Part shown: piece after piece, positions 1-64,000 of the stretch
How positions within the stretch are numbered: the first letter of the stretch is position 1
Layout: the number at the start of each line of letters is the position of its first letter
Assembly (NCBI GenBank): GCA_016180965.1
Contig: JACPAF010000001.1
Coordinates: 10,111-74,110, forward strand
Reading direction: 5' to 3'
Source of the DNA: Candidatus Aenigmatarchaeota archaeon
GTDB taxonomy: Archaea; Aenigmatarchaeota; Aenigmatarchaeia; JACPZZ01
Length of the DNA: 64,000 bases
Made by a program: the position numbers and the translations under genes
The notes under the pieces: generated by a model
What the model saw: the letters and a program-made list of their open reading frames with translations, nothing else
What the model was told of the DNA's origin: nothing
The model's database searches: none

Positions 1-137
1 TTGATCGATTTTTCCGAATCTCCTATGGATGGCGCGCTGTCAATAACTGCGTCCATAGATTTCATTGAATCTTTAACTATCTCACCGCGCCTGTTGTCAA
101 AGTTTGAAAACGTCAGATGGCAATGCGCGTCTATCAT
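1..137 (-). CDS. TatD-family metal-dependent hydrolase, N-terminal fragment (gene continues beyond window start)
   Basis: Minus-strand ATG at 137-135 translates to MIDAHCHLTFSNFDNRRGEIVKD..., the HxH N-terminus typical of TatD/amidohydrolase-fold proteins. The ATG overlaps the stop of the upstream methyltransferase (ATGA). Too short to appear in the ORF track. Confidence 0.55.
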   Translation of the reverse strand, partial: MIDAHCHLTFSNFDNRRGEIVKDSMKSMDAVIDSAPSIGDSEKSI

Positions 138-745
138 GCTGATAACCTCGAAACTATCACACGATAACCGCCGCTTTTTTTGACGTAATCCTGGTTACCG
201 AAAACTTCCTTCATCCGTTTCGCTATAGATTTTGCGCCTTGTTTTGTTTGCACGACCAGGTACAGATAACCACCGGGAATCAAATGATCGACGGCGCCTT
301 CGATAATTTTGTTAACCACAATCCTCCCTGCCCGTATTGGGGGGTTGCAGATTATCTTGTCAAATTTCCCTGCTTCCAGTCCATCGTACAAGTCGCATTG
401 TACAACTTCCACATTACGCAACCCGTTCAATTTTACGTTAATTTTCGCAAGCTCAACTGCACGTTCGTTTATGTCTGTCATCAATACGCTATTGGCGTGT
501 TTGGAAAAGGCAATCCCGATCACCCCGTAACCGCAGCCCAAGTCCAGAATTCTGTCACCTTTTGAAACGGCGATTGATTCTACTAAAAGCAATGTTCCTC
601 GGTCGACTTTATACTTGGAAAATACACCGCTTGCGGTTGTGAACCTGTAATTTGTCCCGTTGATCAGGGCTGTTATTATCTGTGTGTATTTTTTCGAACT
701 TGGCGATGCGCTGAAATAGTGTTCCACTCTAAAATTATCGTACAT
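134..745 (-). CDS. Class I SAM-dependent methyltransferase (RsmC/RlmG-like small-domain MTase)
   Basis: 203 aa. SAM motif I ILDLGCGYGVIG and catalytic CNPPIRAG (NPPx) motif, as in rRNA/tRNA m2G-type methyltransferases. Confidence 0.75.
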   Translation of the reverse strand: MYDNFRVEHYFSASPSSKKYTQIITALINGTNYRFTTASGVFSKYKVDRGTLLLVESIAVSKGDRILDLGCGYGVIGIAFSKHANSVLMTDINERAVELAKINVKLNGLRNVEVVQCDLYDGLEAGKFDKIICNPPIRAGRIVVNKIIEGAVDHLIPGGYLYLVVQTKQGAKSIAKRMKEVFGNQDYVKKSGGYRVIVSRLSA

Positions 746-769
746 ATTAATAGTTATCCTTGATTACTG

Positions 770-3700
770 ATGCATATGTCCGGCTGGTCCGCGGGAATTA
801 TTTCGTTCTTAATCATCCTTATTATAACCCCTGCACTGCTGTTGTCAAATGTGTCGGCCAACGAAAAAACCTCCAATGGAGAAAAAGAAAGCCAAAAGGG
901 CGTATTCGCTCCCGGTTCCGGTGTCACTGCGCGGATACTACCTATAAAATCTGAATATTCGACTGCTCCTTCAAATACACCCGGCAGAACACAAAAACCA
1001 GTTGTTTTGTCGCAACAGGCCGCATGGGACGAAAACGATGAATATCACCACAGGTCGCACGCGCAATCCGTAATAGAGGCGAACAAAAACCTTCTCGGAA
1101 TAGGCGAAGAGAATATACGGCTTGTCAGCGGCAATTACGATGGTCCTTCTTATGCGAACCACAATTCGGGCACTTCTTATGTATTTTACGAGCAGATGCA
1201 CAACGGCATTCCGATTTACGGCAGCTACATAGGCTTGATTTCGGTCAACGGCGAAGATGTGCTGATAAAATCCAACGTTTATCCCGGCATTTCCGTTGGA
1301 ACGGAACCATCGATAAACGCGGATGATGCTGTAAAACTTGCACAAACAAACCTAGGAACGGACTCCGATCCGCTAAATTATTCCCTGATGATATTCCCCG
1401 TAAATTATGAAAAAAACGACTATGTACTGGCGTGGAAGATCCAGTTTTCAACGCTACATCCGCCGGCCGCATGGGAAATTTTTGTCGACGCCCAAAAAAG
1501 AAAAGTTATTTTCAAGCAAAACAGGATATTGGACTTATCAGTGTCCGGCAATGTTATAGGTTTCGTCTACCCTGAAAATCCCTCAAGGCCAAAGGCCGTG
1601 GTAAACTTTTCCGGATTGAATGTAAGCGCTTTCCAAAACGGCAAAATTGTCGGGTCTTCAATAACAAATGCAAACGGGTCGTATAATATTACCGGCGTTT
1701 CAGGCGATGTATACGTAATTTCAGAATTGAACGGTCCGTTCGTAAACGTAATTAATGAGGACCAATCAAAGGCTAACCACAGCCTACTTGTAAGTACGCC
1801 TTCTGTCCATAACTGGAATTGGAGCGCCAATGACACGTCATACAAACAGGAAGAATCGAATGTTTTCTACCATGTCAACCGCATACACGATTTCATAACA
1901 AAAGGCAGCCCGTTCGACATATCCCAGATGAATTACCAGGTTCCCGCCAATGTCGAATACGGATCGTCTTCGTGCAACGCATTCGCAGATCCGAATGCGG
2001 GATCAATAAACTTTTTCGGCCCGGACGGGGGTTGCGAGGCGACTTCGCTGGGAAGCGACGTGATTTACCATGAATACACCCACTTGGTCATTGACAAAGT
2101 CATGAACATCTTAGACCCGTCTCCCGATGAGAACGGAGGATCGATCCACGAGGGTGTAGCGGATTATTTCTCGGCCACATTAAGAAATGATTCTGTGATA
2201 GGAAACGAAATTTTGCCAGAATCATCAATAAGATACCTTAACAACAGCCTGAAGATGCCGGAAGATTTCAGTGAGGAGGTCCATGACGACGGCAGGATAA
2301 TTGCCGGCGCTTTGTGGGATCTTAGAGGATTGTTAGGCAACAGCACAGCGGATAACCTTACAATACGGACAATGAAACTACGGGGGCAGACATTCACACA
2401 GTTCCTCGCCGACATGTTCATTGCCGACGACAACAATGGAAACCTTGCAGACGGAACTCCTCACACAAGCGAAATTTGCAGGGCTTTCTACGTCAACCAT
2501 GGAATATTCAATTCATACTGCCCCGTCACACCTATCTACGGAAAACCGGGAGACAAAATATATTTGCTGGAGAACAACACACCGACGATTATCAACGATT
2601 ATCCGCTACCGGGCAATTCCAGTTCCATAACCGTTCCAAACCAATTGTCCGGTAATGTTAGCAACATCTCAGTGTTCGTGGGAATAAATCACACATACAT
2701 AGGCGATTTGAAAATACAGCTCCAATCGCCTTCCGGAAAGTCCATATTTCTCCATTACCTCACAGGAGGCCCTACAAATAATTTGTTCACGTGGTACGGC
2801 AACGAAACGGTTCCAAAAACACCGGAGGGGTTGCATCAATTTCTTAACGAGCCTGCCAATGGAACTTGGCTGCTGAAAGTTGCAGATCACGCCGAAGTGG
2901 ATACGGGCACAATAACAAAATGGAAGCTATTAATTACGGTGAATATGCTCACACCGCGATGGTCTCTGAATAATTCCTACCTGCATGAAACTTATGAAGC
3001 AAAACAAAATTACAGTTTCAAGATCGCCTGGAACGATACGGAAGGCGACGGCCCGTCAGCAATATCGCAAGCGGTTTTCGAGCTCAACTCCATGAATTAT
3101 ACCAAATACACCTCGCCTGCCGTGGCCAACGATTCCCAGGGAATTTTTTGGATAAACTTGACTGACCTGTCCGCTGGTTTGTATTCGTACAAATGGTACG
3201 CCAACAACACTCTCGGTATGTGGAACTCCACAGCATCACTCCAGTTTTCGGTACACAAGCAGCCGACAAACACGACACTCTTGCTTAACAGCACACCAGG
3301 CGATTTCGCATACAACATTTCAACGTTTGCGAATTTCACAGCTTTTGTAAACGTGACCGGAAAAAACGTGACCCTGACCTCTGATATTCCGGGATGGCTG
3401 GACCAGAACGCCACCGACAAATTATACAACACTACACTGCTGGTTAAAAAAGGCGCATACAACATAACCGCATATTTTGCCGGCGACCAGAATTATTCCG
3501 AATCCTTACAAACCCATTTCGCCATAATAAAAAATACGCAAGCGCCGTTAATTTTGGGCAATTTCAGCCTGCCAGAAAGCGGCGCGGATTACAATCCAAC
3601 CAGAAATTATACGTTTAACGTGACCGCAGAAGATGATATTGGAATAGAAAACGTAATATTTCAATTCGACCTGTTGAATTACACGGCGTCCGTTTATTCA

Positions 3701-5335
3701 ACTGGGTCTGCGCCACCCTTGAAATCCGGAAACTGGTCGGTCACGCTGCACGGCTTGGGCGCCAATGAATCCGGCCACAAACTAATCTGGTACGTAAACG
3801 ATTCGTACGATAACTGGAACAGGACCGGAGAAATTAATTACGCGATAAAGAAAAACACTTCCGCGTACACAATAATAAGATTAAATAAAACTCCTTCCGA
3901 TGACAGCGAAACATTCGATTTCGAAGTCGGCGAACCTTTTTACATATACGTTTCAGCATCGGACCCGGCGATAACATTCAACATATATGAAAATTTATCC
4001 ACCCCGGACACGCCAGAACTTGCAATTTCCCAGAATGGGATCCTTGAAGCCGATACCTACATATCTTCCGCGGGCGGTTATCATGTTTGGATAAACTCTT
4101 CTGAAAATGAAAATTATACTGCAAACAACACGCTTTCGCACATCTTCATCAGGTCTAAAGACACCATTACTCCCAGATTAACAGAGTCGATAATAGCACC
4201 AAGATCCATCAAAAGAAATTCAAACGTGACTTTCATGACAATCTCGGAAGATTACAGCGACACAAACGCATCCGTCAACATATACAATAAAACCAACCCA
4301 AGCTCGATGCGTGTATACATGGGCCAAATAACTTGGAAAGGCAATACGCTAACAAACCTGATAACTTTCAATTCTTCAATACTAGAAACGGGCACATTTT
4401 ATGTAAACGTATCGCTTACGGACGCAAGCGGAAATTCTGCAAACTATTCCATCGGGAATATTACGGTATCAGATTCTGTGGGGTCAAACTATTACAGCAA
4501 CACGTACCTGCCAATCGAGGAAAAAATAGAACTCAATCTTTCTTCGGAGTTGAACATATCACTTAACATAAGTTCAAGTTCTTCAGGATCCACGGACTCT
4601 CTTGTCGTATCTTCTTACAATACAAATCCCTCCAATGATAACACAAATGGTGTTGCAATAAACAAGTTTTCGGAAATATCCGCGGGAGGTTTCCTATCAG
4701 ATGTGTTAAACTGGGTTGAGATGAGAATATTTTATTCCTCTTCTGATATACCGGCGGGCTATGACGAGAACAATTTAAGAATCTATTACAACCATCCCAA
4801 CGGAACTTGGCTGCCGTATGAAGGTTCCGGTTCGGGCGGTGTTAATACAACCGAAAAATATGTTTGGGCAAATTCCACGCATTTCAGTATTTACGGTGTT
4901 TTCGTGATGCCAACATGCAGCGACGGCATACAAAACCAAGACGAAAGCGGGGCAGATTGCGGCGGAACATGTTCGGCGTGCGCGTCTTCGGCTCCTCACA
5001 TAAGCGGCGGAGGGGGTGGCGGAGGCGGATCTTCTATAACCACGACGACAACTACGACCACATCAACAACCACAACTGCTGCGACTGTTTCGGTCAAAAA
5101 AAATAATGAAACCGCAATTCCAAACATTACACAACCCGATTCAAAGGCGACTAACTCCACAAAAAACCAGGCTAACCTGAACAACAGCATTACAGGTGCG
5201 GTTACATCCAGAACAAACAGCTATCTGGCCCCGATAGCAGTAATAGGATTGGCTTTAATCGCAATAATTGCATTCAAAAAATTAATCGGCCATAAAAAAC
5301 CAAAATCCGCTGGGAAAAAATTAAAATTTAAATAA
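770..5335 (+). CDS. Giant secreted, membrane-anchored zinc metalloprotease (thermolysin/fungalysin-like) with proprotein-convertase P-domain
   Basis: 1521 aa. N-terminal signal/TM. PepSY/FTP-like propeptide region. HEYTH zinc motif (nt 2069-2083) followed by GGSIHEGVADYF (gluzincin third ligand). P-domain-like INHTYIGDLKIQLQSPSG. Long NxS/T-rich region. Cys motif CSDGIQNQDESGADCGGTCSAC. Gly7 and Thr-rich linker. C-terminal TM plus basic tail. Confidence 0.8.
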   Translation: MHMSGWSAGIISFLIILIITPALLLSNVSANEKTSNGEKESQKGVFAPGSGVTARILPIKSEYSTAPSNTPGRTQKPVVLSQQAAWDENDEYHHRSHAQSVIEANKNLLGIGEENIRLVSGNYDGPSYANHNSGTSYVFYEQMHNGIPIYGSYIGLISVNGEDVLIKSNVYPGISVGTEPSINADDAVKLAQTNLGTDSDPLNYSLMIFPVNYEKNDYVLAWKIQFSTLHPPAAWEIFVDAQKRKVIFKQNRILDLSVSGNVIGFVYPENPSRPKAVVNFSGLNVSAFQNGKIVGSSITNANGSYNITGVSGDVYVISELNGPFVNVINEDQSKANHSLLVSTPSVHNWNWSANDTSYKQEESNVFYHVNRIHDFITKGSPFDISQMNYQVPANVEYGSSSCNAFADPNAGSINFFGPDGGCEATSLGSDVIYHEYTHLVIDKVMNILDPSPDENGGSIHEGVADYFSATLRNDSVIGNEILPESSIRYLNNSLKMPEDFSEEVHDDGRIIAGALWDLRGLLGNSTADNLTIRTMKLRGQTFTQFLADMFIADDNNGNLADGTPHTSEICRAFYVNHGIFNSYCPVTPIYGKPGDKIYLLENNTPTIINDYPLPGNSSSITVPNQLSGNVSNISVFVGINHTYIGDLKIQLQSPSGKSIFLHYLTGGPTNNLFTWYGNETVPKTPEGLHQFLNEPANGTWLLKVADHAEVDTGTITKWKLLITVNMLTPRWSLNNSYLHETYEAKQNYSFKIAWNDTEGDGPSAISQAVFELNSMNYTKYTSPAVANDSQGIFWINLTDLSAGLYSYKWYANNTLGMWNSTASLQFSVHKQPTNTTLLLNSTPGDFAYNISTFANFTAFVNVTGKNVTLTSDIPGWLDQNATDKLYNTTLLVKKGAYNITAYFAGDQNYSESLQTHFAIIKNTQAPLILGNFSLPESGADYNPTRNYTFNVTAEDDIGIENVIFQFDLLNYTASVYSTGSAPPLKSGNWSVTLHGLGANESGHKLIWYVNDSYDNWNRTGEINYAIKKNTSAYTIIRLNKTPSDDSETFDFEVGEPFYIYVSASDPAITFNIYENLSTPDTPELAISQNGILEADTYISSAGGYHVWINSSENENYTANNTLSHIFIRSKDTITPRLTESIIAPRSIKRNSNVTFMTISEDYSDTNASVNIYNKTNPSSMRVYMGQITWKGNTLTNLITFNSSILETGTFYVNVSLTDASGNSANYSIGNITVSDSVGSNYYSNTYLPIEEKIELNLSSELNISLNISSSSSGSTDSLVVSSYNTNPSNDNTNGVAINKFSEISAGGFLSDVLNWVEMRIFYSSSDIPAGYDENNLRIYYNHPNGTWLPYEGSGSGGVNTTEKYVWANSTHFSIYGVFVMPTCSDGIQNQDESGADCGGTCSACASSAPHISGGGGGGGGSSITTTTTTTTSTTTTAATVSVKKNNETAIPNITQPDSKATNSTKNQANLNNSITGAVTSRTNSYLAPIAVIGLALIAIIAFKKLIGHKKPKSAGKKLKFK

Positions 5336-5344
5336 AATTCTAAA

Positions 5345-5734
5345 TCACTTTTTCTGCTCGACCAGAACAGCATTCACGACACCGGAACGGCTTGGTCTCG
5401 ACGTAACACGCGCCTTTCCGGCTTCCGTGTTTACCGTAGAACCCCGAGTTATTATGTTTCTCCTAATGAAGTTCGGGTTCGAGGGGCTTTCAACAACTGT
5501 CAATATCCTGACTTTTTTTGTCTTTCCAGTGGACGGGTCTGTAACATTGGCCATGTTTGTTGACAATGTAACGTAACTAACAGCTCCGCCTATGGATCTT
5601 TTGGTCTTTCTAACGAGTTCGCCGAGCCTGGTGAACAACGGTTCCGGTCTTCGGTCGCTTCTTGTTTTCTTGCCTAACCGATTGAGTTTACCGCCGGTCG
5701 GTTTCCTGTGCGGCCTAAGGTTCCATTTCGTCAT
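5345..5734 (-). CDS. rps8e: 30S ribosomal protein S8e
   Basis: 129 aa, basic. N-terminus MTKWNLRPHRKPTGGK is typical of S8e. Confidence 0.9.
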   Translation of the reverse strand: MTKWNLRPHRKPTGGKLNRLGKKTRSDRRPEPLFTRLGELVRKTKRSIGGAVSYVTLSTNMANVTDPSTGKTKKVRILTVVESPSNPNFIRRNIITRGSTVNTEAGKARVTSRPSRSGVVNAVLVEQKK

Positions 5735-5829
5735 TCAGATCTCACCATAATTTAGAGTATGCATATTAATTACTTAGGAGAATAAGCAGATTTATAAGCA
5801 TCACTATTTTATATTACATGGGGAATTAA

Positions 5830-6066
5830 ATGGGCGACAATGATTCATCTAGCAGGCCGTTCAACGAGTTGGACCAGGCCAAAGGAAAACGAGTAATAAT
5901 CAAATTGAAGGGCGGCGAGGAAATCAACGGTATTTTGAAATCTTTCGACCAGCACCTGAACATATGGCTCGAGGACGCGGATGAAAATTCTGCGCAGAAG
6001 AGCAGAAAACTGGGCGATGTGCTGGTGCGCGGGGACAACATCATTTTGATATCGCCCTCCAAGTGA
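5830..6066 (+). CDS. Sm-like (LSm) archaeal protein
   Basis: 78 aa. Sm1/Sm2 motifs (VIIKLKGGEEINGILKSFDQHLNIWLED ... VLVRGDNIILISP). Classic archaeal Sm-L37e gene pair. Confidence 0.9.
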   Translation: MGDNDSSSRPFNELDQAKGKRVIIKLKGGEEINGILKSFDQHLNIWLEDADENSAQKSRKLGDVLVRGDNIILISPSK

Positions 6067-6092
6067 TGGGCTAGATTCTTTCGGTGAATTAA

Positions 6093-6278
6093 TTGACAAA
6101 AGGAACATCCTCTTTCGGGAAACATAATAAGAAAACGCACATGCGCTGCCGTCGCTGTGGCAGATACACATATCACTTGCAGAAAAGCAAATGCGCGGCA
6201 TGCGGTTTCGGGCGCTCTCCGAAATTACGAGATTACTCATGGCGCAGAAAAACCATCCAAAGGAAGAGAAAGCTTTAG
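6093..6278 (+). CDS. rpl37e: 50S ribosomal protein L37e (TTG start)
   Basis: 61 aa. [28 protein letters not shown] zinc ribbon. The initiation codon at 6093 is TTG. Confidence 0.9.
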
Positions 6279-6327
6279 ATTTTCTTTATTTTAATAGCTG
6301 TGTTTATTGTATAATTTTGTAGTAGCA

Positions 6328-6367
6328 AACTGAAACAGATGCATACCAATAGCATCTGTTTCTAGTT
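6328..6367. repeat. tRNA-linked bulged palindromic hairpin (family copy)
   Basis: AACTGAAACAGATGC-ATACCAATA-GCATCTGTTTCTAGTT. The 3' end lies 5 nt (GCGAC) before tRNA-Lys +1. Confidence 0.8.
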
Positions 6368-6372
6368 GCGAC

Positions 6373-6469
6373 GGGCCCATAGCTCAGCCTGGTAGAGCAC
6401 CTGACTCTTAATTGAACTTTTGTTCATCGAGATATCAGGGAGTCGCGAGTTCAAATCTCGCTGGGCCCA
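6373..6469 (+). tRNA. tRNA-Lys-CTT: tRNA-Lys(CTT) with canonical 37/38 intron (6411-6433, 23 nt)
   Basis: Acceptor GGGCCCA/TGGGCCC, D arm GCTC..GAGC, anticodon arm CCTGA-CTCTTA|intron|A-TCAGG, T arm GCGAG-TTCAAAT-CTCGC. BHB has 3 of 4 central pairs. Confidence 0.9.
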
Positions 6470-6486
6470 ATTAAAGATGTTTTACT

Positions 6487-7404
6487 ATGATCTCCATAAA
6501 CTACACGTTCCTGGGCGATGAATCAATTGTTAAGGAATGGGGCAAGAAAGGAACTTCATCGGATATAACGATCTACGACCGCAAAGACACGGGCATTGTT
6601 AAAACATGGACACTGCCTACCGGATTTCCGGACAAAATACAATCTTTATTCCAAGCCATACAGCTTGGCGAATATGTTATTTTTCATGTATCCAAATTGG
6701 ACAAGTTCACGGGCGAGCAAATAATCGCGCTTGATGCTTTGCGAAAGGAAAAAGGTTTGTTGTGCCATTCTTACGAAGTTGATAGAAGCCTGCTGTTAAC
6801 AATGATAAAAGGAACTGTTGTTGAGAATTACAAGCTGGTGGAACTTGAGAATTTGAAAACGGAAATGGATTCGCTGGCTGCTATTCAAAAAGAAGGCGAG
6901 GCTAAAGTTGTGATAGACCATTCGTTCGAAGTTAAAGGCGTTGGCGCTGTGCTTCTGGGTAAATTGGACCGCGGAAAAATAAAAACTTACGACAATATGA
7001 AATTGTTGCCCGCGGGTTCCGAAGTAATGATAAAATCAATACAAATGCACGACGATACCGTAACGGAAGCATCGTCTCCAGCGCGCATTGGGTTAGCGAT
7101 CAAAGGTGTTGATGCAAGCGCTGTACAGCGCGGCGACGTTTTATGCAATTCTGCAGATTCCAAAGTTTCACAAGAAATAATTTTGGATTACAAACAAAAC
7201 AAATATTTTAAAGAGGATGTTAAAGAAGGCCAAACTTTCGTAGTTAATGTCGGAATGCAAATGAAGACCGCGAAAATAATTTCATCGGCTCCCATGAGGT
7301 TACAATTCATGAAACCGGTTGTTTTTGAAATCGGCGAAATTGCCGTAATATTAAGGCCGGAATCGCAGGGCGTTAGGATTGTCGGAAGTGGAAAGATAAG
7401 TTAA
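6487..7404 (+). CDS. EF-Tu/EF-1A-like protein with degenerate G domain (domain II beta-barrel retained)
   Basis: 305 aa. Central KVVIDHSFEVKGVGAVLLGKLDRGKIK...MIKSIQMHDD...ARIGLAIKGV...RGDVL matches the EF-Tu domain 2 pattern. I see no GxxxxGK[ST] P-loop in the N-terminal region. Confidence 0.6.
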   Translation: MISINYTFLGDESIVKEWGKKGTSSDITIYDRKDTGIVKTWTLPTGFPDKIQSLFQAIQLGEYVIFHVSKLDKFTGEQIIALDALRKEKGLLCHSYEVDRSLLLTMIKGTVVENYKLVELENLKTEMDSLAAIQKEGEAKVVIDHSFEVKGVGAVLLGKLDRGKIKTYDNMKLLPAGSEVMIKSIQMHDDTVTEASSPARIGLAIKGVDASAVQRGDVLCNSADSKVSQEIILDYKQNKYFKEDVKEGQTFVVNVGMQMKTAKIISSAPMRLQFMKPVVFEIGEIAVILRPESQGVRIVGSGKIS

Positions 7405-7454
7405 AAGTTTTTGACCGGATGTTTTATATATTTATTTGAAGAATAGCTTTTTTC

Positions 7455-7715
7455 ATGGTAGACCCCTACGTAGATAAGTTCAAAGACTTAAGTGTACTGG
7501 ACATAGAAACTGGGAAATTCGGTTTGCGTATAGGCTATGTAAACGGGAGCGGAAGGGCATTCATAGAGACGGATGCGGGCGAAGAACGCGTGTCTTACGT
7601 TAACCTGGGCATGCCTTCCGGCGGCTTATCTGCAGCATATGTTCTCAGCAGCCAGCTTAAGCGAGATCCGGGACTTTACAACTTCGGCAGAAGAAAAGAA
7701 GAAACACACGCCTGA
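7455..7715 (+). CDS. Hypothetical small protein
   Basis: 86-aa ORF in an otherwise empty gap. No motif recognised. Confidence 0.35.
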   Translation: MVDPYVDKFKDLSVLDIETGKFGLRIGYVNGSGRAFIETDAGEERVSYVNLGMPSGGLSAAYVLSSQLKRDPGLYNFGRRKEETHA

Positions 7716-7749
7716 TTCAATATTTCTATTCCAGATTTCAATTACTACA

Positions 7750-8613
7750 ATGGCGCTTACTGAAGGATTGTTGCTAGCATTAGTTTCAATGTTTTGCTGG
7801 GGAATTGCGGATTTTATTGTCGTAGGGCCTGTAAGGAAAATAGGCAATATCAAAACTCTGGTAATCGGCCAGGCTGTAATATTTGCCGCAATGATCTCCT
7901 ATGTTTCTCTTTTTCCTAATAACATACATTTCACCCAGCAGGCTGTATTGCTTTCGTTCCCGCCTTCGGCGCTGATCATACTCGGTTTTCTTGCACTGTA
8001 CAGGGGAATACAGGTTGGAAAGGTTTCGATTGTTGTTCCGATAGTTTCAAGCTGGTCCCTTGTTGCCGTAATCATAGGCTTTCTGGTTTTACGCCAAACG
8101 CCCACCCCACACCAGATTGCAGGTGCTTTGCTCATAGTCTCCGGAATAATCTTAGTTTCATTAAAGCTGTCTGATCTCAGGTCGTCGATAAGAAAACATA
8201 AATTAAAAGGCGTTAAAGAAGCTTTGTTGTCAATGGTTTTTTTCGGCTCTGCGCTCGCGTTCAACAAATTTGTGATCGAATACGTCGGGTGGCTTTCAGC
8301 CAGTTTCCTGTTTTCGCTGTGGCAAACCTTAATTCTGGCTGCCCTGTTCTTCGTAAGCAAGCAGGGTAAAACAAAAACCGCGGGCAATTATTTGCTTATT
8401 GCGGCTGCTGCCGGACTTTTGAACTGGTTTGGGGGATTGTCTTATAATCTTGGCATAAGCGGCGAATATCTTTCCGTGGTTTCTCCCGTTGCGTCGGCGT
8501 CCGTTTTTGTCACAGTAATACTTTCATTCATACTGTTGAAGGAGAGATTAACAAAACCACAATACGTCGGCGTGTTTTCCGTGATATTGGGAATAATCGC
8601 GATTGCCGTCTAA
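7750..8613 (+). CDS. EamA/DMT-family transporter
   Basis: About 10 hydrophobic segments in two repeats. Start moved to the ATG at 7750 (MALTEGLLLALVSMFCWGIADF); the upstream part of the track ORF overlaps the previous ORF. Confidence 0.75.
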   Translation: MALTEGLLLALVSMFCWGIADFIVVGPVRKIGNIKTLVIGQAVIFAAMISYVSLFPNNIHFTQQAVLLSFPPSALIILGFLALYRGIQVGKVSIVVPIVSSWSLVAVIIGFLVLRQTPTPHQIAGALLIVSGIILVSLKLSDLRSSIRKHKLKGVKEALLSMVFFGSALAFNKFVIEYVGWLSASFLFSLWQTLILAALFFVSKQGKTKTAGNYLLIAAAAGLLNWFGGLSYNLGISGEYLSVVSPVASASVFVTVILSFILLKERLTKPQYVGVFSVILGIIAIAV

Positions 8614-8646
8614 TGGTTTAAATACTTTCTGCACATCTGATTACTG

Positions 8647-9657
8647 ATGGCAAAACGCATACAACCTGAATACGCAAAAGAATATTGGAATGTTTTGCAA
8701 AGAGGTTTATTTTTTGAAAGTTCCATGCCTGAGATATGGGAATTTGAAAATCTGCAGGAATCCAATGATTGGATGAAAAAACATCACGCGGTTAAAAAAC
8801 GTGTATCTCTGGGCTTTCTTAAGCCCGCGATAACTTTTCAGTATGAACCGATGCCGTCCGCAATACCGGGCGAATCCAGCTTCATGTTACCGGCAACGGA
8901 AAAAGAAGTCCTGATGGCCAGGGTTTTGTACCAAAACGGCAAATTATCAGAAGAGGCCATCATGCAAAGAAATTTTAAACACAAAGAAGTTTTTTCCGGC
9001 CAATTGATACTTATTCCCACAGACGGCGCAGAAACTGCTGTCAGACACCTGGAAAGCGGCGGTTACCATGTACCATCAACGGCGATGGGAAGGAAAATCG
9101 GAATAATACACGAACTGTGCGAGCATGCAGCAACTCACATGAATCCTTCTTACACATTTGTAGTAAACTCCAAACTTGAGCGGGCGCATGCGCTTTCGCA
9201 AAATCCCAACGCGGATCAGGATTATGCAATACTTGAAGGTGCGGCTGCGCATGCGGCACAAGGCCACAGGCATACGATGGTAAACATGATAGAGACGTGG
9301 GCGTTGGACCAGTTTGGCGAAGATGGTCGTAAAATTGTGCGGGCTCAAAACATGGGCGTTCTCAATATGTTTGCTGATATTTTTAAAAAATACAAAACCC
9401 CCGAAGACATCAAGAACAACTACGGAGTTTACGTGGGTGAAATGATGGCATTTATGTCGTCGTTCCACGAATACACACTATTAGGCCAGCTTCTAACTGA
9501 ACCTGCGTACAAAGGCGGCGTTAGGAATGCCGCTGATGAGCACATAAGAGGCGCTGTGTGGAGAATGTCGCATGAACAGCTCCAAGACTTACAGGCAAGA
9601 TCAACAAAATATATGGAAACCAGAGGTTTTAGAAATGTGACGCCCGGAAAAAATTGA
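8647..9657 (+). CDS. Hypothetical protein
   Basis: 336-aa ORF. No confident family assignment. Confidence 0.5.
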   Translation: MAKRIQPEYAKEYWNVLQRGLFFESSMPEIWEFENLQESNDWMKKHHAVKKRVSLGFLKPAITFQYEPMPSAIPGESSFMLPATEKEVLMARVLYQNGKLSEEAIMQRNFKHKEVFSGQLILIPTDGAETAVRHLESGGYHVPSTAMGRKIGIIHELCEHAATHMNPSYTFVVNSKLERAHALSQNPNADQDYAILEGAAAHAAQGHRHTMVNMIETWALDQFGEDGRKIVRAQNMGVLNMFADIFKKYKTPEDIKNNYGVYVGEMMAFMSSFHEYTLLGQLLTEPAYKGGVRNAADEHIRGAVWRMSHEQLQDLQARSTKYMETRGFRNVTPGKN

Positions 9658-11064
9658 TTATAATTTCTTTACCATGTACGCGCCTTCCAAGGCGTAGCCG
9701 AGTTTCCTATAATATTCCCGCGCTCCAACGCCTGAAATGACTGCGATCTTTTCCATGTTGTTTTCTTTTGAAATTTTTTCCGCCTCTTCCAATAATTTTT
9801 TACCGAAGCCGCGGTGTTGGAATTGGTCTGGATCGAAGCTGTTACCTATACCGGTTTCTTTTCCGAATACGTGGATCTCACGAACCAATGAAGTCGCAGG
9901 TGTTATCTCCGGCCTGAAAGGGCGGGACGGGAATCGCAGACGCAATAAACCCAATAATATGTCGTTCTTCGCGTCCTCGAAGCTCAAAAATATTTCATGC
10001 CCGCCAGATGCCTGATAGTCTGTTCTCGTCAATTTTATTTCATTTTCGTCGATATGCTTTCCGTGCAACAAATTGTAACCGACTTCACGGCACCTTGTGC
10101 ATACACATTTTTGATTGTCCTGTTTCATCCGGGCTTTAACTGCGTCGCGTAAGTGCGAATATTTCGTACCGCCTACCACATACTCGGCGGGTATGTCGCG
10201 CATCACACGGGATATTCTCGCATAGCGCGGAACTATAAGTTTCAATTTTGCCAGCAATTCTATCAACTCGTCATTGGTATAGGCGTAATGTTTATCCTCA
10301 TTAAACCATTGCTGCAATTCCGTATTTTCCAAAACAAGGCAAGGATAAATTTTCACACCGTCCGGCCGTAAATCCGGTTTTTCAAATAAAATTTTAAACA
10401 TTTCCAAGTCTTTTTTTAAATCGGACCCGGGCAGGTTGCACATGTAATGGTAATAGACTTTGAATCCAGAGTCTTTCAACAATTTCGTGGACTCTATTAC
10501 GTCCTTAACAGTGTGGCCGCGTTTGGTCAATTCGTAGTTTTCATCGTCTGGAATTTGCACGCCCAATTCAACTCGTGTGGCGCCGAAACTTAACATTTGG
10601 TTTATCTGGTATTCAAGCGCCCAATCGGGCCGCGTTTCGATGCACATCGCCACACAGCGATTGTCTGCGGTTTCATTGTAATTTTTCGCGTCTTCAAGCG
10701 ATGCAGAAACGAAGCCGTTCAACCCGTCGTAACAGCCTTTGATGAAATCGTGGCGGTAATTTATGGGAGTGGCCATGAACGTTCCGCCCATCACAATAAT
10801 TTCGACTTTGTCCGTTATGTGGCCCATCGATTTTAACGCATTTACACGCGACTCAACTTGCTTGTATGGGTCGTAAGCGTCACGCATTGCGCGCATTACG
10901 ACCGGAGATTTAGGCAAATAGCTTTTAGGCGTGGGTATCTCCTTGTCAACCCCGCCCGGACAATAAATGCATTTACCCGGGCATGGAAGCGGTTTCGTCA
11001 TTACAGCTACTATGCTCACGCCGGATATTGTGCGGACTTTCTTTTTAACATTCAACTCGATCAT
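9658..11064 (-). CDS. elp3: Elp3-type radical SAM/GNAT tRNA U34 (c)m5U-forming enzyme
   Basis: 468 aa. Radical-SAM cluster CPGKCIYCPGG. C-terminal GNAT (QHRGFGKKLLEEAE). Overall archaeal Elp3 architecture. Confidence 0.85.
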   Translation of the reverse strand: MIELNVKKKVRTISGVSIVAVMTKPLPCPGKCIYCPGGVDKEIPTPKSYLPKSPVVMRAMRDAYDPYKQVESRVNALKSMGHITDKVEIIVMGGTFMATPINYRHDFIKGCYDGLNGFVSASLEDAKNYNETADNRCVAMCIETRPDWALEYQINQMLSFGATRVELGVQIPDDENYELTKRGHTVKDVIESTKLLKDSGFKVYYHYMCNLPGSDLKKDLEMFKILFEKPDLRPDGVKIYPCLVLENTELQQWFNEDKHYAYTNDELIELLAKLKLIVPRYARISRVMRDIPAEYVVGGTKYSHLRDAVKARMKQDNQKCVCTRCREVGYNLLHGKHIDENEIKLTRTDYQASGGHEIFLSFEDAKNDILLGLLRLRFPSRPFRPEITPATSLVREIHVFGKETGIGNSFDPDQFQHRGFGKKLLEEAEKISKENNMEKIAVISGVGAREYYRKLGYALEGAYMVKKL

Positions 11065-11098
11065 GCGATTAAATACATTCCCAAAGCAAGATAAGCTT

Positions 11099-11767
11099 AT
11101 GCGATTAACAGACGAAAACGTGGAGAATGTTTACGATTCGATAGCGGAAGGCTGGTACCATGTACGACAGGACCCATTTTACATATTCAATCCCGAATAT
11201 TACGCATCGAAATGGGTGAAAGGCAAGATATTGGACATAGGTTGCGGAAATGCTATGCATTCCATCATTTTTGCAAAGCATGGTTTTGATTGCGTCGCAA
11301 CAGACGTGAGTAAACAAATGCTTTACTGGGCGAAGAAGAACTTGGAAAAGAATAAAGTTAACTTTCCATTAGTCAAGGCGAATTGCTTGGATCTGCCCTT
11401 TAGAGCTAACACGTTTGACTATGTAATTTCTGTCGCTGTTTTCCATCACCTTGACTCGGAAGAGAAGCGATTAAAAGCTTTCAAAGAGGTTTTCCGGATC
11501 CTTAAACCGAATGGGATTGCGCTAGTCACAGTTTGGAATAAAACACAACCACGCTTTATACTGGGCAAAAAAGACCAATACGTGGCCTGGAACCACAAAG
11601 GTGTGGTTCACCAAAGATATTACCATTTATTCACTTACAGAGAAATGGAAAAAATGGCCAAACTAGCTGGTTTAACTGCTATTAAATTGTTCCCAGAAGA
11701 CTCCTACAAACTGCCGGTCAAGATGTTTTCAAAGAACGTGTGCGCGCTGTTAAAGAAACGAATATAA
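11099..11767 (+). CDS. Class I SAM methyltransferase, Trm9/ALKBH8-MTase-like
   Basis: Start set at the ATG at 11099. VYDSIAEGWYHVRQ..., ILDIGCGNA, LKPNG, QRYYHLFTYREME resemble Trm9. Divergently adjacent to elp3. Confidence 0.6.
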   Translation: MRLTDENVENVYDSIAEGWYHVRQDPFYIFNPEYYASKWVKGKILDIGCGNAMHSIIFAKHGFDCVATDVSKQMLYWAKKNLEKNKVNFPLVKANCLDLPFRANTFDYVISVAVFHHLDSEEKRLKAFKEVFRILKPNGIALVTVWNKTQPRFILGKKDQYVAWNHKGVVHQRYYHLFTYREMEKMAKLAGLTAIKLFPEDSYKLPVKMFSKNVCALLKKRI

Positions 11768-11816
11768 ATAACCTTGTCTGTTTAAGAAAAGGTTAATCAA
11801 AATATATACAATCGGT

Positions 11817-11943
11817 GCCTGGGTGGCTCAGTGGTAGAGCGCCAGAAATTTGGCGAAACTCATAAGGCGATGTATGAGTGTTGAGCTTATGCTATGATAA
11901 CTAAGACATCTGGAAGTCGTGAGTTCGATCCTCACCCCAGGCA
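11817..11943 (+). tRNA. tRNA-Met-CAT: tRNA-Met/Ile2(CAT) with two predicted introns (30/31: 11846-11857; second approx 11866-11908)
   Basis: Acceptor GCCTGGG/CCCAGGC, D arm GCTC-AGTGGTA-GAGC, T arm GTGAG-TTCGATC-CTCAC. Removing both inserts gives CCAGA-CTCATAA-TCTGG. The first intron has a clean BHB core (CGCC/GGCG with 3-nt bulges). The second BHB is relaxed (3 of 4 pairs), so its exact junction is uncertain. Confidence 0.7.
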
Positions 11944-11987
11944 ATCCAAATAATTTAGTTTAATAAAAACCAAACTCAAGTGTTTTT

Positions 11988-13121
11988 ATGCCAGAATACG
12001 TTTTCAGATATGCCGATTCTTATTTGGATGTTGCCAACAGCAAAGACAGTTACATAATAGCGAAAAACGGGAGAAAGTATCTCGATTTCTTGATGGGCTG
12101 GTGCGTTGGGAACGCGGGCTGGAATAAAAAAGCTATTACGGATTCCATGAAAAAATTCAAGGGCCCGACCTACGTTAGTCCGACGTACAATTACGATGGA
12201 TGGGAAAGGCTCGGAGAGAAGCTTGTATCCATAACGGGCCTTGATGCAACATGTTTCCGCGCTACCGGCGGAACGGAAGCTGTAGAAATAGCGCTAAAAA
12301 TTTCCAAAGCTTACAACAGGAGAAAAAATTTCATAGCTTTCAAAAACGCTTATCACGGGCAATCTTTTGCATGCATGGCTTTGGTCGGGCTGCATGAAAA
12401 CAAATTCGGTCCATATCCGGACAATTATCTCAGGATAAACCCGCTTTCCATAGCCAACTGGGACAAATTGACAGAGTCTGTTGTGAATAACATAAAAAAG
12501 AAAAACATCTGCGCGTTCATATCCGAGCCGATAATATGCAACCTCGGCGTTGTCGTACCGCCGAAATCTTTTTTCCAGTCTGTGCGCGAGGCATGCGACA
12601 AAACAGATACTGTAATGATACTCGACGAAGTGACGAACGGATTCGGGCGCACAGGCGAATGGTTCGGGTTCCAAAATTATGGAATTAAACCGGACATTAT
12701 TACAATCGCAAAAGGTTTCAGTTCAGGCTATGCGCCTATTGGAGCGACGGTTGCAGATGCAAAAATAGCTGAGTCCATGCGGTTCGATTTCAGCAATTAT
12801 TCAACTTTCGGCTGGCAGCCGTTAGCCGTAGAGACTGCTATTGCAAACATAAACTACATAGAAAAGAACAAGCTCGTCGAACGGGCGAAAAAAAGCGGCG
12901 AATACCTGATGTCAAGGCTCACTGAATTTTCAAAGCCGTCTGGCAAGGGCTTGTGCATAGGCATGTGGGTAAAAAACACAAACGTCAAAAAGAAATGCCG
13001 CGATGAAGGGCTTCTTCTCGACGCGTTCCTTTTCCGGGCAGTTTTATTTCCTGCGTTGGATGTAACTAAACAAGAAATGGACACGGCTGTAGAAATAATA
13101 AGGAAAAATTCAAAATTCTGA
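11988..13121 (+). CDS. Class III PLP-dependent aminotransferase
   Basis: 377 aa. GTEAVE, ILDEVTNGFGRTG and TIAKGFSSGYAPIG (PLP lysine) motifs. Confidence 0.8.
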   Translation: MPEYVFRYADSYLDVANSKDSYIIAKNGRKYLDFLMGWCVGNAGWNKKAITDSMKKFKGPTYVSPTYNYDGWERLGEKLVSITGLDATCFRATGGTEAVEIALKISKAYNRRKNFIAFKNAYHGQSFACMALVGLHENKFGPYPDNYLRINPLSIANWDKLTESVVNNIKKKNICAFISEPIICNLGVVVPPKSFFQSVREACDKTDTVMILDEVTNGFGRTGEWFGFQNYGIKPDIITIAKGFSSGYAPIGATVADAKIAESMRFDFSNYSTFGWQPLAVETAIANINYIEKNKLVERAKKSGEYLMSRLTEFSKPSGKGLCIGMWVKNTNVKKKCRDEGLLLDAFLFRAVLFPALDVTKQEMDTAVEIIRKNSKF

Positions 13122-13131
13122 ACGTGATTCA

Positions 13132-13752
13132 ATGGCCGACAAAGAACAAATATTGGCAGAGATAGAAAAACTCGTCAAAGAGCGCTGCATTGATGACGCG
13201 ACGGGCCATGACTGGAATCACATAGATCGTGTGCGCAGAAACTCGCTGAAGATCGCGAAAAAAGAGGGTGGCGATGCTTTCATAATCGAATTGGCTGCTC
13301 TGCTTCACGACGTAGAGGACTGGAAGACGGAAAATTACAAAAGCGGAATTGTTGCCAAATGGTTGGATAATTATGGTACGAATAAAAACGACAAACAAAA
13401 AATAATGAACATAATAGAAAGAATTTCCTTCAAAGGCACAAACCACGATGATAATATGGACTCCATTGAGGGGAAAATAGTACAAGACGCAGACCGTTTG
13501 GATGCTATAGGCGCGATAGGTTTGGCCAGATGTATAGCTTTCGGCACGAGCAAAAATAGAACCTTATACGACCCGTCAATAGAACCGGACATGGGAATGA
13601 AACGCAACACAACCACGATAAACCATTTTTACGAGAAACTGCTTTTGTTGAAAGACAGGATGAACACGAAGACTGCCAAAGAACTTGCCAAAGAAAGACA
13701 CGAATTTATGGATATGTTTTTAAAACAATTCTTTAGGGAGTGGAACAAATGA
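13132..13752 (+). CDS. HD-domain phosphohydrolase
   Basis: 206 aa. HDWNHIDRV ... LLHDVED ... QDADRLDAIGA motifs. Confidence 0.8.
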   Translation: MADKEQILAEIEKLVKERCIDDATGHDWNHIDRVRRNSLKIAKKEGGDAFIIELAALLHDVEDWKTENYKSGIVAKWLDNYGTNKNDKQKIMNIIERISFKGTNHDDNMDSIEGKIVQDADRLDAIGAIGLARCIAFGTSKNRTLYDPSIEPDMGMKRNTTTINHFYEKLLLLKDRMNTKTAKELAKERHEFMDMFLKQFFREWNK

Positions 13753-14291
13753 AAATTATTTGCCTTGTGGGGATGCCCGGCTCCGGGAAGGGTGAAATAA
13801 ACAAGATACTCGAATCTGAAAATATACCGACCGTGGTCATGAGTTCAATTGTGCGTGATGAAGTCAAAAAACGCAATTTAGAGTTAAACATTAAAAACCT
13901 TGACAATGTTGCAGTTGATTTACGCGAGAAATTCGGCAAGGACGTGGTTGCGAAGCGTACTGCAGAAAAAGTCAAAAAAATAAAATCCGGCATTGTTTGC
14001 GTAGACGGTGTGCGCAACATTGAAGAAATACACGCGTTAAAAGATGCCGGCGATGTTTATATTATTTCTGTAACAGCCCCGGAAAAAATACGTTTTGAAA
14101 GGCTATTGAAGCGCAACGAACAGAGGGATCCGAAAAATATTGAAGAGTTTAAATGGCGCGAACAAAAACAAATCGATTTCGGCATTTCCAAGGTCATTGA
14201 GGCTGCGAATTATGGTATAACTAACGACGGCGACCTGCAAAGTTTGCGTGATAAGATAATTAAAATTTTAACAGATATACGTCATGTTTGA
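13749..14291 (+). CDS. P-loop nucleotide kinase (archaeal UPF0200/CoaE/adenylate-kinase-like)
   Basis: Start at the ATG at 13749 (ATGA overlap with the HD gene). MKIICLVGMPGSGKG Walker A. Confidence 0.65.
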   Translation: MKIICLVGMPGSGKGEINKILESENIPTVVMSSIVRDEVKKRNLELNIKNLDNVAVDLREKFGKDVVAKRTAEKVKKIKSGIVCVDGVRNIEEIHALKDAGDVYIISVTAPEKIRFERLLKRNEQRDPKNIEEFKWREQKQIDFGISKVIEAANYGITNDGDLQSLRDKIIKILTDIRHV

Positions 14292-14777
14292 AACCAGATC
14301 CCCGCTTATTCCGAATTTGTTTTTGAAACGTAAAGTCAACGCTGCCATGTCGCTTGGTCTGGAATCGATCTCGCGCAGCGCGTATCCGTCGGAGAAAAGC
14401 AGCTTTGCAGTGTACACGCCTTCTGTTATTGAATCTATTTTTGCGTAAATTAAATTGACCTTGAAAGCGCCTGAGGTTTCGAAAAACAGGTCATGGGTCA
14501 ATGGGCGCGCAAACCTTTCCTTGGTAAGGCCTTCCTCTATTGAGAATGCCTGGTCGTTTGTTATCCCCATTTTTATCCCGTCGCAACCTCTGGAGAAATA
14601 CAATACGGGGCCGGGTTCGTATCTCATGTCTATACCGTCCAATTCTACAGTGTTGTTTGAGAATTCGTGCACGATTTTGTTGGCTGTGTATGACTTTGCC
14701 AGAAATGCCGCCAACAAAACCAAAAACAATACAGCCAGGAACGCGTTTTTTGTGTTTCTCCTTTTCCGGGATGGCAT
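14268..14777 (-). CDS. Bifunctional-nuclease (DUF151/BFN) domain protein with N-terminal membrane anchor
   Basis: 169 aa. TM after MPSRKRRNTK. RPLTHDL and DSRPSDMAALTLRF motifs typical of BFN. Confidence 0.65.
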   Translation of the reverse strand: MPSRKRRNTKNAFLAVLFLVLLAAFLAKSYTANKIVHEFSNNTVELDGIDMRYEPGPVLYFSRGCDGIKMGITNDQAFSIEEGLTKERFARPLTHDLFFETSGAFKVNLIYAKIDSITEGVYTAKLLFSDGYALREIDSRPSDMAALTLRFKNKFGISGDLVSNMTYIC

Positions 14778-14844
14778 AACAATAAAATAGCCTCCGGAGA
14801 GATATTAATAAACTTTCCTTTAGAAAAGAAACAAATGACAGACC

Positions 14845-14881
14845 GAAACGGACGCATACACAATGACGTCCGTTTCTAGTT
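14845..14881. repeat. tRNA-linked bulged palindromic hairpin (family copy)
   Basis: GAAACGGACG-CATACACAATGA-CGTCCGTTTCTAGTT, ending 6 nt before tRNA-Thr +1. Confidence 0.75.
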
Positions 14882-14887
14882 AGGATC

Positions 14888-14961
14888 GCCTCCGTAGCTC
14901 AATTCGGCAGAGCGAGTGCTTTGTAAGCACTAGGTTGCGGGTTCAAATCCCACCGGAGGCT
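14888..14961 (+). tRNA. tRNA-Thr-TGT: tRNA-Thr(TGT), intronless
   Basis: Acceptor GCCTCCG/CGGAGGC, anticodon arm AGTGC-TTTGTAA-GCACT, T loop TTCAAAT. Confidence 0.9.
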
Positions 14962-15002
14962 TATTATTTAAATCCGCCTAATCCTATTATCGAGTGATTG
15001 AC

Positions 15003-15299
15003 ATGGACGCAGTTTATTTCATTCCAAAGGACAAGTTTCAGGACGTGGAAAACGCATTGCTTAAAGATGACGTTCTATCGCGACAATCGCTAACGTTCAG
15101 AAATGCAGCCATTTTCGGGTCCAAAGAGGACGCGGTGTGCGTTAAGATTTCAGGATCCGAAGAAGCAATGGACAAAGCAAAAGAGCTGATAGGCGATAAC
15201 GGCAAGCTTGTAGAAGGCAAAGAAAAGGAAAAGATTTTGAAACAGATAACCGAAGAAGAGGATGCTGTCGCACAGGGCTTCGGAAGCATTTTCGAGTGA
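15003..15299 (+). CDS. Hypothetical acidic protein
   Basis: About 98 aa from the ATG at 15003 (track ORF starts at a GTG at 14994). Its stop overlaps the next gene's start (GTGA). Confidence 0.45.
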   Translation: MDAVYFIPKDKFQDVENALLKDDVLSRQSLTFRNAAIFGSKEDAVCVKISGSEEAMDKAKELIGDNGKLVEGKEKEKILKQITEEEDAVAQGFGSIFE

Positions 15300-16303
15300 T
15301 TTTTTTGAGGCGTCTGAAAAGGCTGTGGGATATAATCAACGACAAAAATATCAAGATCGACTCGATTTATCTGCCAAATGTTCCTGACGAAAATTTTTAT
15401 TATTTAACCAACTTAGAAGGCCCGTTTGAAGGATGTTTCGCGATGGTCTCGGATGGCGGCATGGAAGTGGCTGTTTCGGAACTGGATTACGAAACTGCGA
15501 AAAAACAGGGAATAAAAAAACCCACATTAATAACGAAACGTTCTGAAAAAATTGAAATGATAAAAGGTCGCGCGCCCACGGGCAACGTTGGAATTGTTGC
15601 AAACAAACTCCCATATCTGACGGGTAAAAGGCTTGAATCTTTTGGATTGAAGTTAATTGATGTGTCCAAGTGTTTCGACGAATGCCGGATGACCAAGGAC
15701 AAAGACGAGATAAAATTGATGAAAACCGCGGTTAATACAAGCAAAAAGGCGCTCGAAGAGTCAACCAGCGGTATGGCGATTGAAAATGATCTCGCAGTGA
15801 AAATAGAAAACATCATCCGTTCAAAGGGGTGCGGCATTGCTTTCCCTACAATATGCGCTGCGGACAGGAATTCTGCACTGCCACATTACACGACCGGCTT
15901 TGCCAAGATCAATGATATGGTACTGGTCGATTTCGGCGCGCGTTACAAAGGATATTGCGCGGACATAACCAGGTGCGTTTTCAAAAGGAAAAATGACTGG
16001 TTTTTGAGAACAGAAAACAAGGTGATGGAAGCTTATGAGAAATGTTTATCCATAGCCAATAACAATGGAACGGGCGAAGAGATGCAGAAGGCCGCACAGT
16101 CCATTCTGGGCAAAGGGTTTATACATTCCATAGGGCATTTTCTCGGGCGCGACGTGCATGAAAATTCGTTGAGTAATTTTAAGCGACCTTTCGAAAAAGG
16201 CATGGTTTTCACAATAGAACCAGGCCTGTATGATGTAAAGCGGGGCGGGGTCAGGTTTGAAAACGATTTTTTAGTTACGAAAAACGGGGTCAAAGAGCTC
16301 TAA
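15296..16303 (+). CDS. M24-family metallopeptidase (Xaa-Pro aminopeptidase-like)
   Basis: 335 aa. VLVDFGARYKGYCADITR, HSIGHFLGRDVHE, FTIEPGLY, VRFEND metal-ligand motifs. Confidence 0.85.
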   Translation: MIFLRRLKRLWDIINDKNIKIDSIYLPNVPDENFYYLTNLEGPFEGCFAMVSDGGMEVAVSELDYETAKKQGIKKPTLITKRSEKIEMIKGRAPTGNVGIVANKLPYLTGKRLESFGLKLIDVSKCFDECRMTKDKDEIKLMKTAVNTSKKALEESTSGMAIENDLAVKIENIIRSKGCGIAFPTICAADRNSALPHYTTGFAKINDMVLVDFGARYKGYCADITRCVFKRKNDWFLRTENKVMEAYEKCLSIANNNGTGEEMQKAAQSILGKGFIHSIGHFLGRDVHENSLSNFKRPFEKGMVFTIEPGLYDVKRGGVRFENDFLVTKNGVKEL

Positions 16304-16872
16304 TCTTTTTGTAGTTTTTTCAGCCCATGCCACCAAGAAGTGGGATCAATATTTTCCAATTTGTTCGCTAATTCCTTGGCGCTTTTTGTTTTTAACGCGG
16401 CTTTGGAGTTTTTCATCCAATTGTCTACGGATTGGAACGCCCCTGATTCCCTGTACTCCTTTGCCTGGATAAAAACCTCGAGAATGTCCGCGTCCTTGGC
16501 AACTATGGCTTCCTTGGTTTTCTGGGCCTCTCGCTCGGAAAATATTTCCACAAATTCGCCCTCGAAAATTTCGGAAAAAATGTCGGCAAATGCTTTTGCC
16601 TCACCCTTGCTTTCTATGTAGCGGTCGTTAACGCGGTTTACATCGCCTGTTCGTGTTTCCGCGAAATCGTGAAGCAAACACATCTTCACGACCTTGTTTT
16701 CATCAACGTTTTCCATTTTTGCAAGGACAAGCCCTATCAAAGAAGCTCGCCAGGAGTGTTCGGCGACGCTTTCCGCGTTTTTTACGCCTGCCAAAGACCA
16801 TCCGCTGCGCGGCAACCGCTTCAGTTGCCCGGCCTCGAAAAACAGTTTTGATATGCGTTCGTTGTTATCCAT
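16300..16872 (-). CDS. HD-domain 5'-nucleotidase (YfbR-like)
   Basis: 190 aa. RSGWSLAGV..ESVAEHSWR...LLHDFAETRTGD motifs. Confidence 0.8.
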   Translation of the reverse strand: MDNNERISKLFFEAGQLKRLPRSGWSLAGVKNAESVAEHSWRASLIGLVLAKMENVDENKVVKMCLLHDFAETRTGDVNRVNDRYIESKGEAKAFADIFSEIFEGEFVEIFSEREAQKTKEAIVAKDADILEVFIQAKEYRESGAFQSVDNWMKNSKAALKTKSAKELANKLENIDPTSWWHGLKKLQKD

Positions 16873-16942
16873 TAATTTAAAACACTTTTCCGATTATTAA
16901 GCCTTACCCCGAACATTAAAATTTAACCTCCGAACTTAGTTC

Positions 16943-17566
16943 ATGAACGACTGGGAAAAAATGAACAGGATAAAGGCGATATTCTTCAATCTTTTCAGGG
17001 GCTGGTTGGAAGGTAGCCCGACAGAACTCAAAATTAACCATGGCAAATTGTTTGACATGCTTCACGAAGGCCTGGTCAGGAATTGGGTGAGCCTCGAGAA
17101 CCAGATGAGGCCGGGATTTATACCGATGGCGAGAGGAATTCTCTACGAAGTTCTTTTTTACTGCTCCTGCATGCGATTAAGAAGTTTTTTCATTTACAGG
17201 GGCATGAAATACAAGTTCGAGATATTCCCATTTTATGACCTGAGCCCGAAAAGCGTTGTTAATGACGTCACAGACATGAGTTACATAAAACCGGATTTTT
17301 TCCTGAAATACAAGGGAGAAGGATTCTTTCCCCCGATACTTGTGGACGTGAAATCTTATGAAAGGTCTGATGAACAACTAAAGAAACAGGCGAGCCTTTC
17401 GATGAAACACGGCTTTCTATACCAGATAGCGTACCCAAAAATTAAGTATCCGAAACATTTGGGCGATTGGAACATACGAAACGTATGCCCGCACTGCGGA
17501 AAGTTGAATGAATACACTTCTTGCGAAGGCTGCCACAATCAGATATTTTCCGATTTTGGCGGTTGA
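16943..17566 (+). CDS. Hypothetical protein with C-terminal zinc ribbon
   Basis: 207 aa. CPHCG...CEGCHN at the C-terminus. PDFF...ILVDVKSYE is weakly reminiscent of a PD-(D/E)xK motif. Confidence 0.5.
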   Translation: MNDWEKMNRIKAIFFNLFRGWLEGSPTELKINHGKLFDMLHEGLVRNWVSLENQMRPGFIPMARGILYEVLFYCSCMRLRSFFIYRGMKYKFEIFPFYDLSPKSVVNDVTDMSYIKPDFFLKYKGEGFFPPILVDVKSYERSDEQLKKQASLSMKHGFLYQIAYPKIKYPKHLGDWNIRNVCPHCGKLNEYTSCEGCHNQIFSDFGG

Positions 17567-17567
17567 A

Positions 17568-17671
17568 TGCGGTTACCGGGATTCGAACCCGGATTAAAAG
17601 CTGTCTCCGTTTTCCCCAAATTCAAGGAAAAGGCATGGGAAGCTTTTGTCCTGCCATTAGACCATAACCGC
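17568..17671 (-). tRNA. tRNA-Gly-CCC: tRNA-Gly(CCC) with canonical 37/38 intron (17603-17635, 33 nt)
   Basis: Reverse complement: GCGGTTA..AAAGC-TTCCCA|intron|A-GCTTT..CCGGG-TTCGAAT-CCCGG-TAACCGC-A. BHB central helix TTCC/GGAG with 3-nt bulges. Confidence 0.9.
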
Positions 17672-17897
17672 ACGGTTTTTATCAATGAATCGTTTAGATT
17701 AATATTGTTAGATATGGATTATCGAAAGATATTCTGCGCTGTCGGCATCCACAGCTGGGGAAGCAAAACCATACACCCGTCAATTGGTTCGAACGTAACG
17801 GATTATTCTCAGGCGTGCAAAGTGTGCGGAAAAACGAAAAGATGGGTTGAATGAGGGCCAAGACAAATTTATATTAGCCCAAACTAAATGTTATTAT

Positions 17898-18356
17898 ATG
17901 GTCTGGTTTGTAAGAAAGAAACTCGATGCGGCGCCAATTGAACCAAGCCTATCTATGGAAAGTGAACAGGCTTTGATGACGCCAGAACCGATGCCGAAGC
18001 CTGTGATTGAAACGCCCCCGATGCGAGAAGCTCCACTGTTTATTAAAGTCGACCGTTACAAGGAAATGCTTTCTTATTTTGGTGCTCTGAAGAACGACAT
18101 AGAGACGTTGCGGCAGTTAAGCTCGGTTTTAAACAGCACCCAGGAAATGTTCATGGAAACGAACAAAGCGATAAGTTCTACTCTGGAAAGAACGGATAAG
18201 ATCTTGGAATCGCTGGACTCGGAAATGGGTCGTCCTGCTGGCTTGAACATAAACATGGACGCAGAGGCCAAAAGGGCGGAAATGAAGGTTTCTTTAAACG
18301 AACTGAAAAACCAGCTGGAAAAGCTAAAAAGCGAAGTCAGGTCAATTTCATCCTAA
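17898..18356 (+). CDS. Hypothetical coiled-coil protein
   Basis: Start set at the ATG at 17898, about 25 nt downstream of a TATA-like AAATTTATATTA. Heptad-rich C-terminal half. Confidence 0.5.
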   Translation: MVWFVRKKLDAAPIEPSLSMESEQALMTPEPMPKPVIETPPMREAPLFIKVDRYKEMLSYFGALKNDIETLRQLSSVLNSTQEMFMETNKAISSTLERTDKILESLDSEMGRPAGLNINMDAEAKRAEMKVSLNELKNQLEKLKSEVRSISS

Positions 18357-18409
18357 CTTATTAATATTTCTGAAGCAAACAGATGCTAAGTAAACTGAAT
18401 CATCGGTGG

Positions 18410-18490
18410 CTAGAAACATACGCTTAACAGCTAGAAGCATACCGTATACTGTATCGGTATGCTTCAGTTTACGACGCGTATGTTTCAGTT
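18410..18490. repeat. Nested pair of family hairpins upstream of tRNA-Leu
   Basis: Outer CTAGAAACATACGC...GCGTATGTTTCAGTT encloses inner CTAGAAGCATACCGTATACTGTATCGGTATGCTTCAGTT (18431-18469). Confidence 0.8.
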
Positions 18491-18512
18491 TCTCGATGAT
18501 TCTAACTGTAAC

Positions 18513-18733
18513 GCGGGGGTAGCCAAGCCCGGTCAAACTTGAGTGATGAGGTTAAGAAAACTGGCGCAACAACAAACTGACACATACATAGTATGTGTCT
18601 GGTTGCAATGCGCCTGTCTGAACAACCAATGACTAGAGGCGTCAGACTCAAGTTGAACTTTAGAAAAAAGTTTGATAGAAGAGGGAAATCTGATCTCCTA
18701 GCGAGTTCGTCGGTTCAAATCCGGCCCCCCGCA
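18513..18733 (+). tRNA. tRNA-Leu-CAA: tRNA-Leu(CAA) with D-loop intron (approx 18538-18635/7) and 37/38 intron (18653-18687)
   Basis: Exons join to GCGGGGGTAGCCAAGCCCGGTCAAA(GA)GGCGTCAGACTCAAGATCTGATCTCCTAGCGAGTTCGTCGGTTCAAATCCGGCCCCCCGCA, a typical archaeal class II tRNA-Leu. The D-loop intron has BHB core GTCA(18532-35)/TGAC(18630-33) with 3-nt bulges. Confidence 0.8.
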
Positions 18734-18821
18734 CTTTCCTTTCACTGAAAAAGCCATATTTAAACCTTGCAGAAACTCATTATTCAGTGAAAACTCAGAT
18801 AGAGTTGCGGAATTGGTGTCC

Positions 18822-19904
18822 ATGAAAGCATACCTAGGCTATTCGGTTGTCGGCGTGTTTGCGTTTAACCCAGCCGGCGCGCTATTGGACAAGGAGTTTT
18901 TCAAGAAAGACGCGAAACAGATCTCCATCAAATTAAACAACGTAAAAAACGAATTCCTGGACGAAGAACTTGTATTACTTAGAAGACTTGCAAAGAAAGG
19001 CGTAAACGAATTTTTCGGTGCATATCCCAAATCAGGCGAGTTCCAAATTGACCGCGATCCCGAATCTTTGGGCGAAAACAAAGCCAAAGGCGTTTTTCGT
19101 GAAATTGCGCTCACGGATAAGTGGGTTGTTTCGCAGGCCGAATTAAATAAAATCCTGTCAAGCGTCGGATCTGAGAGTTCCAAAGAAGAACTGCGCAACG
19201 TAGAAAAGGATAAAATAGGCATGCGCGTTGTCGGAATGATAGACGAGTTCAGCAGGAACATAAATACGCTTTCAGAACATTTGCGCGAGTGGTACGGTCT
19301 TTACTTCCCGGAGATCAACGGGCTGCTGAAGGACAATGAAAAATTCGTAATTTTCGTGGCGGATAAGACATTGCGCGGAAATTTTGAGCGCGACGGCAAG
19401 AAGTTAGACATAGAAACCGCCGGCATGGAATTCGACGAGAATGATTTAGAAAGCGTGAAACAAGCCGGTTTGACATTAAAACAAATGTATGTTGAGCGCA
19501 GGAATTTGGAAAATTATCTTGAAATACTGGGCAAAAAAATAATGCCGAATATGTCTGCAGTCGCAGGCGCATTGTTAGCGTTCAGGCTAGTATCACAGGC
19601 GGGCGGGTTGGATAAGATTGTAAAACTACCGTCGTCCACAATACAATTGCTCGGTGCCGAGAAAGCTTTATTCAGGTTTTTAAAGAAGCAGGGCAAGGCT
19701 CCGAAACACGGCATAATTTTCTACCATCCTGCCGTAATTTCAGCGCCGATACCAATACGCGGAAAAATAGCGCGTATTGTTGCGTCGAAAATAACCATGG
19801 CGGCAAGGATTGATTTCTATTCCGGCAACGACAAAAGTGCGGCTATGAAAGAAGAGTTGAACCATCTGGTAAATAATGCTTTGGCGCATTTTAGGGAAAA
19901 GTAG
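18822..19904 (+). CDS. nop5: Nop5 (Nop56/58) C/D box sRNP protein
   Basis: About 360 aa. NOP domain (LLGAEKALFRFLK...PKHGIIFYHP). Immediately upstream of fibrillarin. ATG at 18822; the track ORF starts at a TTG at 18813. Confidence 0.9.
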   Translation: MKAYLGYSVVGVFAFNPAGALLDKEFFKKDAKQISIKLNNVKNEFLDEELVLLRRLAKKGVNEFFGAYPKSGEFQIDRDPESLGENKAKGVFREIALTDKWVVSQAELNKILSSVGSESSKEELRNVEKDKIGMRVVGMIDEFSRNINTLSEHLREWYGLYFPEINGLLKDNEKFVIFVADKTLRGNFERDGKKLDIETAGMEFDENDLESVKQAGLTLKQMYVERRNLENYLEILGKKIMPNMSAVAGALLAFRLVSQAGGLDKIVKLPSSTIQLLGAEKALFRFLKKQGKAPKHGIIFYHPAVISAPIPIRGKIARIVASKITMAARIDFYSGNDKSAAMKEELNHLVNNALAHFREK

Positions 19905-19912
19905 TTGGTCAG

Positions 19913-20569
19913 ATGAAGTTAAAGGAAATTTTTCCGGGAGTCTTCCGTATAGACGGCCAGCTGGCTACAAAAAACCTGGTTAATGGAAGATCGTATTCCG
20001 AAAAAATAATAAAAATCAACGGCGAAGAGTACAGGACCTGGAACCCTGAAAAATCCAAAGCTGCTGCAGCAATTGAACGCGGGATAAAAAATTTCCCGAT
20101 AAATAAAGGCTCAAAAATCCTATATCTCGGGATTGCACAAGGCCAGACGGCTTCTTATTTTTCCGACATAATAGGCAACGACGGAATAATTTACGGGGTC
20201 GAATTTTCGGCGCGCGCGGTTAGCGATCTTGTCATCGCGTGTGAAAAAAGGGGAAATATAGTCCCCATAAAAGCGGACGCACGCAAGCCCGAGGATTATT
20301 CCTGGGTCGAAAAGGTCGACGTAATCTACGAAGATGTCGCGGATTCGGAACAAGTCGCTATATTGCTAAGGAACGTTGAGGCGTTCCTGAAAAAGGGCGG
20401 TTATGCAATGATAGGCATAAAGTCGAGAAGCATAGACGTAACGAAAGACCCAAAAAAGATTTTCGAAGAATCCCTGTCTGCCATAAAGGAAAAGATGGAA
20501 ATACTTGACTATGTTACTCTCGATCCGTTTGAAGTCGATCACGCATTTATAGTATGCAAATTAAGTTGA
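19913..20569 (+). CDS. flpA: Fibrillarin-like rRNA/tRNA 2'-O-methyltransferase
   Basis: 218 aa. EYRTWNP..SKAAAAI, ILYLGIAQGQTASY, VYGVEFS motifs. Confidence 0.9.
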   Translation: MKLKEIFPGVFRIDGQLATKNLVNGRSYSEKIIKINGEEYRTWNPEKSKAAAAIERGIKNFPINKGSKILYLGIAQGQTASYFSDIIGNDGIIYGVEFSARAVSDLVIACEKRGNIVPIKADARKPEDYSWVEKVDVIYEDVADSEQVAILLRNVEAFLKKGGYAMIGIKSRSIDVTKDPKKIFEESLSAIKEKMEILDYVTLDPFEVDHAFIVCKLS

Positions 20570-20573
20570 TAAA

Positions 20574-21371
20574 ATGAAACTGCTCCCCATTTTGGCAGCG
20601 GGTCTTCTTTTAATTCCGTTTTCTTCCGCAAGCTATATCACCATTAATTCGCAGTTGCCTGAAATATTTACCAATGAAAATTCCACTCCCGTGAAGCTCA
20701 CGATTTCCAACACCGGGGACGAGGGCGCGTTCTCCGTGCAAACTTCATTCAAGACGCCGGATGGGATAAATTTCCCCACGTTATTTGAAGCAAAAATGGA
20801 TCCGGACAGCCGGGTTGATAATTTTTTCAATATGAACATGACAGCAGAGTTAAAGCCGGGCAAATACCCGATCGTCACAATAACGGAATATTCCGATGCG
20901 AACAATTACCCGTTTTCCGCTATCTCTTACACATTTCTTGTGTACAATCACAGGACTTCTTCGGATGTCAACGGGCTCATAGATGACGTGCAAATACCCA
21001 AGGGCGGCAAATCAGGAACCAAATTAAAAATTGTTAACAGCGGACCTTCCGAAAAGGACGTCAAAATAACTTTATTCCTTCCAAAGGAATTATTCACATC
21101 CTCTTACACTGAGAATGTAACTCTGCACCCAAGCGAACAAAAATCGATCGGGATAGAAATATCTTCACTGTCCGCACTCCCAGGCAGCGCTTACACCATA
21201 CTGGCGTCGATAGAATACGACGATTCGGGATTGCATTACTCGTCATTTGCGCGCGGGCTTGCCACAATTTCCAAGAATGACGGGCTGTTCTCGAATTCTA
21301 TAACCGCAGTTTCAATTTTCATACTATCAGCATTAATTCTTTTGAAAAACCGAAAACCTAAGAGAAAGTGA
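20574..21371 (+). CDS. Secreted/anchored hypothetical protein (CARDB-like beta-rich)
   Basis: 265 aa. N-terminal signal, C-terminal TM plus KNRKPKRK tail. Confidence 0.55.
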   Translation: MKLLPILAAGLLLIPFSSASYITINSQLPEIFTNENSTPVKLTISNTGDEGAFSVQTSFKTPDGINFPTLFEAKMDPDSRVDNFFNMNMTAELKPGKYPIVTITEYSDANNYPFSAISYTFLVYNHRTSSDVNGLIDDVQIPKGGKSGTKLKIVNSGPSEKDVKITLFLPKELFTSSYTENVTLHPSEQKSIGIEISSLSALPGSAYTILASIEYDDSGLHYSSFARGLATISKNDGLFSNSITAVSIFILSALILLKNRKPKRK

Positions 21372-21375
21372 TCCC

Positions 21376-23466
21376 ATGGGCAAGAATTTTTTCATCGGAA
21401 TAGCCTCATTTGCCATAATATTTTCTTTTTTGTTTACACATTTTAAACCTGACCTGGTTTTTTCGGATACGACCGTCACCGGAGGCGATACAGGATCGCA
21501 TAATTACCTTTTTTATTACATGAAAAACAGCCTGCTGACAAACCTAAAATTAACGGGCTGGAGTCCGGACTGGTATTTAGGATTCCCGGCTTTCCAGTTT
21601 TATTTTCCCATTCCATATGCGTTAGGTTCCATACTTTCTAATTTTACACACATCAACATTGCGGTGAAAATAATAACACTTCTGGGAACTTTTCTGCTGC
21701 CCTTGGCTGCGTATTTTGCGATGAAGGCCATGGACTTCGAGGAGCCTGCTCCCTGCATAGCTGCGTTCCTTTCACTGATATTCCTTTTCATCGAATCCAA
21801 TTCGGTCTGGGGAGGCAACATACCCAGCACGCTTTCAGGCGAGTTTGCGTACAGCATCAGCTTTGCGCTGACGTTTTTATTTATTCCATCCATGTACGGT
21901 TCGGTGTCTCGGGGAAAATACGAGGTAAAGAATTCCATACTATTTTCACTTATTGTTCTGACCCACATTTACACGGCAATATTCTCGGCAGCGGCTTCTT
22001 TCCTGATTCTAATTTGCAACAACAAAACCAAGATGAGGGACAAGTTTCTAGTTCTGACGAAAACGTATTTCGTGTCCGCTTTGCTGGCCAGTTTCTGGGC
22101 GCTTCCTCTCCTTAATGACATACATTTCAAAACAGATTTCGGTTACAGGTGGACCATAGAAAGCATGTCCACCATATTTCCGGCAATTTATCTCCCAATA
22201 ATTATATTTTCCATTTTAGGAATAAAAAATGGTGCTGCTAAAAAAGACGCAAGGGTCCTGTTCCTAATTCACATCATGCTGCTAGCGGCAATTCTATACC
22301 TGGCTTCGCAGCTCATCGGGCTTGTTGACGTAAGATTTTTGCCGTTCATGCAGTTCGCGGGCGTACTGTTGGGCGCTTACGGATTGTCGCAACTGGTTAA
22401 AAATATAAAACCCAAAATTGCGGCCGTGTTGATAATAGGACTCCTGACAATATTGTGGGTCAACAACAACATCTCCTACATAGATGGGTGGATAGACTGG
22501 AATTACAGCGGATCCGAATCAAAAACTTCGTGGGCACAATTCAGCGAAATAAACGGTTTTCTGAAAAATTTGCCTTACGGAAGGATGTTCCACGAATATT
22601 CGCCGTCACATTCAAAATTCGGCACACCGCGCGCGTTTGAACTGTTGCCTATGTTTACGGGCAAGCCCACTATAGAAGGATTGACAATAGAATCCGGCCT
22701 GCTGGCCCCTTTTACGTTCTATCTGCAGTCCGAGCTTTCTGAATCGCCAACTTGCCCCATTCCAGGGCTAAAATGCTCCTACTTCGACCCAATAAACGGC
22801 ACAGAGCACCTGGAATTGTTCAATGTAAAATATGTGATAGCCACGTCGAATAAATTAAAAAATTCGTTGGACAATATGACACAATACGAAAAATTAAAAT
22901 CTTTCGATGACATATCGGTGTACGAATTGAACGACGGCCGTTATGCGTCTGTACCAAAATATGAACCGGTGGCCGTGATAACCGACGACTGGCGCAACGT
23001 TTCAATGTCATGGTTTAAGGACAAGTATATGCTTGATGTGCCGTTAGTCTTCATTAAAGAAAAGGACGACAGGTTTTCACAGATAATTTACGATTACGAA
23101 CCAGAGAAAATAAAAAAGGTTTCTATGAGCGATTGCCCATTGAATGAGACTTTCATGAACGAGAGTATAAAAATAACTACATCTTGCATCGGAAAACCAG
23201 TGCTGGTAAAGATTCCGTATTTTCCTGACTGGTCTGTGGTTGGTGCGGATAAAATATACCTCACGTCGCCAGGTTTTATGATGGTTTTTCCTGACCAAAC
23301 GACGGTTGAATTAAAATACGGTTCAACTTCAAATGTTGTTGGAAATGCGCTCACAATGTCCGGATTGGTTTTTGTTGGAATATATTTATTTTCTACCGTA
23401 TTTAGAAAAGAGTTTCAACAGTACGGCAGCGGCAAGCATGTTAAAAAGCATAAGCGGAATATTTAG
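21376..23466 (+). CDS. Large polytopic membrane protein, putative GT-C-type glycosyltransferase
   Basis: 696 aa. More than 10 TM segments, then a soluble C-terminal domain. N-terminal TGGDTGSHNY...WSPDWYLGFPAFQFYFP resembles predicted integral-membrane glycosyltransferases (assignment tentative). Confidence 0.5.
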   Translation: MGKNFFIGIASFAIIFSFLFTHFKPDLVFSDTTVTGGDTGSHNYLFYYMKNSLLTNLKLTGWSPDWYLGFPAFQFYFPIPYALGSILSNFTHINIAVKIITLLGTFLLPLAAYFAMKAMDFEEPAPCIAAFLSLIFLFIESNSVWGGNIPSTLSGEFAYSISFALTFLFIPSMYGSVSRGKYEVKNSILFSLIVLTHIYTAIFSAAASFLILICNNKTKMRDKFLVLTKTYFVSALLASFWALPLLNDIHFKTDFGYRWTIESMSTIFPAIYLPIIIFSILGIKNGAAKKDARVLFLIHIMLLAAILYLASQLIGLVDVRFLPFMQFAGVLLGAYGLSQLVKNIKPKIAAVLIIGLLTILWVNNNISYIDGWIDWNYSGSESKTSWAQFSEINGFLKNLPYGRMFHEYSPSHSKFGTPRAFELLPMFTGKPTIEGLTIESGLLAPFTFYLQSELSESPTCPIPGLKCSYFDPINGTEHLELFNVKYVIATSNKLKNSLDNMTQYEKLKSFDDISVYELNDGRYASVPKYEPVAVITDDWRNVSMSWFKDKYMLDVPLVFIKEKDDRFSQIIYDYEPEKIKKVSMSDCPLNETFMNESIKITTSCIGKPVLVKIPYFPDWSVVGADKIYLTSPGFMMVFPDQTTVELKYGSTSNVVGNALTMSGLVFVGIYLFSTVFRKEFQQYGSGKHVKKHKRNI

Positions 23467-24087
23467 GTAACTAAAGCTGGATTTTTTAATGTGTTTGGGC
23501 CGTACAAAAACTTCCTTTATACTCATTCCGCCCTTTTTCATCCTGTACAATATTTCTGCGTCAAATTCGAAACCCTTCCCAAAAATACGCCCGATTTTTT
23601 TTATCGCGCCCGATCGAAACAGTTTCAAGCCCGCTTGCGTGTCGTCGAATTCCAATCCCAATAGGAGTCTTGATATCGTGTTCCATAAACGCCCGAAAAT
23701 TTTCTTTGGAAAGCTTCCATCGACCTCACCGAATTTTTTTCCTTTCCATTTGGATGCGATCACGCAATCATAACCGTTTAATTCGCGTACCAGTCTGGAC
23801 AGGTCCGCAGGCCCGAACGCGCCGTCGGCGTCGGCGAATGCCACTAATTTTTTGGTCGCGTGTCTGACGCCTTCCATTACGGCGGCGCCTTTCCCTGATT
23901 TTTTTGGAAGGCGGATAACTTTTATTTTTTTGCTGCCCATTGATTTGGATATTCCATAAGTTTCGTCTTCCGAACCGTCGTCAACAACAATTATTTCAGC
24001 TTTCGGAAAGCTACGGGAAAATTCCAAGATTGTTTTTTTAATCACATCCGCTTCGTTGCGGGCGGGTATGATTATAGAAATTTCCAT
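23386..24087 (-). CDS. GT2-family glycosyltransferase (dolichyl-phosphate sugar synthase-like)
   Basis: 233 aa. IIIPARNE...VVDDGSEDET...DADG motifs. Its 3' end overlaps the convergent gene by 81 nt. Confidence 0.8.
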   Translation of the reverse strand: MEISIIIPARNEADVIKKTILEFSRSFPKAEIIVVDDGSEDETYGISKSMGSKKIKVIRLPKKSGKGAAVMEGVRHATKKLVAFADADGAFGPADLSRLVRELNGYDCVIASKWKGKKFGEVDGSFPKKIFGRLWNTISRLLLGLEFDDTQAGLKLFRSGAIKKIGRIFGKGFEFDAEILYRMKKGGMSIKEVFVRPKHIKKSSFSYLNIPLMLFNMLAAAVLLKLFSKYGRK

Positions 24088-24091
24088 GCGC

Positions 24092-25231
24092 TCACTTCTT
24101 TAACGGGGCAGGATACCTGGTGTTATTGTTTATCAACGCGTTCTTGAAAGCGACCCAGTCGCTTTTGCGTATCGAAGCTGCCGCGGCCTGGGGATGCCCG
24201 CCTCCGCGCGCGTCTTTCAAACCTGCAATACTTGCCTTTACCAAGCCGCCCAGCTCGGCTGTGCGCTGGTTCCTTAAACTACATCCTATGCGGTCTTCGG
24301 ATTCGCGACAAACAACTATTGTCATGCGCTGGAATTTGTCGGATATTATCGACGCAACTACGGATTCAATCCGCCGGTCCGTTTTTATAGTGTAGATTGC
24401 TATGTTTGCATTCGGGTTTAGCTCGGAATCTTTTTCGAAGTTTTGCACGAAGCGGCCGATAATTGCCTGCATTTCCGTGTGCCATTCTTTCAGTGTTTGC
24501 GCGGACAAGAACGCGTCAACATTGATTGCGCGGTCCATCACAATTCTCGCGGTTTCTATCCCATCTTCGTCCGAAGCTTTAGCAGACATGATATATTCGG
24601 AAGCTTTACCGTACTTTGTTTGCGAAAAATCTTTCTGGGTAGATGCTATTCTCCCGTAAATTGATGAGAAATCTTTCACTAAATCCTGGCAATTGTCGAT
24701 TCCATGATCGCCTATGGTTCCTATTAAAGAAACCCACGAATAATCTTTCGCAAGTTCTGCGCTTATTTTTCCGGCTATCTTGTGCATGATGTACGATGCC
24801 GGCAAGTACGCCGTCGCGTCCGCGAAGCGGGTGTTTATGTGGGTTATGTCCAGCATATTCAAATCCATGGATGCGGGGTGGTGGTCTATCACGATAATTT
24901 TCGTACCATATTTTTGTCTTATCATAACCAGCGGGTTTGCGTCTTGGTCGACGGCCATGTCAACGAATATCAAATAATCGGGCTGCAGTTCGGACAACGA
25001 ACGCATCAACGGAGGCGTGATTGCCGGAGTTCCGGGGTCGCATGGGATAATTTTAACTGACCCGCAACCAAGATGTTTCAATATCTTCGACGCCATTACA
25101 GCGGAACAAACGCCGTCAGAATCACGATGGTATACAACTACGGTCAAAGCGTTTTTCCTTATTTGCTTTAACCAGTTAGCAGCTTCCGTGTACAACGAAT
25201 CGAGGGTTTTCACAATTGCCACATACTCCAT
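24092..25231 (-). CDS. DHH/DHHA1 phosphoesterase (archaeal RecJ-like)
   Basis: 379 aa. HRDSDGVCS, VIDHHP, GGGHPQAAAA motifs. Confidence 0.75.
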   Translation of the reverse strand: MEYVAIVKTLDSLYTEAANWLKQIRKNALTVVVYHRDSDGVCSAVMASKILKHLGCGSVKIIPCDPGTPAITPPLMRSLSELQPDYLIFVDMAVDQDANPLVMIRQKYGTKIIVIDHHPASMDLNMLDITHINTRFADATAYLPASYIMHKIAGKISAELAKDYSWVSLIGTIGDHGIDNCQDLVKDFSSIYGRIASTQKDFSQTKYGKASEYIMSAKASDEDGIETARIVMDRAINVDAFLSAQTLKEWHTEMQAIIGRFVQNFEKDSELNPNANIAIYTIKTDRRIESVVASIISDKFQRMTIVVCRESEDRIGCSLRNQRTAELGGLVKASIAGLKDARGGGHPQAAAASIRKSDWVAFKNALINNNTRYPAPLKK

Positions 25232-25260
25232 TAGGAAAATTTGTTAATATATTCTTTTTT

Positions 25261-28113
25261 TTACGGTTTTACCAGATCAAACCCGAGGAAAATCTTCACG
25301 CCTTCAAACTCCAATGTATCCGAATTACCGTGTTCGCCGTATTCTATTTTCGCTGCGCCAACTGACTTCATTATTGTTTCTTCCCATTTTCTCAATGACC
25401 GCTCGGTTTTTGGATCGGAACGGATGAACAGCAAGATCGATTCGCCCACTTCCAGTTTTTTATCCTTTCTCATTGTTTGCACCTTGCGGACCAATTCCAT
25501 TACCATGCTTTCCTCGATAAGTTCGGCGTCCATGCGTACGTCCAGGAATATTTCCGTACCGCCCGCGGATTTTGATGCCATGTCCTTCTGCGGGTGAGGA
25601 GAAAATAACAATTCTTTTACGTTTCCGGAGTTCTTTATCACATTCACCGCGCCTTCGGATATGCTGTTCTTTTGCACAGAATCGTTTTCTTGTATAACCG
25701 CCTTTCTAAGGGGCCAGCGCAACCTGACGCTGTTCTCCTGCCGCAGCGCGTTTATGGATTCCACGGCCGAACGGACAAATTCCATTTCATCCTCTATATT
25801 GGAACTCGCGCCCCCATTGGATTCGGGCCAATCCTCAAGATGCACCGATTCCTTTTTGCCTGAAACCGATTGGTAGATTATTTCAGAGATGAACGGGCAT
25901 ATTGGAGCTAATACCAACACGAGCTTGCCAAAAACGTAATACATAGTGTAGAACGCAGCGTTTTTATCCGCGCCCTCGTATGTAGGCCACGCACGGTCTC
26001 GGATTAAACGAATGTACCATCTGCTGAAATCTTTCAATACGAAATCCCGAATTAACCGGACGGATTCCGATGCATTGTACGATTCGTTGCTTTTTTTGCA
26101 CGCCGCGACGACATTGTTTATCCTGGATATTATCCATTCGTCTTCAAAATTCAATTTATCGGGTTTGGGGACTTTTTTGCAGTACGACTCCATGAATGAG
26201 AAACTGTTCCACAATGTGTTCATGATATTCATGGATTCTTTTACCGATTCCATGTTAAACGCGAAATCTTCGCCCGTCGGCAGGCCCAAAAGGTACAGCC
26301 TCAAAGCATCTCTACCGTATTTTTCTATGACCTCCTCGGGCGTTATTACATTTCCCTTTGACTTGGACATTTTCGCGCCCTTCAAATCCAAAACCTTGCC
26401 GTGCAGGAGGACATTCTTGAAAGGCGTTTTGCCGAACGTAATCATGCTTGTTATTATCTGGGAATTCCACCAGCCTCGGAATTGGTCGGGCCCTTCTATG
26501 TTCAAATCCGCGGGCCATTTTTCCTTGAATGTTTTTTCGTCTTTCGGAAACCCTATCGAAGCCCATGACGCGACTCCGGAGTCGAACCATACATCAAGCA
26601 CGTCGGGTATGCGTTTCATTTTATTTCCGCACGTGCACTTGAAAAAAACTTCATCGATGTAAGGCCTGTGCAAATCCTCGATTTCGACATTGAGCTCTTT
26701 GGACGAGCCTATGACACGAACGCTGCCGCATTTTTCGCATTCCCATATCGGAAGCGGTATACCCCAATATCTCTGCCGGGATATGGGCCAGTCGCTCAGC
26801 GTGTTTAACCAACTGTCAAAATTATTCGATGCGAATTGCGGATACCAATTGACTTTCTTATTTTCTTCGATAAGTTTTTCACGTATCGCGCTCACGCGAA
26901 AAAACCATTGCGGAACCGCGATAAATAACAATGAAGAATCACAGCGCCAGCATTTCGGGTATTCGTGCGTCGTCGGCTCGACAGCGAACAACGCATTCTT
27001 TTCCCTGAGTTTTTCTATAATTTCCTTGTCAGCGTCTTTTGCGAACATGCCTTCCAACCAACCGGCCTCCGATTTAAATTTACCTCCCATAGTCAGCGGG
27101 GATAAAACGGGTAGGCTGTGTTTCATGCCTACGAGAAAATCTTCCTTTCCGTGTCCGGGAGCCATGTGAACCAGGCCCGTGCCTTCTTCCAATGTAACGT
27201 GCTGGTCAGACGGTACGACACGACCGACGATATTTTTCTGCAACGGCAAATCGTTTAACGGGTTATCATACTCCATCCCTACTAATTGGCTGCCTTTAAT
27301 GGTTCCGATAATTTCGAAATATTCTGTTTTGCCAACGAGAACTTTCTCGGCAAGCTCTTTTGCCAGGATTAATACATCCTTGCCGGACTTTGCGCGAACG
27401 TAATCGTAATTCGGGTTGACCATGATTCCCGTGTTTGACGGCAGAGTCCACGGAGTTGTTGTCCATATTAACAGGCTGTCGTTGCTGTTTTTCACCCTGA
27501 ATTTCACATAAACCGAGTTGTCGCGTACTTCTTTGTGTTCTATTTCGTTGAACGCCACAGCGGTTTCACAATGAGGGCATACATGGACCGGATAAGAACC
27601 TTTGTAGAGCAACCCGTTTTCGAAACCTTTCTTGAACGTGAACCAAGCGCCTTCTATATAACTTTTGCTCAATGTCAAATACGGATTATCCCAATCCATC
27701 CACACGCCCAAATTTTTAAATTGGTCGTTCATTATACCCATGAATTTTGTCGCGAATTTTTTGCATTCTTCATTGAATTTCCCTATCCCGAATTTTTCGA
27801 TGTCCGACTTCGTCCTAAAGTTAAGCTCTTTTTCGATTTTATTTTCTATCGGCAATCCGTGCGTATCGTAGCCCGGTTGCATCGAAACTTCATAGCCTAA
27901 CATGCTGAAAAACCGTATGAAAAAATCCTTCAGCGTTTTGTTCATGGCTGTTCCGAGATGTATGGAACCTGTTGCGTAGGGCGGGCCGTCGAGGAAATAG
28001 TATTTTTTTGCGCCTTTCCTATTTGAAGCGTACTTCCGAAAAATATCGGATTTTTTCCATGAATCCATTGTCTGCTTTTCCAGTTCCAGCGGATTGTAGG
28101 GCCCTCTTTTCAT
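25261..28113 (-). CDS. ileS: Isoleucyl-tRNA synthetase
   Basis: 950 aa. PPYATGSIHLGTAMNK (HIGH), DWPISRQRYWGIPLP, KMSKSKGN. Confidence 0.9.
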   Translation of the reverse strand: MKRGPYNPLELEKQTMDSWKKSDIFRKYASNRKGAKKYYFLDGPPYATGSIHLGTAMNKTLKDFFIRFFSMLGYEVSMQPGYDTHGLPIENKIEKELNFRTKSDIEKFGIGKFNEECKKFATKFMGIMNDQFKNLGVWMDWDNPYLTLSKSYIEGAWFTFKKGFENGLLYKGSYPVHVCPHCETAVAFNEIEHKEVRDNSVYVKFRVKNSNDSLLIWTTTPWTLPSNTGIMVNPNYDYVRAKSGKDVLILAKELAEKVLVGKTEYFEIIGTIKGSQLVGMEYDNPLNDLPLQKNIVGRVVPSDQHVTLEEGTGLVHMAPGHGKEDFLVGMKHSLPVLSPLTMGGKFKSEAGWLEGMFAKDADKEIIEKLREKNALFAVEPTTHEYPKCWRCDSSLLFIAVPQWFFRVSAIREKLIEENKKVNWYPQFASNNFDSWLNTLSDWPISRQRYWGIPLPIWECEKCGSVRVIGSSKELNVEIEDLHRPYIDEVFFKCTCGNKMKRIPDVLDVWFDSGVASWASIGFPKDEKTFKEKWPADLNIEGPDQFRGWWNSQIITSMITFGKTPFKNVLLHGKVLDLKGAKMSKSKGNVITPEEVIEKYGRDALRLYLLGLPTGEDFAFNMESVKESMNIMNTLWNSFSFMESYCKKVPKPDKLNFEDEWIISRINNVVAACKKSNESYNASESVRLIRDFVLKDFSRWYIRLIRDRAWPTYEGADKNAAFYTMYYVFGKLVLVLAPICPFISEIIYQSVSGKKESVHLEDWPESNGGASSNIEDEMEFVRSAVESINALRQENSVRLRWPLRKAVIQENDSVQKNSISEGAVNVIKNSGNVKELLFSPHPQKDMASKSAGGTEIFLDVRMDAELIEESMVMELVRKVQTMRKDKKLEVGESILLFIRSDPKTERSLRKWEETIMKSVGAAKIEYGEHGNSDTLEFEGVKIFLGFDLVKP

Positions 28114-28194
28114 AGGTGGTCACCGAACGAATAAAATAAATGGGATGAGTTTAGATTAATCTTTGACAATTCGACTAAAAAACTGGATTTGCCG

Positions 28195-28280
28195 ACTGAA
28201 GCATACCGTATACTGAATAGGAAACCTTGGTTTCCTATTTGAGAAAACCGTAGGTTTTCTCAATATCGGCATGCTTCTGG
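28195..28280. repeat. Free-standing composite hairpin element (family arms enclosing two extra hairpins)
   Basis: ACTGAAGCATACCGTATAC...ATATCGGCATGCTTCTGG arms enclose ATAGGAAACC-TTGG-TTTCCTAT and GAGAAAACC-GTAG-GTTTTCTC. Lies between divergent ileS and the PilT-like ATPase, with no tRNA nearby. Confidence 0.7.
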
Positions 28281-28355
28281 CTGCGCATCATCCGAATCAA
28301 GATGATTTGGCTTATAAAATATAAATATAGCGAAAAACATCACTTCTCAGATACA

Positions 28356-30155
28356 ATGAAAAAATGGGTGCCGGATACTTCTGTTCTGATTAATGGAAAA
28401 CTGGCTAATCTTGTTGAGACGAACCAGGTTGAGGGAGAGATTATTATTCCCGTCACTGTGATCGATGAATTGCAGGCGCAGGCCTCGCGAGGCAAGGATA
28501 TAGGTTTCCAGGGGCTGGAGCAGTTAAAATCCGTGCGCGTGATGGCCGAAAGCGGAAAAAAGATAAAATTAATATACACGGGACGCAGGCCGACCATGGA
28601 AGAAATAATGATGGCCAAGAAAGGGCGATTAGATGCGTTAATACGCGATGTCGCAAAAGAAAACGCAGCCACGCTGATAACCGCGGATTATGTGCAAGCG
28701 CTCGTGGCGGAAGCAGAGGGCGTTTCAGTCATGTACATACAGAACGTGCGCTCGACAAGCCCGATTAAACTGGAAGACTTTTTCGATGAAAACACTTCCT
28801 CCGTCCACTTAAAGGTTGATGTTTTGCCGATGGCGAAAAAAGGGAAACCCGGACAGGTTAAACTGCTAAAAATACGCGACACGCCCATGAAAGAGGAGGA
28901 GATAGAATCGATCGTAAAGGAAATATTGGACCGTGTAAGGCACGAAAAAAACGCGTTCATCGAAATGGGTTCTGCGGGCGCGATGGTAATACAATTTGAC
29001 AAGTACAGGATTGCCGTGGCGCGCCGGCCTTTCAGCGACGGGTTAGAGCTGACTGCTGTCAGGCCGATAACCAAGCTCGTGCTTTCTGATTACAAACTTT
29101 CCGAAAAATTAATGGACCGCTTAAAAGAGCGTGCGGAAGGCGTAATTATCTGCGGGCCGCCGGGTTCCGGAAAATCCACGTTCGCCGCTTCAATCGCGGA
29201 ATATTACCTGTCTCTTGACAAGATCGTAAAGACCATTGAAAACCCAAGGGATTTGCAGGTACCTCCTGAAATAACTCAGTACGGCGCGCTGGACGGGAGT
29301 ATGGAGAAAACAGCTGACATACTGCTGTTGGTAAGGCCGGATTACACGATTTATGATGAAGTGCGAAAAACCAAGGATTTCGAATTGTTCGCTGACATGC
29401 GCATGGCGGGCGTTGGAATGGTTGGCGTGGTTCATGCGTCGAATGCGATCGATTCCGTGCAAAGGTTCATAGGCAGGATAGAAATGGGCATGATAACGAG
29501 TGTTCTGGACACGATAATATTCCTTAAGGGCGGGGAGATTAAAAAAGTTTACGAATTGCAGCTGCTTGTGCGGGTGCCGACGGGCATGATGGAAGCGGAT
29601 TTGGCCCGACCGCTGATAGAAGTGCGCGATTTTGAGACCGGCAGATGCGAGTATGAAATATACACGTACGGCGAGGAGAACGTGGTTGTTCCTGTCAATG
29701 AGACTAGCAAAGAACAGCCTGTCAGGAAATTGGCCAAAGAAAGGATATTGCAGGAGATTAGAAAGTTTGATCCGCAGGCCGAAGCTGAGGTCGTGAGCGA
29801 CAATAAAGTGATAGTCCGCGTGGATAATGAAATGGTTCCGCATATCATCGGCAAAGAGGGTAAAACCGTGATGGAGCTTGAGAAGAAGCTTGGCATATCC
29901 ATTGATATTGAGCCTTTAGCGAAGAACATGGGAAAACTTGTTTCACACAACATATCCGAATCAGGCGCATACTTGAATATTGGGTTTGATACAAGGTTAT
30001 CAGGCAAGGTTGTTTCCGTTTATGTGGACGACGAATTTTTATTATCCGCCACGGTCGGCTCGAAGGACGTAATAAAAGTTTCCAAGGACTCCGATATAGG
30101 ATCAGCTTTGATGCGGGCCGCCGTAAACAAGAAAAAAATAAAATGTTACATGTAA
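28356..30155 (+). CDS. PIN-domain / PilT-type ATPase / KH-domain protein
   Basis: Start at the ATG at 28356. N-terminal PIN-like (VPDTSVLING). Walker A GPPGSGKST. C-terminal KH-like IIGKEGKTVMELEKKLG. Confidence 0.8.
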   Translation: MKKWVPDTSVLINGKLANLVETNQVEGEIIIPVTVIDELQAQASRGKDIGFQGLEQLKSVRVMAESGKKIKLIYTGRRPTMEEIMMAKKGRLDALIRDVAKENAATLITADYVQALVAEAEGVSVMYIQNVRSTSPIKLEDFFDENTSSVHLKVDVLPMAKKGKPGQVKLLKIRDTPMKEEEIESIVKEILDRVRHEKNAFIEMGSAGAMVIQFDKYRIAVARRPFSDGLELTAVRPITKLVLSDYKLSEKLMDRLKERAEGVIICGPPGSGKSTFAASIAEYYLSLDKIVKTIENPRDLQVPPEITQYGALDGSMEKTADILLLVRPDYTIYDEVRKTKDFELFADMRMAGVGMVGVVHASNAIDSVQRFIGRIEMGMITSVLDTIIFLKGGEIKKVYELQLLVRVPTGMMEADLARPLIEVRDFETGRCEYEIYTYGEENVVVPVNETSKEQPVRKLAKERILQEIRKFDPQAEAEVVSDNKVIVRVDNEMVPHIIGKEGKTVMELEKKLGISIDIEPLAKNMGKLVSHNISESGAYLNIGFDTRLSGKVVSVYVDDEFLLSATVGSKDVIKVSKDSDIGSALMRAAVNKKKIKCYM

Positions 30156-30211
30156 TTTTATCCCGCACTCCGAAACTGTCATTTTATTAGGGTTTCCGAC
30201 GAAATAATATC

Positions 30212-30736
30212 ATGATAGAAGACTTGGGCAAAAAACAATTTATCCCGGTTTCCAGGCTAGTCGTTATTGCTGCAATGGTTGCCATGGTCATCCTGGTCGG
30301 CAACGGCGTAACCGGATTTACAACTTCTTTGATAAAACTTCAGGAGGCCGCGGCAAACTCAACCCATACGACTGCCGTGCTACAAGACCTGCAAAAGCAG
30401 GCTGGGGAATGCACGAACACGCTTAACTCAACGTCCCAGTTGTTTAATTCCTGCAGAATAGAACTGGAGGATAAAAAATCCGAGAACTCCAGGCTTTCAA
30501 CCGAGACTTCCGTGCAGGAAAAAAACATAACAATTTACGTGAACACGATAACGACGCTGCAGCGCGAATTACAAAGACTAACGAGCCTGTCGGACAGCAT
30601 GGCAGTCAGCATCTGCTGCCTCAGGCGGTATGTGCTGGAGGATGATTCCCTGAGATACTATTATATCCAGGACAACAAAACGTTCTGCGTAAGCCAACCG
30701 GAAGATATTCTAGCCACGAAAGAATTCTCCTGCTGA
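30212..30736 (+). CDS. Membrane-anchored coiled-coil hypothetical protein
   Basis: 174 aa. One TM, then heptad-rich and Cys-containing C-terminal part. Confidence 0.5.
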   Translation: MIEDLGKKQFIPVSRLVVIAAMVAMVILVGNGVTGFTTSLIKLQEAAANSTHTTAVLQDLQKQAGECTNTLNSTSQLFNSCRIELEDKKSENSRLSTETSVQEKNITIYVNTITTLQRELQRLTSLSDSMAVSICCLRRYVLEDDSLRYYYIQDNKTFCVSQPEDILATKEFSC

Positions 30737-30770
30737 GGAAAAAATTAGTATTTAACCGCACGCGATCTAG

Positions 30771-30928
30771 CTAGAAATATGTGTTGACAGTAGCACATAT
30801 TTCAGTTAGTAGCTGAAAACAGTCACATACAAGATGTGACTGTTTTAGTTGTAGCTAGAAACATATGAATACCAATTGCATATGTTTCAGTTAGTTACAG
30901 CTAGACTCATACTTCGTATGAGTCAGTT
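30771..30928. repeat. Tandem array of four family hairpins directly upstream of tRNA-Arg
   Basis: H1 30771-30807, H2 30813-30850 (opposite bulge polarity), H3 30855-30892, H4 30901-30928. Flanks AG|CTAGA / CAGTT are conserved, stems differ but stay complementary. H4 ends 7 nt before tRNA +1. Confidence 0.85.
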
Positions 30929-30935
30929 TACAACA

Positions 30936-31051
30936 GGATCCGTAGCTCAGCCTGGACAGAGCAGCAGCCTCCTAACGAGCTTTTCCAAAAAGCTCGACCA
31001 AAAGAGAATGGAGATAGTTGAAGGTCGCGGGTTCAAATCCCGTCGGATCCG
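30936..31051 (+). tRNA. tRNA-Arg-CCT: tRNA-Arg(CCT) with canonical 37/38 intron (30975-31015, 41 nt)
   Basis: GGATCCG..GCAGC-CTCCTA|intron|A-GTTGA..GCGGG-TTCAAAT-CCCGT-CGGATCC-G. BHB core CTCC/GGAG. Confidence 0.85.
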
Positions 31052-31126
31052 TTGATAAAAGCGCATGTTCTGGTTTTGGCGGGCTACAATATATTATATA
31101 TCGCAAAAACGGCAAATCTTAAACCA

Positions 31127-34100
31127 ATGAGTATCATTAAAAGGCTGCCGCCTTACTTGGTTTTTGTTTTGTCGGTTTCCGGCCTGGTTTTGTACGCCGG
31201 CGGTTATGTGTGGAGTTCTTCGATTTTAGAGTTCAACGTAACTTCCGAAGCCTATTACGCCAATTGGACACAATCAGACTGGGTTGACCCGTACGCTTTC
31301 AATGTCAGCGTCGGATACCTTTACATCAACACGCCTGGAGTGGCTTGGATTTTGTTAAATGCGACGAACAGCAGTTTTATCCGTACTTCGGCCTCGGATT
31401 TTGCGGACATGATACTGGTCAACAATACTCTTTTATCCAACCAGGTAAACGTAAGCAACAATTCTTATGCAAATTTCACAATACGCTTCAACGCCTCGCT
31501 ATTGAAACCGGGGCGTTATACTGGAAACTTGTCATTGGCCAATGCGACCAACGCGAACGCGGCGATTAACAACATTACAATAAGGCTGGACATACCGCTT
31601 ACTACGAACCAGACTTTTGCGCACTCGAACAATTTCTTCGGAAATTTAAGCGTATTAAACAGCTTCGATGTTTTCTATTTCAATTCCACATCGACGAGCG
31701 GGTTTTACGCCAACGTAAACAGCAGCTTAATCGACCTTTTACTTTTTGATGCGAACGACAACCTAGTCGGCTTAAACAACACGAACTCAACGTCGGGCAA
31801 TAAAACTTTGCTCTACGCTTTCCCTTCATACAACAGTTTCTACCAGCTGAAAGTCTTTTACAACACATCGAACGCGTCTAAATACATACCCTACAACGGG
31901 ATAATCGAATTTTCTTACATCAACTCCAGCTTGAGTTTCCTCAATTTCCTAGTTAATGCGACTCCGGATGCGGCGACCGGGACAGGCATAACGCTCAATT
32001 TAAACAACACCGGCCAGGTTAACTATTCGACATTAATCGAAACGGAGCAGGTCTATAAACTAGATCTGTATGTGAACCTGCAAAATTCTACGAATATAAC
32101 GATACCAATTGCCGGTCACTATGTTTCGATTGACACAACAATAGAGTGGAACAACGCGTCAGCGGACTTCAATTTGACTATTTATAATTCTTCCACAATT
32201 TCCGTAGCGAACCAAAGCAAAAGGACTGATATGTTTAACATAACGGGGCTGGGCTTCAACAGGATATTTTCACGGTCCACGGCGGGCGTGAACGAATTCA
32301 ACAAAAGCTGGGCCGTGTCCGTAGTAGGGGATAAATTAGTTTACTACAATCTCACGATAAAAATAAATATCGACAACACATGGTTGAACAGCTCGTTTGG
32401 AAATTATACAAGGCAATATGTGTTAAACGCAACCCAGAACGGCACATCAATAAATTTCAATGTGACTGTTCCAGCGCTATCTACGGACGGGATTTACAAC
32501 GGCACGATAACTTTCTTCGAGAATGGAGGCCATTATATGGCCGTGCCTTTCGGAATAAACGTGACCGAGCCCATGCTGGTTGTAAACAACACTTTGTCAG
32601 GATTGTTGTTGTACGTAACGGACAACGTCGGGACGAACAAAACGCTTGATTACACACTTACAATAAACAACACCGGAACTTTTTCGCTTTTGTTAAACGA
32701 CTACAATTCCACGTCCTTGAATAGTTCAGGCGGGAATTTCGAATATTTCAATTACTCATTTGAAAATCCTGTGACTGCCAGAAATTCAACGCTGCTTAAA
32801 ATCAGGATCAACCAAACCACGCTGACATCCGCGACGGGAGAATCAATTTATTTGGGCTGGATAAAATTAAACTCAACCAGCGCGCATCCGTACAAGGATT
32901 TCCTTGTAAACATAACTTTCAACCTTACCGACAAATTGAATGTTTTGGTCAGTAATGTTGCGAACCAGACTGACAGGGGCCTGTGGATAAACCCGATAAA
33001 CAAGACCGAAAATTATTCGACGATCCCCAGCAGCAATCCAGTGTTTATCAACGTCACTGTAAACGTGACTTACCAGAACGGGACTTTTGTAAGCGTGTTG
33101 AACGCGACCAACTTTACAGTTTGGCTGCAAAACGAATTTCCGTATGAAGGCTCCAATTACACAATCAATTTCACCACCGCAGGCGTGGCGAATGTGATAC
33201 GCGCCAATCCCTCGTTGAATAATTACGTGCTCAACGTGTCGGTGCCGTCGAACATTTCCGGAGGCAACTATTCAGTGTATGCGACTGCGTACGATTCTTC
33301 TAACGGGCCGAGGAACGGCGGCACTGCGAAATTTAATTATCTCTATGTGAACAGCAGCGCACTGGCCATCGACGTGTACAATGGCACGCATGATAACGAC
33401 GATTTCACTAACATCGGATCGAGGAGCATATTTGTCAACGTAACCAATGTCGGCGGGGGCGCCATTTTCAACGCCTCACTGTCGTTAAGCTTGTCCGGAT
33501 CCTGTTCGGCCGTGACCAGCGGATATACGGCAGATTACGACATCGGAAACATTTCCGGATTCAGCAGTTACACAAACAGTTCGGCCACGTGGAAAATAGA
33601 AATATCTTCCAATTCAACATGCACGGCAACTATCGTGGGTAAAGGCCCGTCTGGCGTTTGGGTATTAAACGACACGCTGGTTTTCATTTACACCGGCACT
33701 GTGATATCATCGGGCAACAACCCTTCGAATACAGGAGGAAGCGGGCCGGGCAACGCGCTAGCATTGACAATCGTGACCGGCGATTCGGTATATTTCAAGG
33801 GCAAGCCCGTCTCGTTTAATTTCAGCGTATCATCGGGCGGGTCGGCTGTGAACAGCGCAAATGTAAAATATAATATAACAAACTCTGCAGGCGCCAAAGT
33901 TGCGGAAGGATCTTGTTCAACGGGCTCGGGCAAATGCGACGGATCCTACAATTCAGACCCGAATGCGATAGGAACTTTCACCATATCCGCAACCGCAACA
34001 AAGGACGGCTACACATCCGACAATAAGAAAAAAACATTCGAGATCCAGGGGTACAACGCCACCATACCGACATACACAAAAACAATTTACATATTGCAGG

Positions 34101-34909
34101 GAAGCGCAAACTCAACAACTGCGACGATTAAAAACAGCGGGATCTTTGACGGTGCAATGTCGCTCTCGATAAAAGATATCGACGCATCGTGGTGGAAAAT
34201 AAATCCCGACAACGCAACGTTAAGCGCAGGACAAACTGCCAGTTTCGGCGTGAATTTCAGCGTACCCGCGGGCGCAGTAGTCAAAAATTATACGGCAAAA
34301 TATTCCGTGACCGCAGACACGGAAATACAAAACGAATATTTCTACCTGGTTGTCACGCCCACTGAAAAAACCAAGTCTGAAATAAACGCGACCGTGCTGA
34401 ATTACACGGAACTGCTGAACGGGCTGATGGCAAGGCTAAATGTAACCACATTCCCGGCTTTCAACAGCACGGAACTGAAAATAGCTTCGGACAAGCTTAA
34501 CCTCGCTTACTCGCTTCTTTCACAGGCAAATGACTCGATATACAAAGGCGATTACGTGAAGGCCAACGAATTCGCGATACAATCTAAAGCCCTTCTGGAT
34601 TCTGCGGAAACTTTAATAAGAGCCGCGGAAGCCGGGCAAGGCAACAAAAAATTTGAAAACGTTCTCGTTGTCGCCGGAGTTGTGGCCGGTGTAATATTCG
34701 CCGGCCTGCTCGTCTACACCATGCTGCCTGAGCCGGGATATTCTTCGTCAAAAGGGTATACGGTACCCGAACAGGCCGGGTCTGCGGGTGCGGTGAAACA
34801 AAAATTCAAAAAAATAGAGAACATTGTCCAGGAAATTGTTGACAAGCTCAAGGAACTTGTTAAAAAGATCTCGGGAAAGAAAGAAGAAGAATTCAAGGTC
34901 GTTAACTAG
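31127..34909 (+). CDS. Giant sequon-rich surface protein (S-layer/adhesin-like), C-terminally anchored
   Basis: About 1260 aa from the ATG at 31127 (TATA-like ATATTATATAT about 30 nt upstream). Signal/TM at the N-terminus. Dozens of NxS/T sequons. C-terminal TM VLVVAGVVAGVIFAGLLVY plus charged tail. Confidence 0.75.
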   Translation: MSIIKRLPPYLVFVLSVSGLVLYAGGYVWSSSILEFNVTSEAYYANWTQSDWVDPYAFNVSVGYLYINTPGVAWILLNATNSSFIRTSASDFADMILVNNTLLSNQVNVSNNSYANFTIRFNASLLKPGRYTGNLSLANATNANAAINNITIRLDIPLTTNQTFAHSNNFFGNLSVLNSFDVFYFNSTSTSGFYANVNSSLIDLLLFDANDNLVGLNNTNSTSGNKTLLYAFPSYNSFYQLKVFYNTSNASKYIPYNGIIEFSYINSSLSFLNFLVNATPDAATGTGITLNLNNTGQVNYSTLIETEQVYKLDLYVNLQNSTNITIPIAGHYVSIDTTIEWNNASADFNLTIYNSSTISVANQSKRTDMFNITGLGFNRIFSRSTAGVNEFNKSWAVSVVGDKLVYYNLTIKINIDNTWLNSSFGNYTRQYVLNATQNGTSINFNVTVPALSTDGIYNGTITFFENGGHYMAVPFGINVTEPMLVVNNTLSGLLLYVTDNVGTNKTLDYTLTINNTGTFSLLLNDYNSTSLNSSGGNFEYFNYSFENPVTARNSTLLKIRINQTTLTSATGESIYLGWIKLNSTSAHPYKDFLVNITFNLTDKLNVLVSNVANQTDRGLWINPINKTENYSTIPSSNPVFINVTVNVTYQNGTFVSVLNATNFTVWLQNEFPYEGSNYTINFTTAGVANVIRANPSLNNYVLNVSVPSNISGGNYSVYATAYDSSNGPRNGGTAKFNYLYVNSSALAIDVYNGTHDNDDFTNIGSRSIFVNVTNVGGGAIFNASLSLSLSGSCSAVTSGYTADYDIGNISGFSSYTNSSATWKIEISSNSTCTATIVGKGPSGVWVLNDTLVFIYTGTVISSGNNPSNTGGSGPGNALALTIVTGDSVYFKGKPVSFNFSVSSGGSAVNSANVKYNITNSAGAKVAEGSCSTGSGKCDGSYNSDPNAIGTFTISATATKDGYTSDNKKKTFEIQGYNATIPTYTKTIYILQGSANSTTATIKNSGIFDGAMSLSIKDIDASWWKINPDNATLSAGQTASFGVNFSVPAGAVVKNYTAKYSVTADTEIQNEYFYLVVTPTEKTKSEINATVLNYTELLNGLMARLNVTTFPAFNSTELKIASDKLNLAYSLLSQANDSIYKGDYVKANEFAIQSKALLDSAETLIRAAEAGQGNKKFENVLVVAGVVAGVIFAGLLVYTMLPEPGYSSSKGYTVPEQAGSAGAVKQKFKKIENIVQEIVDKLKELVKKISGKKEEEFKVVN

Positions 34910-34972
34910 AAGCCTTCAGGTCAGAAAGGGGAAAACTACATTAATCCAAAAGGATAATTCTTAGCGGTCAAG

Positions 34973-35323
34973 ATGGCAAAGAAATCTTATTTTGTGTATA
35001 AGGACAGCCTGACGGGAAAAATAAAGAGGACCTTGGACGACCAGATACCGCAAAAGGCTATCCTGGAAAAAATAAAGAACATGCACGTAGAAAACCTGAT
35101 CAAAGGGCCGGCCAGCGAGGCCAAGAGGCAAATGCTGACTTTTGTGACTACGGCATTCTCGCTGACCGCGGCGTTGTTCTGGAACGACGCAATCAAGGCC
35201 ATGATAACCAACTACATACCAAAAGAGGGCGGATGGCCTTATCTCATGCTGGCTGCGGCCATTGTGACAGTAATAGCGGTCACAATCACATGGTTAATTT
35301 CCACGACCATGGAAAAAAGATAG
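34973..35323 (+). CDS. Small membrane protein (DUF5654-like)
   Basis: 116 aa. FSLTAALFWNDAIKAMI motif and two hydrophobic helices. Confidence 0.5.
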   Translation: MAKKSYFVYKDSLTGKIKRTLDDQIPQKAILEKIKNMHVENLIKGPASEAKRQMLTFVTTAFSLTAALFWNDAIKAMITNYIPKEGGWPYLMLAAAIVTVIAVTITWLISTTMEKR

Positions 35324-35343
35324 TTCCTTCCAAAAATAAAAAA

Positions 35344-35805
35344 TTAAGTTACCGTGTGCACGCCAAGCCTTTTCTCGATGTATTTCAACGGCCTTAAGAT
35401 GAAAAGTATCACTGCTGCTGATAATATTGCTACTTCGTAGTCTCCCATCCCGACCAATACGCCGACGGCTGCAACGCTCCAAACGTCCGCGGCTGTGGTG
35501 AGTCCGCGCTTCTCCCCTTTTTTCGACTGGAATATTATACCGCCTCCGATAAATCCGATGCCGGTAATTATGCCTGGCAGCACGCGGGAGAAATCTGCGA
35601 AACTGCCAGAGCTAAGGCCGATGATTGTGAATAGGCACGCGCCCAGAGAAACCAATGCCTGGGTCCTTGTTCCAGCCGGGCTGTTGCTTAAACTTCTTTC
35701 CAGCCCGATTAAAATTCCCAGCAAAGCGGACAGCATGATCTTGATTACAATTGTGTAATCCACCATTACCATGATTAATTTTTGGGTTAAGTCCGTTAAA
35801 TACAC
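35344..35805 (-). CDS. MgtC/SapB-family membrane protein
   Basis: 153 aa. LLGILIGLERSLSNSPAGTRTQALVSLGACLF signature. Confidence 0.8.
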   Translation of the reverse strand: MYLTDLTQKLIMVMVDYTIVIKIMLSALLGILIGLERSLSNSPAGTRTQALVSLGACLFTIIGLSSGSFADFSRVLPGIITGIGFIGGGIIFQSKKGEKRGLTTAADVWSVAAVGVLVGMGDYEVAILSAAVILFILRPLKYIEKRLGVHTVT

Positions 35806-35848
35806 TTAGACTGCTGATATTATATTAAAAATAATGTAAATGGCAAGG

Positions 35849-37705
35849 TCACATCTTTTCAAGTGCGTCAACGCCTATCAGGCTTAAACTTTTTTCAAGT
35901 ACGCTGACGAAAGCGCGAACCAAATTCAAACGGAAAGTTTTAATCGGTTCTTCAGCGTGAAGCACGGGAGAATCCTGGTAAAACTTGTTGAACAGCGAAC
36001 AAAGATTAAAAGCATAGCGGCAAATTTCCTGGGGCGATAAAGTAACTACAGACTTATCCACGATTGACGGGAAGTCCATCATGCTCTTGATTATTTCAGA
36101 TTCCGTGTCCGTGACGGATTTGACAGGCTTCAACTTCGGGATTTTACCGGCCTTTTCCAGTATTTTCAGCGACCTTGCGTATGCGTATTGCAGGTAAGGA
36201 GAAGTGTTTCCGTCGAGGCGCAACGATTCTTCGGTATCGAAAGTTATAATGTTCTCGCGGCCGACCTTGACCATTTCGTACCTTAATGCAGAGCGGGCGA
36301 TTTTGCGGGCGGTCCCGATTAACCATTTCTCTGTTGCGCTGTTATTGCGCTTCTTGGTTTCTTCATAAGCCTTCTTTTCCAGTATGTTTAACACGTCATC
36401 AACGTTGATGAAAAGGCCTTTGCGCCCGGACATGTTCGTCGCTGAATCGGCGTCGAAGCCGAGCTGTTGCGCCGCGTTTTTGCTCAATGTGACGACGCCG
36501 TAATCGTAATGGTTGTAATCTACTTTTTTACCAGCTAGCATTTCCAGTGCCGCAGCTACAACGTCCTGCGCATACGACTGGCGCACGTCGACTATTGCTA
36601 TGGTTTTATCGGCGTTGCCGAATTTTTTGGCCGGTTTTCCTTTGCCTGAAGTAATCCATGTCCTGCTTCCGCTTGAAAATAATTTGTAGTTGAATTTGTC
36701 TTTGACCATCCCATGTTTCCACATCGCGTACGCAATGTCCTTGCCCGTGTATAACACTGTACCGTCGGAACGCGAGAGTATTTTATCGCCGCTCTCTAGG
36801 CCGGAGAATTCCGGCCTATCAGATAATTTTAACAGCCAGCAACCTTTGTTTTTCCCGTCGGTTGCGTTGTAAACCAAACCCGCCTTTTTTAACGCGCCGA
36901 AAGCCTCGTTCCACATGTCGGAGCGCAATACTGCCGTCTCCGAAACTAAAAGGTCAAAACTTATCCCCATGCGCGCCAAAGTTTCAAGCTGGGCGCGCAA
37001 TATTTTTTCAACAACACTGTCCGCAATTTCCGATGTGGCATTGTTGCCCTTTTCTATCTCGCGTATGATTTCCCCGCGCTTCAACTGAAGCTCCGGGTTT
37101 GTCTCATAAATTTTGTTGACGCGCACGTAAACCTCGTTGCCGCAGTACTGGTCAAATTTCAGTTTTGTTTCCATGGGCATGTTTAAAAATTTAAAACCTA
37201 CGATAATATCCGCAAGCTGCGAACCGCTGTCGTCGATGTAATTTATTTCCTGGACCTCATTGCCGGCAAATTTTAACATCCTAACAAGCGCGTCGCCGAG
37301 ACACGAATTTCTTATGTGGCCAACGTGAAGCGCTTTATTGGGATTCACGGACGTGTGTTCGACTATGACATGCCTGCCCTTTCCCGGGGTTTTACCGTAA
37401 TTTTTTTTCACAGTTTCACGAATTACGATGTCGGCCAGTTTAGCCCGGTTAAAGAAAAAATTTATGTAGCCCGCTTTCGCTTCGACGCGCTCTATTATGG
37501 AATTTTTCGGGATTTTGACTGAAGCAACTAACTGTTCCGCGATCTTCATCGGCGGCATTCTCCGCTCGCGGGCGAGGTTGAAGCATATCGTGGATGCAAT
37601 GTCGCCAAAAGAAGGGTCTCGCGGCGCCTCAAGCGTGTTTTCTATGTTTTCCAGCCGAATCAATTTCCGTATCTCGGAGTAAATTTTAAGCATGTTGCGC
37701 ACCAC
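35849..37705 (-). CDS. argS: Arginyl-tRNA synthetase
   Basis: 618 aa. VEHTSVNPNKALHVGHIRN (HIGH region). C-terminal anticodon-binding domain pattern. Confidence 0.9.
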   Translation of the reverse strand: MVRNMLKIYSEIRKLIRLENIENTLEAPRDPSFGDIASTICFNLARERRMPPMKIAEQLVASVKIPKNSIIERVEAKAGYINFFFNRAKLADIVIRETVKKNYGKTPGKGRHVIVEHTSVNPNKALHVGHIRNSCLGDALVRMLKFAGNEVQEINYIDDSGSQLADIIVGFKFLNMPMETKLKFDQYCGNEVYVRVNKIYETNPELQLKRGEIIREIEKGNNATSEIADSVVEKILRAQLETLARMGISFDLLVSETAVLRSDMWNEAFGALKKAGLVYNATDGKNKGCWLLKLSDRPEFSGLESGDKILSRSDGTVLYTGKDIAYAMWKHGMVKDKFNYKLFSSGSRTWITSGKGKPAKKFGNADKTIAIVDVRQSYAQDVVAAALEMLAGKKVDYNHYDYGVVTLSKNAAQQLGFDADSATNMSGRKGLFINVDDVLNILEKKAYEETKKRNNSATEKWLIGTARKIARSALRYEMVKVGRENIITFDTEESLRLDGNTSPYLQYAYARSLKILEKAGKIPKLKPVKSVTDTESEIIKSMMDFPSIVDKSVVTLSPQEICRYAFNLCSLFNKFYQDSPVLHAEEPIKTFRLNLVRAFVSVLEKSLSLIGVDALEKM

Positions 37706-37757
37706 TAGAGTAAATTAACTGTGTTGACTGTTAAATTTAGCTTTAGAATGAGTTAAG

Positions 37758-38183
37758 CTATTTCGGGAACTTGCGCCCGCGGATAACCTCGTTCCTTTCC
37801 ACTTCTTTTATGCCGAAAGCGCTTGACAAAAATGCTATCGCCTTGTCAGAATCGAAGTGGTTGCACGAATAAACGTCGGCTGTTAAATATCCTTTCTCCG
37901 GGTATGTGTGTATGCTTATGTGCGATTCGGCTATCATTACGAAACCGCTAACGCCCCAGTCTTCGGGTTTTTTGTCCCCGTCATAAGGTATCACGTAAGG
38001 CGTTGTTATTTTTTTCATGCCTATTACTGAAGGAAGCTTATCCAGAACTCTGAAAACAGTTGCTACATCGCCCAACCTGGTACTGTCACAGCCGTAGCCG
38101 TCAAGCGTTAAATGCAAACCGTAAGCGCTTTGCACCGCCAGCTTTGAGGTTTTCCCAACGAGTGGAACATTTTTTTGATTCAT
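37758..38183 (-). CDS. speH: Pyruvoyl-dependent S-adenosylmethionine decarboxylase proenzyme (SpeH-type)
   Basis: 141 aa. LDGYGC ... AESHISIHTYPE self-cleavage motif. Confidence 0.8.
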   Translation of the reverse strand: MNQKNVPLVGKTSKLAVQSAYGLHLTLDGYGCDSTRLGDVATVFRVLDKLPSVIGMKKITTPYVIPYDGDKKPEDWGVSGFVMIAESHISIHTYPEKGYLTADVYSCNHFDSDKAIAFLSSAFGIKEVERNEVIRGRKFPK

Positions 38184-38256
38184 TTTCTTTTCTGCTCTAC
38201 CAATTATGTAATACTAATTTAAATATTATTATTGCGTCGCTTCCTTTTAAGTTTTT

Positions 38257-39246
38257 TTATTTTACAAGCTCGGTTTCCAGAGTTTCTTGGGGCGCCAAAT
38301 TAACGTCCAGTTTGTCCAGCAACTCGCAAACTTTACAAATTTCGCCGGAACATGGCTCTCCGCAGGTTTCGCATTCGGTTATTTCCGGCAACCCGCTTCT
38401 TGTTGCGGTCTCGCGTAAAACGGGCAGCATGGCGTCAAATGTGCGCAGGAAAGAGAATTTTGTGCCGGAGTGTTTTGCCTCAACGTCGTTTAGGAAATCG
38501 CGGACCTCGAACCGGATTCCGGAAACGTACGGGCATTCGCCCCAATAATTGCCGGCTTTCGTTATGAGTGCGTACAGGGCGACTTCTTTTTCCGGGATGT
38601 CGCGCAGCGGCTTGATGCGCGGGATAAATTTGGCATTTTTTACCATGGCAGGGCTCGGTCCCATGCGCGCAAGCCGTTTCAAATCGCCTTTTAGATAATT
38701 TATTAAAACCGCCTGCGCCTCGTCGTCCATGTTGTGGCCTGTGCAGACCTTTGTTGCGCCCAGCTCACGGGAGGCGCGGTTCAGCAAATAACGGCGGAAA
38801 ACCCCGCAAAACGTGCAAGAATTCAGGTTCTTGTTCTCGCCTCTGGCTCTTGCGGCCATTACGTCGTCGATGCTTTTTCCCAGATTGGTTTTAAAACTAA
38901 CAATGTAATGGTCGACGCCCAGCTTTCGCGTGAGCGATTTTGTCACTTCAAGGCTTTTGTCGCGGTAATGTTCAATGCCTTCGTCGATGCTAACCGCGAT
39001 TATCCTGATGTCTGGCCGTTCGCCGAATATCTTTTTCATCAGCGCCAAAGAGACAGAGGAGTCTTTGCCGCCGCTCAAACCGACGACGATAACTTCGTTT
39101 TTTCCCACCAAACTGTGCTCCCTGATAGTCCGTTTAACGCGCTTTTCGAACTGGTCTTTGAAACACGACGCACAATAAGAATTGCCTTCATACTTGCGGG
39201 TGTAAATCGCTCGCGCGCCACATGAACAGTTATCCACCGGAAACAA
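38257..39246 (-). CDS. ncsA: tRNA 2-thiolation PP-loop ATPase (NcsA/Ncs6/TtuA family)
   Basis: 329 aa. N- and C-terminal CxxC zinc fingers, SGGKDS PP-loop, CTFCGVFRR, GHNMDDEAQ. Confidence 0.85.
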   Translation of the reverse strand: MFPVDNCSCGARAIYTRKYEGNSYCASCFKDQFEKRVKRTIREHSLVGKNEVIVVGLSGGKDSSVSLALMKKIFGERPDIRIIAVSIDEGIEHYRDKSLEVTKSLTRKLGVDHYIVSFKTNLGKSIDDVMAARARGENKNLNSCTFCGVFRRYLLNRASRELGATKVCTGHNMDDEAQAVLINYLKGDLKRLARMGPSPAMVKNAKFIPRIKPLRDIPEKEVALYALITKAGNYWGECPYVSGIRFEVRDFLNDVEAKHSGTKFSFLRTFDAMLPVLRETATRSGLPEITECETCGEPCSGEICKVCELLDKLDVNLAPQETLETELVK

Positions 39247-39427
39247 CCTTCAGAATTTCAACATAATCGTTTTCTTTTATCGGCGAGTCGTCGGGCACTA
39301 TTTCGTTGTTTACGGAAACTAAAACAATTTCGGGGTTTATTTTTAACTCTTTTAATATTCCCAAGACTGTCTTGGAGCTTGTTTCCATCTCCTTGGCCTC
39401 TTCCAACCAGGCGATCTTGATCTTCAT
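39230..39427 (-). CDS. Ubiquitin-like sulfur carrier (ThiS/MoaD/SAMP-type) ending in Gly-Gly
   Basis: 65 aa. C-terminus ...EILKVVSGG. Overlaps the start of ncsA by 17 nt. Confidence 0.75.
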   Translation of the reverse strand: MKIKIAWLEEAKEMETSSKTVLGILKELKINPEIVLVSVNNEIVPDDSPIKENDYVEILKVVSGG

Positions 39428-39526
39428 GGCGTCACTAATAAGATAGTCAGATTTAAATAAAACTTCCGATACTTATCGGAACTTTACAGCCGAAAAGGAT
39501 GATGTATTACAAGTCCATATTGGTTT

Positions 39527-40162
39527 GTGTGCCCGAATAATTCTATCAAACTTGATCCCAACAAGGACGTACTAAAAGCTAGATTGTGCGGTTTTTTGGC
39601 TGCCGACGGCAGCGTTTTCATAAGAAAGGAGACCAGAACAGGAAAAATTCACCACTCTATGAGATTTTACCCTGACAACTTAGTACTAGCTCAACTTTTC
39701 AATGACGTGCTAAAAGGCGTTTACGGCAGAGAGGCGGCGATAAAGAGTATGGGAAATTATTACGCTCTATCTTTAACTAGCAAACAAGCTGTCACAGATC
39801 TTTTATCGATAGCCAGTTTCACGTCCAAAGGTTGGACATTTCCTGAAACCATTGTTACCAAAGATGCAAAAATCGAGTGGCTAAGAGCTTATTTTGATTG
39901 TGATGGTTATGTTGGTAAAAAATACATCCAGCTGCAATCGGTCAATGAAAACGGTATAAAAGTGATACAAAAACTGTTAGAAGATTTCGGAATAGAGTCC
40001 AAAATATACGATTATACGAGAAAGAACAAGTCCTGGAACATAAATTATCTGCTGAACATAAACAAGAGGGAAATGCGTATTAAATTTTTGAGAGAAATAG
40101 GGTTCAATCACCCATTAAAAAGGAAGAAATTGGAAAGTTTAATCAATGCCGAGGTCGCATAA
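39527..40162 (+). CDS. Free-standing double-motif LAGLIDADG homing endonuclease-like protein
   Basis: 211 aa, GTG start. Two LAGLIDADG motifs (LCGFLAADGSVF, LRAYFDCDGYVG). The last 15 nt overlap the 5' end of tRNA-Ser. Confidence 0.75.
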   Translation: MCPNNSIKLDPNKDVLKARLCGFLAADGSVFIRKETRTGKIHHSMRFYPDNLVLAQLFNDVLKGVYGREAAIKSMGNYYALSLTSKQAVTDLLSIASFTSKGWTFPETIVTKDAKIEWLRAYFDCDGYVGKKYIQLQSVNENGIKVIQKLLEDFGIESKIYDYTRKNKSWNINYLLNINKREMRIKFLREIGFNHPLKRKKLESLINAEVA

Positions 40163-40320
40163 CCAGGTCAGTGCACCAGATTAAAAAAGGTGATTCTCGA
40201 AAACTGGCGGGCGCAAACAGCTAGAAGCAACAGTAAACCGAAACATGTCATAGACATGTTTCAGTCTGAACCTGCTTCAGTTGGCGATTGCCCATGAGGG
40301 TTCAAATCCCTCCCTCGGCG
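40148..40320 (+). tRNA. tRNA-Ser-CGA: tRNA-Ser(CGA) with 30/31 mini-intron (40180-40194) and 73-nt hairpin insertion in the variable arm (40214-40286)
   Basis: GCCGAGG-TC-GCAT..GTGC-A-CCAG|15 nt|T-CTCGAAA-ACTGG-CGGGCG|73 nt|ATTGCCCAT-GAGGG-TTCAAAT-CCCTC-CCTCGGC-G. Discriminator G. The mini-intron has BHB core CACC/GGTG. Confidence 0.7.
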
Positions 40321-40527
40321 CTTTTAATTTTATTCGACCATTGGTTCGATAATTTGAACCGCCAATCGGTCTTACATCCTCCTGAGTGATCGCCTGCACC
40401 CGAGGGCCAATGCGCGTGTATTTTGCCATCTTCTTGTCGAATTGAACGCCACCACGCTGTTTTGAGAAGCCCGCTGTTCAAAAAACTTAAAAACCGCATT
40501 TTTACCAATAATCTATTAGGTGTTTCC

Positions 40528-40911
40528 ATGATAGCTGTTGTCGGCATTGTAGAGAATAACGGCAGGATACTGGTCGGAAAAAAGGTTTCCGGAAACAGTT
40601 TTCTTGCAGGCAAGTGGCACATACCAGGAGGCAAAGTTTTGCCCGGCGAAACGGATGAAATTGCGTTAAAGCGCGAGATGAAAGAGGAATGCGGAATAGA
40701 TGTTTCCGTAGGACGTTTTCTGGACGAATTTTACGAACCTGTCGCAGATATGCGTGCGAAATGGTTTTTGTGCTCTTGCGATGATGACAAATTAAAACCC
40801 GGCGGTGATTTGGCTGATGCCAAATGGGTTGATAAAAAAGACGCAATGGAAATCTGCGATAAAGACGCAATCGCGCGCTGGCCACGCAAAATCAAACGGT
40901 TTTTTGGTTAA
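40528..40911 (+). CDS. NUDIX hydrolase
   Basis: Start at the ATG at 40528. Nudix box GGKVLPGETDEIALKREMKEECG. Confidence 0.85.
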   Translation: MIAVVGIVENNGRILVGKKVSGNSFLAGKWHIPGGKVLPGETDEIALKREMKEECGIDVSVGRFLDEFYEPVADMRAKWFLCSCDDDKLKPGGDLADAKWVDKKDAMEICDKDAIARWPRKIKRFFG

Positions 40912-40988
40912 GCTTTTTATCAAAAAGGTTATTTTGGTTAAGCTTTTCAGGAAAAAGGTTATTTGGTTAAGCTTTTTATTAAAAAATT
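40904..40988 (+). repeat. Tandem direct repeat, about 30 nt x 2.8
   Basis: TTGGTTAAGCTTTTTATCAAAAAGGTTATT / TTGGTTAAGCTTTTCAGGAAAAAGGTTAT / TTGGTTAAGCTTTTTATTAAAAAATT. Each unit has a CTTTTT..AAAAAG hairpin. Lies between convergent genes. Confidence 0.8.
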
Positions 40989-40990
40989 CT

Positions 40991-41824
40991 TCATTCCCAA
41001 AATTCCTTGATTATTTCCTCGGATATCCGCGTTATGACGCGCTCAGGCACGAAAATTTCCATTGAAATGGTCTTGCCGTATTTTATTTTTTTCAATTCTT
41101 TCACGGTCCTGCGGAAATCTATTGACGCGATCCCGACCGGCAGGTGCTCGTCCATTTTCCCGTGGTTGTCGTGCATGTGTATGTGCTGGATGCGTTTACC
41201 GAATTTTTTGATGTGGTTCGAAATAGATTTCATGCCTCCGCCTATGAACGCATGGCCGATGTCAAGATTCACAGCGAGCCCGTCGACTTTTGAAATTATT
41301 TTTTGGAAGTCCTTTATCGATGACATTTCTGTGGTGTTTTCCAACATCACGACCATCGAATCACCGGCGTAATCCACCAGCTTCTTCATGTTCTCGATGT
41401 AGTTTGATATAACCTCTTTCAGCGTGCCGCGATCCGATAGCATCATGCTCTGCGAATGTGCGTGGAAAGTTATTTTTTCTATATTTATCCTCTTTCCCGC
41501 GTCTATGACCTTTTTACATTCTTCTAACCACGCGTCGCGCACTATTTCGTGCGGGCTGCCAAGATCTATCCACCACGCCGCGTGCCCGAGCGCGAACATC
41601 CTATGTTTTTTGATTATCCTGTTTATTTTGCCCGCCCTATTCGCGATTATTTTCGGCGACCCTTCCGGCTCCTCAATCCCGATTTCTACGAAATCAAAAT
41701 TAAGCGCCGCGATTTCACGTATTTCCTGCATCAAGTCCAATGAGGGATTTGTAGTTGTGCCGAACTTTGGCAGGCCTGGTTGATTGAAACGCATCTTGGA
41801 TGCGTTTCTGTCTGTCTCTACCAT
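40991..41824 (-). CDS. Sugar phosphate isomerase/epimerase (xylose-isomerase-like TIM barrel)
   Basis: 277 aa. FVEIGIEEPE, ITFHAH, LENT, NLDIGHAF, IHMHDNHG metal-site pattern. Confidence 0.7.
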   Translation of the reverse strand: MVETDRNASKMRFNQPGLPKFGTTTNPSLDLMQEIREIAALNFDFVEIGIEEPEGSPKIIANRAGKINRIIKKHRMFALGHAAWWIDLGSPHEIVRDAWLEECKKVIDAGKRINIEKITFHAHSQSMMLSDRGTLKEVISNYIENMKKLVDYAGDSMVVMLENTTEMSSIKDFQKIISKVDGLAVNLDIGHAFIGGGMKSISNHIKKFGKRIQHIHMHDNHGKMDEHLPVGIASIDFRRTVKELKKIKYGKTISMEIFVPERVITRISEEIIKEFWE

Positions 41825-41888
41825 GGAATTAGTTCTCCTAAAGCCAATTTAAATAGAAGCCTACAAAACGGTTTGTTCGGTATGTTGC

Positions 41889-41978
41889 AACAGACGCTTG
41901 GAGTATGCGTCTGTTTCGGTCAACCGCTGAATCATATGCATTTGGGAACTAGACTCGTATGATAGTATGAGTCTTGTT
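41889..41978. repeat. Two family hairpins upstream of tRNA-Val(CAC)
   Basis: AACAGACGC-TTGGAGTAT-GCGTCTGTT (41889-41915) and CTAGACTCGTATGA-TAG-TATGAGTCTTGTT (41949-41978). The latter ends 5 nt (ACGAC) before tRNA +1. Confidence 0.75.
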
Positions 41979-41983
41979 ACGAC

Positions 41984-42056
41984 GGGTCCATGGTCTAGTG
42001 GTTAGGACGTCGCGTTCACATCGCGGAGATCGCCGGTTCGAATCCGGCTGGACCCA
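41984..42056 (+). tRNA. tRNA-Val-CAC: tRNA-Val(CAC), intronless
   Basis: GGGTCCA..TCGCG-TTCACAT-CGCGG..GCCGG-TTCGAAT-CCGGC-TGGACCC-A. Confidence 0.9.
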
Positions 42057-42066
42057 ATAGTCGATT

Positions 42067-42102
42067 GAAGCATACCGATACAATCATAGGCATGTTTCTA
42101 GT
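42067..42102. repeat. Family hairpin (imperfect) downstream of tRNA-Val(CAC)
   Basis: GAAGCATACCGATA-CAATC-ATAGGCATGTTTCTAGTT. A further CTGAAACTTTCTT-CA-AAGAAAGTTTGTT hairpin lies at 42109-42136. Confidence 0.65.
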
Positions 42103-42134
42103 TACTGACTGAAACTTTCTTCAAAGAAAGTTTG

Positions 42135-42626
42135 TTATAATTTGCTCGAAAGGCTCATCTTCGACGATGCTATTTCCTCGCCAGTTTCCGCGTCAATTAC
42201 GGTAGAGATCACGTTAAAGTTTTTCAGGAATATGTTGACCTGCCACGTTGGCCCAGTTTCGGCGTTAGCGTTAGTCGATGTTCGTAAAACTGAAACCACG
42301 CGCGAAATGGATTCTTTTGGGGCTTTTGCCAGGCATTTTTTCATGGCTTCCTCCGGATCCATTTTGGCTTTGTCAATTTCCAGGGGCATTATTTCAGTCT
42401 CTTTCATAGGCGGCGATAAACCGGAAAATTCCATCCCGTTTTCCGTCGCGTTGAACGATGCTATTTCATTTTTCTCCCGATTGTAGAAATTTACGAGCGC
42501 AGAATTGGCTTTTGACTCAAGAGCGCTCGTGACCAACATAACTGACGAAAAGAAATAGTTTTGCTTATTCAGCTCTGAGACCCTTTTATTGGTTTCGACA
42601 AGGCTTTTAATCTTTTGTATATCCAT
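42135..42626 (-). CDS. Hypothetical protein (possible PepSY-like C-terminal region)
   Basis: 163 aa. C-terminal ...VIDAETGEEIA pattern is reminiscent of PepSY. Weak. Confidence 0.45.
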   Translation of the reverse strand: MDIQKIKSLVETNKRVSELNKQNYFFSSVMLVTSALESKANSALVNFYNREKNEIASFNATENGMEFSGLSPPMKETEIMPLEIDKAKMDPEEAMKKCLAKAPKESISRVVSVLRTSTNANAETGPTWQVNIFLKNFNVISTVIDAETGEEIASSKMSLSSKL

Positions 42627-42686
42627 TTAGACCTACGAACTAATAATTCAAGCGTAGAAGATAAATAAGTTAAAGTCGACTGAAAC

Positions 42687-42759
42687 GGGCCTATGGTCTA
42701 GTGGTTAGGACGTCGCGTTTACACCGCGAAGACCGCCGGTTCGAATCCGGCTGGGCCCA
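42687..42759 (+). tRNA. tRNA-Val-TAC: tRNA-Val(TAC), intronless
   Basis: GGGCCTA..TCGCG-TTTACAC-CGCGA..GCCGG-TTCGAAT-CCGGC-TGGGCCC-A. Confidence 0.9.
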
Positions 42760-42971
42760 CTGGCAGACTGATGCATATCTCGGATATGCGTCTGATCGTA
42801 ACCGCCCTTTTGTGATCAAAAGCGCTGGCGGAAAAAAATAATTATACGAATGCGTGTAAACAGGAAACGTTAGGCTGTGGGAAAGCAAGTTTTGTAATAC
42901 AAAACTGCTGCAGTTTATCTGAAGATAAACTTGCAAACCTCAGGTTTTCGTGGTCGACTGACGCAGAGGTA

Positions 42972-43012
42972 AACTGAAGCATATCGATAGTGCATACGGT
43001 ATGCTTCCAGTT
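42972..43012. repeat. tRNA-linked bulged palindromic hairpin (family copy)
   Basis: AACTGAAGCATATCG-ATAGTGCATA-CGGTATGCTTCCAGTT, ending 5 nt (GTGAC) before tRNA-Ala +1. Confidence 0.8.
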
Positions 43013-43017
43013 GTGAC

Positions 43018-43106
43018 GGGCCGGTAGATCAACGGTAGATCGCCACATTGGCATTGGAAAGAGACCAAAATTGTGGAGGCTTCGGGTTCGAATCCCGACC
43101 GGTCCA
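43018..43106 (+). tRNA. tRNA-Ala-GGC: tRNA-Ala(GGC) with canonical 37/38 intron (43054-43070, 17 nt)
   Basis: GGGCCGG/CCGGTCC with G3:U70. CCACA-TTGGCA|intron|T-TGTGG. BHB core TTGG/CCAA. Confidence 0.9.
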
Positions 43107-43309
43107 AATAACCTTTTAAAAAAAGGTTAATCAAAACTTAAGCTTGACCAAAATTCGTAAGACCCAAGCAAAGCTCATAAAACTGCTGCAACAATTCTAA
43201 TTTGCCCGATGAAGACACCCAATGGGCGGACTGAGGGCGCTATTTTTGCGTACCAGACACAAAACATGTTTTATTAAGAGTTTTGGATAAAAGTTAATCA
43301 GGGAGCCTT

Positions 43310-44494
43310 ATGGAAAGTTTTGCTGTTTTGCTTATAGCTTCGGTATTGTTCCTAGGATTCCTGTTTTTAGGAACTTACGCAATGGACGCCCAATATAACA
43401 GCGCCAGCGGCGGGTTCTGGGGCGGGCTATTTGGGCCTGCTCCTAAAAAAACATCGCTGATGAGGATCGATTTAACCTCGTTCCCGCAGTTCTTTATCGG
43501 ATTTACCAAGGAAGACAAAGCACGCACAGTCAGTTATGAGGATTTTTCCCTGGGCTCAGAATCGTCGATGAACATCAAGAATATTTTGTCACAAGACATA
43601 TCGAACGGGCTGTTTTCTAACGACGAATTATCACTGGATGTAAAGCTCGAACAGGCTACAGTTAGCGAGGCGACTGGAGCGACACTGGTGTTTGAAGTTG
43701 TGGATACTAACAATTACGGCAATCTTGTAGCCTCGTGGAACGGTAAAGAATATTTCAACGGCAAACCTCCCACGGGCAAGATTTCGTTAAAGCTTCCCAA
43801 AGAGTCGCTGAAGAGTGAGAATAAACTTGAAATAAAATCCACGGGCCCCGGCGCAAGGTTCTGGGCCAACTCCGTGTATTCACTGAAAAACATCAAACTG
43901 GATTTGCTGACAGTTTCCAAGAGGACCCTTTTCTTCGAGGTGTTCCCGGAAGAAATGTCGTCGTGGAGTTCTGGCGTACTCAATTTTAAGCGCGCGGATT
44001 ATTCTTCACAGAACGGAGTGATAAAAGCCTACGTGAATGGAAAACTTGTTTACAACAGATTTCCGAATGAGGGGGATAAAATAGAAATCGGACCCAATGA
44101 CATAAGGTCCGGAAGCAACCTGATAAGCTTGGAATCTTCAGCCGGGACTTTCAACCTAAAAAATATTTTCTTAAACGTGTTTTTGTGGAAAAACAGGACA
44201 TCTGGCATAACCAACTCGTTTGTCTTGGATGAAAGCGATGCAATGCTGTTAAACAAAACCGGATATACAGGAGTCATAGATATAACGATGGGCGAGATCC
44301 TGAAAGCCGCTCCGCTGGAAATAAGATTTTCCGAGAACAAGACGGTCAAATCTATATTCATTACGGAATTGAAAGACCGCGTTGTCGCAACTTTCGACGA
44401 GGACCAGGTTGTGGCTGGAAACAACACGATGACATTCGCAACTGACGGTTCCATGAGGATAGCTTCTGTTGACGTTTTCATCCAGGGTCGATAA
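43310..44494 (+). CDS. Secreted/anchored hypothetical protein
   Basis: 394 aa. N-terminal TM/signal, beta-rich remainder. First gene of a same-strand cluster. Confidence 0.55.
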   Translation: MESFAVLLIASVLFLGFLFLGTYAMDAQYNSASGGFWGGLFGPAPKKTSLMRIDLTSFPQFFIGFTKEDKARTVSYEDFSLGSESSMNIKNILSQDISNGLFSNDELSLDVKLEQATVSEATGATLVFEVVDTNNYGNLVASWNGKEYFNGKPPTGKISLKLPKESLKSENKLEIKSTGPGARFWANSVYSLKNIKLDLLTVSKRTLFFEVFPEEMSSWSSGVLNFKRADYSSQNGVIKAYVNGKLVYNRFPNEGDKIEIGPNDIRSGSNLISLESSAGTFNLKNIFLNVFLWKNRTSGITNSFVLDESDAMLLNKTGYTGVIDITMGEILKAAPLEIRFSENKTVKSIFITELKDRVVATFDEDQVVAGNNTMTFATDGSMRIASVDVFIQGR

Positions 44495-44496
44495 AA

Positions 44497-45822
44497 TTGG
44501 TCACGAAAGAAGAGCTGATAGAAAGATTCCGAGCGAAACAAAACCCTGAGAACCGCGAGGAACCTGCGCCCGCGGAGAGCCCATGGAAAAAAATTTTATT
44601 CCATTTTATTCTGGCTCTCGTTTATTTCATAACAATTTCCTGGTTCAAGTTCTGGACATTCGGGCTTTTCTGGATAATAATTTTCGTGCTAATCGGGCTG
44701 TGGGTATTTTCGATAAATGTTCCGAGTGTTTCGGAATTGATTATGTGGTCCATCATGATTGTTGTTGTGGTTGGCGGGATATTATGGCTATTCACATTAA
44801 GCCCGTGGCGGCCTGCGATAAACACCCAAGTCAACGCATTCATGACAGGTTTTAATAAAATTTCGGATACTATCGAAGAATACAAAGCCGGGCTTGATTG
44901 CATATTCAACCCGGGGCTGGAAAGATGCTTAAAAACTCCGGAAGCCGGCACGAAGCAAAGCTCGAGGAAAGGACTGGAAATAACAACGTTATCTTCCGAG
45001 TCTTCGGTGAGCGTCGGCAAGACAGCAAGATTATTCGCAGCCGTAAGAAACGACGGCGAGTCCGACGCGATTGTGAGATCGGCGCGAATGTACGGCGGGG
45101 AAGGCAGAACGTTCATGATGGCCGGCGCTCCGGAATGCACAGGCTGTGCGATAGGCATAACAAACGAAAAAATAATTCCAAATTCCAGGCGCGATTTGAC
45201 AGCAGACTTGATTGTGCCATGTGAAAAAACGTCCTCATTCCCATTTAGTTTGAACGTGGAATACGGATACAAAGTTACCGCGTCCATGCCTGTCGATGTA
45301 CTAAATTCAAAAGATTACGATGATAAGACCGCTGCCAAAGAAGCTTTCCTTTCCCAGCCTTCGGCAAGCTCGTCGAGCGGGCCTGTCATAGCAAGCATAG
45401 TCATAGGAGTGGAAGGCTACCAGCCGATAAAGGGCGGGACGAAAAACATACTGTTTGCCAAGTTAACGAACCTTGGACCGGGCACGTTCAAGTTGGAGAA
45501 TGCGAAAGTTTCCGTACAACCGGAAACTCAATTCATTGTTAGCAACTGCAAAATCAACGGCGCACCTGTTGGAAAAGACATAACAAACCTCGTTGACCCG
45601 TCAGATAGATCTTACTCTACAGAGAAATTTATTTCGCTGAGCTGTGACATGGACGTCAAAGATGTGGACGGGCAAAAAAGATTTATCGCGACAATTGACG
45701 CCAATTACTTTTACAACACAACAAGATCGTCGGAAATGGGCGTGGATCCGGCTGGCTATGACGAATGCAGCGCATCATCAAAAACTTCCACAATTGATAC
45801 GACCGAACCGCCAACTCCGTAA
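44497..45822 (+). CDS. Membrane protein with extracellular CARDB-like domains
   Basis: 441 aa, TTG start 2 nt after the upstream stop. Three or four TM helices, then beta-rich domains (LEITTLSSESSVSVGKTARLFAAVRNDGES). Confidence 0.55.
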   Translation: MVTKEELIERFRAKQNPENREEPAPAESPWKKILFHFILALVYFITISWFKFWTFGLFWIIIFVLIGLWVFSINVPSVSELIMWSIMIVVVVGGILWLFTLSPWRPAINTQVNAFMTGFNKISDTIEEYKAGLDCIFNPGLERCLKTPEAGTKQSSRKGLEITTLSSESSVSVGKTARLFAAVRNDGESDAIVRSARMYGGEGRTFMMAGAPECTGCAIGITNEKIIPNSRRDLTADLIVPCEKTSSFPFSLNVEYGYKVTASMPVDVLNSKDYDDKTAAKEAFLSQPSASSSSGPVIASIVIGVEGYQPIKGGTKNILFAKLTNLGPGTFKLENAKVSVQPETQFIVSNCKINGAPVGKDITNLVDPSDRSYSTEKFISLSCDMDVKDVDGQKRFIATIDANYFYNTTRSSEMGVDPAGYDECSASSKTSTIDTTEPPTP

Positions 45823-45857
45823 CGCATAGCAGCCAGAAGCATATCGCAATCTTCCAG

Positions 45858-46658
45858 TTAAGTTAACACGGATAACCTTAAAGTGTCGCGCAAACCCGGA
45901 GCGAGGCCCAGCATCAAAACTATTATTTTGAAAAATGAACGGGCCTGCTTGTCTTTTATCTCCCTGTCGAAAGAATAAAGCACGAATCCTATTACCAATA
46001 GTTTTAGCGGATACATCACGATCGGCCCGAAAATTCCCATCAAAAAAGTCGGGAGGAAATGCTGTTCCCTGTAGCCGAAAAATGCTATCGAAACAAAAGT
46101 TGACGAAGCATCGAGCATGTGAGCGGCCAAAATGTAAAAATTTTCTTTTGTTATTAATTTCGGCAGCTTCTTGTGAAGCATGTATACCAGATACGACGAT
46201 GCCGCGAACGATGCGGCTACATAAAAAACGCCGATAAGATTTTGGGCGCGCGAAAAAATAAAATATGTTATGATGAATGCGGGTATAAGCGCTATCGCGG
46301 AAAAGGTTTTCCAATATTCCACCTTGGCGTATTTCTTAACGAACATTGAAAATGCGAAGGATGCGAGGAACAAAGACAATAACAAAACATAACGAAGCGG
46401 CGTTTCCAGTATTGTAATATTGATCGATCCCATGTCCTGCAATACCCGCACAGCCGCGGAAAGGAACATGAATGAAGATAATGCAAACGCGAGCTTCCGG
46501 TCTATCCCCACATATTTCCTGAACACAACGTACAAAACATACGCAACGGAAATTATCAACAATGTGTGCACAAATGTTACGGACGGGCTGAAAGAATAGG
46601 TCGGTGCTGTCAGCGGATTCACTATGTAATTATCAATTAAATCTACCAAAACGGGCAT
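45858..46658 (-). CDS. Polytopic membrane protein (DUF63-like)
   Basis: 266 aa, about 7 TM. Overall resemblance to archaeal DUF63 proteins (tentative). Confidence 0.5.
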   Translation of the reverse strand: MPVLVDLIDNYIVNPLTAPTYSFSPSVTFVHTLLIISVAYVLYVVFRKYVGIDRKLAFALSSFMFLSAAVRVLQDMGSINITILETPLRYVLLLSLFLASFAFSMFVKKYAKVEYWKTFSAIALIPAFIITYFIFSRAQNLIGVFYVAASFAASSYLVYMLHKKLPKLITKENFYILAAHMLDASSTFVSIAFFGYREQHFLPTFLMGIFGPIVMYPLKLLVIGFVLYSFDREIKDKQARSFFKIIVLMLGLAPGLRDTLRLSVLT

Positions 46659-46690
46659 GGTTTAATATTTGGGCGCGGACTTATAATATC

Positions 46691-47557
46691 ATGAAATTTT
46701 ATTCGGTGACCGCGATTTTGCTGGTTATTTCCACTATCATGGTTTCCGGCTGCACGGACACAAACGATGGAACTCCAGCGGTAAAAAACAATGAAATTGT
46801 AATACTGGAAAATGTCGAGGCTGTGCCCAACGAAATAAAACCGGATAGGAACTTCGCGGTCAGCGGGTTTGTTACCAACAAAGCCGCGGCAAAAACCAGC
46901 AACGTGCAAATTTCGCTTGCGGATTATTGTTCTTCGGTTTTTGACGTCAGCAAGACGTCGTGTGCGTTGACGCAGTCAAACGGATATTCTGCGTGTTTTT
47001 TTGACCTCAACCTGGACGCGAGTAAAAAATTCCAGTGGGATTTCAAGGCGCCTCCGGCAAGCCGCACAGCCGGCCAGGATTTCGATTGCAACATAATTGT
47101 TAAAACAAATTACTCCTATACAAGCCACGGTTCTGTTGGAGTCGTTCTAGCCAACGACGCGGAGATAGCTGCGCGCGAAAACGGGCCCGCGCCTGTAACG
47201 GGCGACGGGCCGGTTAAAATTCATATCACGGTGGATTCGGCGCAACCGATCGGGAAGGATGAAACGTTCGACGTCAAAATAATACTCAAAAACGAAGGCG
47301 AAGGCGAACTTGAAGGCTCGATATCAGAAGGAAATTTCAAGTACACGGCGCCGCCGGACTTTACCGGAAGCTGCGACACACCAGCGGAAATAATCATATC
47401 GGACGCTTCCAAAGAGTCCGATCCTTTCTATTGCACTTTCACGACGCCGAACTTGCTCCCTCCGCGGGTTACGAAATTTATAACGGCCGATGTAGTATAT
47501 TCGTACAAATTCACAACCATGCTGCCTGTGAAGCTGAAGGTAACTAAGCAATCTTAA
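46691..47557 (+). CDS. Putative lipoprotein, CARDB-like
   Basis: Start at the ATG at 46691. MKFYSVTAILLVISTIMVSGC lipobox-like signal. KIILKNEGEGELEG CARDB-like strand pattern. Confidence 0.6.
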   Translation: MKFYSVTAILLVISTIMVSGCTDTNDGTPAVKNNEIVILENVEAVPNEIKPDRNFAVSGFVTNKAAAKTSNVQISLADYCSSVFDVSKTSCALTQSNGYSACFFDLNLDASKKFQWDFKAPPASRTAGQDFDCNIIVKTNYSYTSHGSVGVVLANDAEIAARENGPAPVTGDGPVKIHITVDSAQPIGKDETFDVKIILKNEGEGELEGSISEGNFKYTAPPDFTGSCDTPAEIIISDASKESDPFYCTFTTPNLLPPRVTKFITADVVYSYKFTTMLPVKLKVTKQS

Positions 47558-47611
47558 GGTTTAAATAAGTGTGAATTAAATCATTATAATACGGATTATT
47601 TGGTGCGATAA

Positions 47612-49063
47612 ATGAAATTGGCTCTATTTGGTATCATTTTGGCTGTGATAGTTTCTGGTTGTACGGGTACAGGTGATTCAGGCAACACAGGAACAGGCGG
47701 ATCGGTTATCATAAAATCATTTTCTGCCGACGAAACAAATTTACAAGGCAACGACAGGACAACGCTTTCAACTGAAATTATCAACACAGGAGACTCAAAA
47801 GCCACCGCTGTTAAAATACAATTATTAGATTTGGATACGGCTTGCGCGCAACCTTCATGCGATTCGACGGAAACACAGTGGGGGTTGTCCAGCGGAAAGA
47901 CGAGCGATGTACTCACCGATTTGAGGATAAACACGCCGGGTGAAGAGGCCATAGCAAAACAATACAACTGGCGCGTGCAATCGCCAAAATTGCCGGCTAA
48001 TTTGCCACAGACCTACGATGCCAAAGCGAGAGTTTCATTCGGATATTCGACCACAGCTATCAAACAAATAAAAATTGTCACCCTATCTGAATACCAGAGG
48101 TTAAAAACGAACGGACAGACGTTGCCTGTTACTACAGCACAGCCGTCTAACGGGCCTTTAAAGATCGACGTAAGAGTGGCAGAGCCCGTCAGGATTGAAG
48201 AGGGTTCCACTACGTTCTTGCTTGTCATTGAAGTTACTAACCTGATTGGCGGAACCACGTTCCTGGCCGATAACCCGAACGACGTGTCAAAATGGAACCT
48301 GGCCAATTTGAAATTAACGCTTCCTTCAGGGCTTGCGATGGCAGAAACGAGCGGGGATTGCGCAGCCATCACAAGCAGCGTCACCATCGAGCTTTCAAAG
48401 GGCAAAAGTTACAAAACGCAATGCGAAGTCAAGACCACAACAAACATCCCGGTTTCGGTGGACAAGACCGTCAACGTTAAAGCTGATTACGGGTACTTTG
48501 TCGAATCCAAACTGTCCGTGCCTATATCGGTTATAGGAAAATCCAATTATGTCCCGCCTTCGGGCGGCGGTGCACCAGGACAGGCCGGAACAGGCACAGT
48601 AACACCTCCCGCGTCCGGCGGCTCAACTGCACCGGATACCGAACCGCCTAACACGGTTAGAAATATACAAGTCCAAAAATTCGCAGGACAACCCGGAACA
48701 GCGAGCGCGGGCAAGTGGCAATACACAATAAGTTTCCTCGAGCCATCCGACAATGTGGGCGTTGCGGGTTTTGAAATATATGTAGGCACAATCCAGCCAG
48801 CCACAGGAACTTGGAATACTGCTACTCTGGATGCCAGCAATGAAGTTAAGAAACAAGGCCTTGCATCCAATATACCGCTCGGTTCGAGAACACCTCAAGG
48901 AGGAACTGTGGAATCATTCCCACCCAACGGCGTGGCTAGATTGCTTTTAGATCCGAATACATCATATTGGATAGGCATTCTTGCTGTGGATGCCAGTGGA
49001 AACAGGGGAGACTTGTCAACATCCGCGGGTTCTGTAATCCAAATACAAACAGGTTCTTTCTAG
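47612..49063 (+). CDS. Putative lipoprotein with CARDB-like domains, Pro/Gly linker and FN3-like C-terminal domain
   Basis: 483 aa. MKLALFGIILAVIVSGC signal. STEIINTGDSKATAVKIQLLD. Linker PPSGGGAPGQAGTGTVTPPASGG. C-terminal VRNIQVQ...FEIYVG...YWIGILAVDASGNRG. Confidence 0.6.
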   Translation: MKLALFGIILAVIVSGCTGTGDSGNTGTGGSVIIKSFSADETNLQGNDRTTLSTEIINTGDSKATAVKIQLLDLDTACAQPSCDSTETQWGLSSGKTSDVLTDLRINTPGEEAIAKQYNWRVQSPKLPANLPQTYDAKARVSFGYSTTAIKQIKIVTLSEYQRLKTNGQTLPVTTAQPSNGPLKIDVRVAEPVRIEEGSTTFLLVIEVTNLIGGTTFLADNPNDVSKWNLANLKLTLPSGLAMAETSGDCAAITSSVTIELSKGKSYKTQCEVKTTTNIPVSVDKTVNVKADYGYFVESKLSVPISVIGKSNYVPPSGGGAPGQAGTGTVTPPASGGSTAPDTEPPNTVRNIQVQKFAGQPGTASAGKWQYTISFLEPSDNVGVAGFEIYVGTIQPATGTWNTATLDASNEVKKQGLASNIPLGSRTPQGGTVESFPPNGVARLLLDPNTSYWIGILAVDASGNRGDLSTSAGSVIQIQTGSF

Positions 49064-50337
49064 AATTTTTGTTTTGCGAATTCGCCCAGGCCTTTCTGCC
49101 CTGATTTTTGCATCTCAAACGAGCCTTCGAACAACGGAACTCCGTAGACGCCGTCGTAGCCCGGCTTAAATTTTAGCTCCCCATTACGCGATTTTATTAT
49201 TGCGTTTGCGATTTTTTCGTGCGTGATCTTTTTTAACTCGTTTTCAGGGACGTTCATCAACACGTTTAACTCTGTGCCAAATTGCGAGATTATTTTATCG
49301 TGTTCTTCGGTGACTTTTTTAGAGTATAATGCGTTGACACCGGTGACGTGCGATATTATCTCATACAACGGCAATAATGTTTTGAATGGTATCGCGTTTT
49401 TAGGAACAAAACCAACAGGACGGTCGGCTAATTGTTCAACACGACTGAGAACGCCTATTGTTAATCCCCGTTTGCAGCGCGGGCAAATACCATTTAATTT
49501 TTTTGTTTCAGACGGCTCTAAAGAAACGTTACAGTCTTTGTGGCCATCTAAATGGTATTTTCCATAATTCGGGTCGCACTCAATTGTATATAAAAACTTT
49601 TCCTTGTCCTTGTTTTTTATTGCATCGAAGATTTTGTTGTATGTGGGGTTTTCAATATCAAATACGTTCGCCTCTCTTCCTAACCTCCAAGGCCATGGTG
49701 AATGTGCGTCGGAATTTGAGATTAATGCAAACTTGTCCAAACTTGAAATGTTCCAGCACATCGCGGGATCCGCTGATAGGCCTGTTTCGATCGCGAAAAT
49801 GTTTTTTGTCTGATCCTGAAAACATTCTTCCACTGAGTTAAAACCGGATTTCGAACCGAAAATTGAAAACCATGGCGTAAACGAATGGGCTGGTATGATA
49901 AATGCATCTTTAGATATTGACACCACCAGTTCTGTAAATTCCGGACAGGTTATGTTTGTTAATATCGGACGTCCGTCTGCGGAAAGGTTTCCGTATCTGC
50001 TTAATTTTTCATTAATTTGGTCTACGATTTCGAAACTTGGAGCGAAAATCATGTTGTGGACTTTTTTGCTCACGCCGTTGACATAGTAAATCAGCGAAAC
50101 TTCCGATGTCAGCATAAAAGCTGTTTTCGTTTTGTTGTCCGTGAACAATCCCGTGCCATTAATTTCCTTCAATGAAGATTTCAAATCTTCCAAATGTTTC
50201 GGGTGTGTGAAATCGCCTGTTCCGAGAATGTCCAAGCCTTTCGTTTCTGCGAATTTTCCAAGCGTGTGTATGTTCATCTGGGGTGATGTGGCGCGGCTGT
50301 ATTTCGAATGTATCTGGAGGTCTGCGATAATTTTCAT
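49060..50337 (-). CDS. endoQ: Endonuclease Q-like PHP-domain nuclease with zinc ribbon
   Basis: Start moved to the ATG at 50337 (MKIIADLQIHSKYSRATSPQM...GTGDFTHP). CPRCKRGLTIGVLSRVEQL zinc ribbon. The 37 extra N-terminal codons in the track ORF overlap tRNA-Ile. Confidence 0.7.
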   Translation of the reverse strand: MKIIADLQIHSKYSRATSPQMNIHTLGKFAETKGLDILGTGDFTHPKHLEDLKSSLKEINGTGLFTDNKTKTAFMLTSEVSLIYYVNGVSKKVHNMIFAPSFEIVDQINEKLSRYGNLSADGRPILTNITCPEFTELVVSISKDAFIIPAHSFTPWFSIFGSKSGFNSVEECFQDQTKNIFAIETGLSADPAMCWNISSLDKFALISNSDAHSPWPWRLGREANVFDIENPTYNKIFDAIKNKDKEKFLYTIECDPNYGKYHLDGHKDCNVSLEPSETKKLNGICPRCKRGLTIGVLSRVEQLADRPVGFVPKNAIPFKTLLPLYEIISHVTGVNALYSKKVTEEHDKIISQFGTELNVLMNVPENELKKITHEKIANAIIKSRNGELKFKPGYDGVYGVPLFEGSFEMQKSGQKGLGEFAKQKF

Positions 50338-50372
50338 AGAGAATATTCCTTTGCCAGATGTAAAAATAGAAG

Positions 50373-50574
50373 TGGGCCCGACCGGATGATCGGCTGACAC
50401 ATCGCAGCTAGGCACACACAAGATGTGTGCCGATTTGCCGTGTGTCAAGCTTTCGAACCGGCGACCATGCCGTTGCTATCCATTGCAATTACGGCGTCTA
50501 CGCAGCTTAGTTTCGCAAGCAAATGCTTGCGGGCCTTATAAGACCGTCGCTCTACCAAGCTGAGCTACAGGCCC
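50373..50574 (-). tRNA. tRNA-Ile-TAT: tRNA-Ile(TAT) with three predicted introns (38/39: 50496-50535; variable loop: 50467-50489; T-loop 59/60: 50387-50451)
   Basis: Reverse complement gives GGGCCTG-TA-GCTC-AGCTTGGTA-GAGC-G-ACGGT-CTTATAA|40 nt|GCCGT-A|23 nt|GGTC-GCCGG-TTCGAA|65 nt|T-CCGGT-CGGGCCC-A. BHB cores: TTAT/GTAG (two G.U), GCCG/CGGC (perfect), TTCG/CGAT (3 of 4). Confidence 0.7.
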
Positions 50575-50586
50575 ACTTTGTCGACC

Positions 50587-50622
50587 GAAGCATACCGATA
50601 CAGTATACGGTATGCTTCTAGT
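50587..50622. repeat. Family hairpin just 5' of tRNA-Ile (minus-strand sense)
   Basis: GAAGCATACCGATACAGTATACGGTATGCTTCTAGTT. The reverse complement of 50588-50622 is identical over 35 nt to 18431-18465. An additional ACTGGCG..CGCCAGT hairpin lies at 50633-50657. Confidence 0.85.
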
Positions 50623-50731
50623 TGTAACTAAAACTGGCGATTTTTGAATGCGCCAGTTTCTATTTACCACGCTTTAATCATTTTTTACGCAAGCTTAAAA
50701 AGATAAAAGCACGCCGTCTCATTGTAAATGT

Positions 50732-51622
50732 ATGAAACAGGACGTTTTGGATTCGGTTGAAGCTGAATTTGAAAATGCTGATTACAGAATCGCGGAAACA
50801 AAGGGGCTTTTCGACATGGTTGCCGCGGGCGAAAATTCTATTGTTGTTAAAATATTGAACAACATAGATTCTGCAACAAAAAGCGAAGCACTTCGATTGT
50901 CTGCGGCCGCCTCATCGTTAGATGCGATGCCGGTTTTTGTAGGCGCGAAAACAAGGAAAGGCCCAATAGAAAACCGCGTTTACCGCAGGTTTGGAGTTCC
51001 TTCTGTTTCATTGCAAGGTTTGGGCGGAATCATACACGATAAGATGTTAAATTATGTTTCGAAAGGCGGCTCGGTTGTTTACGTCGACGGCGAGAAAATG
51101 AGGCAGCGAAGAGAACGTTTAGGTTTATCATTGGGCGCAATTTCACGCAGCGTGGGGGTTTCGCGCAAATCCATAGCAGAATACGAGAACGGCGGGCGGG
51201 CAAGGCCGGAGATTGCAGAAAAAATGGAAAACGTTTTGGGCACCAAGATAACTAAAAATGATTTGCGCGCCATGACAATAGAAAATGACAAATTCAGGGC
51301 GCGCGGACTTGAGGCATTCGTAAATAAAAAATTAAAAACCTTCGGGTTCGATACAACAATAATCTCAAAATCCATTTTTAACCTGGCAGCGAGGCACGGC
51401 GAAGTTATTATTGCGAACGTTTCCGAGAATACCAGGAATTTGCATAAAAAGGCTGCGATGCTCCATGATATTTCCGAGGTTACCAACAAGCGGGCAGTTT
51501 TGGTTTACAAAAGGTTCCGCAAGAATAACGTCGAAGGCGTGCCGGTGATAACCAAAGACGATTTAAACTGTATGGGCGGGCTGGAAGACTTTGAGCAAAT
51601 GGTCGGGAAAAAGGGCCGATGA
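50732..51622 (+). CDS. HTH (XRE/Cro-C1-type) transcriptional regulator, archaeal two-domain type
   Basis: 296 aa. Central LRQRRERLGLSLGAISRSVGVSRKSIAEYENG helix-turn-helix. Confidence 0.7.
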   Translation: MKQDVLDSVEAEFENADYRIAETKGLFDMVAAGENSIVVKILNNIDSATKSEALRLSAAASSLDAMPVFVGAKTRKGPIENRVYRRFGVPSVSLQGLGGIIHDKMLNYVSKGGSVVYVDGEKMRQRRERLGLSLGAISRSVGVSRKSIAEYENGGRARPEIAEKMENVLGTKITKNDLRAMTIENDKFRARGLEAFVNKKLKTFGFDTTIISKSIFNLAARHGEVIIANVSENTRNLHKKAAMLHDISEVTNKRAVLVYKRFRKNNVEGVPVITKDDLNCMGGLEDFEQMVGKKGR

Positions 51623-51637
51623 TAGATGCGCGCTTTT

Positions 51638-51790
51638 ATGAAAGGTCAAATGGAATCAGCACTCCTTGTTGCGATAGCGCTTTGTTTGATACTATTCGCT
51701 TACGGGGTTTTCACAAACACACCGTCTTTCAAAATACTCGGCGCAGTTCTTGCGGGCATTCTTGCAATCGCTTTTGCCACAGGCAAATAG
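51638..51790 (+). CDS. Small two-TM membrane peptide (50 aa)
   Basis: MKGQMESALLVAIALCLILFAYGVFTNTPSFKILGAVLAGILAIAFATGK. More plausible than the overlapping 82-aa track ORF, which is in another frame. Below the track length cutoff. Confidence 0.4.
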   Translation: MKGQMESALLVAIALCLILFAYGVFTNTPSFKILGAVLAGILAIAFATGK

Positions 51791-51863
51791 GTCGAAAAAC
51801 GGGTTCTGTCTTAAATACGGTTGTTTTGGCTAAAACTGCGGTTATGTCAGGAACGGTTGCTAA

Positions 51864-52166
51864 TTAAATGACGCCGTTCAATTTAAGGAAAAACACTACG
51901 TTGACTATTGACAACACACCGTTAAACACGGCGAACCCCATCATTGTCGAGTTATAGGTTTTCACTGTTTTTTGAAACTCTTTGTCCATTTCCAAACGCT
52001 CTATGCTTGTAGCCGCTTGCACGTCTTTCGTCATAGTTCCTCTAATTTCGGCATCCATTATGGGTACAGTGTTGTGTATATGGATAAGTTTCTTTTTCCA
52101 GTGTTCTTTCTCTTCCTTCCACTCCGCAGCTTCTTCGGGTGTGGGATTCGGATATTCGTCTACCAT
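51864..52166 (-). CDS. Tail-anchored hypothetical protein
   Basis: 100 aa. Acidic N-terminus, single C-terminal TM. Confidence 0.45.
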   Translation of the reverse strand: MVDEYPNPTPEEAAEWKEEKEHWKKKLIHIHNTVPIMDAEIRGTMTKDVQAATSIERLEMDKEFQKTVKTYNSTMMGFAVFNGVLSIVNVVFFLKLNGVI

Positions 52167-52667
52167 AATTCATTAATTATGCTGCCGACGATAAAAATAC
52201 TTGCTACATGGTTATGGTAAAACTTTATTAGCGTATGGGATAAATTAATCTTGAATCAGCTTGGAGAGTTTTTCTGATTTCACGATCGAAATACCTCTCC
52301 AAGCTGGCTATTTTTCGCAGGCATAAATTTAAAAGCAAAGAATTGCATAGATTATAAGTTCGGTCGTGAAAGTTGGTGCGTATACACCAGCTAAGGATTG
52401 TCAGAAACAAGCGTGACAAGAGCCATAAAAGGTAGTCGTCATGTTCATTGGTTTCCCAGATCTTGAATATTCGTAAAACTGATCAGTTCTGGTTAACTCC
52501 GATGAAAAAATAGGTTTCCTCCCGGACTCCTATGCAGGATGGCTACCTGTGGCCACTCAAACCCGATTGGATTAAAGTGGGTTTAATCTGATAATACTAA
52601 GTATTAATTGAAATTCTATTTAAAGTTTTAGTTAAAGTTAAACTTTAATTCTTAGTTTAAATTCAAT
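52167..52667. other. About 500 nt non-coding, hairpin-rich gap (candidate structured ncRNA or degraded mobile DNA)
   Basis: No credible ORF in six frames. 12-bp stem CAGCTTGGAGAG...CTCTCCAAGCTG (about 52258-52306). TTGGTG-CGTATA-CACCAG, TCCT-ATGC-AGGA and AAACCC...GGGTTT hairpins. Confidence 0.35.
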
Positions 52668-53860
52668 TTAAATTCGTTTTTGCTTCAACAACCCCATCCA
52701 TCGATTCGTACCGAGTCTTAGATCTATACCCGACGCCGCCGCCGGTGTCATCCCTAACGCCATGTGCGGACGGATGAAGTTGTAGTAGTTGCGGAAACCA
52801 ACCGAGAAGACCGCCTCACCGCCCTTGAACCCACGCATAACCTTATCTCGCTCTCGGAACGTGCCGTGAAACCGCTCTACGAGGTTGTTGTCAGGCTTCT
52901 TGCGGATGCTCTCCAGCCTGATATGCTGAACCCTATCGGGGTGTCGTCCGTGAGCATGATATTCGTCCTTTAGGGCTTGGTAGTAGCTTTGCAGACCATC
53001 CGTAACTACGAACTTTGGTAGTGTGCCAGCCGTCTCTTTGGCTAGCCTTAAAATCTGGCTCGCCTCACCTATTGTCCGTCCGTTGGTTACGTTGTTGGCT
53101 ATCAAAAATCGTGTCTTCTCGTCAACCATGTTCCAGACCCATCTCTCCCTGCCTTCGGACTTGATAGCCTGCTCATCCAGATGCCATGCTTCGCTTAATC
53201 TCGGTTTTAGGTCTTTGGTGTAGTCGTTGATCTTCTCTGTGAACTTGGTTATCCATTGCCTTACGGTTTCGTGGCTGACGACCACACCGTAGAACTGCTT
53301 TAGCGTGTCCGAGATCTCACGCAATGACAAACCCTTGTAATACAAATCCATAGCCAGCATTGCTATTTTGCTGTCAACGCTAAGGCGAGCGAAAACGCTG
53401 TCTTTGATAAACGTCTTTTTGCAGTCGAGGCATTGAAACCTCTGCTTAACACCATTGGTTGTTTTCCTGTTTCCGTTTTTCTTAATGTTGGTTGATTTGC
53501 AGTATTCGCATTTCGTTTTATCCTCGTCCGCAAACGGTATTGTGCTGTCGTCAACTTTCGCCCTCATTTTCAATAAAAACTCAACAGCATGGATGTGTTT
53601 GCATTTTTCTTTCCTATGAATAAAGTCGGGACATTCACACAGCCAACGCTTCTTTAGGACTACTTTATATTTCCTGTCCGAGTTCTGCGAAGGGACTAAA
53701 AACGTCTCCTTGTCAATAATCCTTGGCGTGTCGCCTTTGGCTATAATAGCGTAGCCCCTGATCTTTCTTGGGTCATCTTTAGGTTGTCTATTTGTTAACA
53801 TCATGTTAACTATTATGTAGGCTTAACTATTTAAACCTATGTTAACAAGACTTTAACATG
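52580..53860 (-). mobile_element. Insertion sequence (boundaries approximate)
   Basis: Single transposase gene. Weak candidate terminal repeats GGTTTAAT.. (52580) versus the reverse complement of ..ATTTAAACC (53838). 9-nt direct repeat CTATTTAAA at 52616 and 53827. Ends not resolved. Confidence 0.45.
52668..53804 (-). CDS. IS6-family-like DDE transposase with N-terminal SWIM and zinc-ribbon fingers
   Basis: 378 aa. CECPDF..CKHIH (SWIM-like), CEYC..CLDC ribbon. DDE core WHLDEQ..., FVVTDGLQSY, NNLVERFHGTFRERDKVMRGFK. Confidence 0.8.
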   Translation of the reverse strand: MMLTNRQPKDDPRKIRGYAIIAKGDTPRIIDKETFLVPSQNSDRKYKVVLKKRWLCECPDFIHRKEKCKHIHAVEFLLKMRAKVDDSTIPFADEDKTKCEYCKSTNIKKNGNRKTTNGVKQRFQCLDCKKTFIKDSVFARLSVDSKIAMLAMDLYYKGLSLREISDTLKQFYGVVVSHETVRQWITKFTEKINDYTKDLKPRLSEAWHLDEQAIKSEGRERWVWNMVDEKTRFLIANNVTNGRTIGEASQILRLAKETAGTLPKFVVTDGLQSYYQALKDEYHAHGRHPDRVQHIRLESIRKKPDNNLVERFHGTFRERDKVMRGFKGGEAVFSVGFRNYYNFIRPHMALGMTPAAASGIDLRLGTNRWMGLLKQKRI

Positions 53861-54110
53861 GAAACGAGCGACACGATTGAGAAAGGGATAACGGTAACAA
53901 TAAGAGACAGAGTTAAGAACAGATCAAAGTCGTTTACGGTTTATTCGGACGATCTGAACAAGGTATATAAGATTTTGAAGGATGCCGCGGAGAAGGCGGA
54001 ATAATCTTATTTTTCCAGGAAAAATTTAGCGAACAATACTATCAACACACCTATGATTATCATTACAAAATATGGATCCCTGAATAACAACATTACTAAA
54101 TCAACAATGG

Positions 54111-54602
54111 TCATTTTTTACTTCTCCTAAGAGCTTGTATAATTCTGATATCCGTTCTGATTTTATTCAATGCTTCATTATAAGTTGACAATATCATCAA
54201 TAAAGTTGTTATGAAAATGAAAAACAAAAAAGGCAAGCCAAATCCTGTGTTGCTTATTGATTGATTGTTTCCTAAAAAAATTGTCATACCAGCAAACGCG
54301 GAAAAACTGCCTGCTAGTAATACCCTAAATATTTCGATGGTTTCCTTGTGCTTCATTTCTCGTTCTTTTTCCGAAAAAAATAATCGCCTATTACAGTTCT
54401 CACATTTAAGATCTGTAAATCCGATGATTTCTCCATATAATTTTTTGGACAACCATGGAAACTTTTTTATGGTGATTATCATGGGTTCACCACCGCAGAA
54501 AGGACATTTATAAGAAATATTTGTTTTTTGCCTATACTCTTCAGAGAAGAAACATTTAATGTTGTCCCATGCAGGCAATTTAAAACAACCTTTGAAAACC
54601 AT
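54111..54602 (-). CDS. Zinc-ribbon membrane protein, hypothetical
   Basis: 163 aa. CPFCGG...CENCNRRL, then two TM helices. A 35-aa hydrophobic ORF (54007-54114, minus strand) follows with an ATGA overlap. Confidence 0.5.
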   Translation of the reverse strand: MVFKGCFKLPAWDNIKCFFSEEYRQKTNISYKCPFCGGEPMIITIKKFPWLSKKLYGEIIGFTDLKCENCNRRLFFSEKEREMKHKETIEIFRVLLAGSFSAFAGMTIFLGNNQSISNTGFGLPFLFFIFITTLLMILSTYNEALNKIRTDIRIIQALRRSKK

Positions 54603-54789
54603 AATTTAATCTTAGAGTATATCATAAAAAACAACCGCTCTTGACAGTCTCCGTAGCAACCGCCGACTGGACAATACCGAAAAACGATAACTATTTATAT
54701 ACGCGCATTTACATAGATTTAGTGATTTGATAATTGAGGCTGATAAAGTCAGCTTCTGGATAATTACAACTTTTGGAGGTTGAATTTGT

Positions 54790-56436
54790 ATGGTAAATGC
54801 AACAATGGGACAGATTGGCGGACAGCCTGTATTGATATTGCCCGAAGGCGCGCTGCGCTCGACTGGAAAAGATGCACAGCGCAATAATATTGCTGCTGCG
54901 AAAGCTGTCGGTGATGCTATACGAACTACGCTAGGCCCGCGAGGAATGGATAAGATGCTTGTTGACTCATTAGGCGATGTCGTTATCAGCAACGACGGCG
55001 CCACGATTTTGAGCGAGATGGAAATTGAACATCCCGCTGCAAAAATGATGGTTGAAATTTCAAAGACGCAAGACGAAGAAGTCGGCGACGGCACTACAAC
55101 TGTTGTAGTTTTAGCTGGCACAATGTTAAAGAAGGCTGAAGAACTTCTAGACCAAGATGTCCATCCTACTGTCATAACGAAAGGTTACCGCACAGCAAAG
55201 GAAAGGGCGTTGGAAGTTGTGAGAAACATTTCGAAATCTATCTCGATCAACGACGAAGAGAAGCTTGTGCAAATCGCAACAACAGCGATGAACAGCAAGG
55301 CTGTCGGAGAAAACACGGACAAATTGGCGCGGGTGATTGTCAAAGCTGTCAAAGAAATTTCCGAAACAACTGATGGAAAAACTTTGATCGACGTTGAAAA
55401 TGTAAAGCTTGAAAAGAGGCAGGGCGGCGGGATCGTAGACACGGAATTGATAAAAGGAATTGTCATCGACAAAGATGTGGTCCATCCGTCGATGCCGAAA
55501 AAATCCGAGAATGCAAAAATAGCATTATTGGACGTTGCGCTTGAAGTCAAGGAGTTGGAAACTGACGCCGAGATAAGGATAACGTCGCCGGAGCAGATGC
55601 AATCATTCCTTGCAGAGGAAGAGAGAATGCTAAAGGATATGGTTGAGAAAATCGCCGCTACCGGAGCGAATGTTGTTTTCTCCCAGAAAGGTATCGATGA
55701 TGCTGCGCAACATTACATGGCGAAGAAAGGTATTTTGGCCTCGAGGCGGGTTAAAAAGTCTGACATGGACAAATTGGCGCGCGCCACTGGAGCGAAAGTT
55801 ACGTCAAGCATAAATGACCTGAGCTCAAGCGACCTGGGTTTCGCAGGAATTGTCGAAGAGAAAAAAGTTTCCGGCGAGCAGATGGTTTTCGTGCAGAAAT
55901 GCAAGGATCCTAAAGCGGTTACGATTTTGATACGCGGCGGTTCTGAGCATATCGTTGACGAAGTCGAGCGTGCGGTTAACGATGCTATCAAAGGCGTTGC
56001 TGCGGCTGTTGAGATGGGCAAATATGTTGCTGGGGGCGGGGCGCCCGAAGCTGAAATCGCGAGACAATTGAGAAAATTAGCAGAAAGTTTCCCTGGGCGT
56101 GAGCAGTTGGCGATAAACGCGTTCGCCGATGCCATGGAAGTAATTCCGCGCACGCTTGCAGAGAACGCGGGTTTGGATACGATCGACATGTTAGTTAAGT
56201 TGCGCGCAGAGCATGACGCAGGAAATGCGTCGGCTGGTGTGGATGTTTTGAACGGCAGGATAAGCGACATGGAAAAATTAAATGTCATTGACCCGCTGAA
56301 GACAAAGATACAGGCCATAAATTCCGCTTCGGAAGCTGCGGAAATGATATTGAGGATAGATGATGTCATTTCGGCGAGCAAGTTAAACAAGGGCGGAGGC
56401 ATGCCTGCTGGCATGCCGGACATGGGCGGGGAATAG
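54790..56436 (+). CDS. ths: Thermosome subunit (group II chaperonin)
   Basis: 548 aa. [30 protein letters not shown] motifs. GGAGG about 10 nt upstream of the ATG. Confidence 0.95.
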
Positions 56437-56563
56437 AAAACCGAAGGATTTCTATTTGAGAAAATCCAAAGATTTTCTCAAAAATGTAGTATAATTTTTA
56501 GTAATTTCCTCGTTACCCGGCGATTAATAAAGTATATATTGGTAGAAAGCAAAATCTACATTA

Positions 56564-57058
56564 ATGAGCGAAACATCTGATTCTGACGAATATGAAATTG
56601 TGGCGATGACCCCTCTAAGACGTTTGGAGAGGCGGTTAGACCAGATAGAAGGCGGAACTTCTGCGAAGGAAATAAACAAACTAGTCGACGAAATGATAGA
56701 ACTGATAAAAGCCAACCAGCAGATTGTCGATGATTTGGTCCGCGCTAATCTAGATTTACGCAATGAAATTTCACGATTACCCGGAAAAATGGACGAATTG
56801 ATGGGGACGTTAAACGAATTCGTTTCTCTATTGAAGGCTGCGTCACAGGAAGAGGTTTCCGGCAATTCCAGCGAAGCCATGAGACCGCTTGCGGAAGGCA
56901 TCGGGCAATTGGTCGAATACGGCAAAAAGACCGTTGAATCAAACCAAGCGATAATAGGATCATTGGATGAAATTGACAAGAGGTTAAAGAGGTTGTATGT
57001 GGTGCCTCCGAGGCCCACAATTGGCACGACAACGAGTACACCTTTAATAAGGAGATAA
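56564..57058 (+). CDS. Coiled-coil hypothetical protein upstream of pilin genes
   Basis: 164 aa, acidic N-terminus, heptad repeats. Confidence 0.5.
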   Translation: MSETSDSDEYEIVAMTPLRRLERRLDQIEGGTSAKEINKLVDEMIELIKANQQIVDDLVRANLDLRNEISRLPGKMDELMGTLNEFVSLLKAASQEEVSGNSSEAMRPLAEGIGQLVEYGKKTVESNQAIIGSLDEIDKRLKRLYVVPPRPTIGTTTSTPLIRR

Positions 57059-57067
57059 AATAAATTA

Positions 57068-57325
57068 TTGAAAAGGATTTTTATGGCTAAGCCCGCAACG
57101 CTGAAAGAAAATGTTTTCGTCGATGTTTTTGTTGTGGTTATTTGCGCCATATTGGTTATCACTGGTTATCTGGTCATGGTTTTGATGACTACACTACAAC
57201 AAGATAACACCGCGAGGGGCGTTTTGTTGCTTGCCTTATTGGTCATCGTTTCGAGCATGATACAACTGGCTTCGTTGGCAATGCTTGGCAAGATCAGGCA
57301 GAATTTAAAGGGTGGTTCAAGATGA
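57068..57325 (+). CDS. Small two-TM protein, pilin-coupled (paralog A)
   Basis: 85 aa. Its stop overlaps the pilin ATG (ATGA). Paralogous to 57827-58048. Confidence 0.55.
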   Translation: MKRIFMAKPATLKENVFVDVFVVVICAILVITGYLVMVLMTTLQQDNTARGVLLLALLVIVSSMIQLASLAMLGKIRQNLKGGSR

Positions 57326-57816
57326 AGGGAATTACACCTGTGATCGCTTTAGTCATGTTAATGTTAATCACAGTCGGCATGGTTGGCATCGCTTATTCAT
57401 GGTTTTCCGGTTTATTGTCCACACAGACGGAAAAAGGCATTTCGATCCCGCCGGGCGGATCGTATTGCGTGGCTGGCCTGATAAGCGTTTTGATACAGAA
57501 CAATGGCGCGTCAAGTGATATTAGTAAAAATGATTTGATCATCGTACAAGTCGATGGGACTGATGTTCCATATGTTGCGGACACATTACCAGCCAATGGC
57601 GTGCTAGCTGGGGATGGCAAAACCCTGTTGGGCGACGGCTCGGATTATCCATTAATAACTTCGGGCAGCGGCGGAGTTTTCGTAAGGAATTATGACTGTA
57701 ATATAGCAGTCGCAGGCAACCCGTCAGCTCCGACAACGACTTGTGCTTCTGGTTCACACTCAGTCCGCGTCGGCACGCGTACAGGTGTGGTTGAATCCAC
57801 GGCATACTGCAAGTAA
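57322..57816 (+). CDS. Archaeal type IV pilin (class III signal peptide, Pilin_N type)
   Basis: MKG|ITPVIALVMLMLITVGMVGIAYSWFSG. 164 aa. Confidence 0.8.
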   Translation: MKGITPVIALVMLMLITVGMVGIAYSWFSGLLSTQTEKGISIPPGGSYCVAGLISVLIQNNGASSDISKNDLIIVQVDGTDVPYVADTLPANGVLAGDGKTLLGDGSDYPLITSGSGGVFVRNYDCNIAVAGNPSAPTTTCASGSHSVRVGTRTGVVESTAYCK

Positions 57817-57826
57817 GGGGAATTAA

Positions 57827-58048
57827 ATGATTAAACCGCATGAACGAAGGACCATAACCAATTCATTTGTCACGGCCGTCGGTGTTTTGTTAGTGGTTGG
57901 CGGTTACCTGCTCATAGGCGTGATGAGCGTGCTTCCGCAGGGCGACAATGTTACAAAGGCGCTGATAATGCTGGCCGTCCTAATTATAATATCATGCATC
58001 ACACAATTGGCGATGTTTTCAATGATGTCCGTGGAAAAGGGAAGATAA
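57827..58048 (+). CDS. Small two-TM protein, pilin-coupled (paralog B)
   Basis: 73 aa. Ends immediately before the next pilin ATG. Confidence 0.55.
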   Translation: MIKPHERRTITNSFVTAVGVLLVVGGYLLIGVMSVLPQGDNVTKALIMLAVLIIISCITQLAMFSMMSVEKGR

Positions 58049-58519
58049 ATGGGATATAAAAAAGGCATTACACCGGTAATCGCTTTAGTCATGTTAATGT
58101 TAATCACAGTCGGCATTGTAGGATTAGCTTACACCTGGTTTTCCGGGCTTGTATCTACGCAGACGGAAAAAGGCATTTCGATCCCGCCGGGCGGGGCTAG
58201 ATGCTACAAACAAGGCGCAAACAATTATGTTTCTGTTGTTATCCAGAACAATGGGGCTACCGCAGCTGTATCAAGAAGTGATATTATTCTTGCAACAATA
58301 AACGGCGTGGATTGTACTGCTGGAACGTCTTGGACCACTGGAACTTCTGGGGAATATTTCCCGTCCGCGGGTATAGGGCCGGGATCAGGAAGCACAATAA
58401 TGTCTGGAAGGGGAAGCTCCGCAAGCTGCGCCAACGGAACAGGCTTCGCTGCAGGAACATACCCTGTTGCCGTAGGCACACGGACCAATGTTGCACAGAC
58501 ACAGGTTATCTGCACGTAA
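58049..58519 (+). CDS. Archaeal type IV pilin (paralog)
   Basis: MGYKKG|ITPVIALVMLMLITVGIVGLAYTWFSG. The N-terminal coding part shares 38-nt and 35-nt exact blocks with 57322-57816. The C-terminal domain is divergent. Confidence 0.8.
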   Translation: MGYKKGITPVIALVMLMLITVGIVGLAYTWFSGLVSTQTEKGISIPPGGARCYKQGANNYVSVVIQNNGATAAVSRSDIILATINGVDCTAGTSWTTGTSGEYFPSAGIGPGSGSTIMSGRGSSASCANGTGFAAGTYPVAVGTRTNVAQTQVICT

Positions 58520-58620
58520 GTTCGCCGGAAGAAATTTTTTGGACGCATACGAACTAAGCTAGGGCTGTCAAAATTTTCTTCGTTATATATTTAATTTACC
58601 CGACGCGAATACTATTACTA

Positions 58621-59280
58621 ATGGCAATTAACAAAGGTCAAAGCGAAGTCGTCACTTTCGTCATGCTGGGCGGCGTGGTCGTTGCGTTAGTGGGCGCAGC
58701 TTACATGTGGGGAGCGCCGCTGACTGAGAAAAGGAGCTCATTGGCCGAGTCGGAAAGCACAGTTGCATTTTTTAACGCATTGGATTCCAGGATACAACAA
58801 ATCGCGCAGACATGCACTGGAACGTGCATCGAATCTATAGATATTTCGCCGAAAGGCGTTTTCAGCTCGTTCAATTACGAACAGTATTACAAAGGCCTCG
58901 GCGCGGGCATGGCCAACGAACTTAACAACAGCATAGTGTTAAACGTGACTGCGGCGCGCAATGTTTACGCTTTAGACAGGTGGATAGGTATTAACACCGG
59001 CAACCTGCAATGGTATGCTAACTTTGGCGAGAAGGAAGGAGTCACGATGGTCAGGATGATCAAGACGCCGAGAAGCGAATATGAGGCTGTCTACAAGTTG
59101 TGGTACAGGGAAGTTGATACGCCGAACAAGGGCTTTCTCATCGAGTTAGAAACCGGCCCTGTAAAAAGCGCGACTTCCGGAAGAATAACCATAACTTACA
59201 CGGGCCGTTTTGTGATTACCAGCGGCGCGGCCAATGGCAAGGATTTGGAAATAAGCAGGTTAAGAGTAGATTTCACATAA
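58621..59280 (+). CDS. Pilin-like protein (class III signal peptide)
   Basis: MAINKGQSEVVTFVMLGGVVVALVGAAY. 219 aa. Confidence 0.65.
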   Translation: MAINKGQSEVVTFVMLGGVVVALVGAAYMWGAPLTEKRSSLAESESTVAFFNALDSRIQQIAQTCTGTCIESIDISPKGVFSSFNYEQYYKGLGAGMANELNNSIVLNVTAARNVYALDRWIGINTGNLQWYANFGEKEGVTMVRMIKTPRSEYEAVYKLWYREVDTPNKGFLIELETGPVKSATSGRITITYTGRFVITSGAANGKDLEISRLRVDFT

Positions 59281-59314
59281 TTCTGTTTATCTTTTTCCCG
59301 ATAGAAGATATTCT

Positions 59315-59761
59315 ATGGTCAAATTTTTGCGCGGCCAATACCAAGTACTCGAACAGGTCGTGCTGTTCGGCATAGGCCTGATAATATTAACAAGCGTCTT
59401 TTCGATATTCAGCCTGCTCGGCAACAGGATAGACCTTGTCGCGGGGCATGACAGTTTCCAGGAAACGAACATGTTTTTGGTTTCAAACGCGATAGAGGCG
59501 TACGGCCAGGGGAGGTTTTTTTACAACGTGAGCATAACATTACCCGCGCCGCGCGTAATCGGCGGCAACACATATCAGATCAGTTTAAACAAGAACGGGA
59601 TACACATCAGCGCCATCGGTTCCAGCGCGTACAACACTTCTTCGGGCGTGTACAACGCAAATAACACGGCTGTAAATATGAACGGGGTTGAATTGAGCGC
59701 ACAGTCCCCATTAAAAATGATTTTTTACAACAACACGAGGGAATTTTTCCTGCGAAGATAA
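59315..59761 (+). CDS. Pilin-like protein (class III signal peptide)
   Basis: MVKFLRGQYQVLEQVVLFGIGLIILTSVF. 148 aa. Confidence 0.6.
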   Translation: MVKFLRGQYQVLEQVVLFGIGLIILTSVFSIFSLLGNRIDLVAGHDSFQETNMFLVSNAIEAYGQGRFFYNVSITLPAPRVIGGNTYQISLNKNGIHISAIGSSAYNTSSGVYNANNTAVNMNGVELSAQSPLKMIFYNNTREFFLRR

Positions 59762-59828
59762 ACAAAAAACAGTTAAGCCGGGAAACACAATAAAAATATG
59801 GGATAATTTGATCAAACTAAACTCTTTG

Positions 59829-62800
59829 ATGAGAAAAGCCGCGGCAAAAAAGCAGTCGATGCAGGAAATAACCGAAACTGTTGAAAAAAACGAGGACGCT
59901 TCGAAAGCTGTGGGAAAAATTGTTTCTAGGGCGCTTGCTGTGAAACCGGAAAAGGGGTTCGTCGTTCCGAAATCAAAAGTTCGGCTGGTTGTTAGGAAAC
60001 TCATAGGCGCATCAGGTTACAAACAGGAACGCCGGGAAAATCCGATAGAAGAAATAATTAACAACCCGCAAAAACTGAAAAAAATCGCGGAGAAATATGG
60101 CGTTTCCGAATCTTCCATAGAGGATATTTACCACAGGCTGACAAGGCTGGAAGACCGCTCACGGCCAGGCATGTCGCCCGAAGACATGTTATCTTTGCGC
60201 AACGATTTGGCATCGGTCAAATCCGCGCCGGATTTTGGAAGATTAAACGACATAGATGAAATACGCCAAAGCCTTTCCGGAATTGAAGAACGCCTTGAGA
60301 ATGGAACTTCGAGCGCGGAGGACAAATTGCGCGAGGCTGAAATAGAAAGAGACAGCCTGGTTAAATCAAAGGACGAGGTCGAACGCAAATATTACAAACG
60401 GGAAATAGACGAACAAACTTTCAAAAAAATGATTTCGGATTACGAACAACAATTGATAAAAACCGAGGAAAAAATAAAAAGTTACCGGGCGCAAGGAACT
60501 AAACTGGGAATACCGAGGCCGGGCATAAAAATGGATCGCGTGTTCGAAAAATATGCCAAAGGCTTCAAAGCGGTTTATTTTCCAGTCTACGGCCAGGCCA
60601 TGCAACAGCAGATGATGCAGCCCGTGCAAGCTGTACAGCAAAACACAGAATCTCTGCGCCCTATTATAGCGATTGAAAGCAAAAACGTGATATCAAAAAG
60701 CGTTATCGACGGGATAGAAATACCGGACATGTCCAAGAAGGCCGAGCCGATTGACGCGGAACAAATTGAAAACATAATGAACATAAATGTAGTTTATCCG
60801 CTGATTCCGAGGGCGCCCGCAAAAGGCGAGACAGTTTATTCGTACACCAACATCAAATGGGACCAGCCGGACAACGCATTAGTTTACAACGTATTCGAGC
60901 CCGGGCTGACAGCTGAGGAAAAACACATACTTTCCAAGAGCAAAGAACTTCTTGAAGAGCGGTTAAACATAGACCTTCGAAAACTCCGAAAAGCCGAGGC
61001 GGTCAGCTATCTGATGAGACAAACGGATGACGTTTTTTCATTGATGGGCATCAAATTGGACCAGAAAAGGGTCGATGTGCTAAAATATTACATCAAAAGG
61101 GACTTTGTCGGACTGGAAAGGATAGACCCGATGATGAATGACCCGAACATAGAAGACATAAGCTGCGACGGCACGAACATACCGATTTACATATTTCACA
61201 GAAACCCGCTGATAGGTTCGATAAGGACAAACGTGAAATTCACCGACCAGAGAACACTGGACAATTTTGCGGTCAGGCTTGCGCAACGCGCGGGCAAAAA
61301 TATATCCGTTGCTAATCCCCTGTTGGACGGCACACTAACAGACGGCTCGCGAGTGCAAGCGACTCTAGGAACTGATATAGCGAGGCGCGGGTCGAATTTC
61401 ACAATAAGAAAATTTACCGATATACCATTAACTCCGATTGACATGCTGAATTACGGGACGATGAATGCGACAGCGCTTGCCTACCTTTGGATGGCTGTGG
61501 AAAACGGCAAATCTGTTTTAATCGGCGGATCAACCGCATCCGGTAAAACGACTTTGTTGAACGTGTTGTCCCTTTTCATAAAGCCCAACAAGAAAATAAT
61601 TTCGATTGAAGACAGCGTGACGGGAGACTCCGAAATACTGGTTAACAGGAACGGGTCGTTTGAAAAATTGCCGATTGAAAAATTGGTTGACGGACAGATA
61701 GAGAAGTACGGCAACGAAAAAGACGTCTTCGGCACGGAGTACTGCCAAACGAATCCGGAGGGCGTGCAAACTTTTTCAATGGATACAGAAGGAAAAATAA
61801 AACTCTGCCCGGTCAGGTCCTTTGTCAGGCACCGTGTAAACAAAGACGTTCTTGAGGTCACAACAAGGGCTGGCAGGAGAATCAAAGTTACGGGTGACCA
61901 TTCACTTTTTTCCTTGGACACGAATGGGAAAATAATTCCGGTAGAAGCGAGGAGCCTGCTAAAGGGAAGTTTTATAGCGACGCCAAGAACCTTACCGCAC
62001 GATACTAGAAAGCTGGAAAGCATCAACCTGCTTTCCGAAGCAAAATATTTGGAAGGCGTGTTCGTGGAAGGGGACGGATTGAAACACATACCAATACCGG
62101 AGTTGGTGAGGGCGGGCGCGAATGGGCGTCAAAAAAATAAATGTATTACGGACGGCCTGATTCCGGTGGAAATTTTCAACAGACTTAACAACGCTGAAGA
62201 ATTTATCGACGCACCAGGCGGGCTTTCGATAAAAGCCGGGCGGGGAGGCAAGGCTGTGAAAGCCGTTCTCAAACTGACTGACGAATTTTTAACATTGGTC
62301 GGCCTTTGGCTTGCAGACGGATGTTATGACAAAAATTCCGTTTTGATATCCGCTGCGAATGACGCTGAATGTAAATACTCCATAGAGCAGGCGGCATCCC
62401 AATTGGGGCTGGACTGCAAATACCACAGCGACGGGATAACGTACATGATAAACTCAACCGTACTCAAAAAGGTGATGGAAAATATTCTCGGGATTCGCGG
62501 GGACGCGTATACGAAAAGGGTTCCCGACTGGGTTTATAATCTAGGGATCGAGCAGATTTCCTGCCTGCTAAAAGGTTATTTCAGCGGGGACGGTTCGGTT
62601 TCAAAGGATGAGATAGAGGCAAGTTCTTCGTCCATCGGACTGATTAAAGACGTACACACCATGATGCTAAGGTTGGGAATAATGTCAAGGTTCACCACAA
62701 AGATCAAGGAGCGCGACAAAACCTATAGGATCCGGATAAGCGGATCTGAAAACCTGAAGATGTTCTGCAAAAAAATCGGCTTTTTACAAAAATACAAACA

Positions 62801-63794
62801 GGAAAAATTGGCTAATCGGTCGTTGATATTTGCAAACCATACAATTACCGATGTTATTCCTGTTACGAAAGAATTTTTGAGTGCATTGGCCGAGGAGGGC
62901 GCAATTTTTAACAGCAATTCATATTGGTACGGCAGCAAAATAGGCAGGAATGCCATGGGTAAAGCTGTTTTGCAAGGCGAAGGTAAATTCTTGTCCAAAG
63001 CCGCGCAGCTTGCAAATTCGGATCTTCTTTGGGACGAGATACTGGAAATACGAAACCTGGGCAAAACAGAACTTTATGTTTATGACCTCAGCGTCCCGAA
63101 TTTCGAAAATTTTGTGTGCGAAAATGTTATAGCGCACAATACGCCTGAATTACGTTTACCGCACCCTCACTGGGTGCCCGAGGTTGCGAGGACCGCAATA
63201 TCGGACACCGAAGGCAGGAAGATGGGAGAGGTAGACATGTTTGACCTGCTAAAAGAAAGTTTAAGACAACGGCCGGATTACATAATAGTCGGCGAAGTGC
63301 GAGGCAAAGAGGCGTACGTTTTATTCCAGCAAATGGCGTCGGGCCATCCTGGCATGTCCACGATACACGCCGACAGCATATCCAAACTTGTTGACAGATT
63401 AACAACGCCGCCGATAAGCCTGCCGGGCAACCTGATACAAAACCTTGACGTCCTGATATTCAGCGACACAACCAGCTTCAAGAGCAAGAACGTCAGGAAG
63501 ATAGACACGATAATGGAAATTGTCGGATATGAAAACGGCGCGCCGGTAGGCAATGTCGTTTTCAAATGGGATCCTGTGAAGAATTACCTGCGGGTTGTCG
63601 GGAAAAGCGCGCTTCTCAAAAAAATCGCGTACAGCAACAACATGTCGGAAAAAAACGTACGCGAGGAAATTTCTAACCGTGTGAAAGTTTTGGAGTGGAT
63701 GCAGGACAAGGGGATAAACGGTTTTTCATCGGTCGCTAAAATGTTCAACTTGTACACATCGGACCCGGAAAAAGCCCTTGCCATGGTCGATTAA
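59829..63794 (+). CDS. FlaI/PilB/VirB11-type secretion ATPase (type IV pilus assembly), intein-containing, with long N-terminal coiled-coil extension
   Basis: ATG at 59829 (upstream in-frame TTG at 59808). IEDISCDG, Walker A GGSTASGKTT, split Asp box IISIED|...|TPEL, IIVGEVRGKEA, His box SGHPGMSTIHA. Confidence 0.85.
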   Translation: MRKAAAKKQSMQEITETVEKNEDASKAVGKIVSRALAVKPEKGFVVPKSKVRLVVRKLIGASGYKQERRENPIEEIINNPQKLKKIAEKYGVSESSIEDIYHRLTRLEDRSRPGMSPEDMLSLRNDLASVKSAPDFGRLNDIDEIRQSLSGIEERLENGTSSAEDKLREAEIERDSLVKSKDEVERKYYKREIDEQTFKKMISDYEQQLIKTEEKIKSYRAQGTKLGIPRPGIKMDRVFEKYAKGFKAVYFPVYGQAMQQQMMQPVQAVQQNTESLRPIIAIESKNVISKSVIDGIEIPDMSKKAEPIDAEQIENIMNINVVYPLIPRAPAKGETVYSYTNIKWDQPDNALVYNVFEPGLTAEEKHILSKSKELLEERLNIDLRKLRKAEAVSYLMRQTDDVFSLMGIKLDQKRVDVLKYYIKRDFVGLERIDPMMNDPNIEDISCDGTNIPIYIFHRNPLIGSIRTNVKFTDQRTLDNFAVRLAQRAGKNISVANPLLDGTLTDGSRVQATLGTDIARRGSNFTIRKFTDIPLTPIDMLNYGTMNATALAYLWMAVENGKSVLIGGSTASGKTTLLNVLSLFIKPNKKIISIEDSVTGDSEILVNRNGSFEKLPIEKLVDGQIEKYGNEKDVFGTEYCQTNPEGVQTFSMDTEGKIKLCPVRSFVRHRVNKDVLEVTTRAGRRIKVTGDHSLFSLDTNGKIIPVEARSLLKGSFIATPRTLPHDTRKLESINLLSEAKYLEGVFVEGDGLKHIPIPELVRAGANGRQKNKCITDGLIPVEIFNRLNNAEEFIDAPGGLSIKAGRGGKAVKAVLKLTDEFLTLVGLWLADGCYDKNSVLISAANDAECKYSIEQAASQLGLDCKYHSDGITYMINSTVLKKVMENILGIRGDAYTKRVPDWVYNLGIEQISCLLKGYFSGDGSVSKDEIEASSSSIGLIKDVHTMMLRLGIMSRFTTKIKERDKTYRIRISGSENLKMFCKKIGFLQKYKQEKLANRSLIFANHTITDVIPVTKEFLSALAEEGAIFNSNSYWYGSKIGRNAMGKAVLQGEGKFLSKAAQLANSDLLWDEILEIRNLGKTELYVYDLSVPNFENFVCENVIAHNTPELRLPHPHWVPEVARTAISDTEGRKMGEVDMFDLLKESLRQRPDYIIVGEVRGKEAYVLFQQMASGHPGMSTIHADSISKLVDRLTTPPISLPGNLIQNLDVLIFSDTTSFKSKNVRKIDTIMEIVGYENGAPVGNVVFKWDPVKNYLRVVGKSALLKKIAYSNNMSEKNVREEISNRVKVLEWMQDKGINGFSSVAKMFNLYTSDPEKALAMVD
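61614..63140 (+). mobile_element. Intein (509 aa) with LAGLIDADG homing-endonuclease domain
   Basis: Starts SVTGDSEIL (Ser1), block B VTGDHSLF, DOD motifs LVGLWLADGCYD and LLKGYFSGDGSV, ends VIAHN followed by Thr+1. Splicing it out restores the canonical IISIED-TPEL. Confidence 0.85.
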
Positions 63795-63887
63795 AAGCAA
63801 CGCTTATACGGCATTAAACACAACACTCTATGGCCGGCTGGTGTATGTTTATTATTAGAAAATACCAACTCGTTTTGCGGGGATGTC

Positions 63888-64000
63888 ATGCTGAATAAAA
63901 TTGCATTCAAGTATTTTGGAGACATAGTCAAACCCTACCTAAAACATTTCGACCCGCTGAAAGAAAGTCTGGTAAAAGCTGATATACGCGTCTCGATACA
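63888..64000 (+). CDS. FlaJ/TadC/PilC-like membrane platform protein, N-terminal fragment (runs off window end)
   Basis: MLNKIAFKYFGDIVKPYLKHFDPLKESLVKADIRVSI. Position directly after the ATPase matches the usual ATPase-platform gene pair. Only 37 aa are visible. Confidence 0.45.
   Translation, partial: MLNKIAFKYFGDIVKPYLKHFDPLKESLVKADIRVSI

Follow-up and report, generated by a model that had tools for sequence, protein, structure and literature searches.

Bacterial REP elements and REPINs (RAYT, Y1 HUH) are among the described systems closest to the hairpin family reported here. Both are short, imperfect, non-coding palindromes that are extragenic, occur in many copies, lack a target duplication, and fall into subfamilies with paired stem changes. 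One-base bulges and G.T pairs, as found in REP elements (PMC3733652), are also shared, as is the REPIN-RAYT trait of a master sequence that stays constant over long divergence. However, our hairpins lack a GTAG or CGTC end tag, no RAYT gene with hairpin copies on its flanks was found, and the copies nest in loops and form tandem arrays rather than inverted doublets. The host is an archaeon (DPANN), and copies stand at a fixed distance from tRNA ends and inside tRNA insertions.

The IS200/IS605 elements and the PATEs of archaea likewise move by means of hairpins with an unpaired base and without target duplication, and the genomes that carry our hairpins also contain Y1 transposase genes. However, the resident IS200-type genes bear other hairpins, each of our elements consists of one hairpin without distinct left and right ends, and a conserved target tetranucleotide could not be established. 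MITEs and Rickettsia palindromic elements (RPE) are also small, non-coding, multiplied in the genome, and tolerated in RNA genes and other genes, whereas our hairpins lack a target-site duplication and have arms that differ from the ends of the window's DDE transposase element (the window is the whole 64-kb stretch of DNA that was analysed). IS1397 and ISKpn1 target REP loops and group IIC introns target terminator stems, a strong preference for landing in or beside a stem-loop that our family shares; those elements code for protein or a ribozyme, whereas here the inserted element is the hairpin alone. Yeast Ty3 and Dictyostelium TRE, eukaryotic retroviral-type elements guided by Pol III factors, also insert a short, constant distance away from the start of tRNA transcription, where tRNA flanks offer safe sites in a compact genome. 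The present element differs in being a 47-bp palindrome with many non-tRNA sites.

Results

Architecture of the hairpin unit

The unit is ~47 bp long and consists of a ~7-nt flank, an 11-bp arm, a ~10-nt loop, an 11-bp arm, and a ~8-nt flank, with a single bulged base located 4 bp above the stem foot. The bulge appears as CTAG versus CAG across the arms and both polarities are present; a sequence-only reading of this DNA had claimed as much, and the copies inspected bear it out. The family has no protein-coding capacity. Near-identical "master" copies, with arms GAAGCATAYCG, are found in seven Aenigmatarchaeota genome assemblies. There are ~31 distinct stems, mostly single-copy, the arms of which are still perfectly paired; decay of dead copies alone would not give this pattern, which counts against the mobile-element reading favoured below. 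Both the loops and entire inner copies are found in either orientation between the arms, which is expected because these are DNA palindromes. An Rfam search of the window and 53 related loci returned tRNAs only, and the hairpin matches no known RNA family. The earlier statement that the element belongs to no described class thus holds for Rfam, but in kind the hairpins resemble REP, PATE, and attC-type folded-DNA elements closely.

Integron attC sites, which act as a folded strand, likewise combine a conserved structure with a variable stem, an unchanging foot, and an extrahelical base that confers polarity. The hairpins could accordingly serve as recombination sites of a site-specific system, integron-like or other, but we consider this very improbable. 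The core sites RYYYAAC and GTTRRRY are missing, gene cassettes do not separate the copies (the arrays are hairpin on hairpin without ORFs), the scan of window ORFs revealed no integrase, and the copies are dispersed across many contigs.

Copies in the 64-kb window

The window was scanned without filters using a covariance model, R1, built from 72 copies, with a cut-off of E < 0.01. R1 returned 15 distinct significant sites with E-values as low as 1e-17, and nested and degenerate copies come on top of these. The copies are as follows.

6326-6368, plus strand: single hairpin with arms GAAACAGATGC, loop ATACCAATA, and a T bulge in the 3' arm (R1 50.8 bits, E 4e-13; fold z -6.4); 5 nt (GCGAC) lead from its end to tRNA-Lys(CUU) +1 at 6373.
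14839-14882, plus strand: single hairpin with arms GAAACGGACG (R1 E 9e-13), followed by 6 nt (AGGATC) and tRNA-Thr +1 at 14888.
18392-18507, plus strand: triple-nested hairpin (-53 kcal/mol, z -8.0) with outer arms GAATCATCG/CGATGATTC (18397-18405 and 18494-18502), middle arms GAAACATACGC (18413-18423 and 18476-18486), and an inner master copy (18428-18471, R1 65.8 bits); from the outer flank end, 5 nt (GTAAC) to tRNA-Leu +1 at 18513.
18573-18605, plus strand: short-loop "class B" hairpin GACACATAC-ata-GTATGTGTC (R1 E 5e-7) within a larger hairpin of the tRNA-Leu D-loop insertion; conserved in the L055 orthologue.
28195-28280, plus strand: free-standing composite with master-type arms GAAGCATACCG...CGGCATGCTTC (fold z -6.6), the loop of which carries a double hairpin of a second family (28216-28263); the same composite occurs in L014, L058, and L068.
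30768-30930, minus strand: tandem array of four hairpins found by R1 (30768-30809, 30810-30851, 30852-30894, and 30898-30930; fold z -9.0); the last has a 3-nt loop and stands 7 nt before tRNA-Arg(CCU) +1 at 30936.
40214-40286, plus strand: nested pair, outer arms CTAGAAGCA.../...TGCTTCAGTT and inner hairpin 40234-40268, in the loop of the tRNA-Ser variable-arm stem (GGGCG/TGCCC); the outer copy is in the same place in three other genomes.
41780-41814, plus strand: short-loop hairpin GAAACGCATC-ttg-GATGCGTTTC (R1 E 3e-6), ~170 nt upstream of tRNA-Val(CAC).
41881-41923, minus strand: hairpin AACAGACGC-ttggagtat-GCGTCTGTT (R1 E 1e-4).
41927-41978, plus strand: orphan left arm GAATCATATGC, then a short-loop hairpin GACTCGTATGA...TATGAGTC; stem end 10 nt from tRNA-Val(CAC) +1 at 41984 (flank TTGTT plus spacer ACGAC).
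42061-42104, plus strand: imperfect copy with one G.T and one A.C mismatch (R1 E 6e-5), beginning 5 nt downstream of the tRNA-Val(CAC) 3' end.
42764-42798, plus strand: short-loop copy GATGCATATC-tcg-GATATGCGTC (R1 E 2e-4), beginning 4 nt downstream of the tRNA-Val(UAC) 3' end.
42970-43013, plus strand: master-type copy with one T.G pair (R1 E 2e-12); 5 nt (GTGAC) from its end to tRNA-Ala(GGC) +1 at 43018.
45830-45860, minus strand: degenerate, internally deleted copy GAAGCATATCG caat CTTCCAGTT (R1 E 0.5) between convergent ORFs.
50395-50447, minus strand: nested hairpin in the T-loop insertion (intron) of tRNA-Ile(UAU), a minus-strand gene at ~50373-50574; the L010 orthologue has the simple outer hairpin only.
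50581-50624, plus strand: master copy (R1 62 bits) just upstream of the same tRNA-Ile(UAU), with 8 nt separating its flank from +1; the L010 orthologue has a further copy nested in the loop.

The palindrome family proposed by the sequence-only reading is thus real, with hairpins where it had placed them, and R1 added 41780-41814 and 42764-42798 to its list. The outer arms of the nest at 40214-40286 are genuine, as are the nest at 50395-50447 and the composite at 28195-28280. What had been described as a nested pair at 18410-18490 is nested, with real outer arms, but is a triple nest with a wider span. The degenerate copy given as 45834-45859 corresponds to the weak copy at 45830-45860, while another proposed at 39461-39484 was not recovered by R1 and is not counted. 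The spacers to tRNA +1 had been read correctly (5 nt for Lys, Ala, and Val-CAC, 6 nt for Thr, and 7 nt for Arg) and recur in other genomes. The same is true of the identities of tRNA-Lys(CUU) at 6373 and tRNA-Ala(GGC) at 43018, both of which are miscalled by ARAGORN without intron handling. The claim that no copy lies inside a coding sequence holds with one exception: 41780-41814 runs into the 5' end, as called mechanically, of ORF 40991-41824. This start is probably over-extended, since the Pfam domain starts only at residue 36.

The sole point in favor of chance palindromes or assembly artefacts is that the sequences come from metagenome assemblies. This explanation can be dismissed: the strict pattern matched three times in the window versus 0.00 expected by chance, R1 E-values are as low as given above, and the same sequences appear in independent assemblies from several studies. 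The fold z-scores of the hairpins range from -4.2 to -9.0.

Spread and mobility in related genomes

The matches of a strict 20-base pattern comprised 53 loci spread over seven Aenigmatarchaeota assemblies (JACQNZ01 alone has at least 19) and ~18 chance matches in bacteria, as expected. A metagenome scan yielded 16 additional family loci. The 32-nt master core is identical across genomes, whereas orthologous DNA is only 76 to 81% identical.

The unit behaves as a discrete block that is gained or lost without target-site duplication. A clean 47-bp indel separates L092 from L036, the flanks being 81% identical and free of a target-site duplication; such filled/empty pairs are compatible with insertion or with precise deletion. 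The spacer after ArgRS holds a hairpin in L019 and none in the window, tRNA-Ile(UAU) differs in presence or absence at three places between the window and L010, and a triple nest in L008 corresponds to a simple hairpin in L031. Similarly, hairpins are present or absent among orthologues in the leaders of tRNA-Val(UAC), tRNA-Ser, an AGCCCC tRNA, and others.

Copies prefer the loops of other hairpins: they lie in older copies, in hairpins of introns, and in the variable-arm stem of tRNA-Ser. A quarter of them (25 of 98) lie between inverted repeats (at least 7 bp, within 16 nt) versus ~1.5 expected, and uniform young master copies are nested in diverse older copies, up to three levels deep. Copies also abut both ends of tRNA genes, each time leaving ~10 nt between stem and adjacent helix, and fill ordinary protein-gene spacers.

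Association with tRNA genes

The tie to tRNA genes claimed earlier is strong in the window, where 10 of the 12 clusters have a tRNA gene within 100 nt compared with 37% of non-coding DNA (P = 0.0014), but many copies in the relatives are not near tRNAs. Only 14 of 55 master copies have a tRNA T-loop motif within 300 nt versus 16% of random non-coding positions, and most master copies lie between protein genes, whatever the orientation of these to each other, at 0 to 70 nt from an ORF end. Because the family also occupies protein-gene spacers, it is not targeted to tRNAs alone.

The spacing upstream of tRNA genes is nevertheless narrow. In ~25 of 36 tRNA genes (window plus relatives, eight genomes) the stem ends 9 to 12 nt (mode 10) upstream of +1, and the linker to +1 is conserved as R-Y-D-A-C. 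The tRNA-adjacent copies also show strand-specific signals in the tRNA sense: 7 to 8 G.U versus 2 A.C mismatches and a loop reading ATAC... in ~10 of 12. In addition, the bulge is in the 3' arm in ~16 of 23. Taken together, these three biases hint at some constraint at the RNA level, and the narrow spacing could have its source in selection instead of targeting.

These regularities, and arms that remain complementary across many different stems, are what would be seen if a hairpin ~5 nt before +1 were selected as part of the pre-tRNA or promoter, the other copies being spill-over. Such a leader module might be a landmark for the nuclease that forms the 5' end, or it might fix where transcription starts. 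A pure A/T box is found at -38 to -26 in the tRNAs that lack a hairpin; its position implies a transcription start at approximately -5, and this is where the elements end. However, the orthologous Val-UAC, Ser, and AGCCCC tRNAs occur with or without the hairpin, 11 of the 36 tRNA genes have none, and most near-identical copies lie between protein genes. The ~10-nt distance from stem to neighbouring helix also separates nested copies and recurs downstream of tRNA 3' ends, places at which neither a promoter nor 5' processing is involved. We therefore consider selection as a leader module unlikely, although a leader-processing role for hairpins is possible.

The more specific proposal of a promoter in which the loop serves as the TATA box is not supported. 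Loops of 3 nt without A/T-rich sequence occupy the same place (Arg, Val-CAC, and L044), so the loop is not a TATA box, and the presence or absence of hairpins among orthologous tRNAs likewise speaks against it. No equivalent of the A/T box lies inside the hairpins, and no A/T run of 6 or more was found from -50 to -8 in hairpin-bearing tRNA genes.

Copies inside tRNA insertions

The hairpin could instead be an intron-like RNA cassette that is cut out at both borders by an endonuclease (broad-specificity splicing or other). The cassette would be harmless anywhere in a stable-RNA transcript; to spread, it would first be reverse-spliced or ligated into RNA, which would then undergo reverse transcription and recombination. 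Its ends do exactly abut tRNA +1, the tRNA 3' end, the D- and T-loop exon borders, and the Ser variable-arm stem, and the D- and T-loop copies need removal for a working tRNA. The G.U pairs are strand-biased, and the R orientation, as RNA, turns the foot mismatch into a G.U pair. Archaeal bulge-helix-bulge tRNA introns are comparable in occupying non-canonical sites (D-loop, variable arm, and T-loop) and in the recurrence of related sequences. However, minimum-energy folds revealed no bulge-helix-bulge (3-nt bulge, 4 bp, 3-nt bulge) at the element borders, both orientations occur upstream of tRNAs and elsewhere, many copies lie outside RNA genes in spacers of convergent protein genes, and no reverse transcriptase was seen. 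In all resolvable cases, the tRNA-internal copies were inserted into the loop of a pre-existing intron hairpin or variable-arm stem. An RNA-level cassette is thus decidedly unlikely. The related suggestion of intron-derived mobile hairpins is right in that copies occur in tRNA introns and the Ser variable arm, but these copies do not form the intron itself.

Candidate enzymes

IS200/IS605 Y1 transposases, genes for which occur in two of the assemblies, are a candidate enzyme class for the family. No transposase was linked to the hairpins; the Y1 genes found are flanked by different, GC-rich hairpins (CCCCGCAC-taaa-GTGCGGGG at resident IS200-type genes), and one is a broken gene. Across ~450 kb, we saw no autonomous parent element. 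The second hairpin family shows filled/empty pairs of 48 to 50 bp and interrupts a tnpA (transposase) coding sequence.

Discussion

Among the roles proposed by the sequence-only reading, that of a mobile mini-element at tRNA 5' ends is the best supported (filled/empty pairs, nests, seven genomes, and sharp spacing), with the correction that its sites are not limited to tRNAs. Our current hypothesis, to which we assign a probability of roughly 0.65, is that the hairpins are small non-coding mobile DNA palindromes of the REP/PATE kind that are moved by an enzyme encoded elsewhere. The folded single strand of the element would be recognised by this enzyme, and the bulge would tell it which strand is held, as with the HUH/Y1 transposases of IS200/IS605-RAYT or the integron integrases. 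The element may then be pasted into transiently single-stranded DNA, for instance in hairpin loops or at the borders of tRNA genes, which are structured and highly transcribed. Copies would be retained in leaders, trailers, and introns, which the tRNA can do without, because normal tRNA processing cuts those parts away, and a tight, self-contained hairpin would leave tRNA folding undisturbed. No host function would be required. The family is proper to one clade of Aenigmatarchaeota, tiny DPANN archaea of groundwater, and looks like an undescribed archaeal counterpart of the bacterial REP-type mini-elements rather than a tRNA promoter.

Anatomy and distribution of the hairpin family

For detection of the hairpins under study (family 1, palindromes of about 47 bp with a single bulged base), 72 copies were aligned in a single orientation, a covariance model (R1) was built from the alignment, and the window was scanned unfiltered, which returned 15 sites at E<0.01. 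The feature is genuine, and the hairpin sequences match those described in the sequence-only reading, whose account of it was accurate. Its list of copies was amended, as two had been missed (41780-41814 and 42764-42798) and the palindrome at 39461-39484, which lies outside the 15 sites, was dropped. The elements before tRNA-Leu that it had taken for a nested pair are indeed nested, but form a triple nest (18392-18507) whose outermost flank stops 5 nt before tRNA-Leu +1. Fold energies of the window elements are 4 to 9 standard deviations under those of shuffled controls, and the strict pattern was matched three times in the window against 0.00 expected.

Once copies are oriented by their bulge, the consensus reads (N)GTAAACT, GAAGCATACCG, a loop of ~10 nt (ATACAGTATA or its complement), CGGTATGCTTC, T, and AGYTG(TT). 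The foot pairs AACT with AGTT and the bulge is the extra T, which appears in the opposite orientation as the A of CTAGAA. The core measures 32 bp and the whole unit 47 bp. A short-loop form (GACNCATAC, 3 nt, GTATGNGTC) carries the same flanks. Among simple copies, 33 distinct perfectly paired stems were counted in 111 copies, with two abundant master forms, one paired change apart, whose share is inflated because both served as search bait. Covariation was rejected as proof of an RNA structure, since the alignment was pre-selected for perfect stems and its counts thus show stem diversity rather than selection; an identical picture would arise if one arm served as the template for the other at the DNA level. 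Two partial sequences were noted in the window. An orphan arm-like stretch, CTGAAGCAAACAGATGC, with no partner arm near, occupies 18370-18390 directly 5' of the triple nest and may be a remnant copy. Directly before tRNA-Val(UAC), GACTGAAAC (42674-42686) resembles the left-arm foot; the hairpin is absent there, and the orthologues in the related locus L044 carry it in full.

A pattern scan covering one genome per species placed family 1 in seven Candidatus Aenigmatarchaeota (DPANN) assemblies, mostly from groundwater, with the window's own genome outside these seven. One of the related assemblies, JACQNZ01 (GCA_016202815.1), contains 19 or more strict copies in addition to diverged ones, and the loci nearest to the window share 76-90% identity with it over orthologous stretches. 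Most of the near-identical "master" copies in the related genomes (arms GAAGCATAYCG) reside in short spacers between convergent, divergent or tandem protein genes, in many cases with only 0-25 nt between copy and ORF end. A tRNA T-loop motif was found no more than 300 nt away for 14 of 55 master copies and 27 of 43 diverged copies, as compared to 16% of random non-coding positions; both counts are lower bounds because tRNA detection misses heavily interrupted genes, and the finder applied to the loci (T-arm plus acceptor stem) missed genes with T-loop insertions, so that tRNA proximity is underestimated. Of the 12 clusters in the window, 10 are no more than 100 nt from a tRNA gene, versus 37% of non-coding DNA (P=0.0014). 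The tie to tRNA genes is genuine, strong in the window and sharp in its spacing, but it is not exclusive, as many master copies lie between protein genes.

Interrupted tRNA genes of the window

The window is archaeal DNA of ~45% G+C that includes housekeeping genes for IleRS, ArgRS, ribosomal protein S8e, Nop5 and fibrillarin. It contains 11 tRNA genes, eight of which carry insertions, up to three per gene and several at non-canonical positions (D-loop, variable arm, T-loop), so that genes reach 220 nt.

Insertion-bearing tRNA genes of the window
6373-6469, tRNA gene
11817-11943, tRNA gene
17568-17671, tRNA gene
18513-18733, tRNA-Leu, located by hand and folding
30936-31051, tRNA gene
40148-40320, tRNA-Ser
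43018-43106, tRNA-Ala
~50373-50574, minus strand, tRNA-Ile(UAU), located by hand and folding

The Rfam tRNA model found nine of the 11 genes, missing Leu and Ile(UAU), and ARAGORN without intron handling returned only five, calling Lys(CUU) an Ile tRNA and Ala(GGC) a Pro tRNA, both wrongly. As a practical warning, hairpin repeats inflate and disguise tRNA genes, several of which these two tools missed or miscalled. Several protein genes were also noted. Just 3' of the palindrome at 39461-39484 is a free-standing ORF (39527-40162, plus strand) whose 211-aa product resembles LAGLIDADG-type homing endonucleases; its end, as called, runs over the opening bases of tRNA-Ser (40148). A T2SSE secretion-type ATPase gene (59808-63794, plus strand) is split by a LAGLIDADG-containing intein. 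Long ORFs without any Pfam match, up to 1285 aa, occupy 31052-34909, 43310-45822, 46604-49063 and 49060-50340.

Evidence for mobility

Comparison of orthologous sites with and without an element (filled and empty sites) gives evidence that family 1 is mobile. Here, loci from related Aenigmatarchaeota assemblies are denoted by L-numbers. Gapped alignments revealed such sites; a split-BLAST search gave none. L092 contains the 47-bp block GTCAACTGAAGCATACCGGTACAGTATACGGTATGCTTCTAGCTGTT, which the orthologous site of L036 lacks; the flanks are 81% identical, and no target-site duplication accompanies this indel. In the spacer past ArgRS, a hairpin follows the stop codon by 7 nt in L019 and the window has none. 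The tRNA-Ile(UAU) genes of the window and L010 differ at three positions in whether an inner hairpin is there: in the loop of the leader hairpin, in that of the anticodon-intron hairpin and in the T-loop insertion. At one site, L031 has a simple hairpin and L008 a triple nest, and the leader hairpin is present or absent among orthologous tRNAs. The 32-nt master core is identical across all seven assemblies within neighbouring DNA that is only 76-81% identical, which points either to recent activity in each lineage or to a cognate protein that keeps the sequence constant. Flipped loops and flipped whole inner copies were observed as well, an expected outcome when the two arms of a DNA palindrome recombine.

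A second mobile element (family 2) is a double hairpin of 48-50 bp, in which NNNAGGAAAC...GTTTCCTNNN stands next to NNGAAAAYC...GRTTTTCNN. It behaves like family 1, with filled/empty pairs in L041/L099 and in the window (~56432-56482) versus L010. One copy splits the tnpA coding sequence in L075, one resides in the loop of a canonical tRNA-Gly intron hairpin, and others sit in the loops of family-1 copies, e.g. at 28195-28280. A third recurrent hairpin, NACCTTTT-NNN-AAAAGGTNA followed by ATCAAAA, forms the core of canonical-position tRNA introns and is found outside tRNAs at several loci. Family-2 insertions into this third hairpin were seen in L041/L099 and in L068.

Sites of family 2 and of the third hairpin
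28216-28263, window, family 2
~56432-56482, window, family 2
~2920-2967, L075, family 2
1183-1230, L041, family 2
~7560-7605, L068, family 2
6401-6425, window, third hairpin in a tRNA intron
18655-18690, window, third hairpin in a tRNA intron
30976-31000, window, third hairpin in a tRNA intron
43109-43135, window, third hairpin just after tRNA-Ala
~11790-11812, window, third hairpin just before the tRNA gene at 11817

Search for the mobilising enzyme

No ORF associated with family 1 was found near the copies. Nor did about 450 kb of sequence yield an autonomous element that uses the arms as its terminal repeats: no arm pair there encloses more than ~90 nt, and no long-cargo form was found. The multi-copy proteins beside the copies were glycosyltransferase, lectin-domain and HAD paralogues only, with no transposase among them. 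Y1 transposase genes are present in at least two of the assemblies, one gene being broken; the first query was an IS608 TnpA sequence, and the match was confirmed by the Pfam Y1_Tnp annotation in the protein database. Within the loci searched, no family-1 copy lies within 1 kb of the Y1_Tnp genes of L028, L075 and L078, and the sole family-1 match in L075 is ~1.7 kb from tnpA. The IS200-type tnpA genes (L028, 597-1100; L075, 2720-3380) have no adjacent tnpB and are bounded by GC-rich hairpins of their own (CCCCGCAC-taaa-GTGCGGGG on the 3' side), which differ from family 1.

The window encodes a DDE transposase of 378 aa with IS240/IS66-like domains (minus strand, region 52606-53860), probably an insertion sequence, with a 69-nt A/T-rich palindrome (52606-52674) at the 3' side of the gene. 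This element (52668-53804) was rejected as the parent because its ends are unrelated to the family-1 arms. A viral origin was likewise discarded, the three viral-contig matches being unrelated terminators of 61% GC. The lack of a target duplication is in line with single-strand (HUH/Y1) transposition, as is the dependence on a bulged hairpin, and both speak against a MITE of the DDE type; by analogy, we infer that family 1 may move by such a single-strand mechanism. Family 1 is most likely a set of palindromic mini-elements whose mobilising enzyme is encoded elsewhere.

Placement at tRNA genes and the question of a promoter

At ~25 of 36 distinct tRNA genes, counting nested copies added by eye, a family-1 stem ends 9-12 nt before +1 (mode 10), the gap being made up of the flank (T)AGTT and a 5-nt linker, R-Y-D-A-C. 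Hairpins that start 2-9 nt past tRNA 3' ends were also seen. The stem of an inner copy is ~10 nt from the arms of the enclosing copy on both sides, and the tRNA-Ser copy keeps the same gap to the variable-arm stem. Because this gap recurs at tRNA ends, in nests and in the variable arm, the element acts alike beside any helix, which argues for a structural placement rule rather than a promoter rule.

In the usual archaeal promoter geometry, an A/T box at -38..-26 leads to a transcription start near -5. A pure A/T run at -38..-26 precedes 10 of 12 tRNAs without a hairpin (including window tRNAs 11817, 17568, 40148 and 42687); with the implied start ~5 nt before the mature 5' end, their natural leader would be very short. 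In hairpin-bearing tRNA genes no A/T run of 6 or more was found between -50 and -8, and 3-nt-loop hairpins sit at the same place before tRNAs. The suggestion that the loop serves as a TATA box was therefore abandoned, the hairpins themselves holding no A/T run, and the hairpin does not fit an archaeal BRE/TATA promoter, whose A/T-rich box is centred ~26 nt before the start. Where a tRNA gene has a single hairpin, the A/T box is 6-8 nt upstream of the hairpin, so transcription must begin in or before it and the leader must be removed.

Copies adjacent to tRNAs show a polarity. In the tRNA sense, mismatches comprise 7-8 G.U versus 2 A.C (P about 0.05-0.09), ~10 of 12 loops read ATAC..., and most bulges fall in the 3' arm. 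This polarity is weak evidence for retention of the RNA fold in transcribed copies, which could be of use either because a closed hairpin leaves tRNA folding undisturbed or because some enzyme recognises the fold. Two rival readings are kept, a processing role of the tRNA-adjacent hairpins, which we consider unlikely, and an RNA-cassette mechanism, which we consider somewhat less likely still.

Copies within tRNA insertions

Family-1 copies were found in the D-loop insertion of tRNA-Leu, in the variable arm of tRNA-Ser (four genomes), and in the anticodon and T-loop insertions of tRNA-Ile. In every resolvable case, the copy lies within the loop of a hairpin that exists copy-free in a relative. 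Archaeal introns of the bulge-helix-bulge type have a 3-nt bulge, a 4-bp helix and a 3-nt bulge at both splice sites, which family 1 lacks; four pre-tRNAs were folded, with exon-intron junctions paired by hand, and no such motif was found at the element borders. Instead, when pre-tRNA-Ile, -Leu and -Ser and the elements are folded, a 1-nt bulge is seen together with internal loops measuring ~4x5 or 7x7 nt. As the host hairpins pre-exist and the bulge-helix-bulge is absent, family-1 hairpins enlarge existing insertions, and no hairpin was found to have created a new intron among the resolvable cases. The hairpins could also be structure-recognised excisable cassettes, cut by an endonuclease at both borders in stable RNA, to yield a mature tRNA 5' end without RNase P where the hairpin is 5 nt before +1 and a new non-canonical intron where it is in the tRNA body. 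We regard this as quite unlikely; if true, it would be a live example of archaeal tRNA introns arising from mobile DNA.

Comparison with known systems and significance

Family 1 resembles REP/REPIN-RAYT systems as short imperfect extragenic palindromes in many copies per genome. However, its flanks (GTAAACT ... TAGYTG) lack the GTAG or CGTC end tag, and copies occur singly, as nests or as tandem arrays rather than as the inverted doublets of REPINs and BIMEs. A RAYT would be a single-copy gene flanked by the repeats; in the loci searched, the Y1_Tnp genes of L028, L075 and L078 have no family-1 copy within 1 kb. MITEs leave a target-site duplication, which the L092/L036 indel lacks, and share terminal inverted repeats with an autonomous IS, whereas the ends of the DDE element and of the IS200-type genes are unlike the family-1 arms. 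PATEs, derived from IS200/IS605, have hairpins resembling those of the resident IS and insert 3' of a fixed tetranucleotide. Family-1 hairpins differ from the resident IS200-type ones, and a single clean empty site (L036) bears on the target motif. Integron attC cores (RYYYAAC / GTTRRRY) are missing from the flank consensus, with no ORFs between arrayed copies and no integrase among the window ORFs. CRISPR repeats are identical and regularly spaced by unique spacers, whereas family 1 is dispersed, its sole array consisting of four different hairpins 4-8 nt apart. The window and 53 loci, searched at the gathering thresholds of Rfam families (C/D sRNA and others), gave only tRNA matches.

In bacteria, mobile repeats of this small, palindromic sort are well documented. 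Literature searches returned no description of them in DPANN archaea and nothing equivalent to family 1, and the combination of loop nesting with fixed docking at tRNA ends is most likely new for archaea. What is unusual is the joint occurrence of loop nesting, fixed-distance docking at both tRNA ends and residence in the insertions of interrupted tRNA genes. Family 1 thus offers a natural system for asking how minimal hairpin elements pick their targets, which enzyme moves them, and whether the non-canonical tRNA introns typical of several archaeal lineages grow through the input of mobile hairpins.

Follow-up and report, generated by a model that had tools for sequence, protein, structure and literature searches.

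Eight of the 11 tRNA genes in a stretch of 64,000 nt of DNA (the window) from a metagenome-assembled genome of Candidatus Aenigmatarchaeota, a member of the DPANN archaea and not of the Thermoproteales, are interrupted by 13 insertions totalling 520 nt, and these are, with high probability, functional tRNA genes whose insertions are protein-spliced introns of the archaeal type. The host assignment follows from the best matches of proteins and loci, one of them a protein with 100% identity to its counterpart on a 316-kb Aenigmarchaeota contig at NCBI. The load in the window amounts to 1.18 introns per tRNA gene.

Interrupted tRNA genes and their recognition

Nine of the 11 genes reach the gathering score of the Rfam tRNA model, and the other two (Leu, 18513-18733, plus strand; Ile, 50373-50574, minus strand) were recognized by eye and via their orthologues; a home-made acceptor/D-arm/T-arm scan of the window gave no extra tRNA candidates. 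The genes are given below, each followed by its introns with length, position in the tRNA, predicted central helix and number of pairs formed out of four.

6373-6469 (+), tRNA-Lys(CUU), Rfam 61 bits
6411-6433, Lys intron, 23 nt, 37/38, CUCU/CGAG 3/4, outer helix 5 bp
11817-11943 (+), tRNA-Met(CAU), elongator type
11846-11857, Met intron 1, 12 nt, 30/31, CGCC/GGCG 4/4
11866-11908, Met intron 2, 43 nt, 38/39, UCAU/AAGA 3/4
14888-14961 (+), tRNA-Thr(UGU), intronless, ARAGORN and Rfam (66 bits)
17568-17671 (-), tRNA-Gly(CCC), Rfam 57 bits
17603-17635, Gly intron, 33 nt, 37/38, UUCC/GGAG 4/4 with one G-U, outer helix 6 bp
18513-18733 (+), tRNA-Leu(CAA), unspliced gene missed by Rfam and ARAGORN
18537-18636, Leu intron 1, 100 nt, D-loop, GGUC/GACU 4/4 with one G-U
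18653-18687, Leu intron 2, 35 nt, 37/38, CUCA/AGGG 3/4
30936-31051 (+), tRNA-Arg(CCU)
30975-31015, Arg intron, 41 nt, 37/38, CUCC/GGAG 4/4, outer helix 4 bp
40148-40320 (+), tRNA-Ser(CGA), junctions from the intron-free orthologue of the relative L003
40180-40194, Ser intron 1, 15 nt, 30/31, CACC/GGUG 4/4
40217-40289, Ser intron 2, 73 nt, variable-arm loop, GCGC/GCGA 3/4, inner helix 5 bp
41984-42056 (+), tRNA-Val(CAC), intronless, ARAGORN and Rfam
42687-42759 (+), tRNA-Val(UAC), intronless, ARAGORN and Rfam
43018-43106 (+), tRNA-Ala(GGC), with G3:U70
43054-43070, Ala intron, 17 nt, 37/38, UUGG/CCAA 4/4, outer helix 5 bp
50373-50574 (-), tRNA-Ile(UAU), unspliced gene missed by Rfam and ARAGORN
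50496-50535, Ile intron 1, 40 nt, 38/39, UUAU/GUAG 4/4 with two G-U
50467-50489, Ile intron 2, 23 nt, 44/45, GCCG/CGGC 4/4
50387-50451, Ile intron 3, 65 nt, T-loop 59/60, UUCG/CGAU 3/4

When the 13 insertions are removed, ARAGORN calls eight normal tRNAs (Lys-CUU, Met-CAU, Gly-CCC, Leu-CAA, Arg-CCU, Ser-CGA, Ala-GGC and Ile-UAU), which bears out the count made in the initial annotation, with Thr and both Val genes intronless. The same annotation had advised ARAGORN as a check; on the unspliced genes of the window, single-intron predictors are misleading: with introns allowed, ARAGORN takes Met for Leu-AAG and Ser for Phe-AAA, and leaves Leu and Ile undetected. Without intron handling it miscalls Ala as Pro, and the Rfam alignment of Ser chooses the wrong anticodon stem when compared with the intron-free orthologue.

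Splice junctions

The BHB rule was applied as a 4-bp central helix followed by a 3-nt bulge with the cut after its second nucleotide. The helix is complete in eight of the 13 junction pairs, either without wobble (Met intron 1, Arg, Ala, Ser intron 1, Ile intron 2) or with wobble pairs (Gly, Leu intron 1, Ile intron 1), and carries one mismatch in the other five (Lys, Leu intron 2, Ile intron 3, Met intron 2, Ser intron 2), against a background, in random junction pairs of the same window, of 0.020 for four pairs and 0.153 for at least three. The probability of at least eight complete helices among 13 is thus about 3e-11, or 2e-7 with three registers allowed. The earlier claim of a fit to the BHB rule stands; Met intron 2 and Ser intron 2, on which no comment had been made, each form three of the four pairs. 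Six of the 13 introns are clearly non-canonical in position, two at 30/31 and one each in the D-loop, in the variable arm, at 44/45 and at 59/60. For Ile intron 1 and Met intron 2 only the 38/39 placement fits, with the helix on nucleotides 33-36 and no stacked outer helix in the register used; in the relatives L014 and L016 the helix of Met intron 2 is UCAU/GUGG, complete with two G-U pairs.

Intron-free orthologous alleles match six of the predicted junctions exactly, namely those of both Ser introns (L003), Leu intron 2 (L014), Met intron 1 (L014 and L016), Ile intron 2 (L019) and Ile intron 3 (L020). The junctions of Ile intron 1, Leu intron 1, Met intron 2 and the Lys, Gly, Arg and Ala introns are placed by the cloverleaf and the BHB alone, and no orthologue without one of these introns occurs among the relatives compared. 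The pairing itself is also maintained by covariation, both in the helix of Met intron 1 (CGCC/GGCG here, CACC/GGUG in L012) and in the Ser anticodon stem (CCAGU/ACUGG here, CUGGU/ACCAG in L001 and L003). Across the relatives, whose flanking proteins are 77-90% identical, the exons are near-invariant (those of Ile differ at no more than one position among four genomes) and the introns vary. That the insertions behave as archaeal BHB introns is supported by the strict or relaxed BHB junctions, by the cloverleaves obtained on their removal and by these comparisons of sequence.

It could be argued instead that several of these loci are pseudogenes, that is, tRNAs broken by mobile palindromes with loss of functional tRNA output, given that palindromes do insert in and around the tRNA genes and differ between relatives, that Ser intron 2 is made up of two nested elements and has a mismatched central helix, and that four of the genes are overlooked or misidentified by standard predictors. 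We consider this very improbable, firstly, because the exons are almost perfectly kept, with paired stem changes retained, though the flanking proteins have diverged by 10-23%; secondly, because at no insertion does the junction form fewer than three of the four helix pairs, an outcome very unlikely by chance; and finally, because the same interrupted genes recur at an unchanged chromosomal location in as many as six relatives.

If, then, these are functional tRNA genes with protein-spliced introns, the folding of the precursor would put each exon-intron boundary in a 3-nt bulge beside a 4-bp helix (strict or relaxed BHB), EndA would cut both bulges, and an RtcB-type ligase would join the exons, as in established archaeal tRNA splicing. 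The Met introns at 30/31 and 38/39, 8 nt apart, would probably be removed sequentially. Neither the window nor some 280 kb of related DNA yielded a gene for EndA or for the ligase.

Guide-like introns of tRNA-Leu and tRNA-Met

Two introns, that of the Leu D-loop and Met intron 2, probably play some role before their removal, and each carries a putative guide element.

11873-11897 (+), K-turn element of Met intron 2: antisense UAUGAGUG (11873-11880), D'-like UUGA (11881-11884), short hairpin, UAU-GA to 11897
18538-18636 (+), K-turn element of Leu intron 1: antisense CUUGAGUG (18538-18545), D'-like AUGA (18546-18549), stem GGUU...AACC, AAU-GA-CUAG (18624-18636)
18813-19904 (+), nop5, Pfam Nop E = 3.6e-49, immediately downstream of tRNA-Leu
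19913-20569 (+), fibrillarin by Pfam annotation, following nop5

Each matches a single K-turn preceded by an antisense to the anticodon loop of its own tRNA, and the loop of the Leu element holds palindromic insertions, including the hairpin at 18577-18601. The motif antisense-NUGA-stem-NNN-GA is conserved in six genomes for Leu and in four for Met, and the antisense tracks the anticodon, CUUGAG pairing with CAA and UAUGAG with CAU. Box C/D sRNAs of Pyrococcus target the wobble position of tRNA-Leu(CAA), tRNA-Met and tRNA-Trp (PMC7994747). In both introns the pairing partner of C34 lies five nucleotides upstream of the D'-like box, a register that would put this wobble nucleotide at the box C/D methylation position. 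The minimum-energy folds of Leu have CUUGAGU paired to nucleotides A31-G37 in the anticodon loop; a duplex of antisense and anticodon loop likewise forms in the corresponding fold of the Met precursor of L016. The gene order tRNA-Leu/nop5/fibrillarin is the same in every relative.

In archaea, box C/D RNAs as a rule methylate efficiently only when C/D and C'/D' motifs are present as a pair. Here each intron has one K-turn and no terminal C/D pair, the antisense duplexes are short (7-8 bp), and the element stretches have no match among the Rfam families. The K-turn and antisense could accordingly have a structural or chaperone role and not guide methylation, for instance as a kink that is bound by L7Ae and keeps the precursor cleavable, and the complementarity in Met may amount to no more than the usual pairing of anticodon loop and intron, which in 37/38-type introns is normal BHB anatomy. 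This reading seems to us rather unlikely, since the Leu intron lies in the D-loop, 15 nt from the anticodon loop, so that the 7 bp which it can form with nucleotides 31-37 play no part in its own BHB; Leu and Met share one register with respect to the D'-like box, in agreement with the N+5 rule at C34. In Met, moreover, the antisense duplex excludes the BHB helix, as is reportedly the case in the tRNA-Trp precursor.

Palindromes, intron turnover and exchange

Around and within these genes there is a family of palindromic hairpins:

6332-6362 (no strand), GAA[AG]C...G[CT]UUC hairpin, ending 10 nt upstream of tRNA-Lys
14845-14876, 18413-18486 (nested), 30904-30924, 41951-41974, 42976-43007 and 50587-50618, other copies
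18577-18601 (Leu intron 1), 40221-40280 (Ser intron 2) and 50411-50431 (Ile intron 3), copies inside introns

The repeats are separate, nested and polymorphic palindromes, found mostly in intron loops and at a distance of 9-13 nt upstream of the 5' ends of tRNAs; three introns hold them, not two as had been annotated. The Leu D-loop intron occurs in short versions without hairpins in L012 and L016, and Ile intron 1 has gained one in L018 only; hairpins of the GAAGCAT type are usually later arrivals in the loops of pre-existing introns. Ser intron 2, with its two nested elements of the family (40221-40280), looks as if it were the sole intron built from them. Such small palindromes land in intron loops as well as in the DNA just upstream of tRNAs, where they are apparently tolerated.

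There is also, at 39527-40162 (+), a free-standing LAGLIDADG endonuclease-like ORF (Pfam LAGLIDADG_3, E = 3.8e-19), whose stop codon falls within the first 15 nt of tRNA-Ser; comparable ORFs adjoin tRNA genes in L011 and L012, and in L020 the distance between such an ORF and a tRNA is about 0.9 kb.

Intron content differs between genomes with flanking proteins 77-90% identical. The Ser gene has two, one or no introns across three genomes and the Leu gene from one to three; Leu intron 1 is present, with conserved ends, in all six relatives examined, Leu intron 2 is absent in L014, and Met intron 1 in L014 and L016. Conversely, Leu of L012 and L016 has a T-loop intron, Val-CAC has an intron only in L001, the orthologue in the window being intronless, and tRNA-Gly of L014 has a 20-nt intron in the anticodon stem, not at 37/38, which matches that genome's Met intron at 15 of 16 nt. 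The 34-nt core of the Arg intron is identical at 31 positions to the tRNA-Ala intron of L001, the closest relative (z = 17), and unrelated to the Arg intron of that genome (z = -0.2); it also recurs, with 32 of 34 positions identical, in L018, where it forms part of a protein gene's 5' leader. Comparison with the relatives shows a high intron load to be typical of the lineage and fast-changing, with introns that in close relatives are quickly gained, lost and exchanged.

The transposition-like spread, an idea from the Thermoproteales taken up in the initial annotation, gains direct support from the Arg/L001-Ala identity and the sequence shared by Gly and Met in L014, while the part assigned in it to the hairpins needs qualifying, these being usually later insertions into existing introns. 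Similar introns in different tRNAs could also result from the repeated, independent insertion of a small mobile hairpin module into pre-existing introns, and not from the movement of whole introns between tRNA genes, an explanation to which we give slightly less than an even chance: the Arg module exists outside any tRNA, in the leader from L018, the Ala intron of L001 resembles the end of an Ala-type intron plus an added module, and hairpins like it, followed by an A-rich tract, are present in the Met leader. Some gains, however, open up wholly new positions and so require new BHB flanks (at 30/31 in Met and Ser, in the Gly anticodon stem of L014, in the Leu T-loop of L012 and L016), and the two processes are not mutually exclusive. 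Judging from the relatives, introns and intron modules undergo insertion, loss and DNA-level copying from one tRNA gene to another.

Comparison with known systems

tRNA genes rich in BHB introns are a known phenomenon, and the Aenigmatarchaeota are a lineage without an earlier description of it. The multi-intron tRNAs of the Thermoproteales (Sugahara et al., 2008; Fujishima et al., 2010; via PMC4033280 and PMC8450103) are alike in that a single gene may hold as many as three BHB introns, that many of these are non-canonically placed with relaxed BHB motifs, and that similar introns are found in different tRNA species. Their mean is 0.84 introns per tRNA gene, with a maximum of 71 in 46 genes (PMC8450103), so that the load found here lies at the high end of their range; the host, in contrast, is not a hyperthermophilic crenarchaeon but a DPANN archaeon of about 44% G+C from groundwater-type metagenomes, and exchange can be seen here between genomes whose protein sequences differ by no more than 10-23%.

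Multi-intron tRNAs have already been reported for other DPANN lineages, where disrupted tRNAs (ARMAN-1/2, Nanoarchaeum equitans, Woese- and Pacearchaeota) are tied to epsilon2 EndA or to alpha4 EndA with an L3 loop (PMC3239211, PMC5829648). Non-canonical and multiple introns, and incomplete tRNA sets from standard predictors, are common to these and to our case; the genomes analyzed in those two studies do not include Aenigmatarchaeota. No split or permuted tRNA was seen in the window, which also differs from those lineages.

With the intron of the euryarchaeal tRNA-Trp precursor, the Leu and Met introns have in common an intronic K-turn, an antisense that places C34 of its own tRNA at N+5, and a guide duplex and BHB that are, reportedly in the case of Trp, mutually exclusive. 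The Trp intron acts as a box C/D guide in the formation of Cm34 and Um39 (Clouet d'Orval et al., 2001; Singh et al., 2004; reviewed in PMC7994747), whereas here a single D'/C'-type K-turn is predicted in place of a complete C/D plus C'/D' RNA, the introns belong to Leu(CAA) and Met, and the putative Leu guide is in the D-loop and not at 37/38.

Finally, the tRNA-Thr locus of Caldiarchaeum subterraneum also combines short-term intron gain and remodelling with a mobile element, there a 1.8-kb recombinase-encoding element with a scattered tRNA fragment (PMC3293823), whereas the agents here would be ORF-less palindromes of 30-70 nt and free-standing LAGLIDADG genes adjoining the tRNAs.

tRNA Genes and Their Introns

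Excision of the predicted insertions in silico gives standard tRNAs from 8 of 8 interrupted genes (ARAGORN), and their identities (Lys-CUU, Met-CAU, Gly-CCC, Leu-CAA, Arg-CCU, Ser-CGA, Ala-GGC and Ile-UAU) are those proposed in the initial annotation, whose coordinates for the first and last tRNA genes also agree with the genes found. The 13 introns amount to 520 nt. Several genes carry more than one (Met, Leu and Ser two each, Ile three), at sites that include 30/31, the D-loop, the variable arm, 44/45 and 59/60.

Introns of the window (i1 to i3, introns 1 to 3 of the gene named): positions, length, insertion site in the tRNA, and paired positions in the 4-bp central helix of the bulge-helix-bulge (BHB) motif
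Lys i1: 6411-6433, 23 nt, 37/38, helix 3/4
Met i1: 11846-11857, 12 nt, 30/31, helix 4/4
Met i2: 11866-11908, 43 nt, 38/39, helix 3/4
Gly i1: 17603-17635, 33 nt, 37/38, helix 4/4 with one G-U
Leu i1: 18537-18636 (+), 100 nt, D-loop, helix 4/4 with one G-U
Leu i2: 18653-18687 (+), 35 nt, 37/38, helix 3/4
Arg i1: 30975-31015, 41 nt, 37/38, helix 4/4
Ser i1: 40180-40194, 15 nt, 30/31, helix 4/4
Ser i2: 40217-40289, 73 nt, variable-arm loop, helix 3/4
Ala i1: 43054-43070, 17 nt, 37/38, helix 4/4
Ile i1: 50496-50535 (-), 40 nt, 38/39, helix 4/4 with two G-U
Ile i2: 50467-50489 (-), 23 nt, 44/45, helix 4/4
Ile i3: 50387-50451 (-), 65 nt, 59/60, helix 3/4

The rule from which these junctions had been derived, coded here as a 4-bp central helix bordered on either strand by a bulge of 3 nt that is cut between its second and third nucleotides, finds a strict or relaxed BHB at all 13, eight introns having 4/4 and five 3/4. 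Random junction pairs of matched lengths within the window reach 4/4 at a frequency of 0.020 and at least 3/4 at 0.153, so that chance hardly accounts for the observed helix pattern (P about 3e-11, or about 2e-7 with three registers allowed). Met i2 and Ile i1 have weak outer or inner helices, and fit solely if the helix occupies nucleotides 33-36 and cleavage follows position 38; among the folds of the Ile precursor, a suboptimal one contains this helix, and a junction of Ile i1 at 37/38 (loop CUUAUAC) is rejected, as it leaves just 1/4, against 4/4 at 38/39. Neither the splicing endonuclease nor the ligase is encoded within the window, and a tblastn search with a sequence of the archaeal splicing endonuclease EndA gave no match in the window and about 280 kb of related DNA.

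Predictors that assume one intron are misleading for these genes. Nine sites of the window score at or above the gathering threshold of the Rfam tRNA model, and ARAGORN in default mode finds five tRNA genes; with introns permitted, it calls the Met gene Leu-AAG and the Ser gene Phe-AAA, single-intron calls that we reject, and misses Leu and Ile. These last two (tRNA-Leu, 18513-18733, + strand; tRNA-Ile, 50373-50574, - strand) were spotted by eye, through a T-arm hit and an acceptor/D-arm match, and no further tRNA candidates emerged when the window was scanned, by a home-made procedure, for signatures of the acceptor, the D-arm and the T-arm. Of the 11 genes, 4 are overlooked or miscalled by routine tRNA finders, which bears on claims that DPANN genome bins lack tRNAs.

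The DNA around the tRNA genes is ordinary cellular archaeal sequence of about 44-46% G+C, and the window also encodes a class I aminoacyl-tRNA synthetase, ArgRS, Nop5, fibrillarin and an M24 peptidase, among others. The spliced tRNA from 50373-50574 (-) bears the anticodon UAU (Ile). In most archaea, AUA is decoded by a CAU tRNA modified to agmatidine, and to our knowledge UAU has otherwise been found for archaeal Ile in a few lineages, such as Nanoarchaeum and Korarchaeum.

Gain, Loss and Shift of Introns among Relatives

Orthologous loci of up to six relatives per tRNA gene were located through conserved gene order (L001 to L022 denote the fetched contigs or loci, L001 being the closest relative); the relatives' contigs derive from Logan assemblies of the runs SRR12113384, SRR12113409 and SRR12113420. 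Across them the exons are nearly invariant and the introns differ; that the tRNA loci of the window would be pseudogenes is, judged from the sequences, very unlikely. For six of the 13 introns (Ser i1, Ser i2, Leu i2, Met i1, Ile i2 and Ile i3) the junction pairs are matched by intron-free alleles; for the other seven, the fetched orthologues include no intron-free allele.

The Ser-CGA locus is intronless in L003, has one 16-nt anticodon-loop intron in L001, and has two introns at other sites in the window. The intron-free orthologue in L003 fixes the junctions of both Ser introns and overturns the Rfam alignment of tRNA-Ser, with its anticodon stem CCAGA/UCUGA and one long intron; the stem is CCAGU/ACUGG in the window as against CUGGU/ACCAG in the relatives, the changes being paired. 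For Leu-CAA, the D-loop intron is present in all relatives examined, the 37/38 intron is absent from L014, which confirms its junction, and a third intron, in the T-loop, appears in L012 and L016. Met i1 is found only in the window and L012, and its helix covaries (CGCC/GGCG and CACC/GGUG, respectively). For Ile-UAU, the 44/45 intron is missing from L019 and the T-loop intron from L020, by which both junctions are confirmed, and L019 has a T-loop intron of more than 100 nt unrelated to that of the window. Val-CAC has an intron in L001 and none in the window. Finally, the 37/38 intron of tRNA-Gly(CCC), found in the window, L012 and L016, gives way in L014 (9068-9158, - strand) to a 20-nt intron within the anticodon stem, on its 5′ strand.

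Relatives at 65-90% protein identity record the gain, loss, shift and exchange of introns at single loci. A series of this kind is what is required for testing the spread of archaeal tRNA introns, which the work on Thermoproteales left unsettled. Further searches added little to this series: a metagenome scan with the M24 peptidase gave no relatives, an exact-protein look-up with fibrillarin gave one match, a 1.1-kb contig, and a metagenome search by pattern for the Leu D-loop intron yielded nine matches, one of which is a true tRNA-Leu (L022).

Free-standing ORFs resembling LAGLIDADG endonucleases, with at most 31% mutual identity, adjoin tRNA genes.

LAGLIDADG ORFs
Window 39527-40162
L011 6680-7423
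L012 1536-2333 (-)
L020 18484-19335

The ORF of the window runs into tRNA-Ser, whose locus is the most remodelled among the tRNA genes, and terminates within the first 15 nt of that gene; at the same site the closest relative has a normal promoter and not a LAGLIDADG ORF. The gene of a secretion-type ATPase contains an intein with a LAGLIDADG domain (stretches concerned: window 59808-63794; L014 17614-21083), and an intein is present in the class I aminoacyl-tRNA synthetase of L014 (1520 aa) and absent from that of the window (950 aa).

Palindromes around and within the tRNA Genes

The window contains 41 hairpins with a stem of at least 9 bp, as against 10-16 in shuffled sequence, and 19 of them lie inside a tRNA gene or within 90 nt of one. 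The majority are palindromes of a single family, 31-32 nt long (GAA[AG]C...G[CT]UUC with the tail YAGUURNNAC), whose interiors are variable yet self-complementary. Its copies are polymorphic among relatives and nest in the loops of one another.

Palindrome family in the window
6332-6362
14845-14876
18413-18486
30774-30924
41786-41978
42976-43007
50587-50659

The family also occurs 5′ of tRNAs in five of the relatives' contigs (L001, L011, L016, L018 and L020), and in 17 of the 18 hairpin-bearing upstream regions, window and relatives together, the stem ends 9-13 nt before tRNA +1. It was considered as a mobile element, as a signal for leader processing, and as an element linked to promoters. 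With the loop at about -26 the upstream palindromes could be taken for promoters, which is unlikely: at the Thr locus the palindrome separates a conserved TATA-like box from the tRNA, and L012 lacks the palindrome, which counts against such a reading, the copies in the window, L011 and L016 differing from one another. Inspection found no complementary sequence suitable for palindrome and tail to form a BHB that would cut the 5′ leader, and the bulge geometry is unfit for the palindromes to be BHB introns themselves; strict BHB-like matches do occur within the nested palindromes of Ser i2.

Palindromes also sit in the loops of intron hairpins: in Leu i1 (window and L014), as an extra copy in the Leu intron of L011, in Ile i1 (L018) and in Ile i3 (window). 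Since relatives carry the same introns without the palindrome, the intron is older than its palindrome in these cases. Ser i2 is the exception, consisting of two nested copies that include the 3′ tail of the family.

Exchange of Intron Sequence

The initial annotation saw a fit with the proposal, made for Thermoproteales, of a transposition-like spread of tRNA introns, and this gains direct support from closely similar introns in different tRNA species (Arg/Ala and Gly/Met). The Arg intron of the window matches the Ala intron of L001 at 31 of 34 nt (z = 17) and has no similarity to the Arg intron of L001 (z = -0.2). In L014, 15 of 16 nt are common to the Gly intron and the K-turn hairpin in the Met intron (z = 8.5); a weaker likeness, in short common blocks, links the Ile T-loop intron of the window with the T-loop introns that Leu has in L012 and L016 (z about 4). 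A copy of the Arg intron module, identical at 32/34 positions, lies in L018 within the 5′ leader of a protein gene, so that at least part of the moving sequence is a small hairpin module not restricted to tRNA genes.

A second element, likewise small, consists of the hairpin RRCUUUUC...GAAAAGYY and, directly after it, ACCAAAAGAG.

Copies of the second element
Window 30978-31011
L001 3713-3746
L018 12670-12703
Window 11769-11805

Many 37/38 introns have this element as their core, and it is not specific to introns, as copies lie in the leader of tRNA-Met and in the 5′ leader of a relative's protein gene. Three tandem units of about 30 nt (AAA.GGTT.TTTGGTTAAGCTTTT...AAAAA), similar to hairpin-plus-A-tract elements, are found 3′ of tRNA-Ser (40894-40985).

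Putative Guides within Leu i1 and Met i2

Leu i1 and Met i2 have a motif in common, [antisense]-NUGA-[stem-loop]-NNN-GA, which resembles a box D′/C′ pair and agrees with the K-turn consensus, where one strand carries GA beside a canonical stem and the opposite strand carries GA after a bulge of 3 nt. The K-turn pattern NUGA-stem-NNN-GA, putative as read from the sequences, is kept in 10 orthologous introns. The antisense of Leu i1, CUUGAGUG (CUUGAGU), is complementary to A31-G37 of its own anticodon loop, and that of Met i2, UAUGAGUG (UAUGAGU), to A31-A37 of its own; the two differ exactly where the anticodons differ. These duplexes are of 7-8 bp only (8 bp for Met in L014 and L016), and form in minimum-energy folds. 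By the box C/D rule, the target nucleotide paired at the fifth position upstream of the box is methylated, and in both introns the nucleotide 5 upstream of the D′-like box pairs with C34, the wobble base. The genome encodes Nop5 (18813-19904) and fibrillarin (19913-20569); the tRNA-Leu(CAA) with this D-loop intron lies directly upstream of nop5-fibrillarin in the window and in L011, L012, L014, L016 and L022. The wobble base of tRNA-Leu(CAA), tRNA-Met and tRNA-Trp is a target of box C/D sRNAs in Pyrococcus, where the Trp guide alone is intronic (PMC7994747).

Leu i1 and Met i2 are thus predicted, as a lead, to guide the methylation of C34. That Leu i1 would be a full box C/D sRNA is contradicted by the spacing of the boxes and the missing C′ box: each of the two introns has one K-turn, and paired terminal C/D and internal C′/D′ motifs were found in neither. 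Because of the single K-turn, the short duplexes and the fact that no Rfam family matches the K-turn stretches, guiding is kept as a lead and membership of the box C/D class is not claimed. If these introns do guide C34 methylation, they would be a case of an intron kept for its function, and also a natural half-size box C/D guide.

Taking these elements together, we advance with considerable reserve, as a possible though rather doubtful scenario, that the introns of this DPANN lineage would have served both as landing sites and as raw material: (i) palindromes would enter intron loops, pile up 5′ of tRNAs, and be able to create introns in tRNA loops, Ser i2 being the candidate; (ii) the Leu(CAA) D-loop and Met 38/39 introns would have been recruited as single-K-turn cis guides of box C/D type, methylating C34 before splicing.

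Comparison with Known Systems

The best genome matches of ArgRS are an "uncultured archaeon" MAG (90%) and two Candidatus Aenigmatarchaeota MAGs (73% and 65%); Nop5 and an EndoQ-family protein agree, one match being a 100%-identical protein on a 316-kb NCBI contig of Candidatus Aenigmarchaeota. From these matches, the host is a DPANN archaeon and not one of the Thermoproteales.

Thermoproteales have up to three introns per tRNA gene, with shared intron sequences (PMC4033280), and a mean of 0.84 introns per tRNA gene, the maximum being 71 in 46 genes, against an archaeal mean of 0.21 (PMC8450103); the window has 1.18 (13 introns in 11 genes). Several DPANN lineages show more tRNA gene disruption, tied to loop insertions in EndA, Aenigmatarchaeota not being among the genomes analysed (PMC3239211, PMC5829648); an alpha4 EndA with the L3 loop is among the types described for DPANN lineages (PMC5829648). 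The literature searched gave no account of multi-intron tRNAs for this phylum. The intron load of the window is genuine and lies at the far end of the range, and the phenomenon itself is already known. The expansion seen in Thermoproteales and the one described here coincide in their multi-intron genes, their non-canonical sites and the similar introns across tRNA species, and differ in the host, here Aenigmatarchaeota, so that the extreme tRNA-intron loads of Thermoproteales are now extended to a mesophilic-looking DPANN phylum of small genomes.

Follow-up and report, generated by a model that had tools for sequence, protein, structure and literature searches.

A lineage-specific family of tRNA-linked palindromic hairpins in Aenigmatarchaeota resembles bacterial REP sequences and contributes sequence to tRNA introns

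A stretch of 64,000 nucleotides from a Candidatus Aenigmatarchaeota archaeon (hereafter the window) contains a multi-copy family of small hairpins that spans species and is linked to tRNA genes. Its members nest in one another, replace one another, are present in one genome and absent from another, flip, and supply sequence to tRNA introns. A 35-mer found identically at two loci of the window is the consensus, or master, of this family; it is the best-conserved variant and no private two-copy duplication. On balance, we read the family as a lineage-specific, REP-like and non-autonomous palindromic repeat, probably copied and homogenised as DNA, that survives where RNA processing discards it and whose transcript has to fold on itself. 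Among the proteins encoded by the window are IleRS, archaeal Nop5 and fibrillarin, an intein-containing ATPase and a PIN-ATPase-KH protein, and its closest relatives are groundwater Aenigmatarchaeota (DPANN) MAGs.

An earlier note on this DNA had reported the 35-mer CTAGAAGCATACCGTATACTGTATCGGTATGCTTC at two loci, and both copies were recovered, at 18431-18465 on the plus strand and at 50587-50621 on the minus strand (the second had been placed one base off, at 50588-50622). With up to three mismatches allowed, the window gave 2 matches to CTAGAAGCATACCGTATACTGTATCGGTATGCTTC against 0.00 expected from 100 dinucleotide shuffles. The flanks differ (cag before and agt after in one case, caa and ggt in the other) and identity ends precisely at the borders of the 35-mer. 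A longer duplicated segment including the flanks, which the earlier note had named as the observation that would speak against it, was therefore not seen, and segmental duplication is ruled out as the origin of the pair, since identity is confined to the 35-mer. Both copies have the same orientation relative to their tRNA, as previously noticed; this does not extend to the family, in which both orientations occur and loops flip independently of flanks.

Copy 1 of the master hairpin has an 11-bp stem, GAAGCATACCG/CGGTATGCTTC, a 10-nt loop, TATACTGTAT, and a foot CT(A)G..CAG, and it forms the apex of a three-tier rod in the leader of tRNA-Leu (Table 1). The middle tier surrounds it through the linkers TTAACAG and TTTACGAC, and the outer tier is the counterpart of the one simple hairpin found at the orthologous site of L045, the closest syntenic relative. 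The entire leader is predicted to fold into this rod at -53.2 kcal/mol (z = -8.9), versus -47.7 kcal/mol for the opposite strand. At copy 2 the foot CUA...GG contains a U-G pair on the tRNA-sense strand, which would be a C-A mismatch on the opposite strand.

Table 1. Hairpin elements of the family and the two interrupted tRNA genes discussed in the text, in window coordinates.
Feature	Position	Strand	Description
Family hairpin, opposite foot orientation	6330..6365	+	CTGAAACAGATGC..GCATCTGTTTCTAG; stem ends 10 nt before tRNA at 6373
Family hairpin	14843..14879	+	tRNA-Thr leader
Outer tier of tRNA-Leu leader	18395..18505	+	stem GAATCATCG/CGATGATTC
Middle-tier family hairpin	18410..18488	+	stem GAAACATACGC/GCGTATGTTTC; tRNA-Leu leader
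Master hairpin, copy 1	18431..18467	+	35-mer plus AG of the foot; tRNA-Leu leader
tRNA-Leu(CAA)	18513-18733	+	D-loop intron and anticodon-loop intron
Two nested family hairpins	18561..18616	+	CTGGCGCA..TGCGCCtG around CTGACACATAC-ata-GTATGTGTCtGG; tRNA-Leu D-loop intron
Composite three-way junction	28196..28280	.	master hairpin, loop TATACTG^TAT split by two hairpins
Four head-to-tail family hairpins	30771..30926	+	leader of tRNA at 30936
Two-level family element	40221..40280	+	in variable-arm loop of tRNA-Ser(CGA)
Three family hairpins	41783-41810, 41887-41919, 41949-41976	+	upstream of tRNA-Val at 41984
Degenerate master-like hairpin	42064..42101	+	stem starts 10 nt after tRNA-Val 3' end
Trailer hairpin	42768-42794	+	after second tRNA-Val
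Master variant GAAGCATATCG/CGGTATGCTTC	42974..43010	+	sense-strand U-G pair, opposite flank orientation
Multi-intron tRNA	50373-50574	-	anticodon loop CTTATAA (Ile-UAU, as called by the earlier reader)
T-loop intron, position 59/60, tRNA-Ile	50387..50451	-	two-level family element
Master hairpin, copy 2	50585..50621	-	leader of tRNA-Ile gene
Second family hairpin of tRNA-Ile leader	50628..50659	-	AAACTGGCG..CGCCAGTTTtag

Conserved features of the family are the foot CT(A)G...C(T)AG and an 11-bp stem of the consensus GAARCAnnnSS. The loop is A/T-rich, 9-12 nt long and roughly ATAC..ATA, except in a subfamily with GACnCATAC stems, where loops are 3 nt. They are accompanied by the linkers ACAGCTA before and AGTTTAC after, or by the reverse complement. 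An alignment of 26 simple members showed compensatory changes on both sides at 6 of the 11 stem pairs; these members were chosen for pairing, so that their being 100% paired is by construction. A covariance model (R1) built from this alignment picked out, at E<0.05, 15-16 distinct members in the window, and the earlier description of an otherwise variable family was thus borne out. All of these matches lie in or beside tRNA genes, and 14 of the 15 counted loci either fall inside a tRNA gene or come within 200 nt of one. Since tRNA neighbourhoods make up 43% of the non-coding DNA of the window, this clustering has a P of ~4e-6 under uniform placement and of ~1e-3 with the 8 intergenic regions counted as single independent events.

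The spacing between hairpins and tRNAs is nearly constant. In leaders the last stem is separated from the tRNA 5' end by 10-13 nt, and in trailers the first stem follows the 3' end by ~10 nt. tRNA-Leu(CAA) begins 10 nt past the last paired base of the outer leader stem, tRNA-Ile begins 12 nt past the stem of the master hairpin, and the stem of the master variant at 42974..43010 ends 10 nt upstream of tRNA-Pro. Upstream of the hairpins lies a TATA-like box that is conserved between species (cttattaatattt precedes the tRNA-Leu leader in all of them), so the hairpins belong to the pre-tRNA leader. The hairpin loops, at -33 to -22, were also considered as tRNA TATA boxes and rejected, because the conserved box is upstream and is kept by hairpin-free orthologues. 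No upstream hairpin was found at 4 of the 11 tRNAs of the window. The tRNA-Leu(CAA) and tRNA-Ile-UAU genes were detected neither by ARAGORN nor by the Rfam tRNA model, because both contain multiple large introns; 2 of the 11 tRNAs of the window escaped both programs.

The earlier note had mentioned a third locus sharing the first 18 nt of the 35-mer and then diverging. The 18 identical nucleotides are present at 28198-28215 and correspond to positions 4-21 of the 35-mer, not to its first 18, and the match does not end there: the loop is split by a 52-nt insert, after which the 3' arm CGGCATGCTTC resumes and ends at 28277. The insert consists of two second-family hairpins, AATAGGAAACC.. and GAGAAAACC.., and the residues of the split loop are kept on both sides of it. 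This composite sits between the divergent promoters of IleRS and the PIN-ATPase, and transcription is therefore unneeded for persistence of the element there. It is 93% identical to L036:6284-6367, a non-orthologous site. At either end, the unit common to both (88 nt) stops precisely at the foot, and the flanks of the two sites bear no relation to each other. L036 and L045 are from the same MAG, and the L045 spacer orthologous to the window site is without the composite.

To count copies of the master elsewhere, one genome per species was scanned for exact matches to GAAGCATACCG-N3-16-CGGTATGCTTC, a search that inflates the apparent invariance of the stem. It gave 36 exact-stem copies, spread over 7 Aenigmatarchaeota MAGs that do not include the window's own genome, with no more than 12 copies per genome. 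The master stem-loop is thus present in at least 8 species (the window and the 7 MAGs), and a simple recent local duplication is ruled out. Loops of the 36 copies are 9-10 nt long and related to TATACTGTAT or its reverse complement; TATACTGTAT is the commonest loop (9 of 40 copies), and the identical pair of the window is the commonest form of the conserved master variant. Two major loop variants, ACTG/CAGT and GCTG/CAGC, are common to several genomes. Six bacterial matches to the stem pattern were discarded as unrelated hairpins that match by chance and have other loops, and so were three matches in viral contigs, which are unrelated hairpins with a GC content of 61% and whose loop and flanks differ.

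The genes that the window shares with the species representatives of the first scan have 74-81% DNA identity, and those shared with L045 average ~83%. The master keeps 32 identical nt although the shared genes of these genomes are only 74-83% identical, for which some constraint or homogenisation is needed; to this extent the earlier suggestion of a sequence constraint stands. Beyond the window, about one quarter of the master copies are near an intact T-arm, versus 5.6% for the background, and most of the others occupy gaps that measure from a few nt up to some tens of nt, often between convergent genes, a REP-like distribution. About 14 of 37 master copies lie within one two-level element whose central ~55 nt are conserved; its outer family stem differs from locus to locus yet always pairs. 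Relatives down to 48% Nop5 identity have family-type nests and no master stem. A metagenome scan with Nop5 gave two short contigs only, L043 among them. Hairpin-rich spacers of several unrelated families are found throughout the class.

Syntenic loci of five or more species were compared. In the leader of tRNA-Thr, near-identical flanks enclose CCGAAACGGACG..CGTCCGTTTCTAG in the window (also given as GAAACGGACG..), the master hairpin in L045 and a third sequence in L050, and no hairpin is present there in L046, L055 and L056. The master occupies different loci in different genomes, and orthologous sites hold different hairpins. Among the explanations first offered for the identical pair, copying or gene conversion between loci is the one that these non-orthologous positions of the master uphold. 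In the tRNA-Leu leader, L045 has a single simple hairpin, CTGAATCATACCG-atacaaaata-CGGTATGATTTTAG (also given as GAATCATACCG-atacaaaata-CGGTATGATT), and in the window the apex of the corresponding hairpin holds two extra tiers, 74 nt in total. At L043, the master stem itself encloses another hairpin. The D-loop of the L045 tRNA-Leu contains a 41-nt hairpin insert with the stem GAAGCATATC, placed exactly between GGTCAA and ACTTGAG and absent at the five loci compared (window, L043, L046, L048 and L050). Target-site duplications, another of the checks proposed earlier, were looked for at clean filled-versus-empty sites; none was found there, nor any defined insertion signature. The orientations of flank and loop are statistically independent, with 6, 8, 8 and 11 copies in the four combinations. 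The variable arms of the orthologous tRNA-Leu(UAG) genes of L008 and L039 have the same flank orientation and exactly reverse-complementary loops (ATACAATATA versus TATATTGTAT), which indicates an inversion in place.

Family modules were also found inside tRNA genes. The nested hairpins of the window's tRNA-Leu D-loop intron are lacking from the corresponding intron of L043, L046, L050 and L055, and that of L048 and L056 has single or related hairpins. tRNA-Ser(GCT) of L019 and tRNA-Leu(UAG) of L008 and L039 carry inserts comparable to that of the tRNA-Ser(CGA) variable arm. In the T-loop intron of tRNA-Ile, the outer stem GACACA/TGTGTC stands on a foot GCT(T)G..CAGC and is joined through the linkers CGGCAAAT and CTGCGA to the inner stem CGGCACACA/GTGTGTGCC. 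This intron is bounded by a near-canonical BHB, with the T-stem, a central helix UUCG/CGAU and the bulges AAA and CAU, following the geometry described in PMC4090602, and cutting each strand behind the second nucleotide of its bulge restores TTCGAAT. A homologous 59/60 intron with a fully canonical BHB is present in the tRNA-Leu of L046 and L050 and absent from the tRNA-Leu of the window, L045, L048, L055 and L056. The two 35-mer copies are not BHB-bounded introns as the 50387-50451 element is: they lie in 5' leaders and have 1-nt bulges only. A BHB at leader hairpins or nest junctions was rejected as well, with no 3-4-3 motif found and an inconsistent orientation.

The closest archaeal precedent is the intron transposition of Thermoproteales (Fujishima et al. 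2010, summarised in PMC4090602), of which position 59/60 and similar introns in different isoacceptors are hallmarks. As in our family, near-identical introns recur in several tRNA genes, also at non-canonical positions such as 59/60, their presence varies between close species, they have BHB boundaries, and the mechanism is presumed to act at the DNA level (PMC4090602). Unlike those introns, the family has many copies outside tRNA genes as well: leaders, trailers and spacers carry it without a BHB and in both orientations. These non-tRNA copies point to a DNA repeat able to become an intron, rather than to an intron moving as such.

The most extensive likeness is to the bacterial REP and REPIN sequences (PMC3733652, PMC2817692, PMC3116915, PMC6006769), which are also imperfect, multi-copy, extragenic palindromes of 20-40 nt. 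On this point the family counts 15-16 members in 64 kb and 36 exact copies in 7 genomes, located in intergenic gaps. Both groups have complementary stem variants, single or clustered copies in both orientations and 'double-foot' forms; in both, G-T pairs hint at transcription, target-site duplications and an own transposase are lacking, and the elements persist vertically within a lineage. The family differs from REP in its host, a DPANN archaeon, and in its strong link to tRNAs, including tRNA introns. REP sequences are mobilised by RAYT (TnpA-REP), an HUH-Y1 protein whose single-copy gene usually has the repeats on its flanks; no RAYT was identified among the 67 proteins encoded next to master copies. 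Bacterial REP super-families are defined by a GTAG or CGTC tag (PMC3733652). Instead of such a 5' GT[AG]G or CGTC tetranucleotide, the family has the foot CT(A)G...C(T)AG with ACAG/GTAAA linkers; its flank consensus is ACAGCTA...AGTTTAC, and GTAG precedes some copies only. Nor did we find inverted doublets of the REPIN/BIME kind, the units being nests or head-to-tail arrays (in 30771-30926, 4 of 4 in one orientation).

In search of an enzyme, the 67 proteins encoded next to master copies were compared with Pfam, and no Y1/HUH protein and no recurrent transposase or nuclease was found among them. A tblastn search with an IS608 TnpA probe yielded only a decayed IS200-like N-terminus (L014:7830-7960); a 45-aa query found no homologues, and the flanking sequence, ~0.5 Mb in all, showed no intact TnpA or TnpB. 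The ends of IS200/IS605 elements and of their miniature derivatives, the PATEs, resemble the family in having subterminal hairpins that are recognised on single-stranded DNA and in having neither inverted terminal repeats nor target-site duplications. IS200/IS605 elements insert beside short specific motifs, TTAC in the case of IS608, and the family hairpin is followed by TTTAC. The family units are ~10 times smaller, however, and are single hairpins instead of distinct left and right ends. The very small dispersed repeats (SDRs) of Nostoc and other cyanobacteria, described by Elhai and colleagues in 2008, are reported to be a few tens of nt long, to insert in ways that extend or preserve hairpins, to be nested in one another and to be present in structured RNA genes. 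They come from another domain of life and differ in sequence, and we know of no link between these SDRs and tRNA leaders or introns.

Several other classes were tried and set aside. A MITE was rejected given the lack of target-site duplications at clean filled-versus-empty sites, of a parent IS and of the usual MITE size, which the units do not reach. The units are individual palindromes with variable stems and no regular repeat-spacer periodicity, so that they are not a CRISPR array. They are not intrinsic terminators either: the stems are followed by AGTTTAC or TAGCTGT and by no T-run, and most copies in the window are between promoter and tRNA. A search of the window with Rfam 15 gave only tRNA matches above the gathering threshold, and a permissive search of 18300-18820 and 28100-31060 gave only noise (E >=0.45, under half the gathering score). 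By eye, no K-turn, C/D box, H/ACA box or small ribozyme fits, and Rfam matched none. The literature on hairpins and repeats of DPANN and Aenigmatarchaeota, as we searched it, held no description of the family.

Signals of RNA-level and DNA-level processes were compared. The imperfect pairs on the tRNA-sense strand are G-U in 7 cases versus A-C in 2, an underpowered difference (p = 0.18). Folding z-scores are -6 to -9, and 31 of 40 stems are perfectly Watson-Crick. The G-U lean, the foot of copy 2, in which the U-G pair exists on the sense strand only, and the stabler sense-strand leader favour an RNA constraint. DNA events are favoured by both orientations at one place, by the loop flips, by a copy between divergent promoters, by copies between convergent genes, and by the high share of perfect stems. 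The two sets of signals are compatible if the elements are propagated and rearranged as DNA and tolerated only while the transcript folds on itself and is processed away.

In the REP-like reading, the unit, a hairpin of ~35 nt (~50 nt with its linkers), would be the archaeal counterpart of bacterial REP. Transposition or gene conversion at the DNA level would create, replace and homogenise the copies, with a sequence extruded as a single-stranded hairpin as the most plausible intermediate. The DNA-level movement, the nature of this intermediate and a mobilising enzyme are what we infer. Copies may land or survive directly beside tRNA ends and in single-stranded loops, whether of other family hairpins or of tRNAs (D, variable and T loops), and the short inverted arms could let a loop invert in place. 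They would persist where the transcript is discarded, in 5'-processed leaders, trailers, BHB introns and gene-end spacers. The sole demand on the RNA would be self-folding of each insert, and this would account for stems that are perfect or compensated.

Against the REP-like reading stands that neither a mobilising enzyme nor a target-site duplication was found in the searches described above. The conserved linkers, the ~10-nt spacing to tRNAs and the conservation of 32 nt across species run counter to it too, in that they could equally reflect a host RNA-binding or processing factor. The main rival, which we regard as unlikely but deserving of attention, accordingly takes the hairpins for RNA elements that benefit the host in pre-tRNAs and at some mRNA 3' ends and are bound by a protein reading foot, linkers and loop; they could mark or chaperone interrupted pre-tRNAs, position 5' or 3' processing, or block exonucleases. 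The upstream TATA-like box, which puts the hairpins in the leader transcript, the spacing of 10-13 nt on both sides of tRNAs, the excess of G-U over A-C on the sense strand (7 to 2), the stem-loop sequence conserved across 8 species and the folding z-scores of -6 to -9 all suit it. Against it, such a protein would face varying bulge sides and loops, since loops flip and hairpins of either orientation take up one and the same position relative to the tRNA. Orthologous leaders carry from zero to three tiers with the tRNA unchanged, 4 of the 11 window tRNAs do without an upstream hairpin, one copy is between divergent promoters, and no Rfam family matches. A neighbouring proposal, that the leader hairpins are substrates of the tRNA splicing endonuclease, excised in BHB fashion and released as small linear or circular RNAs, seems to us very improbable. 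Family modules do form true BHB introns at T-loop position 59/60, and by eye a 4-bp helix AGCU/AGUU and a 3-nt bulge UAC can be drawn next to the foot of A-type nests, but the second bulge of the drawn motif is 1 nt, the predicted leader folds have 1-nt bulges only and no 3-4-3 motif, and reverse-oriented copies, which would have the wrong handedness, are equally frequent in leaders.

Replication template switching could yield perfect stems and flips in situ without transposition, which is a further point counter to the REP-like reading. Taken as the whole explanation, it would make the hairpins old, vertically inherited quasi-palindromes that evolve fast in place, with no mobility and with interlocus similarity due to convergence. 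The 31 perfectly Watson-Crick stems among 40 agree with this, the L008/L039 loop inversion is the exact product expected of arm-to-arm switching, and spacers rich in hairpins of several unrelated families occur across the class. However, template switching cannot give the same 32-35 nt at unrelated loci in 8 genomes, nor an 88-nt composite 93% identical at non-orthologous sites, nor can it replace an unrelated hairpin by the master between near-identical flanks, and we consider it improbable. We give hardly any credence to a double-stranded palindromic operator of a dimeric DNA-binding protein that regulates tRNA genes, and the protein-binding site evoked in the earlier note is, in this double-stranded form, unlikely. 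In its favour, the element is a near-perfect 32-bp palindrome, the central asymmetry would be irrelevant to a dimer in either orientation, and the loops lie at about -33 to -22 from tRNA 5' ends. Nevertheless, the stems co-vary, and different but compensated stems indicate selection for intrastrand pairing and not for a fixed half-site; copies are found in introns, the variable arm, trailers and between convergent genes; nesting puts 50-75 nt between half-sites; and the conserved promoters are upstream of the hairpins.

Within the REP-like reading, the hairpins could be a vehicle of archaeal tRNA intron gain, a possibility that we put forward tentatively: a mini-palindrome mobile as DNA would preferentially enter single-stranded loops, both those of tRNAs (D, variable and T) and those of earlier copies, and turn spliceable when foot and linkers complete a BHB together with the tRNA sequence around them. 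The leader, trailer and spacer copies would then be an extragenic reservoir, and the family an archaeal analogue of the eukaryotic 'introner' elements. How archaeal tRNAs acquire non-canonical introns is explicitly described as unknown (PMC4090602), and the family may show how archaeal tRNA genes gain them. Because the inserts hide tRNA genes from standard finders, DPANN tRNA inventories are probably undercounted. REP-type repeats are treated as a bacterial phenomenon in the literature that we searched, and here the lineage is archaeal. One and the same family serves as extragenic repeat and as tRNA intron sequence, and close genomes differ by single insertion, replacement or inversion events, which makes intron gain testable by comparative or population genomics and by biochemistry.

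Two tRNA genes of the window, Leu-CAA and a Ile-UAU-like gene, carry large insertions, two to four per gene, and neither was detected by ARAGORN or by the Rfam tRNA model. The tRNA counts for genomes with such multi-insertion tRNAs are therefore probably too low. The label of a third gene is also doubtful: ARAGORN names it tRNA-Ile(aat), but its anticodon loop is CTCTTAA, followed by an intron at the canonical position, so that on its sequence it is more likely a tRNA-Lys(CUU). Two mechanical ORF starts (28302-28350 and 50373-50448) are probably placed too far 5'. As in L045, the closest syntenic relative, the true start of the PIN-ATPase ORF is most likely downstream of the ataaaatataaata promoter. 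The 462-aa ORF at 49060-50448 and the tRNA-Ile gene overlap by 75 nt.

Coordinates of the tRNA genes, the tRNA-Leu intron and the second hairpin family
Feature	Position	Adjoining genes
tRNA Leu-CAA, interrupted	18513-18733	
Ile-UAU-like tRNA, interrupted	50373-50574	
tRNA labelled Ile(aat)	6373-6469	
D-loop intron of tRNA-Leu	18537-18650	directly 5' of nop5 (18813-19904) and fibrillarin (19913-20569)
Second hairpin family	28216-28263; 56455-56482; L046:19380-19470; L050:5400-5450; L056:9640-9760	

The D-loop intron of the tRNA-Leu starts with ACTTGAG, the complement of the anticodon loop of the same tRNA (CTCAAGT), and GTGATGA, which resembles box C, comes after it; CTGA and AATGA motifs are also present within the intron. 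Its predicted bulge-helix-bulge motif has GGUC/GACU as the central helix, with the bulges AAA and AGA. This may be a C/D-box-like intron adjoining the genes of C/D RNP proteins.

CTAG is about 4-fold depleted in the whole window, with 60 sites observed and 243 expected from base composition; the expectation by a Markov model is 67. One-third of these sites fall around tRNA genes, in 8.8% of the window, and are mostly found there in hairpin feet. A second hairpin family, unrelated to the first, has the form nnAGGAAAnC, a loop of 3-5 nt and GnTTTCCTnn; GAGAAAAnC... is also found. Its members mostly form adjacent pairs and at times three-way junctions. Such a junction is present in the IleRS/PIN-ATPase spacer of both the window and L046, a syntenic locus of another species, with wholly different sequences. 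At L014:7830-7960 (JACQNZ010000003.1), around 500 nt from a hairpin of the first family, lies an IS200/IS605-type Y1 transposase remnant, a decayed N-terminus (…VSIVFCPKYRRQSLVGKIKARLAEVI…), which is without start codon and runs off the end of the locus.

In L045, the ortholog of the tRNA at 17568-17671(-), a tRNA-Gly(CCC)-like gene (L045:6621-7520), is split by around 800 nt that hold a LAGLIDADG/HTH_38 ORF (L045:6680-7423) and, on the opposite strand, a second, complete tRNA with anticodon CCC. This insert looks like a homing-endonuclease cassette carrying its own replacement tRNA. In the window, the 3' end of a free-standing LAGLIDADG endonuclease ORF (39527-40162; Pfam LAGLIDADG_3, E = 4e-19) overlaps the start of a tRNA-Ser (40148), and L046 and L056 have similar ORFs close to tRNA genes. 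The T2SSE-type ATPase at 59808-63794 is interrupted by an intein (Intein_splicing and LAGLIDADG_3), and an IleRS intein is present in the two relatives L048 and L056 and absent from the window IleRS. Taken together, the inteins and the tRNA-associated endonucleases suggest that this lineage is rich in homing elements.
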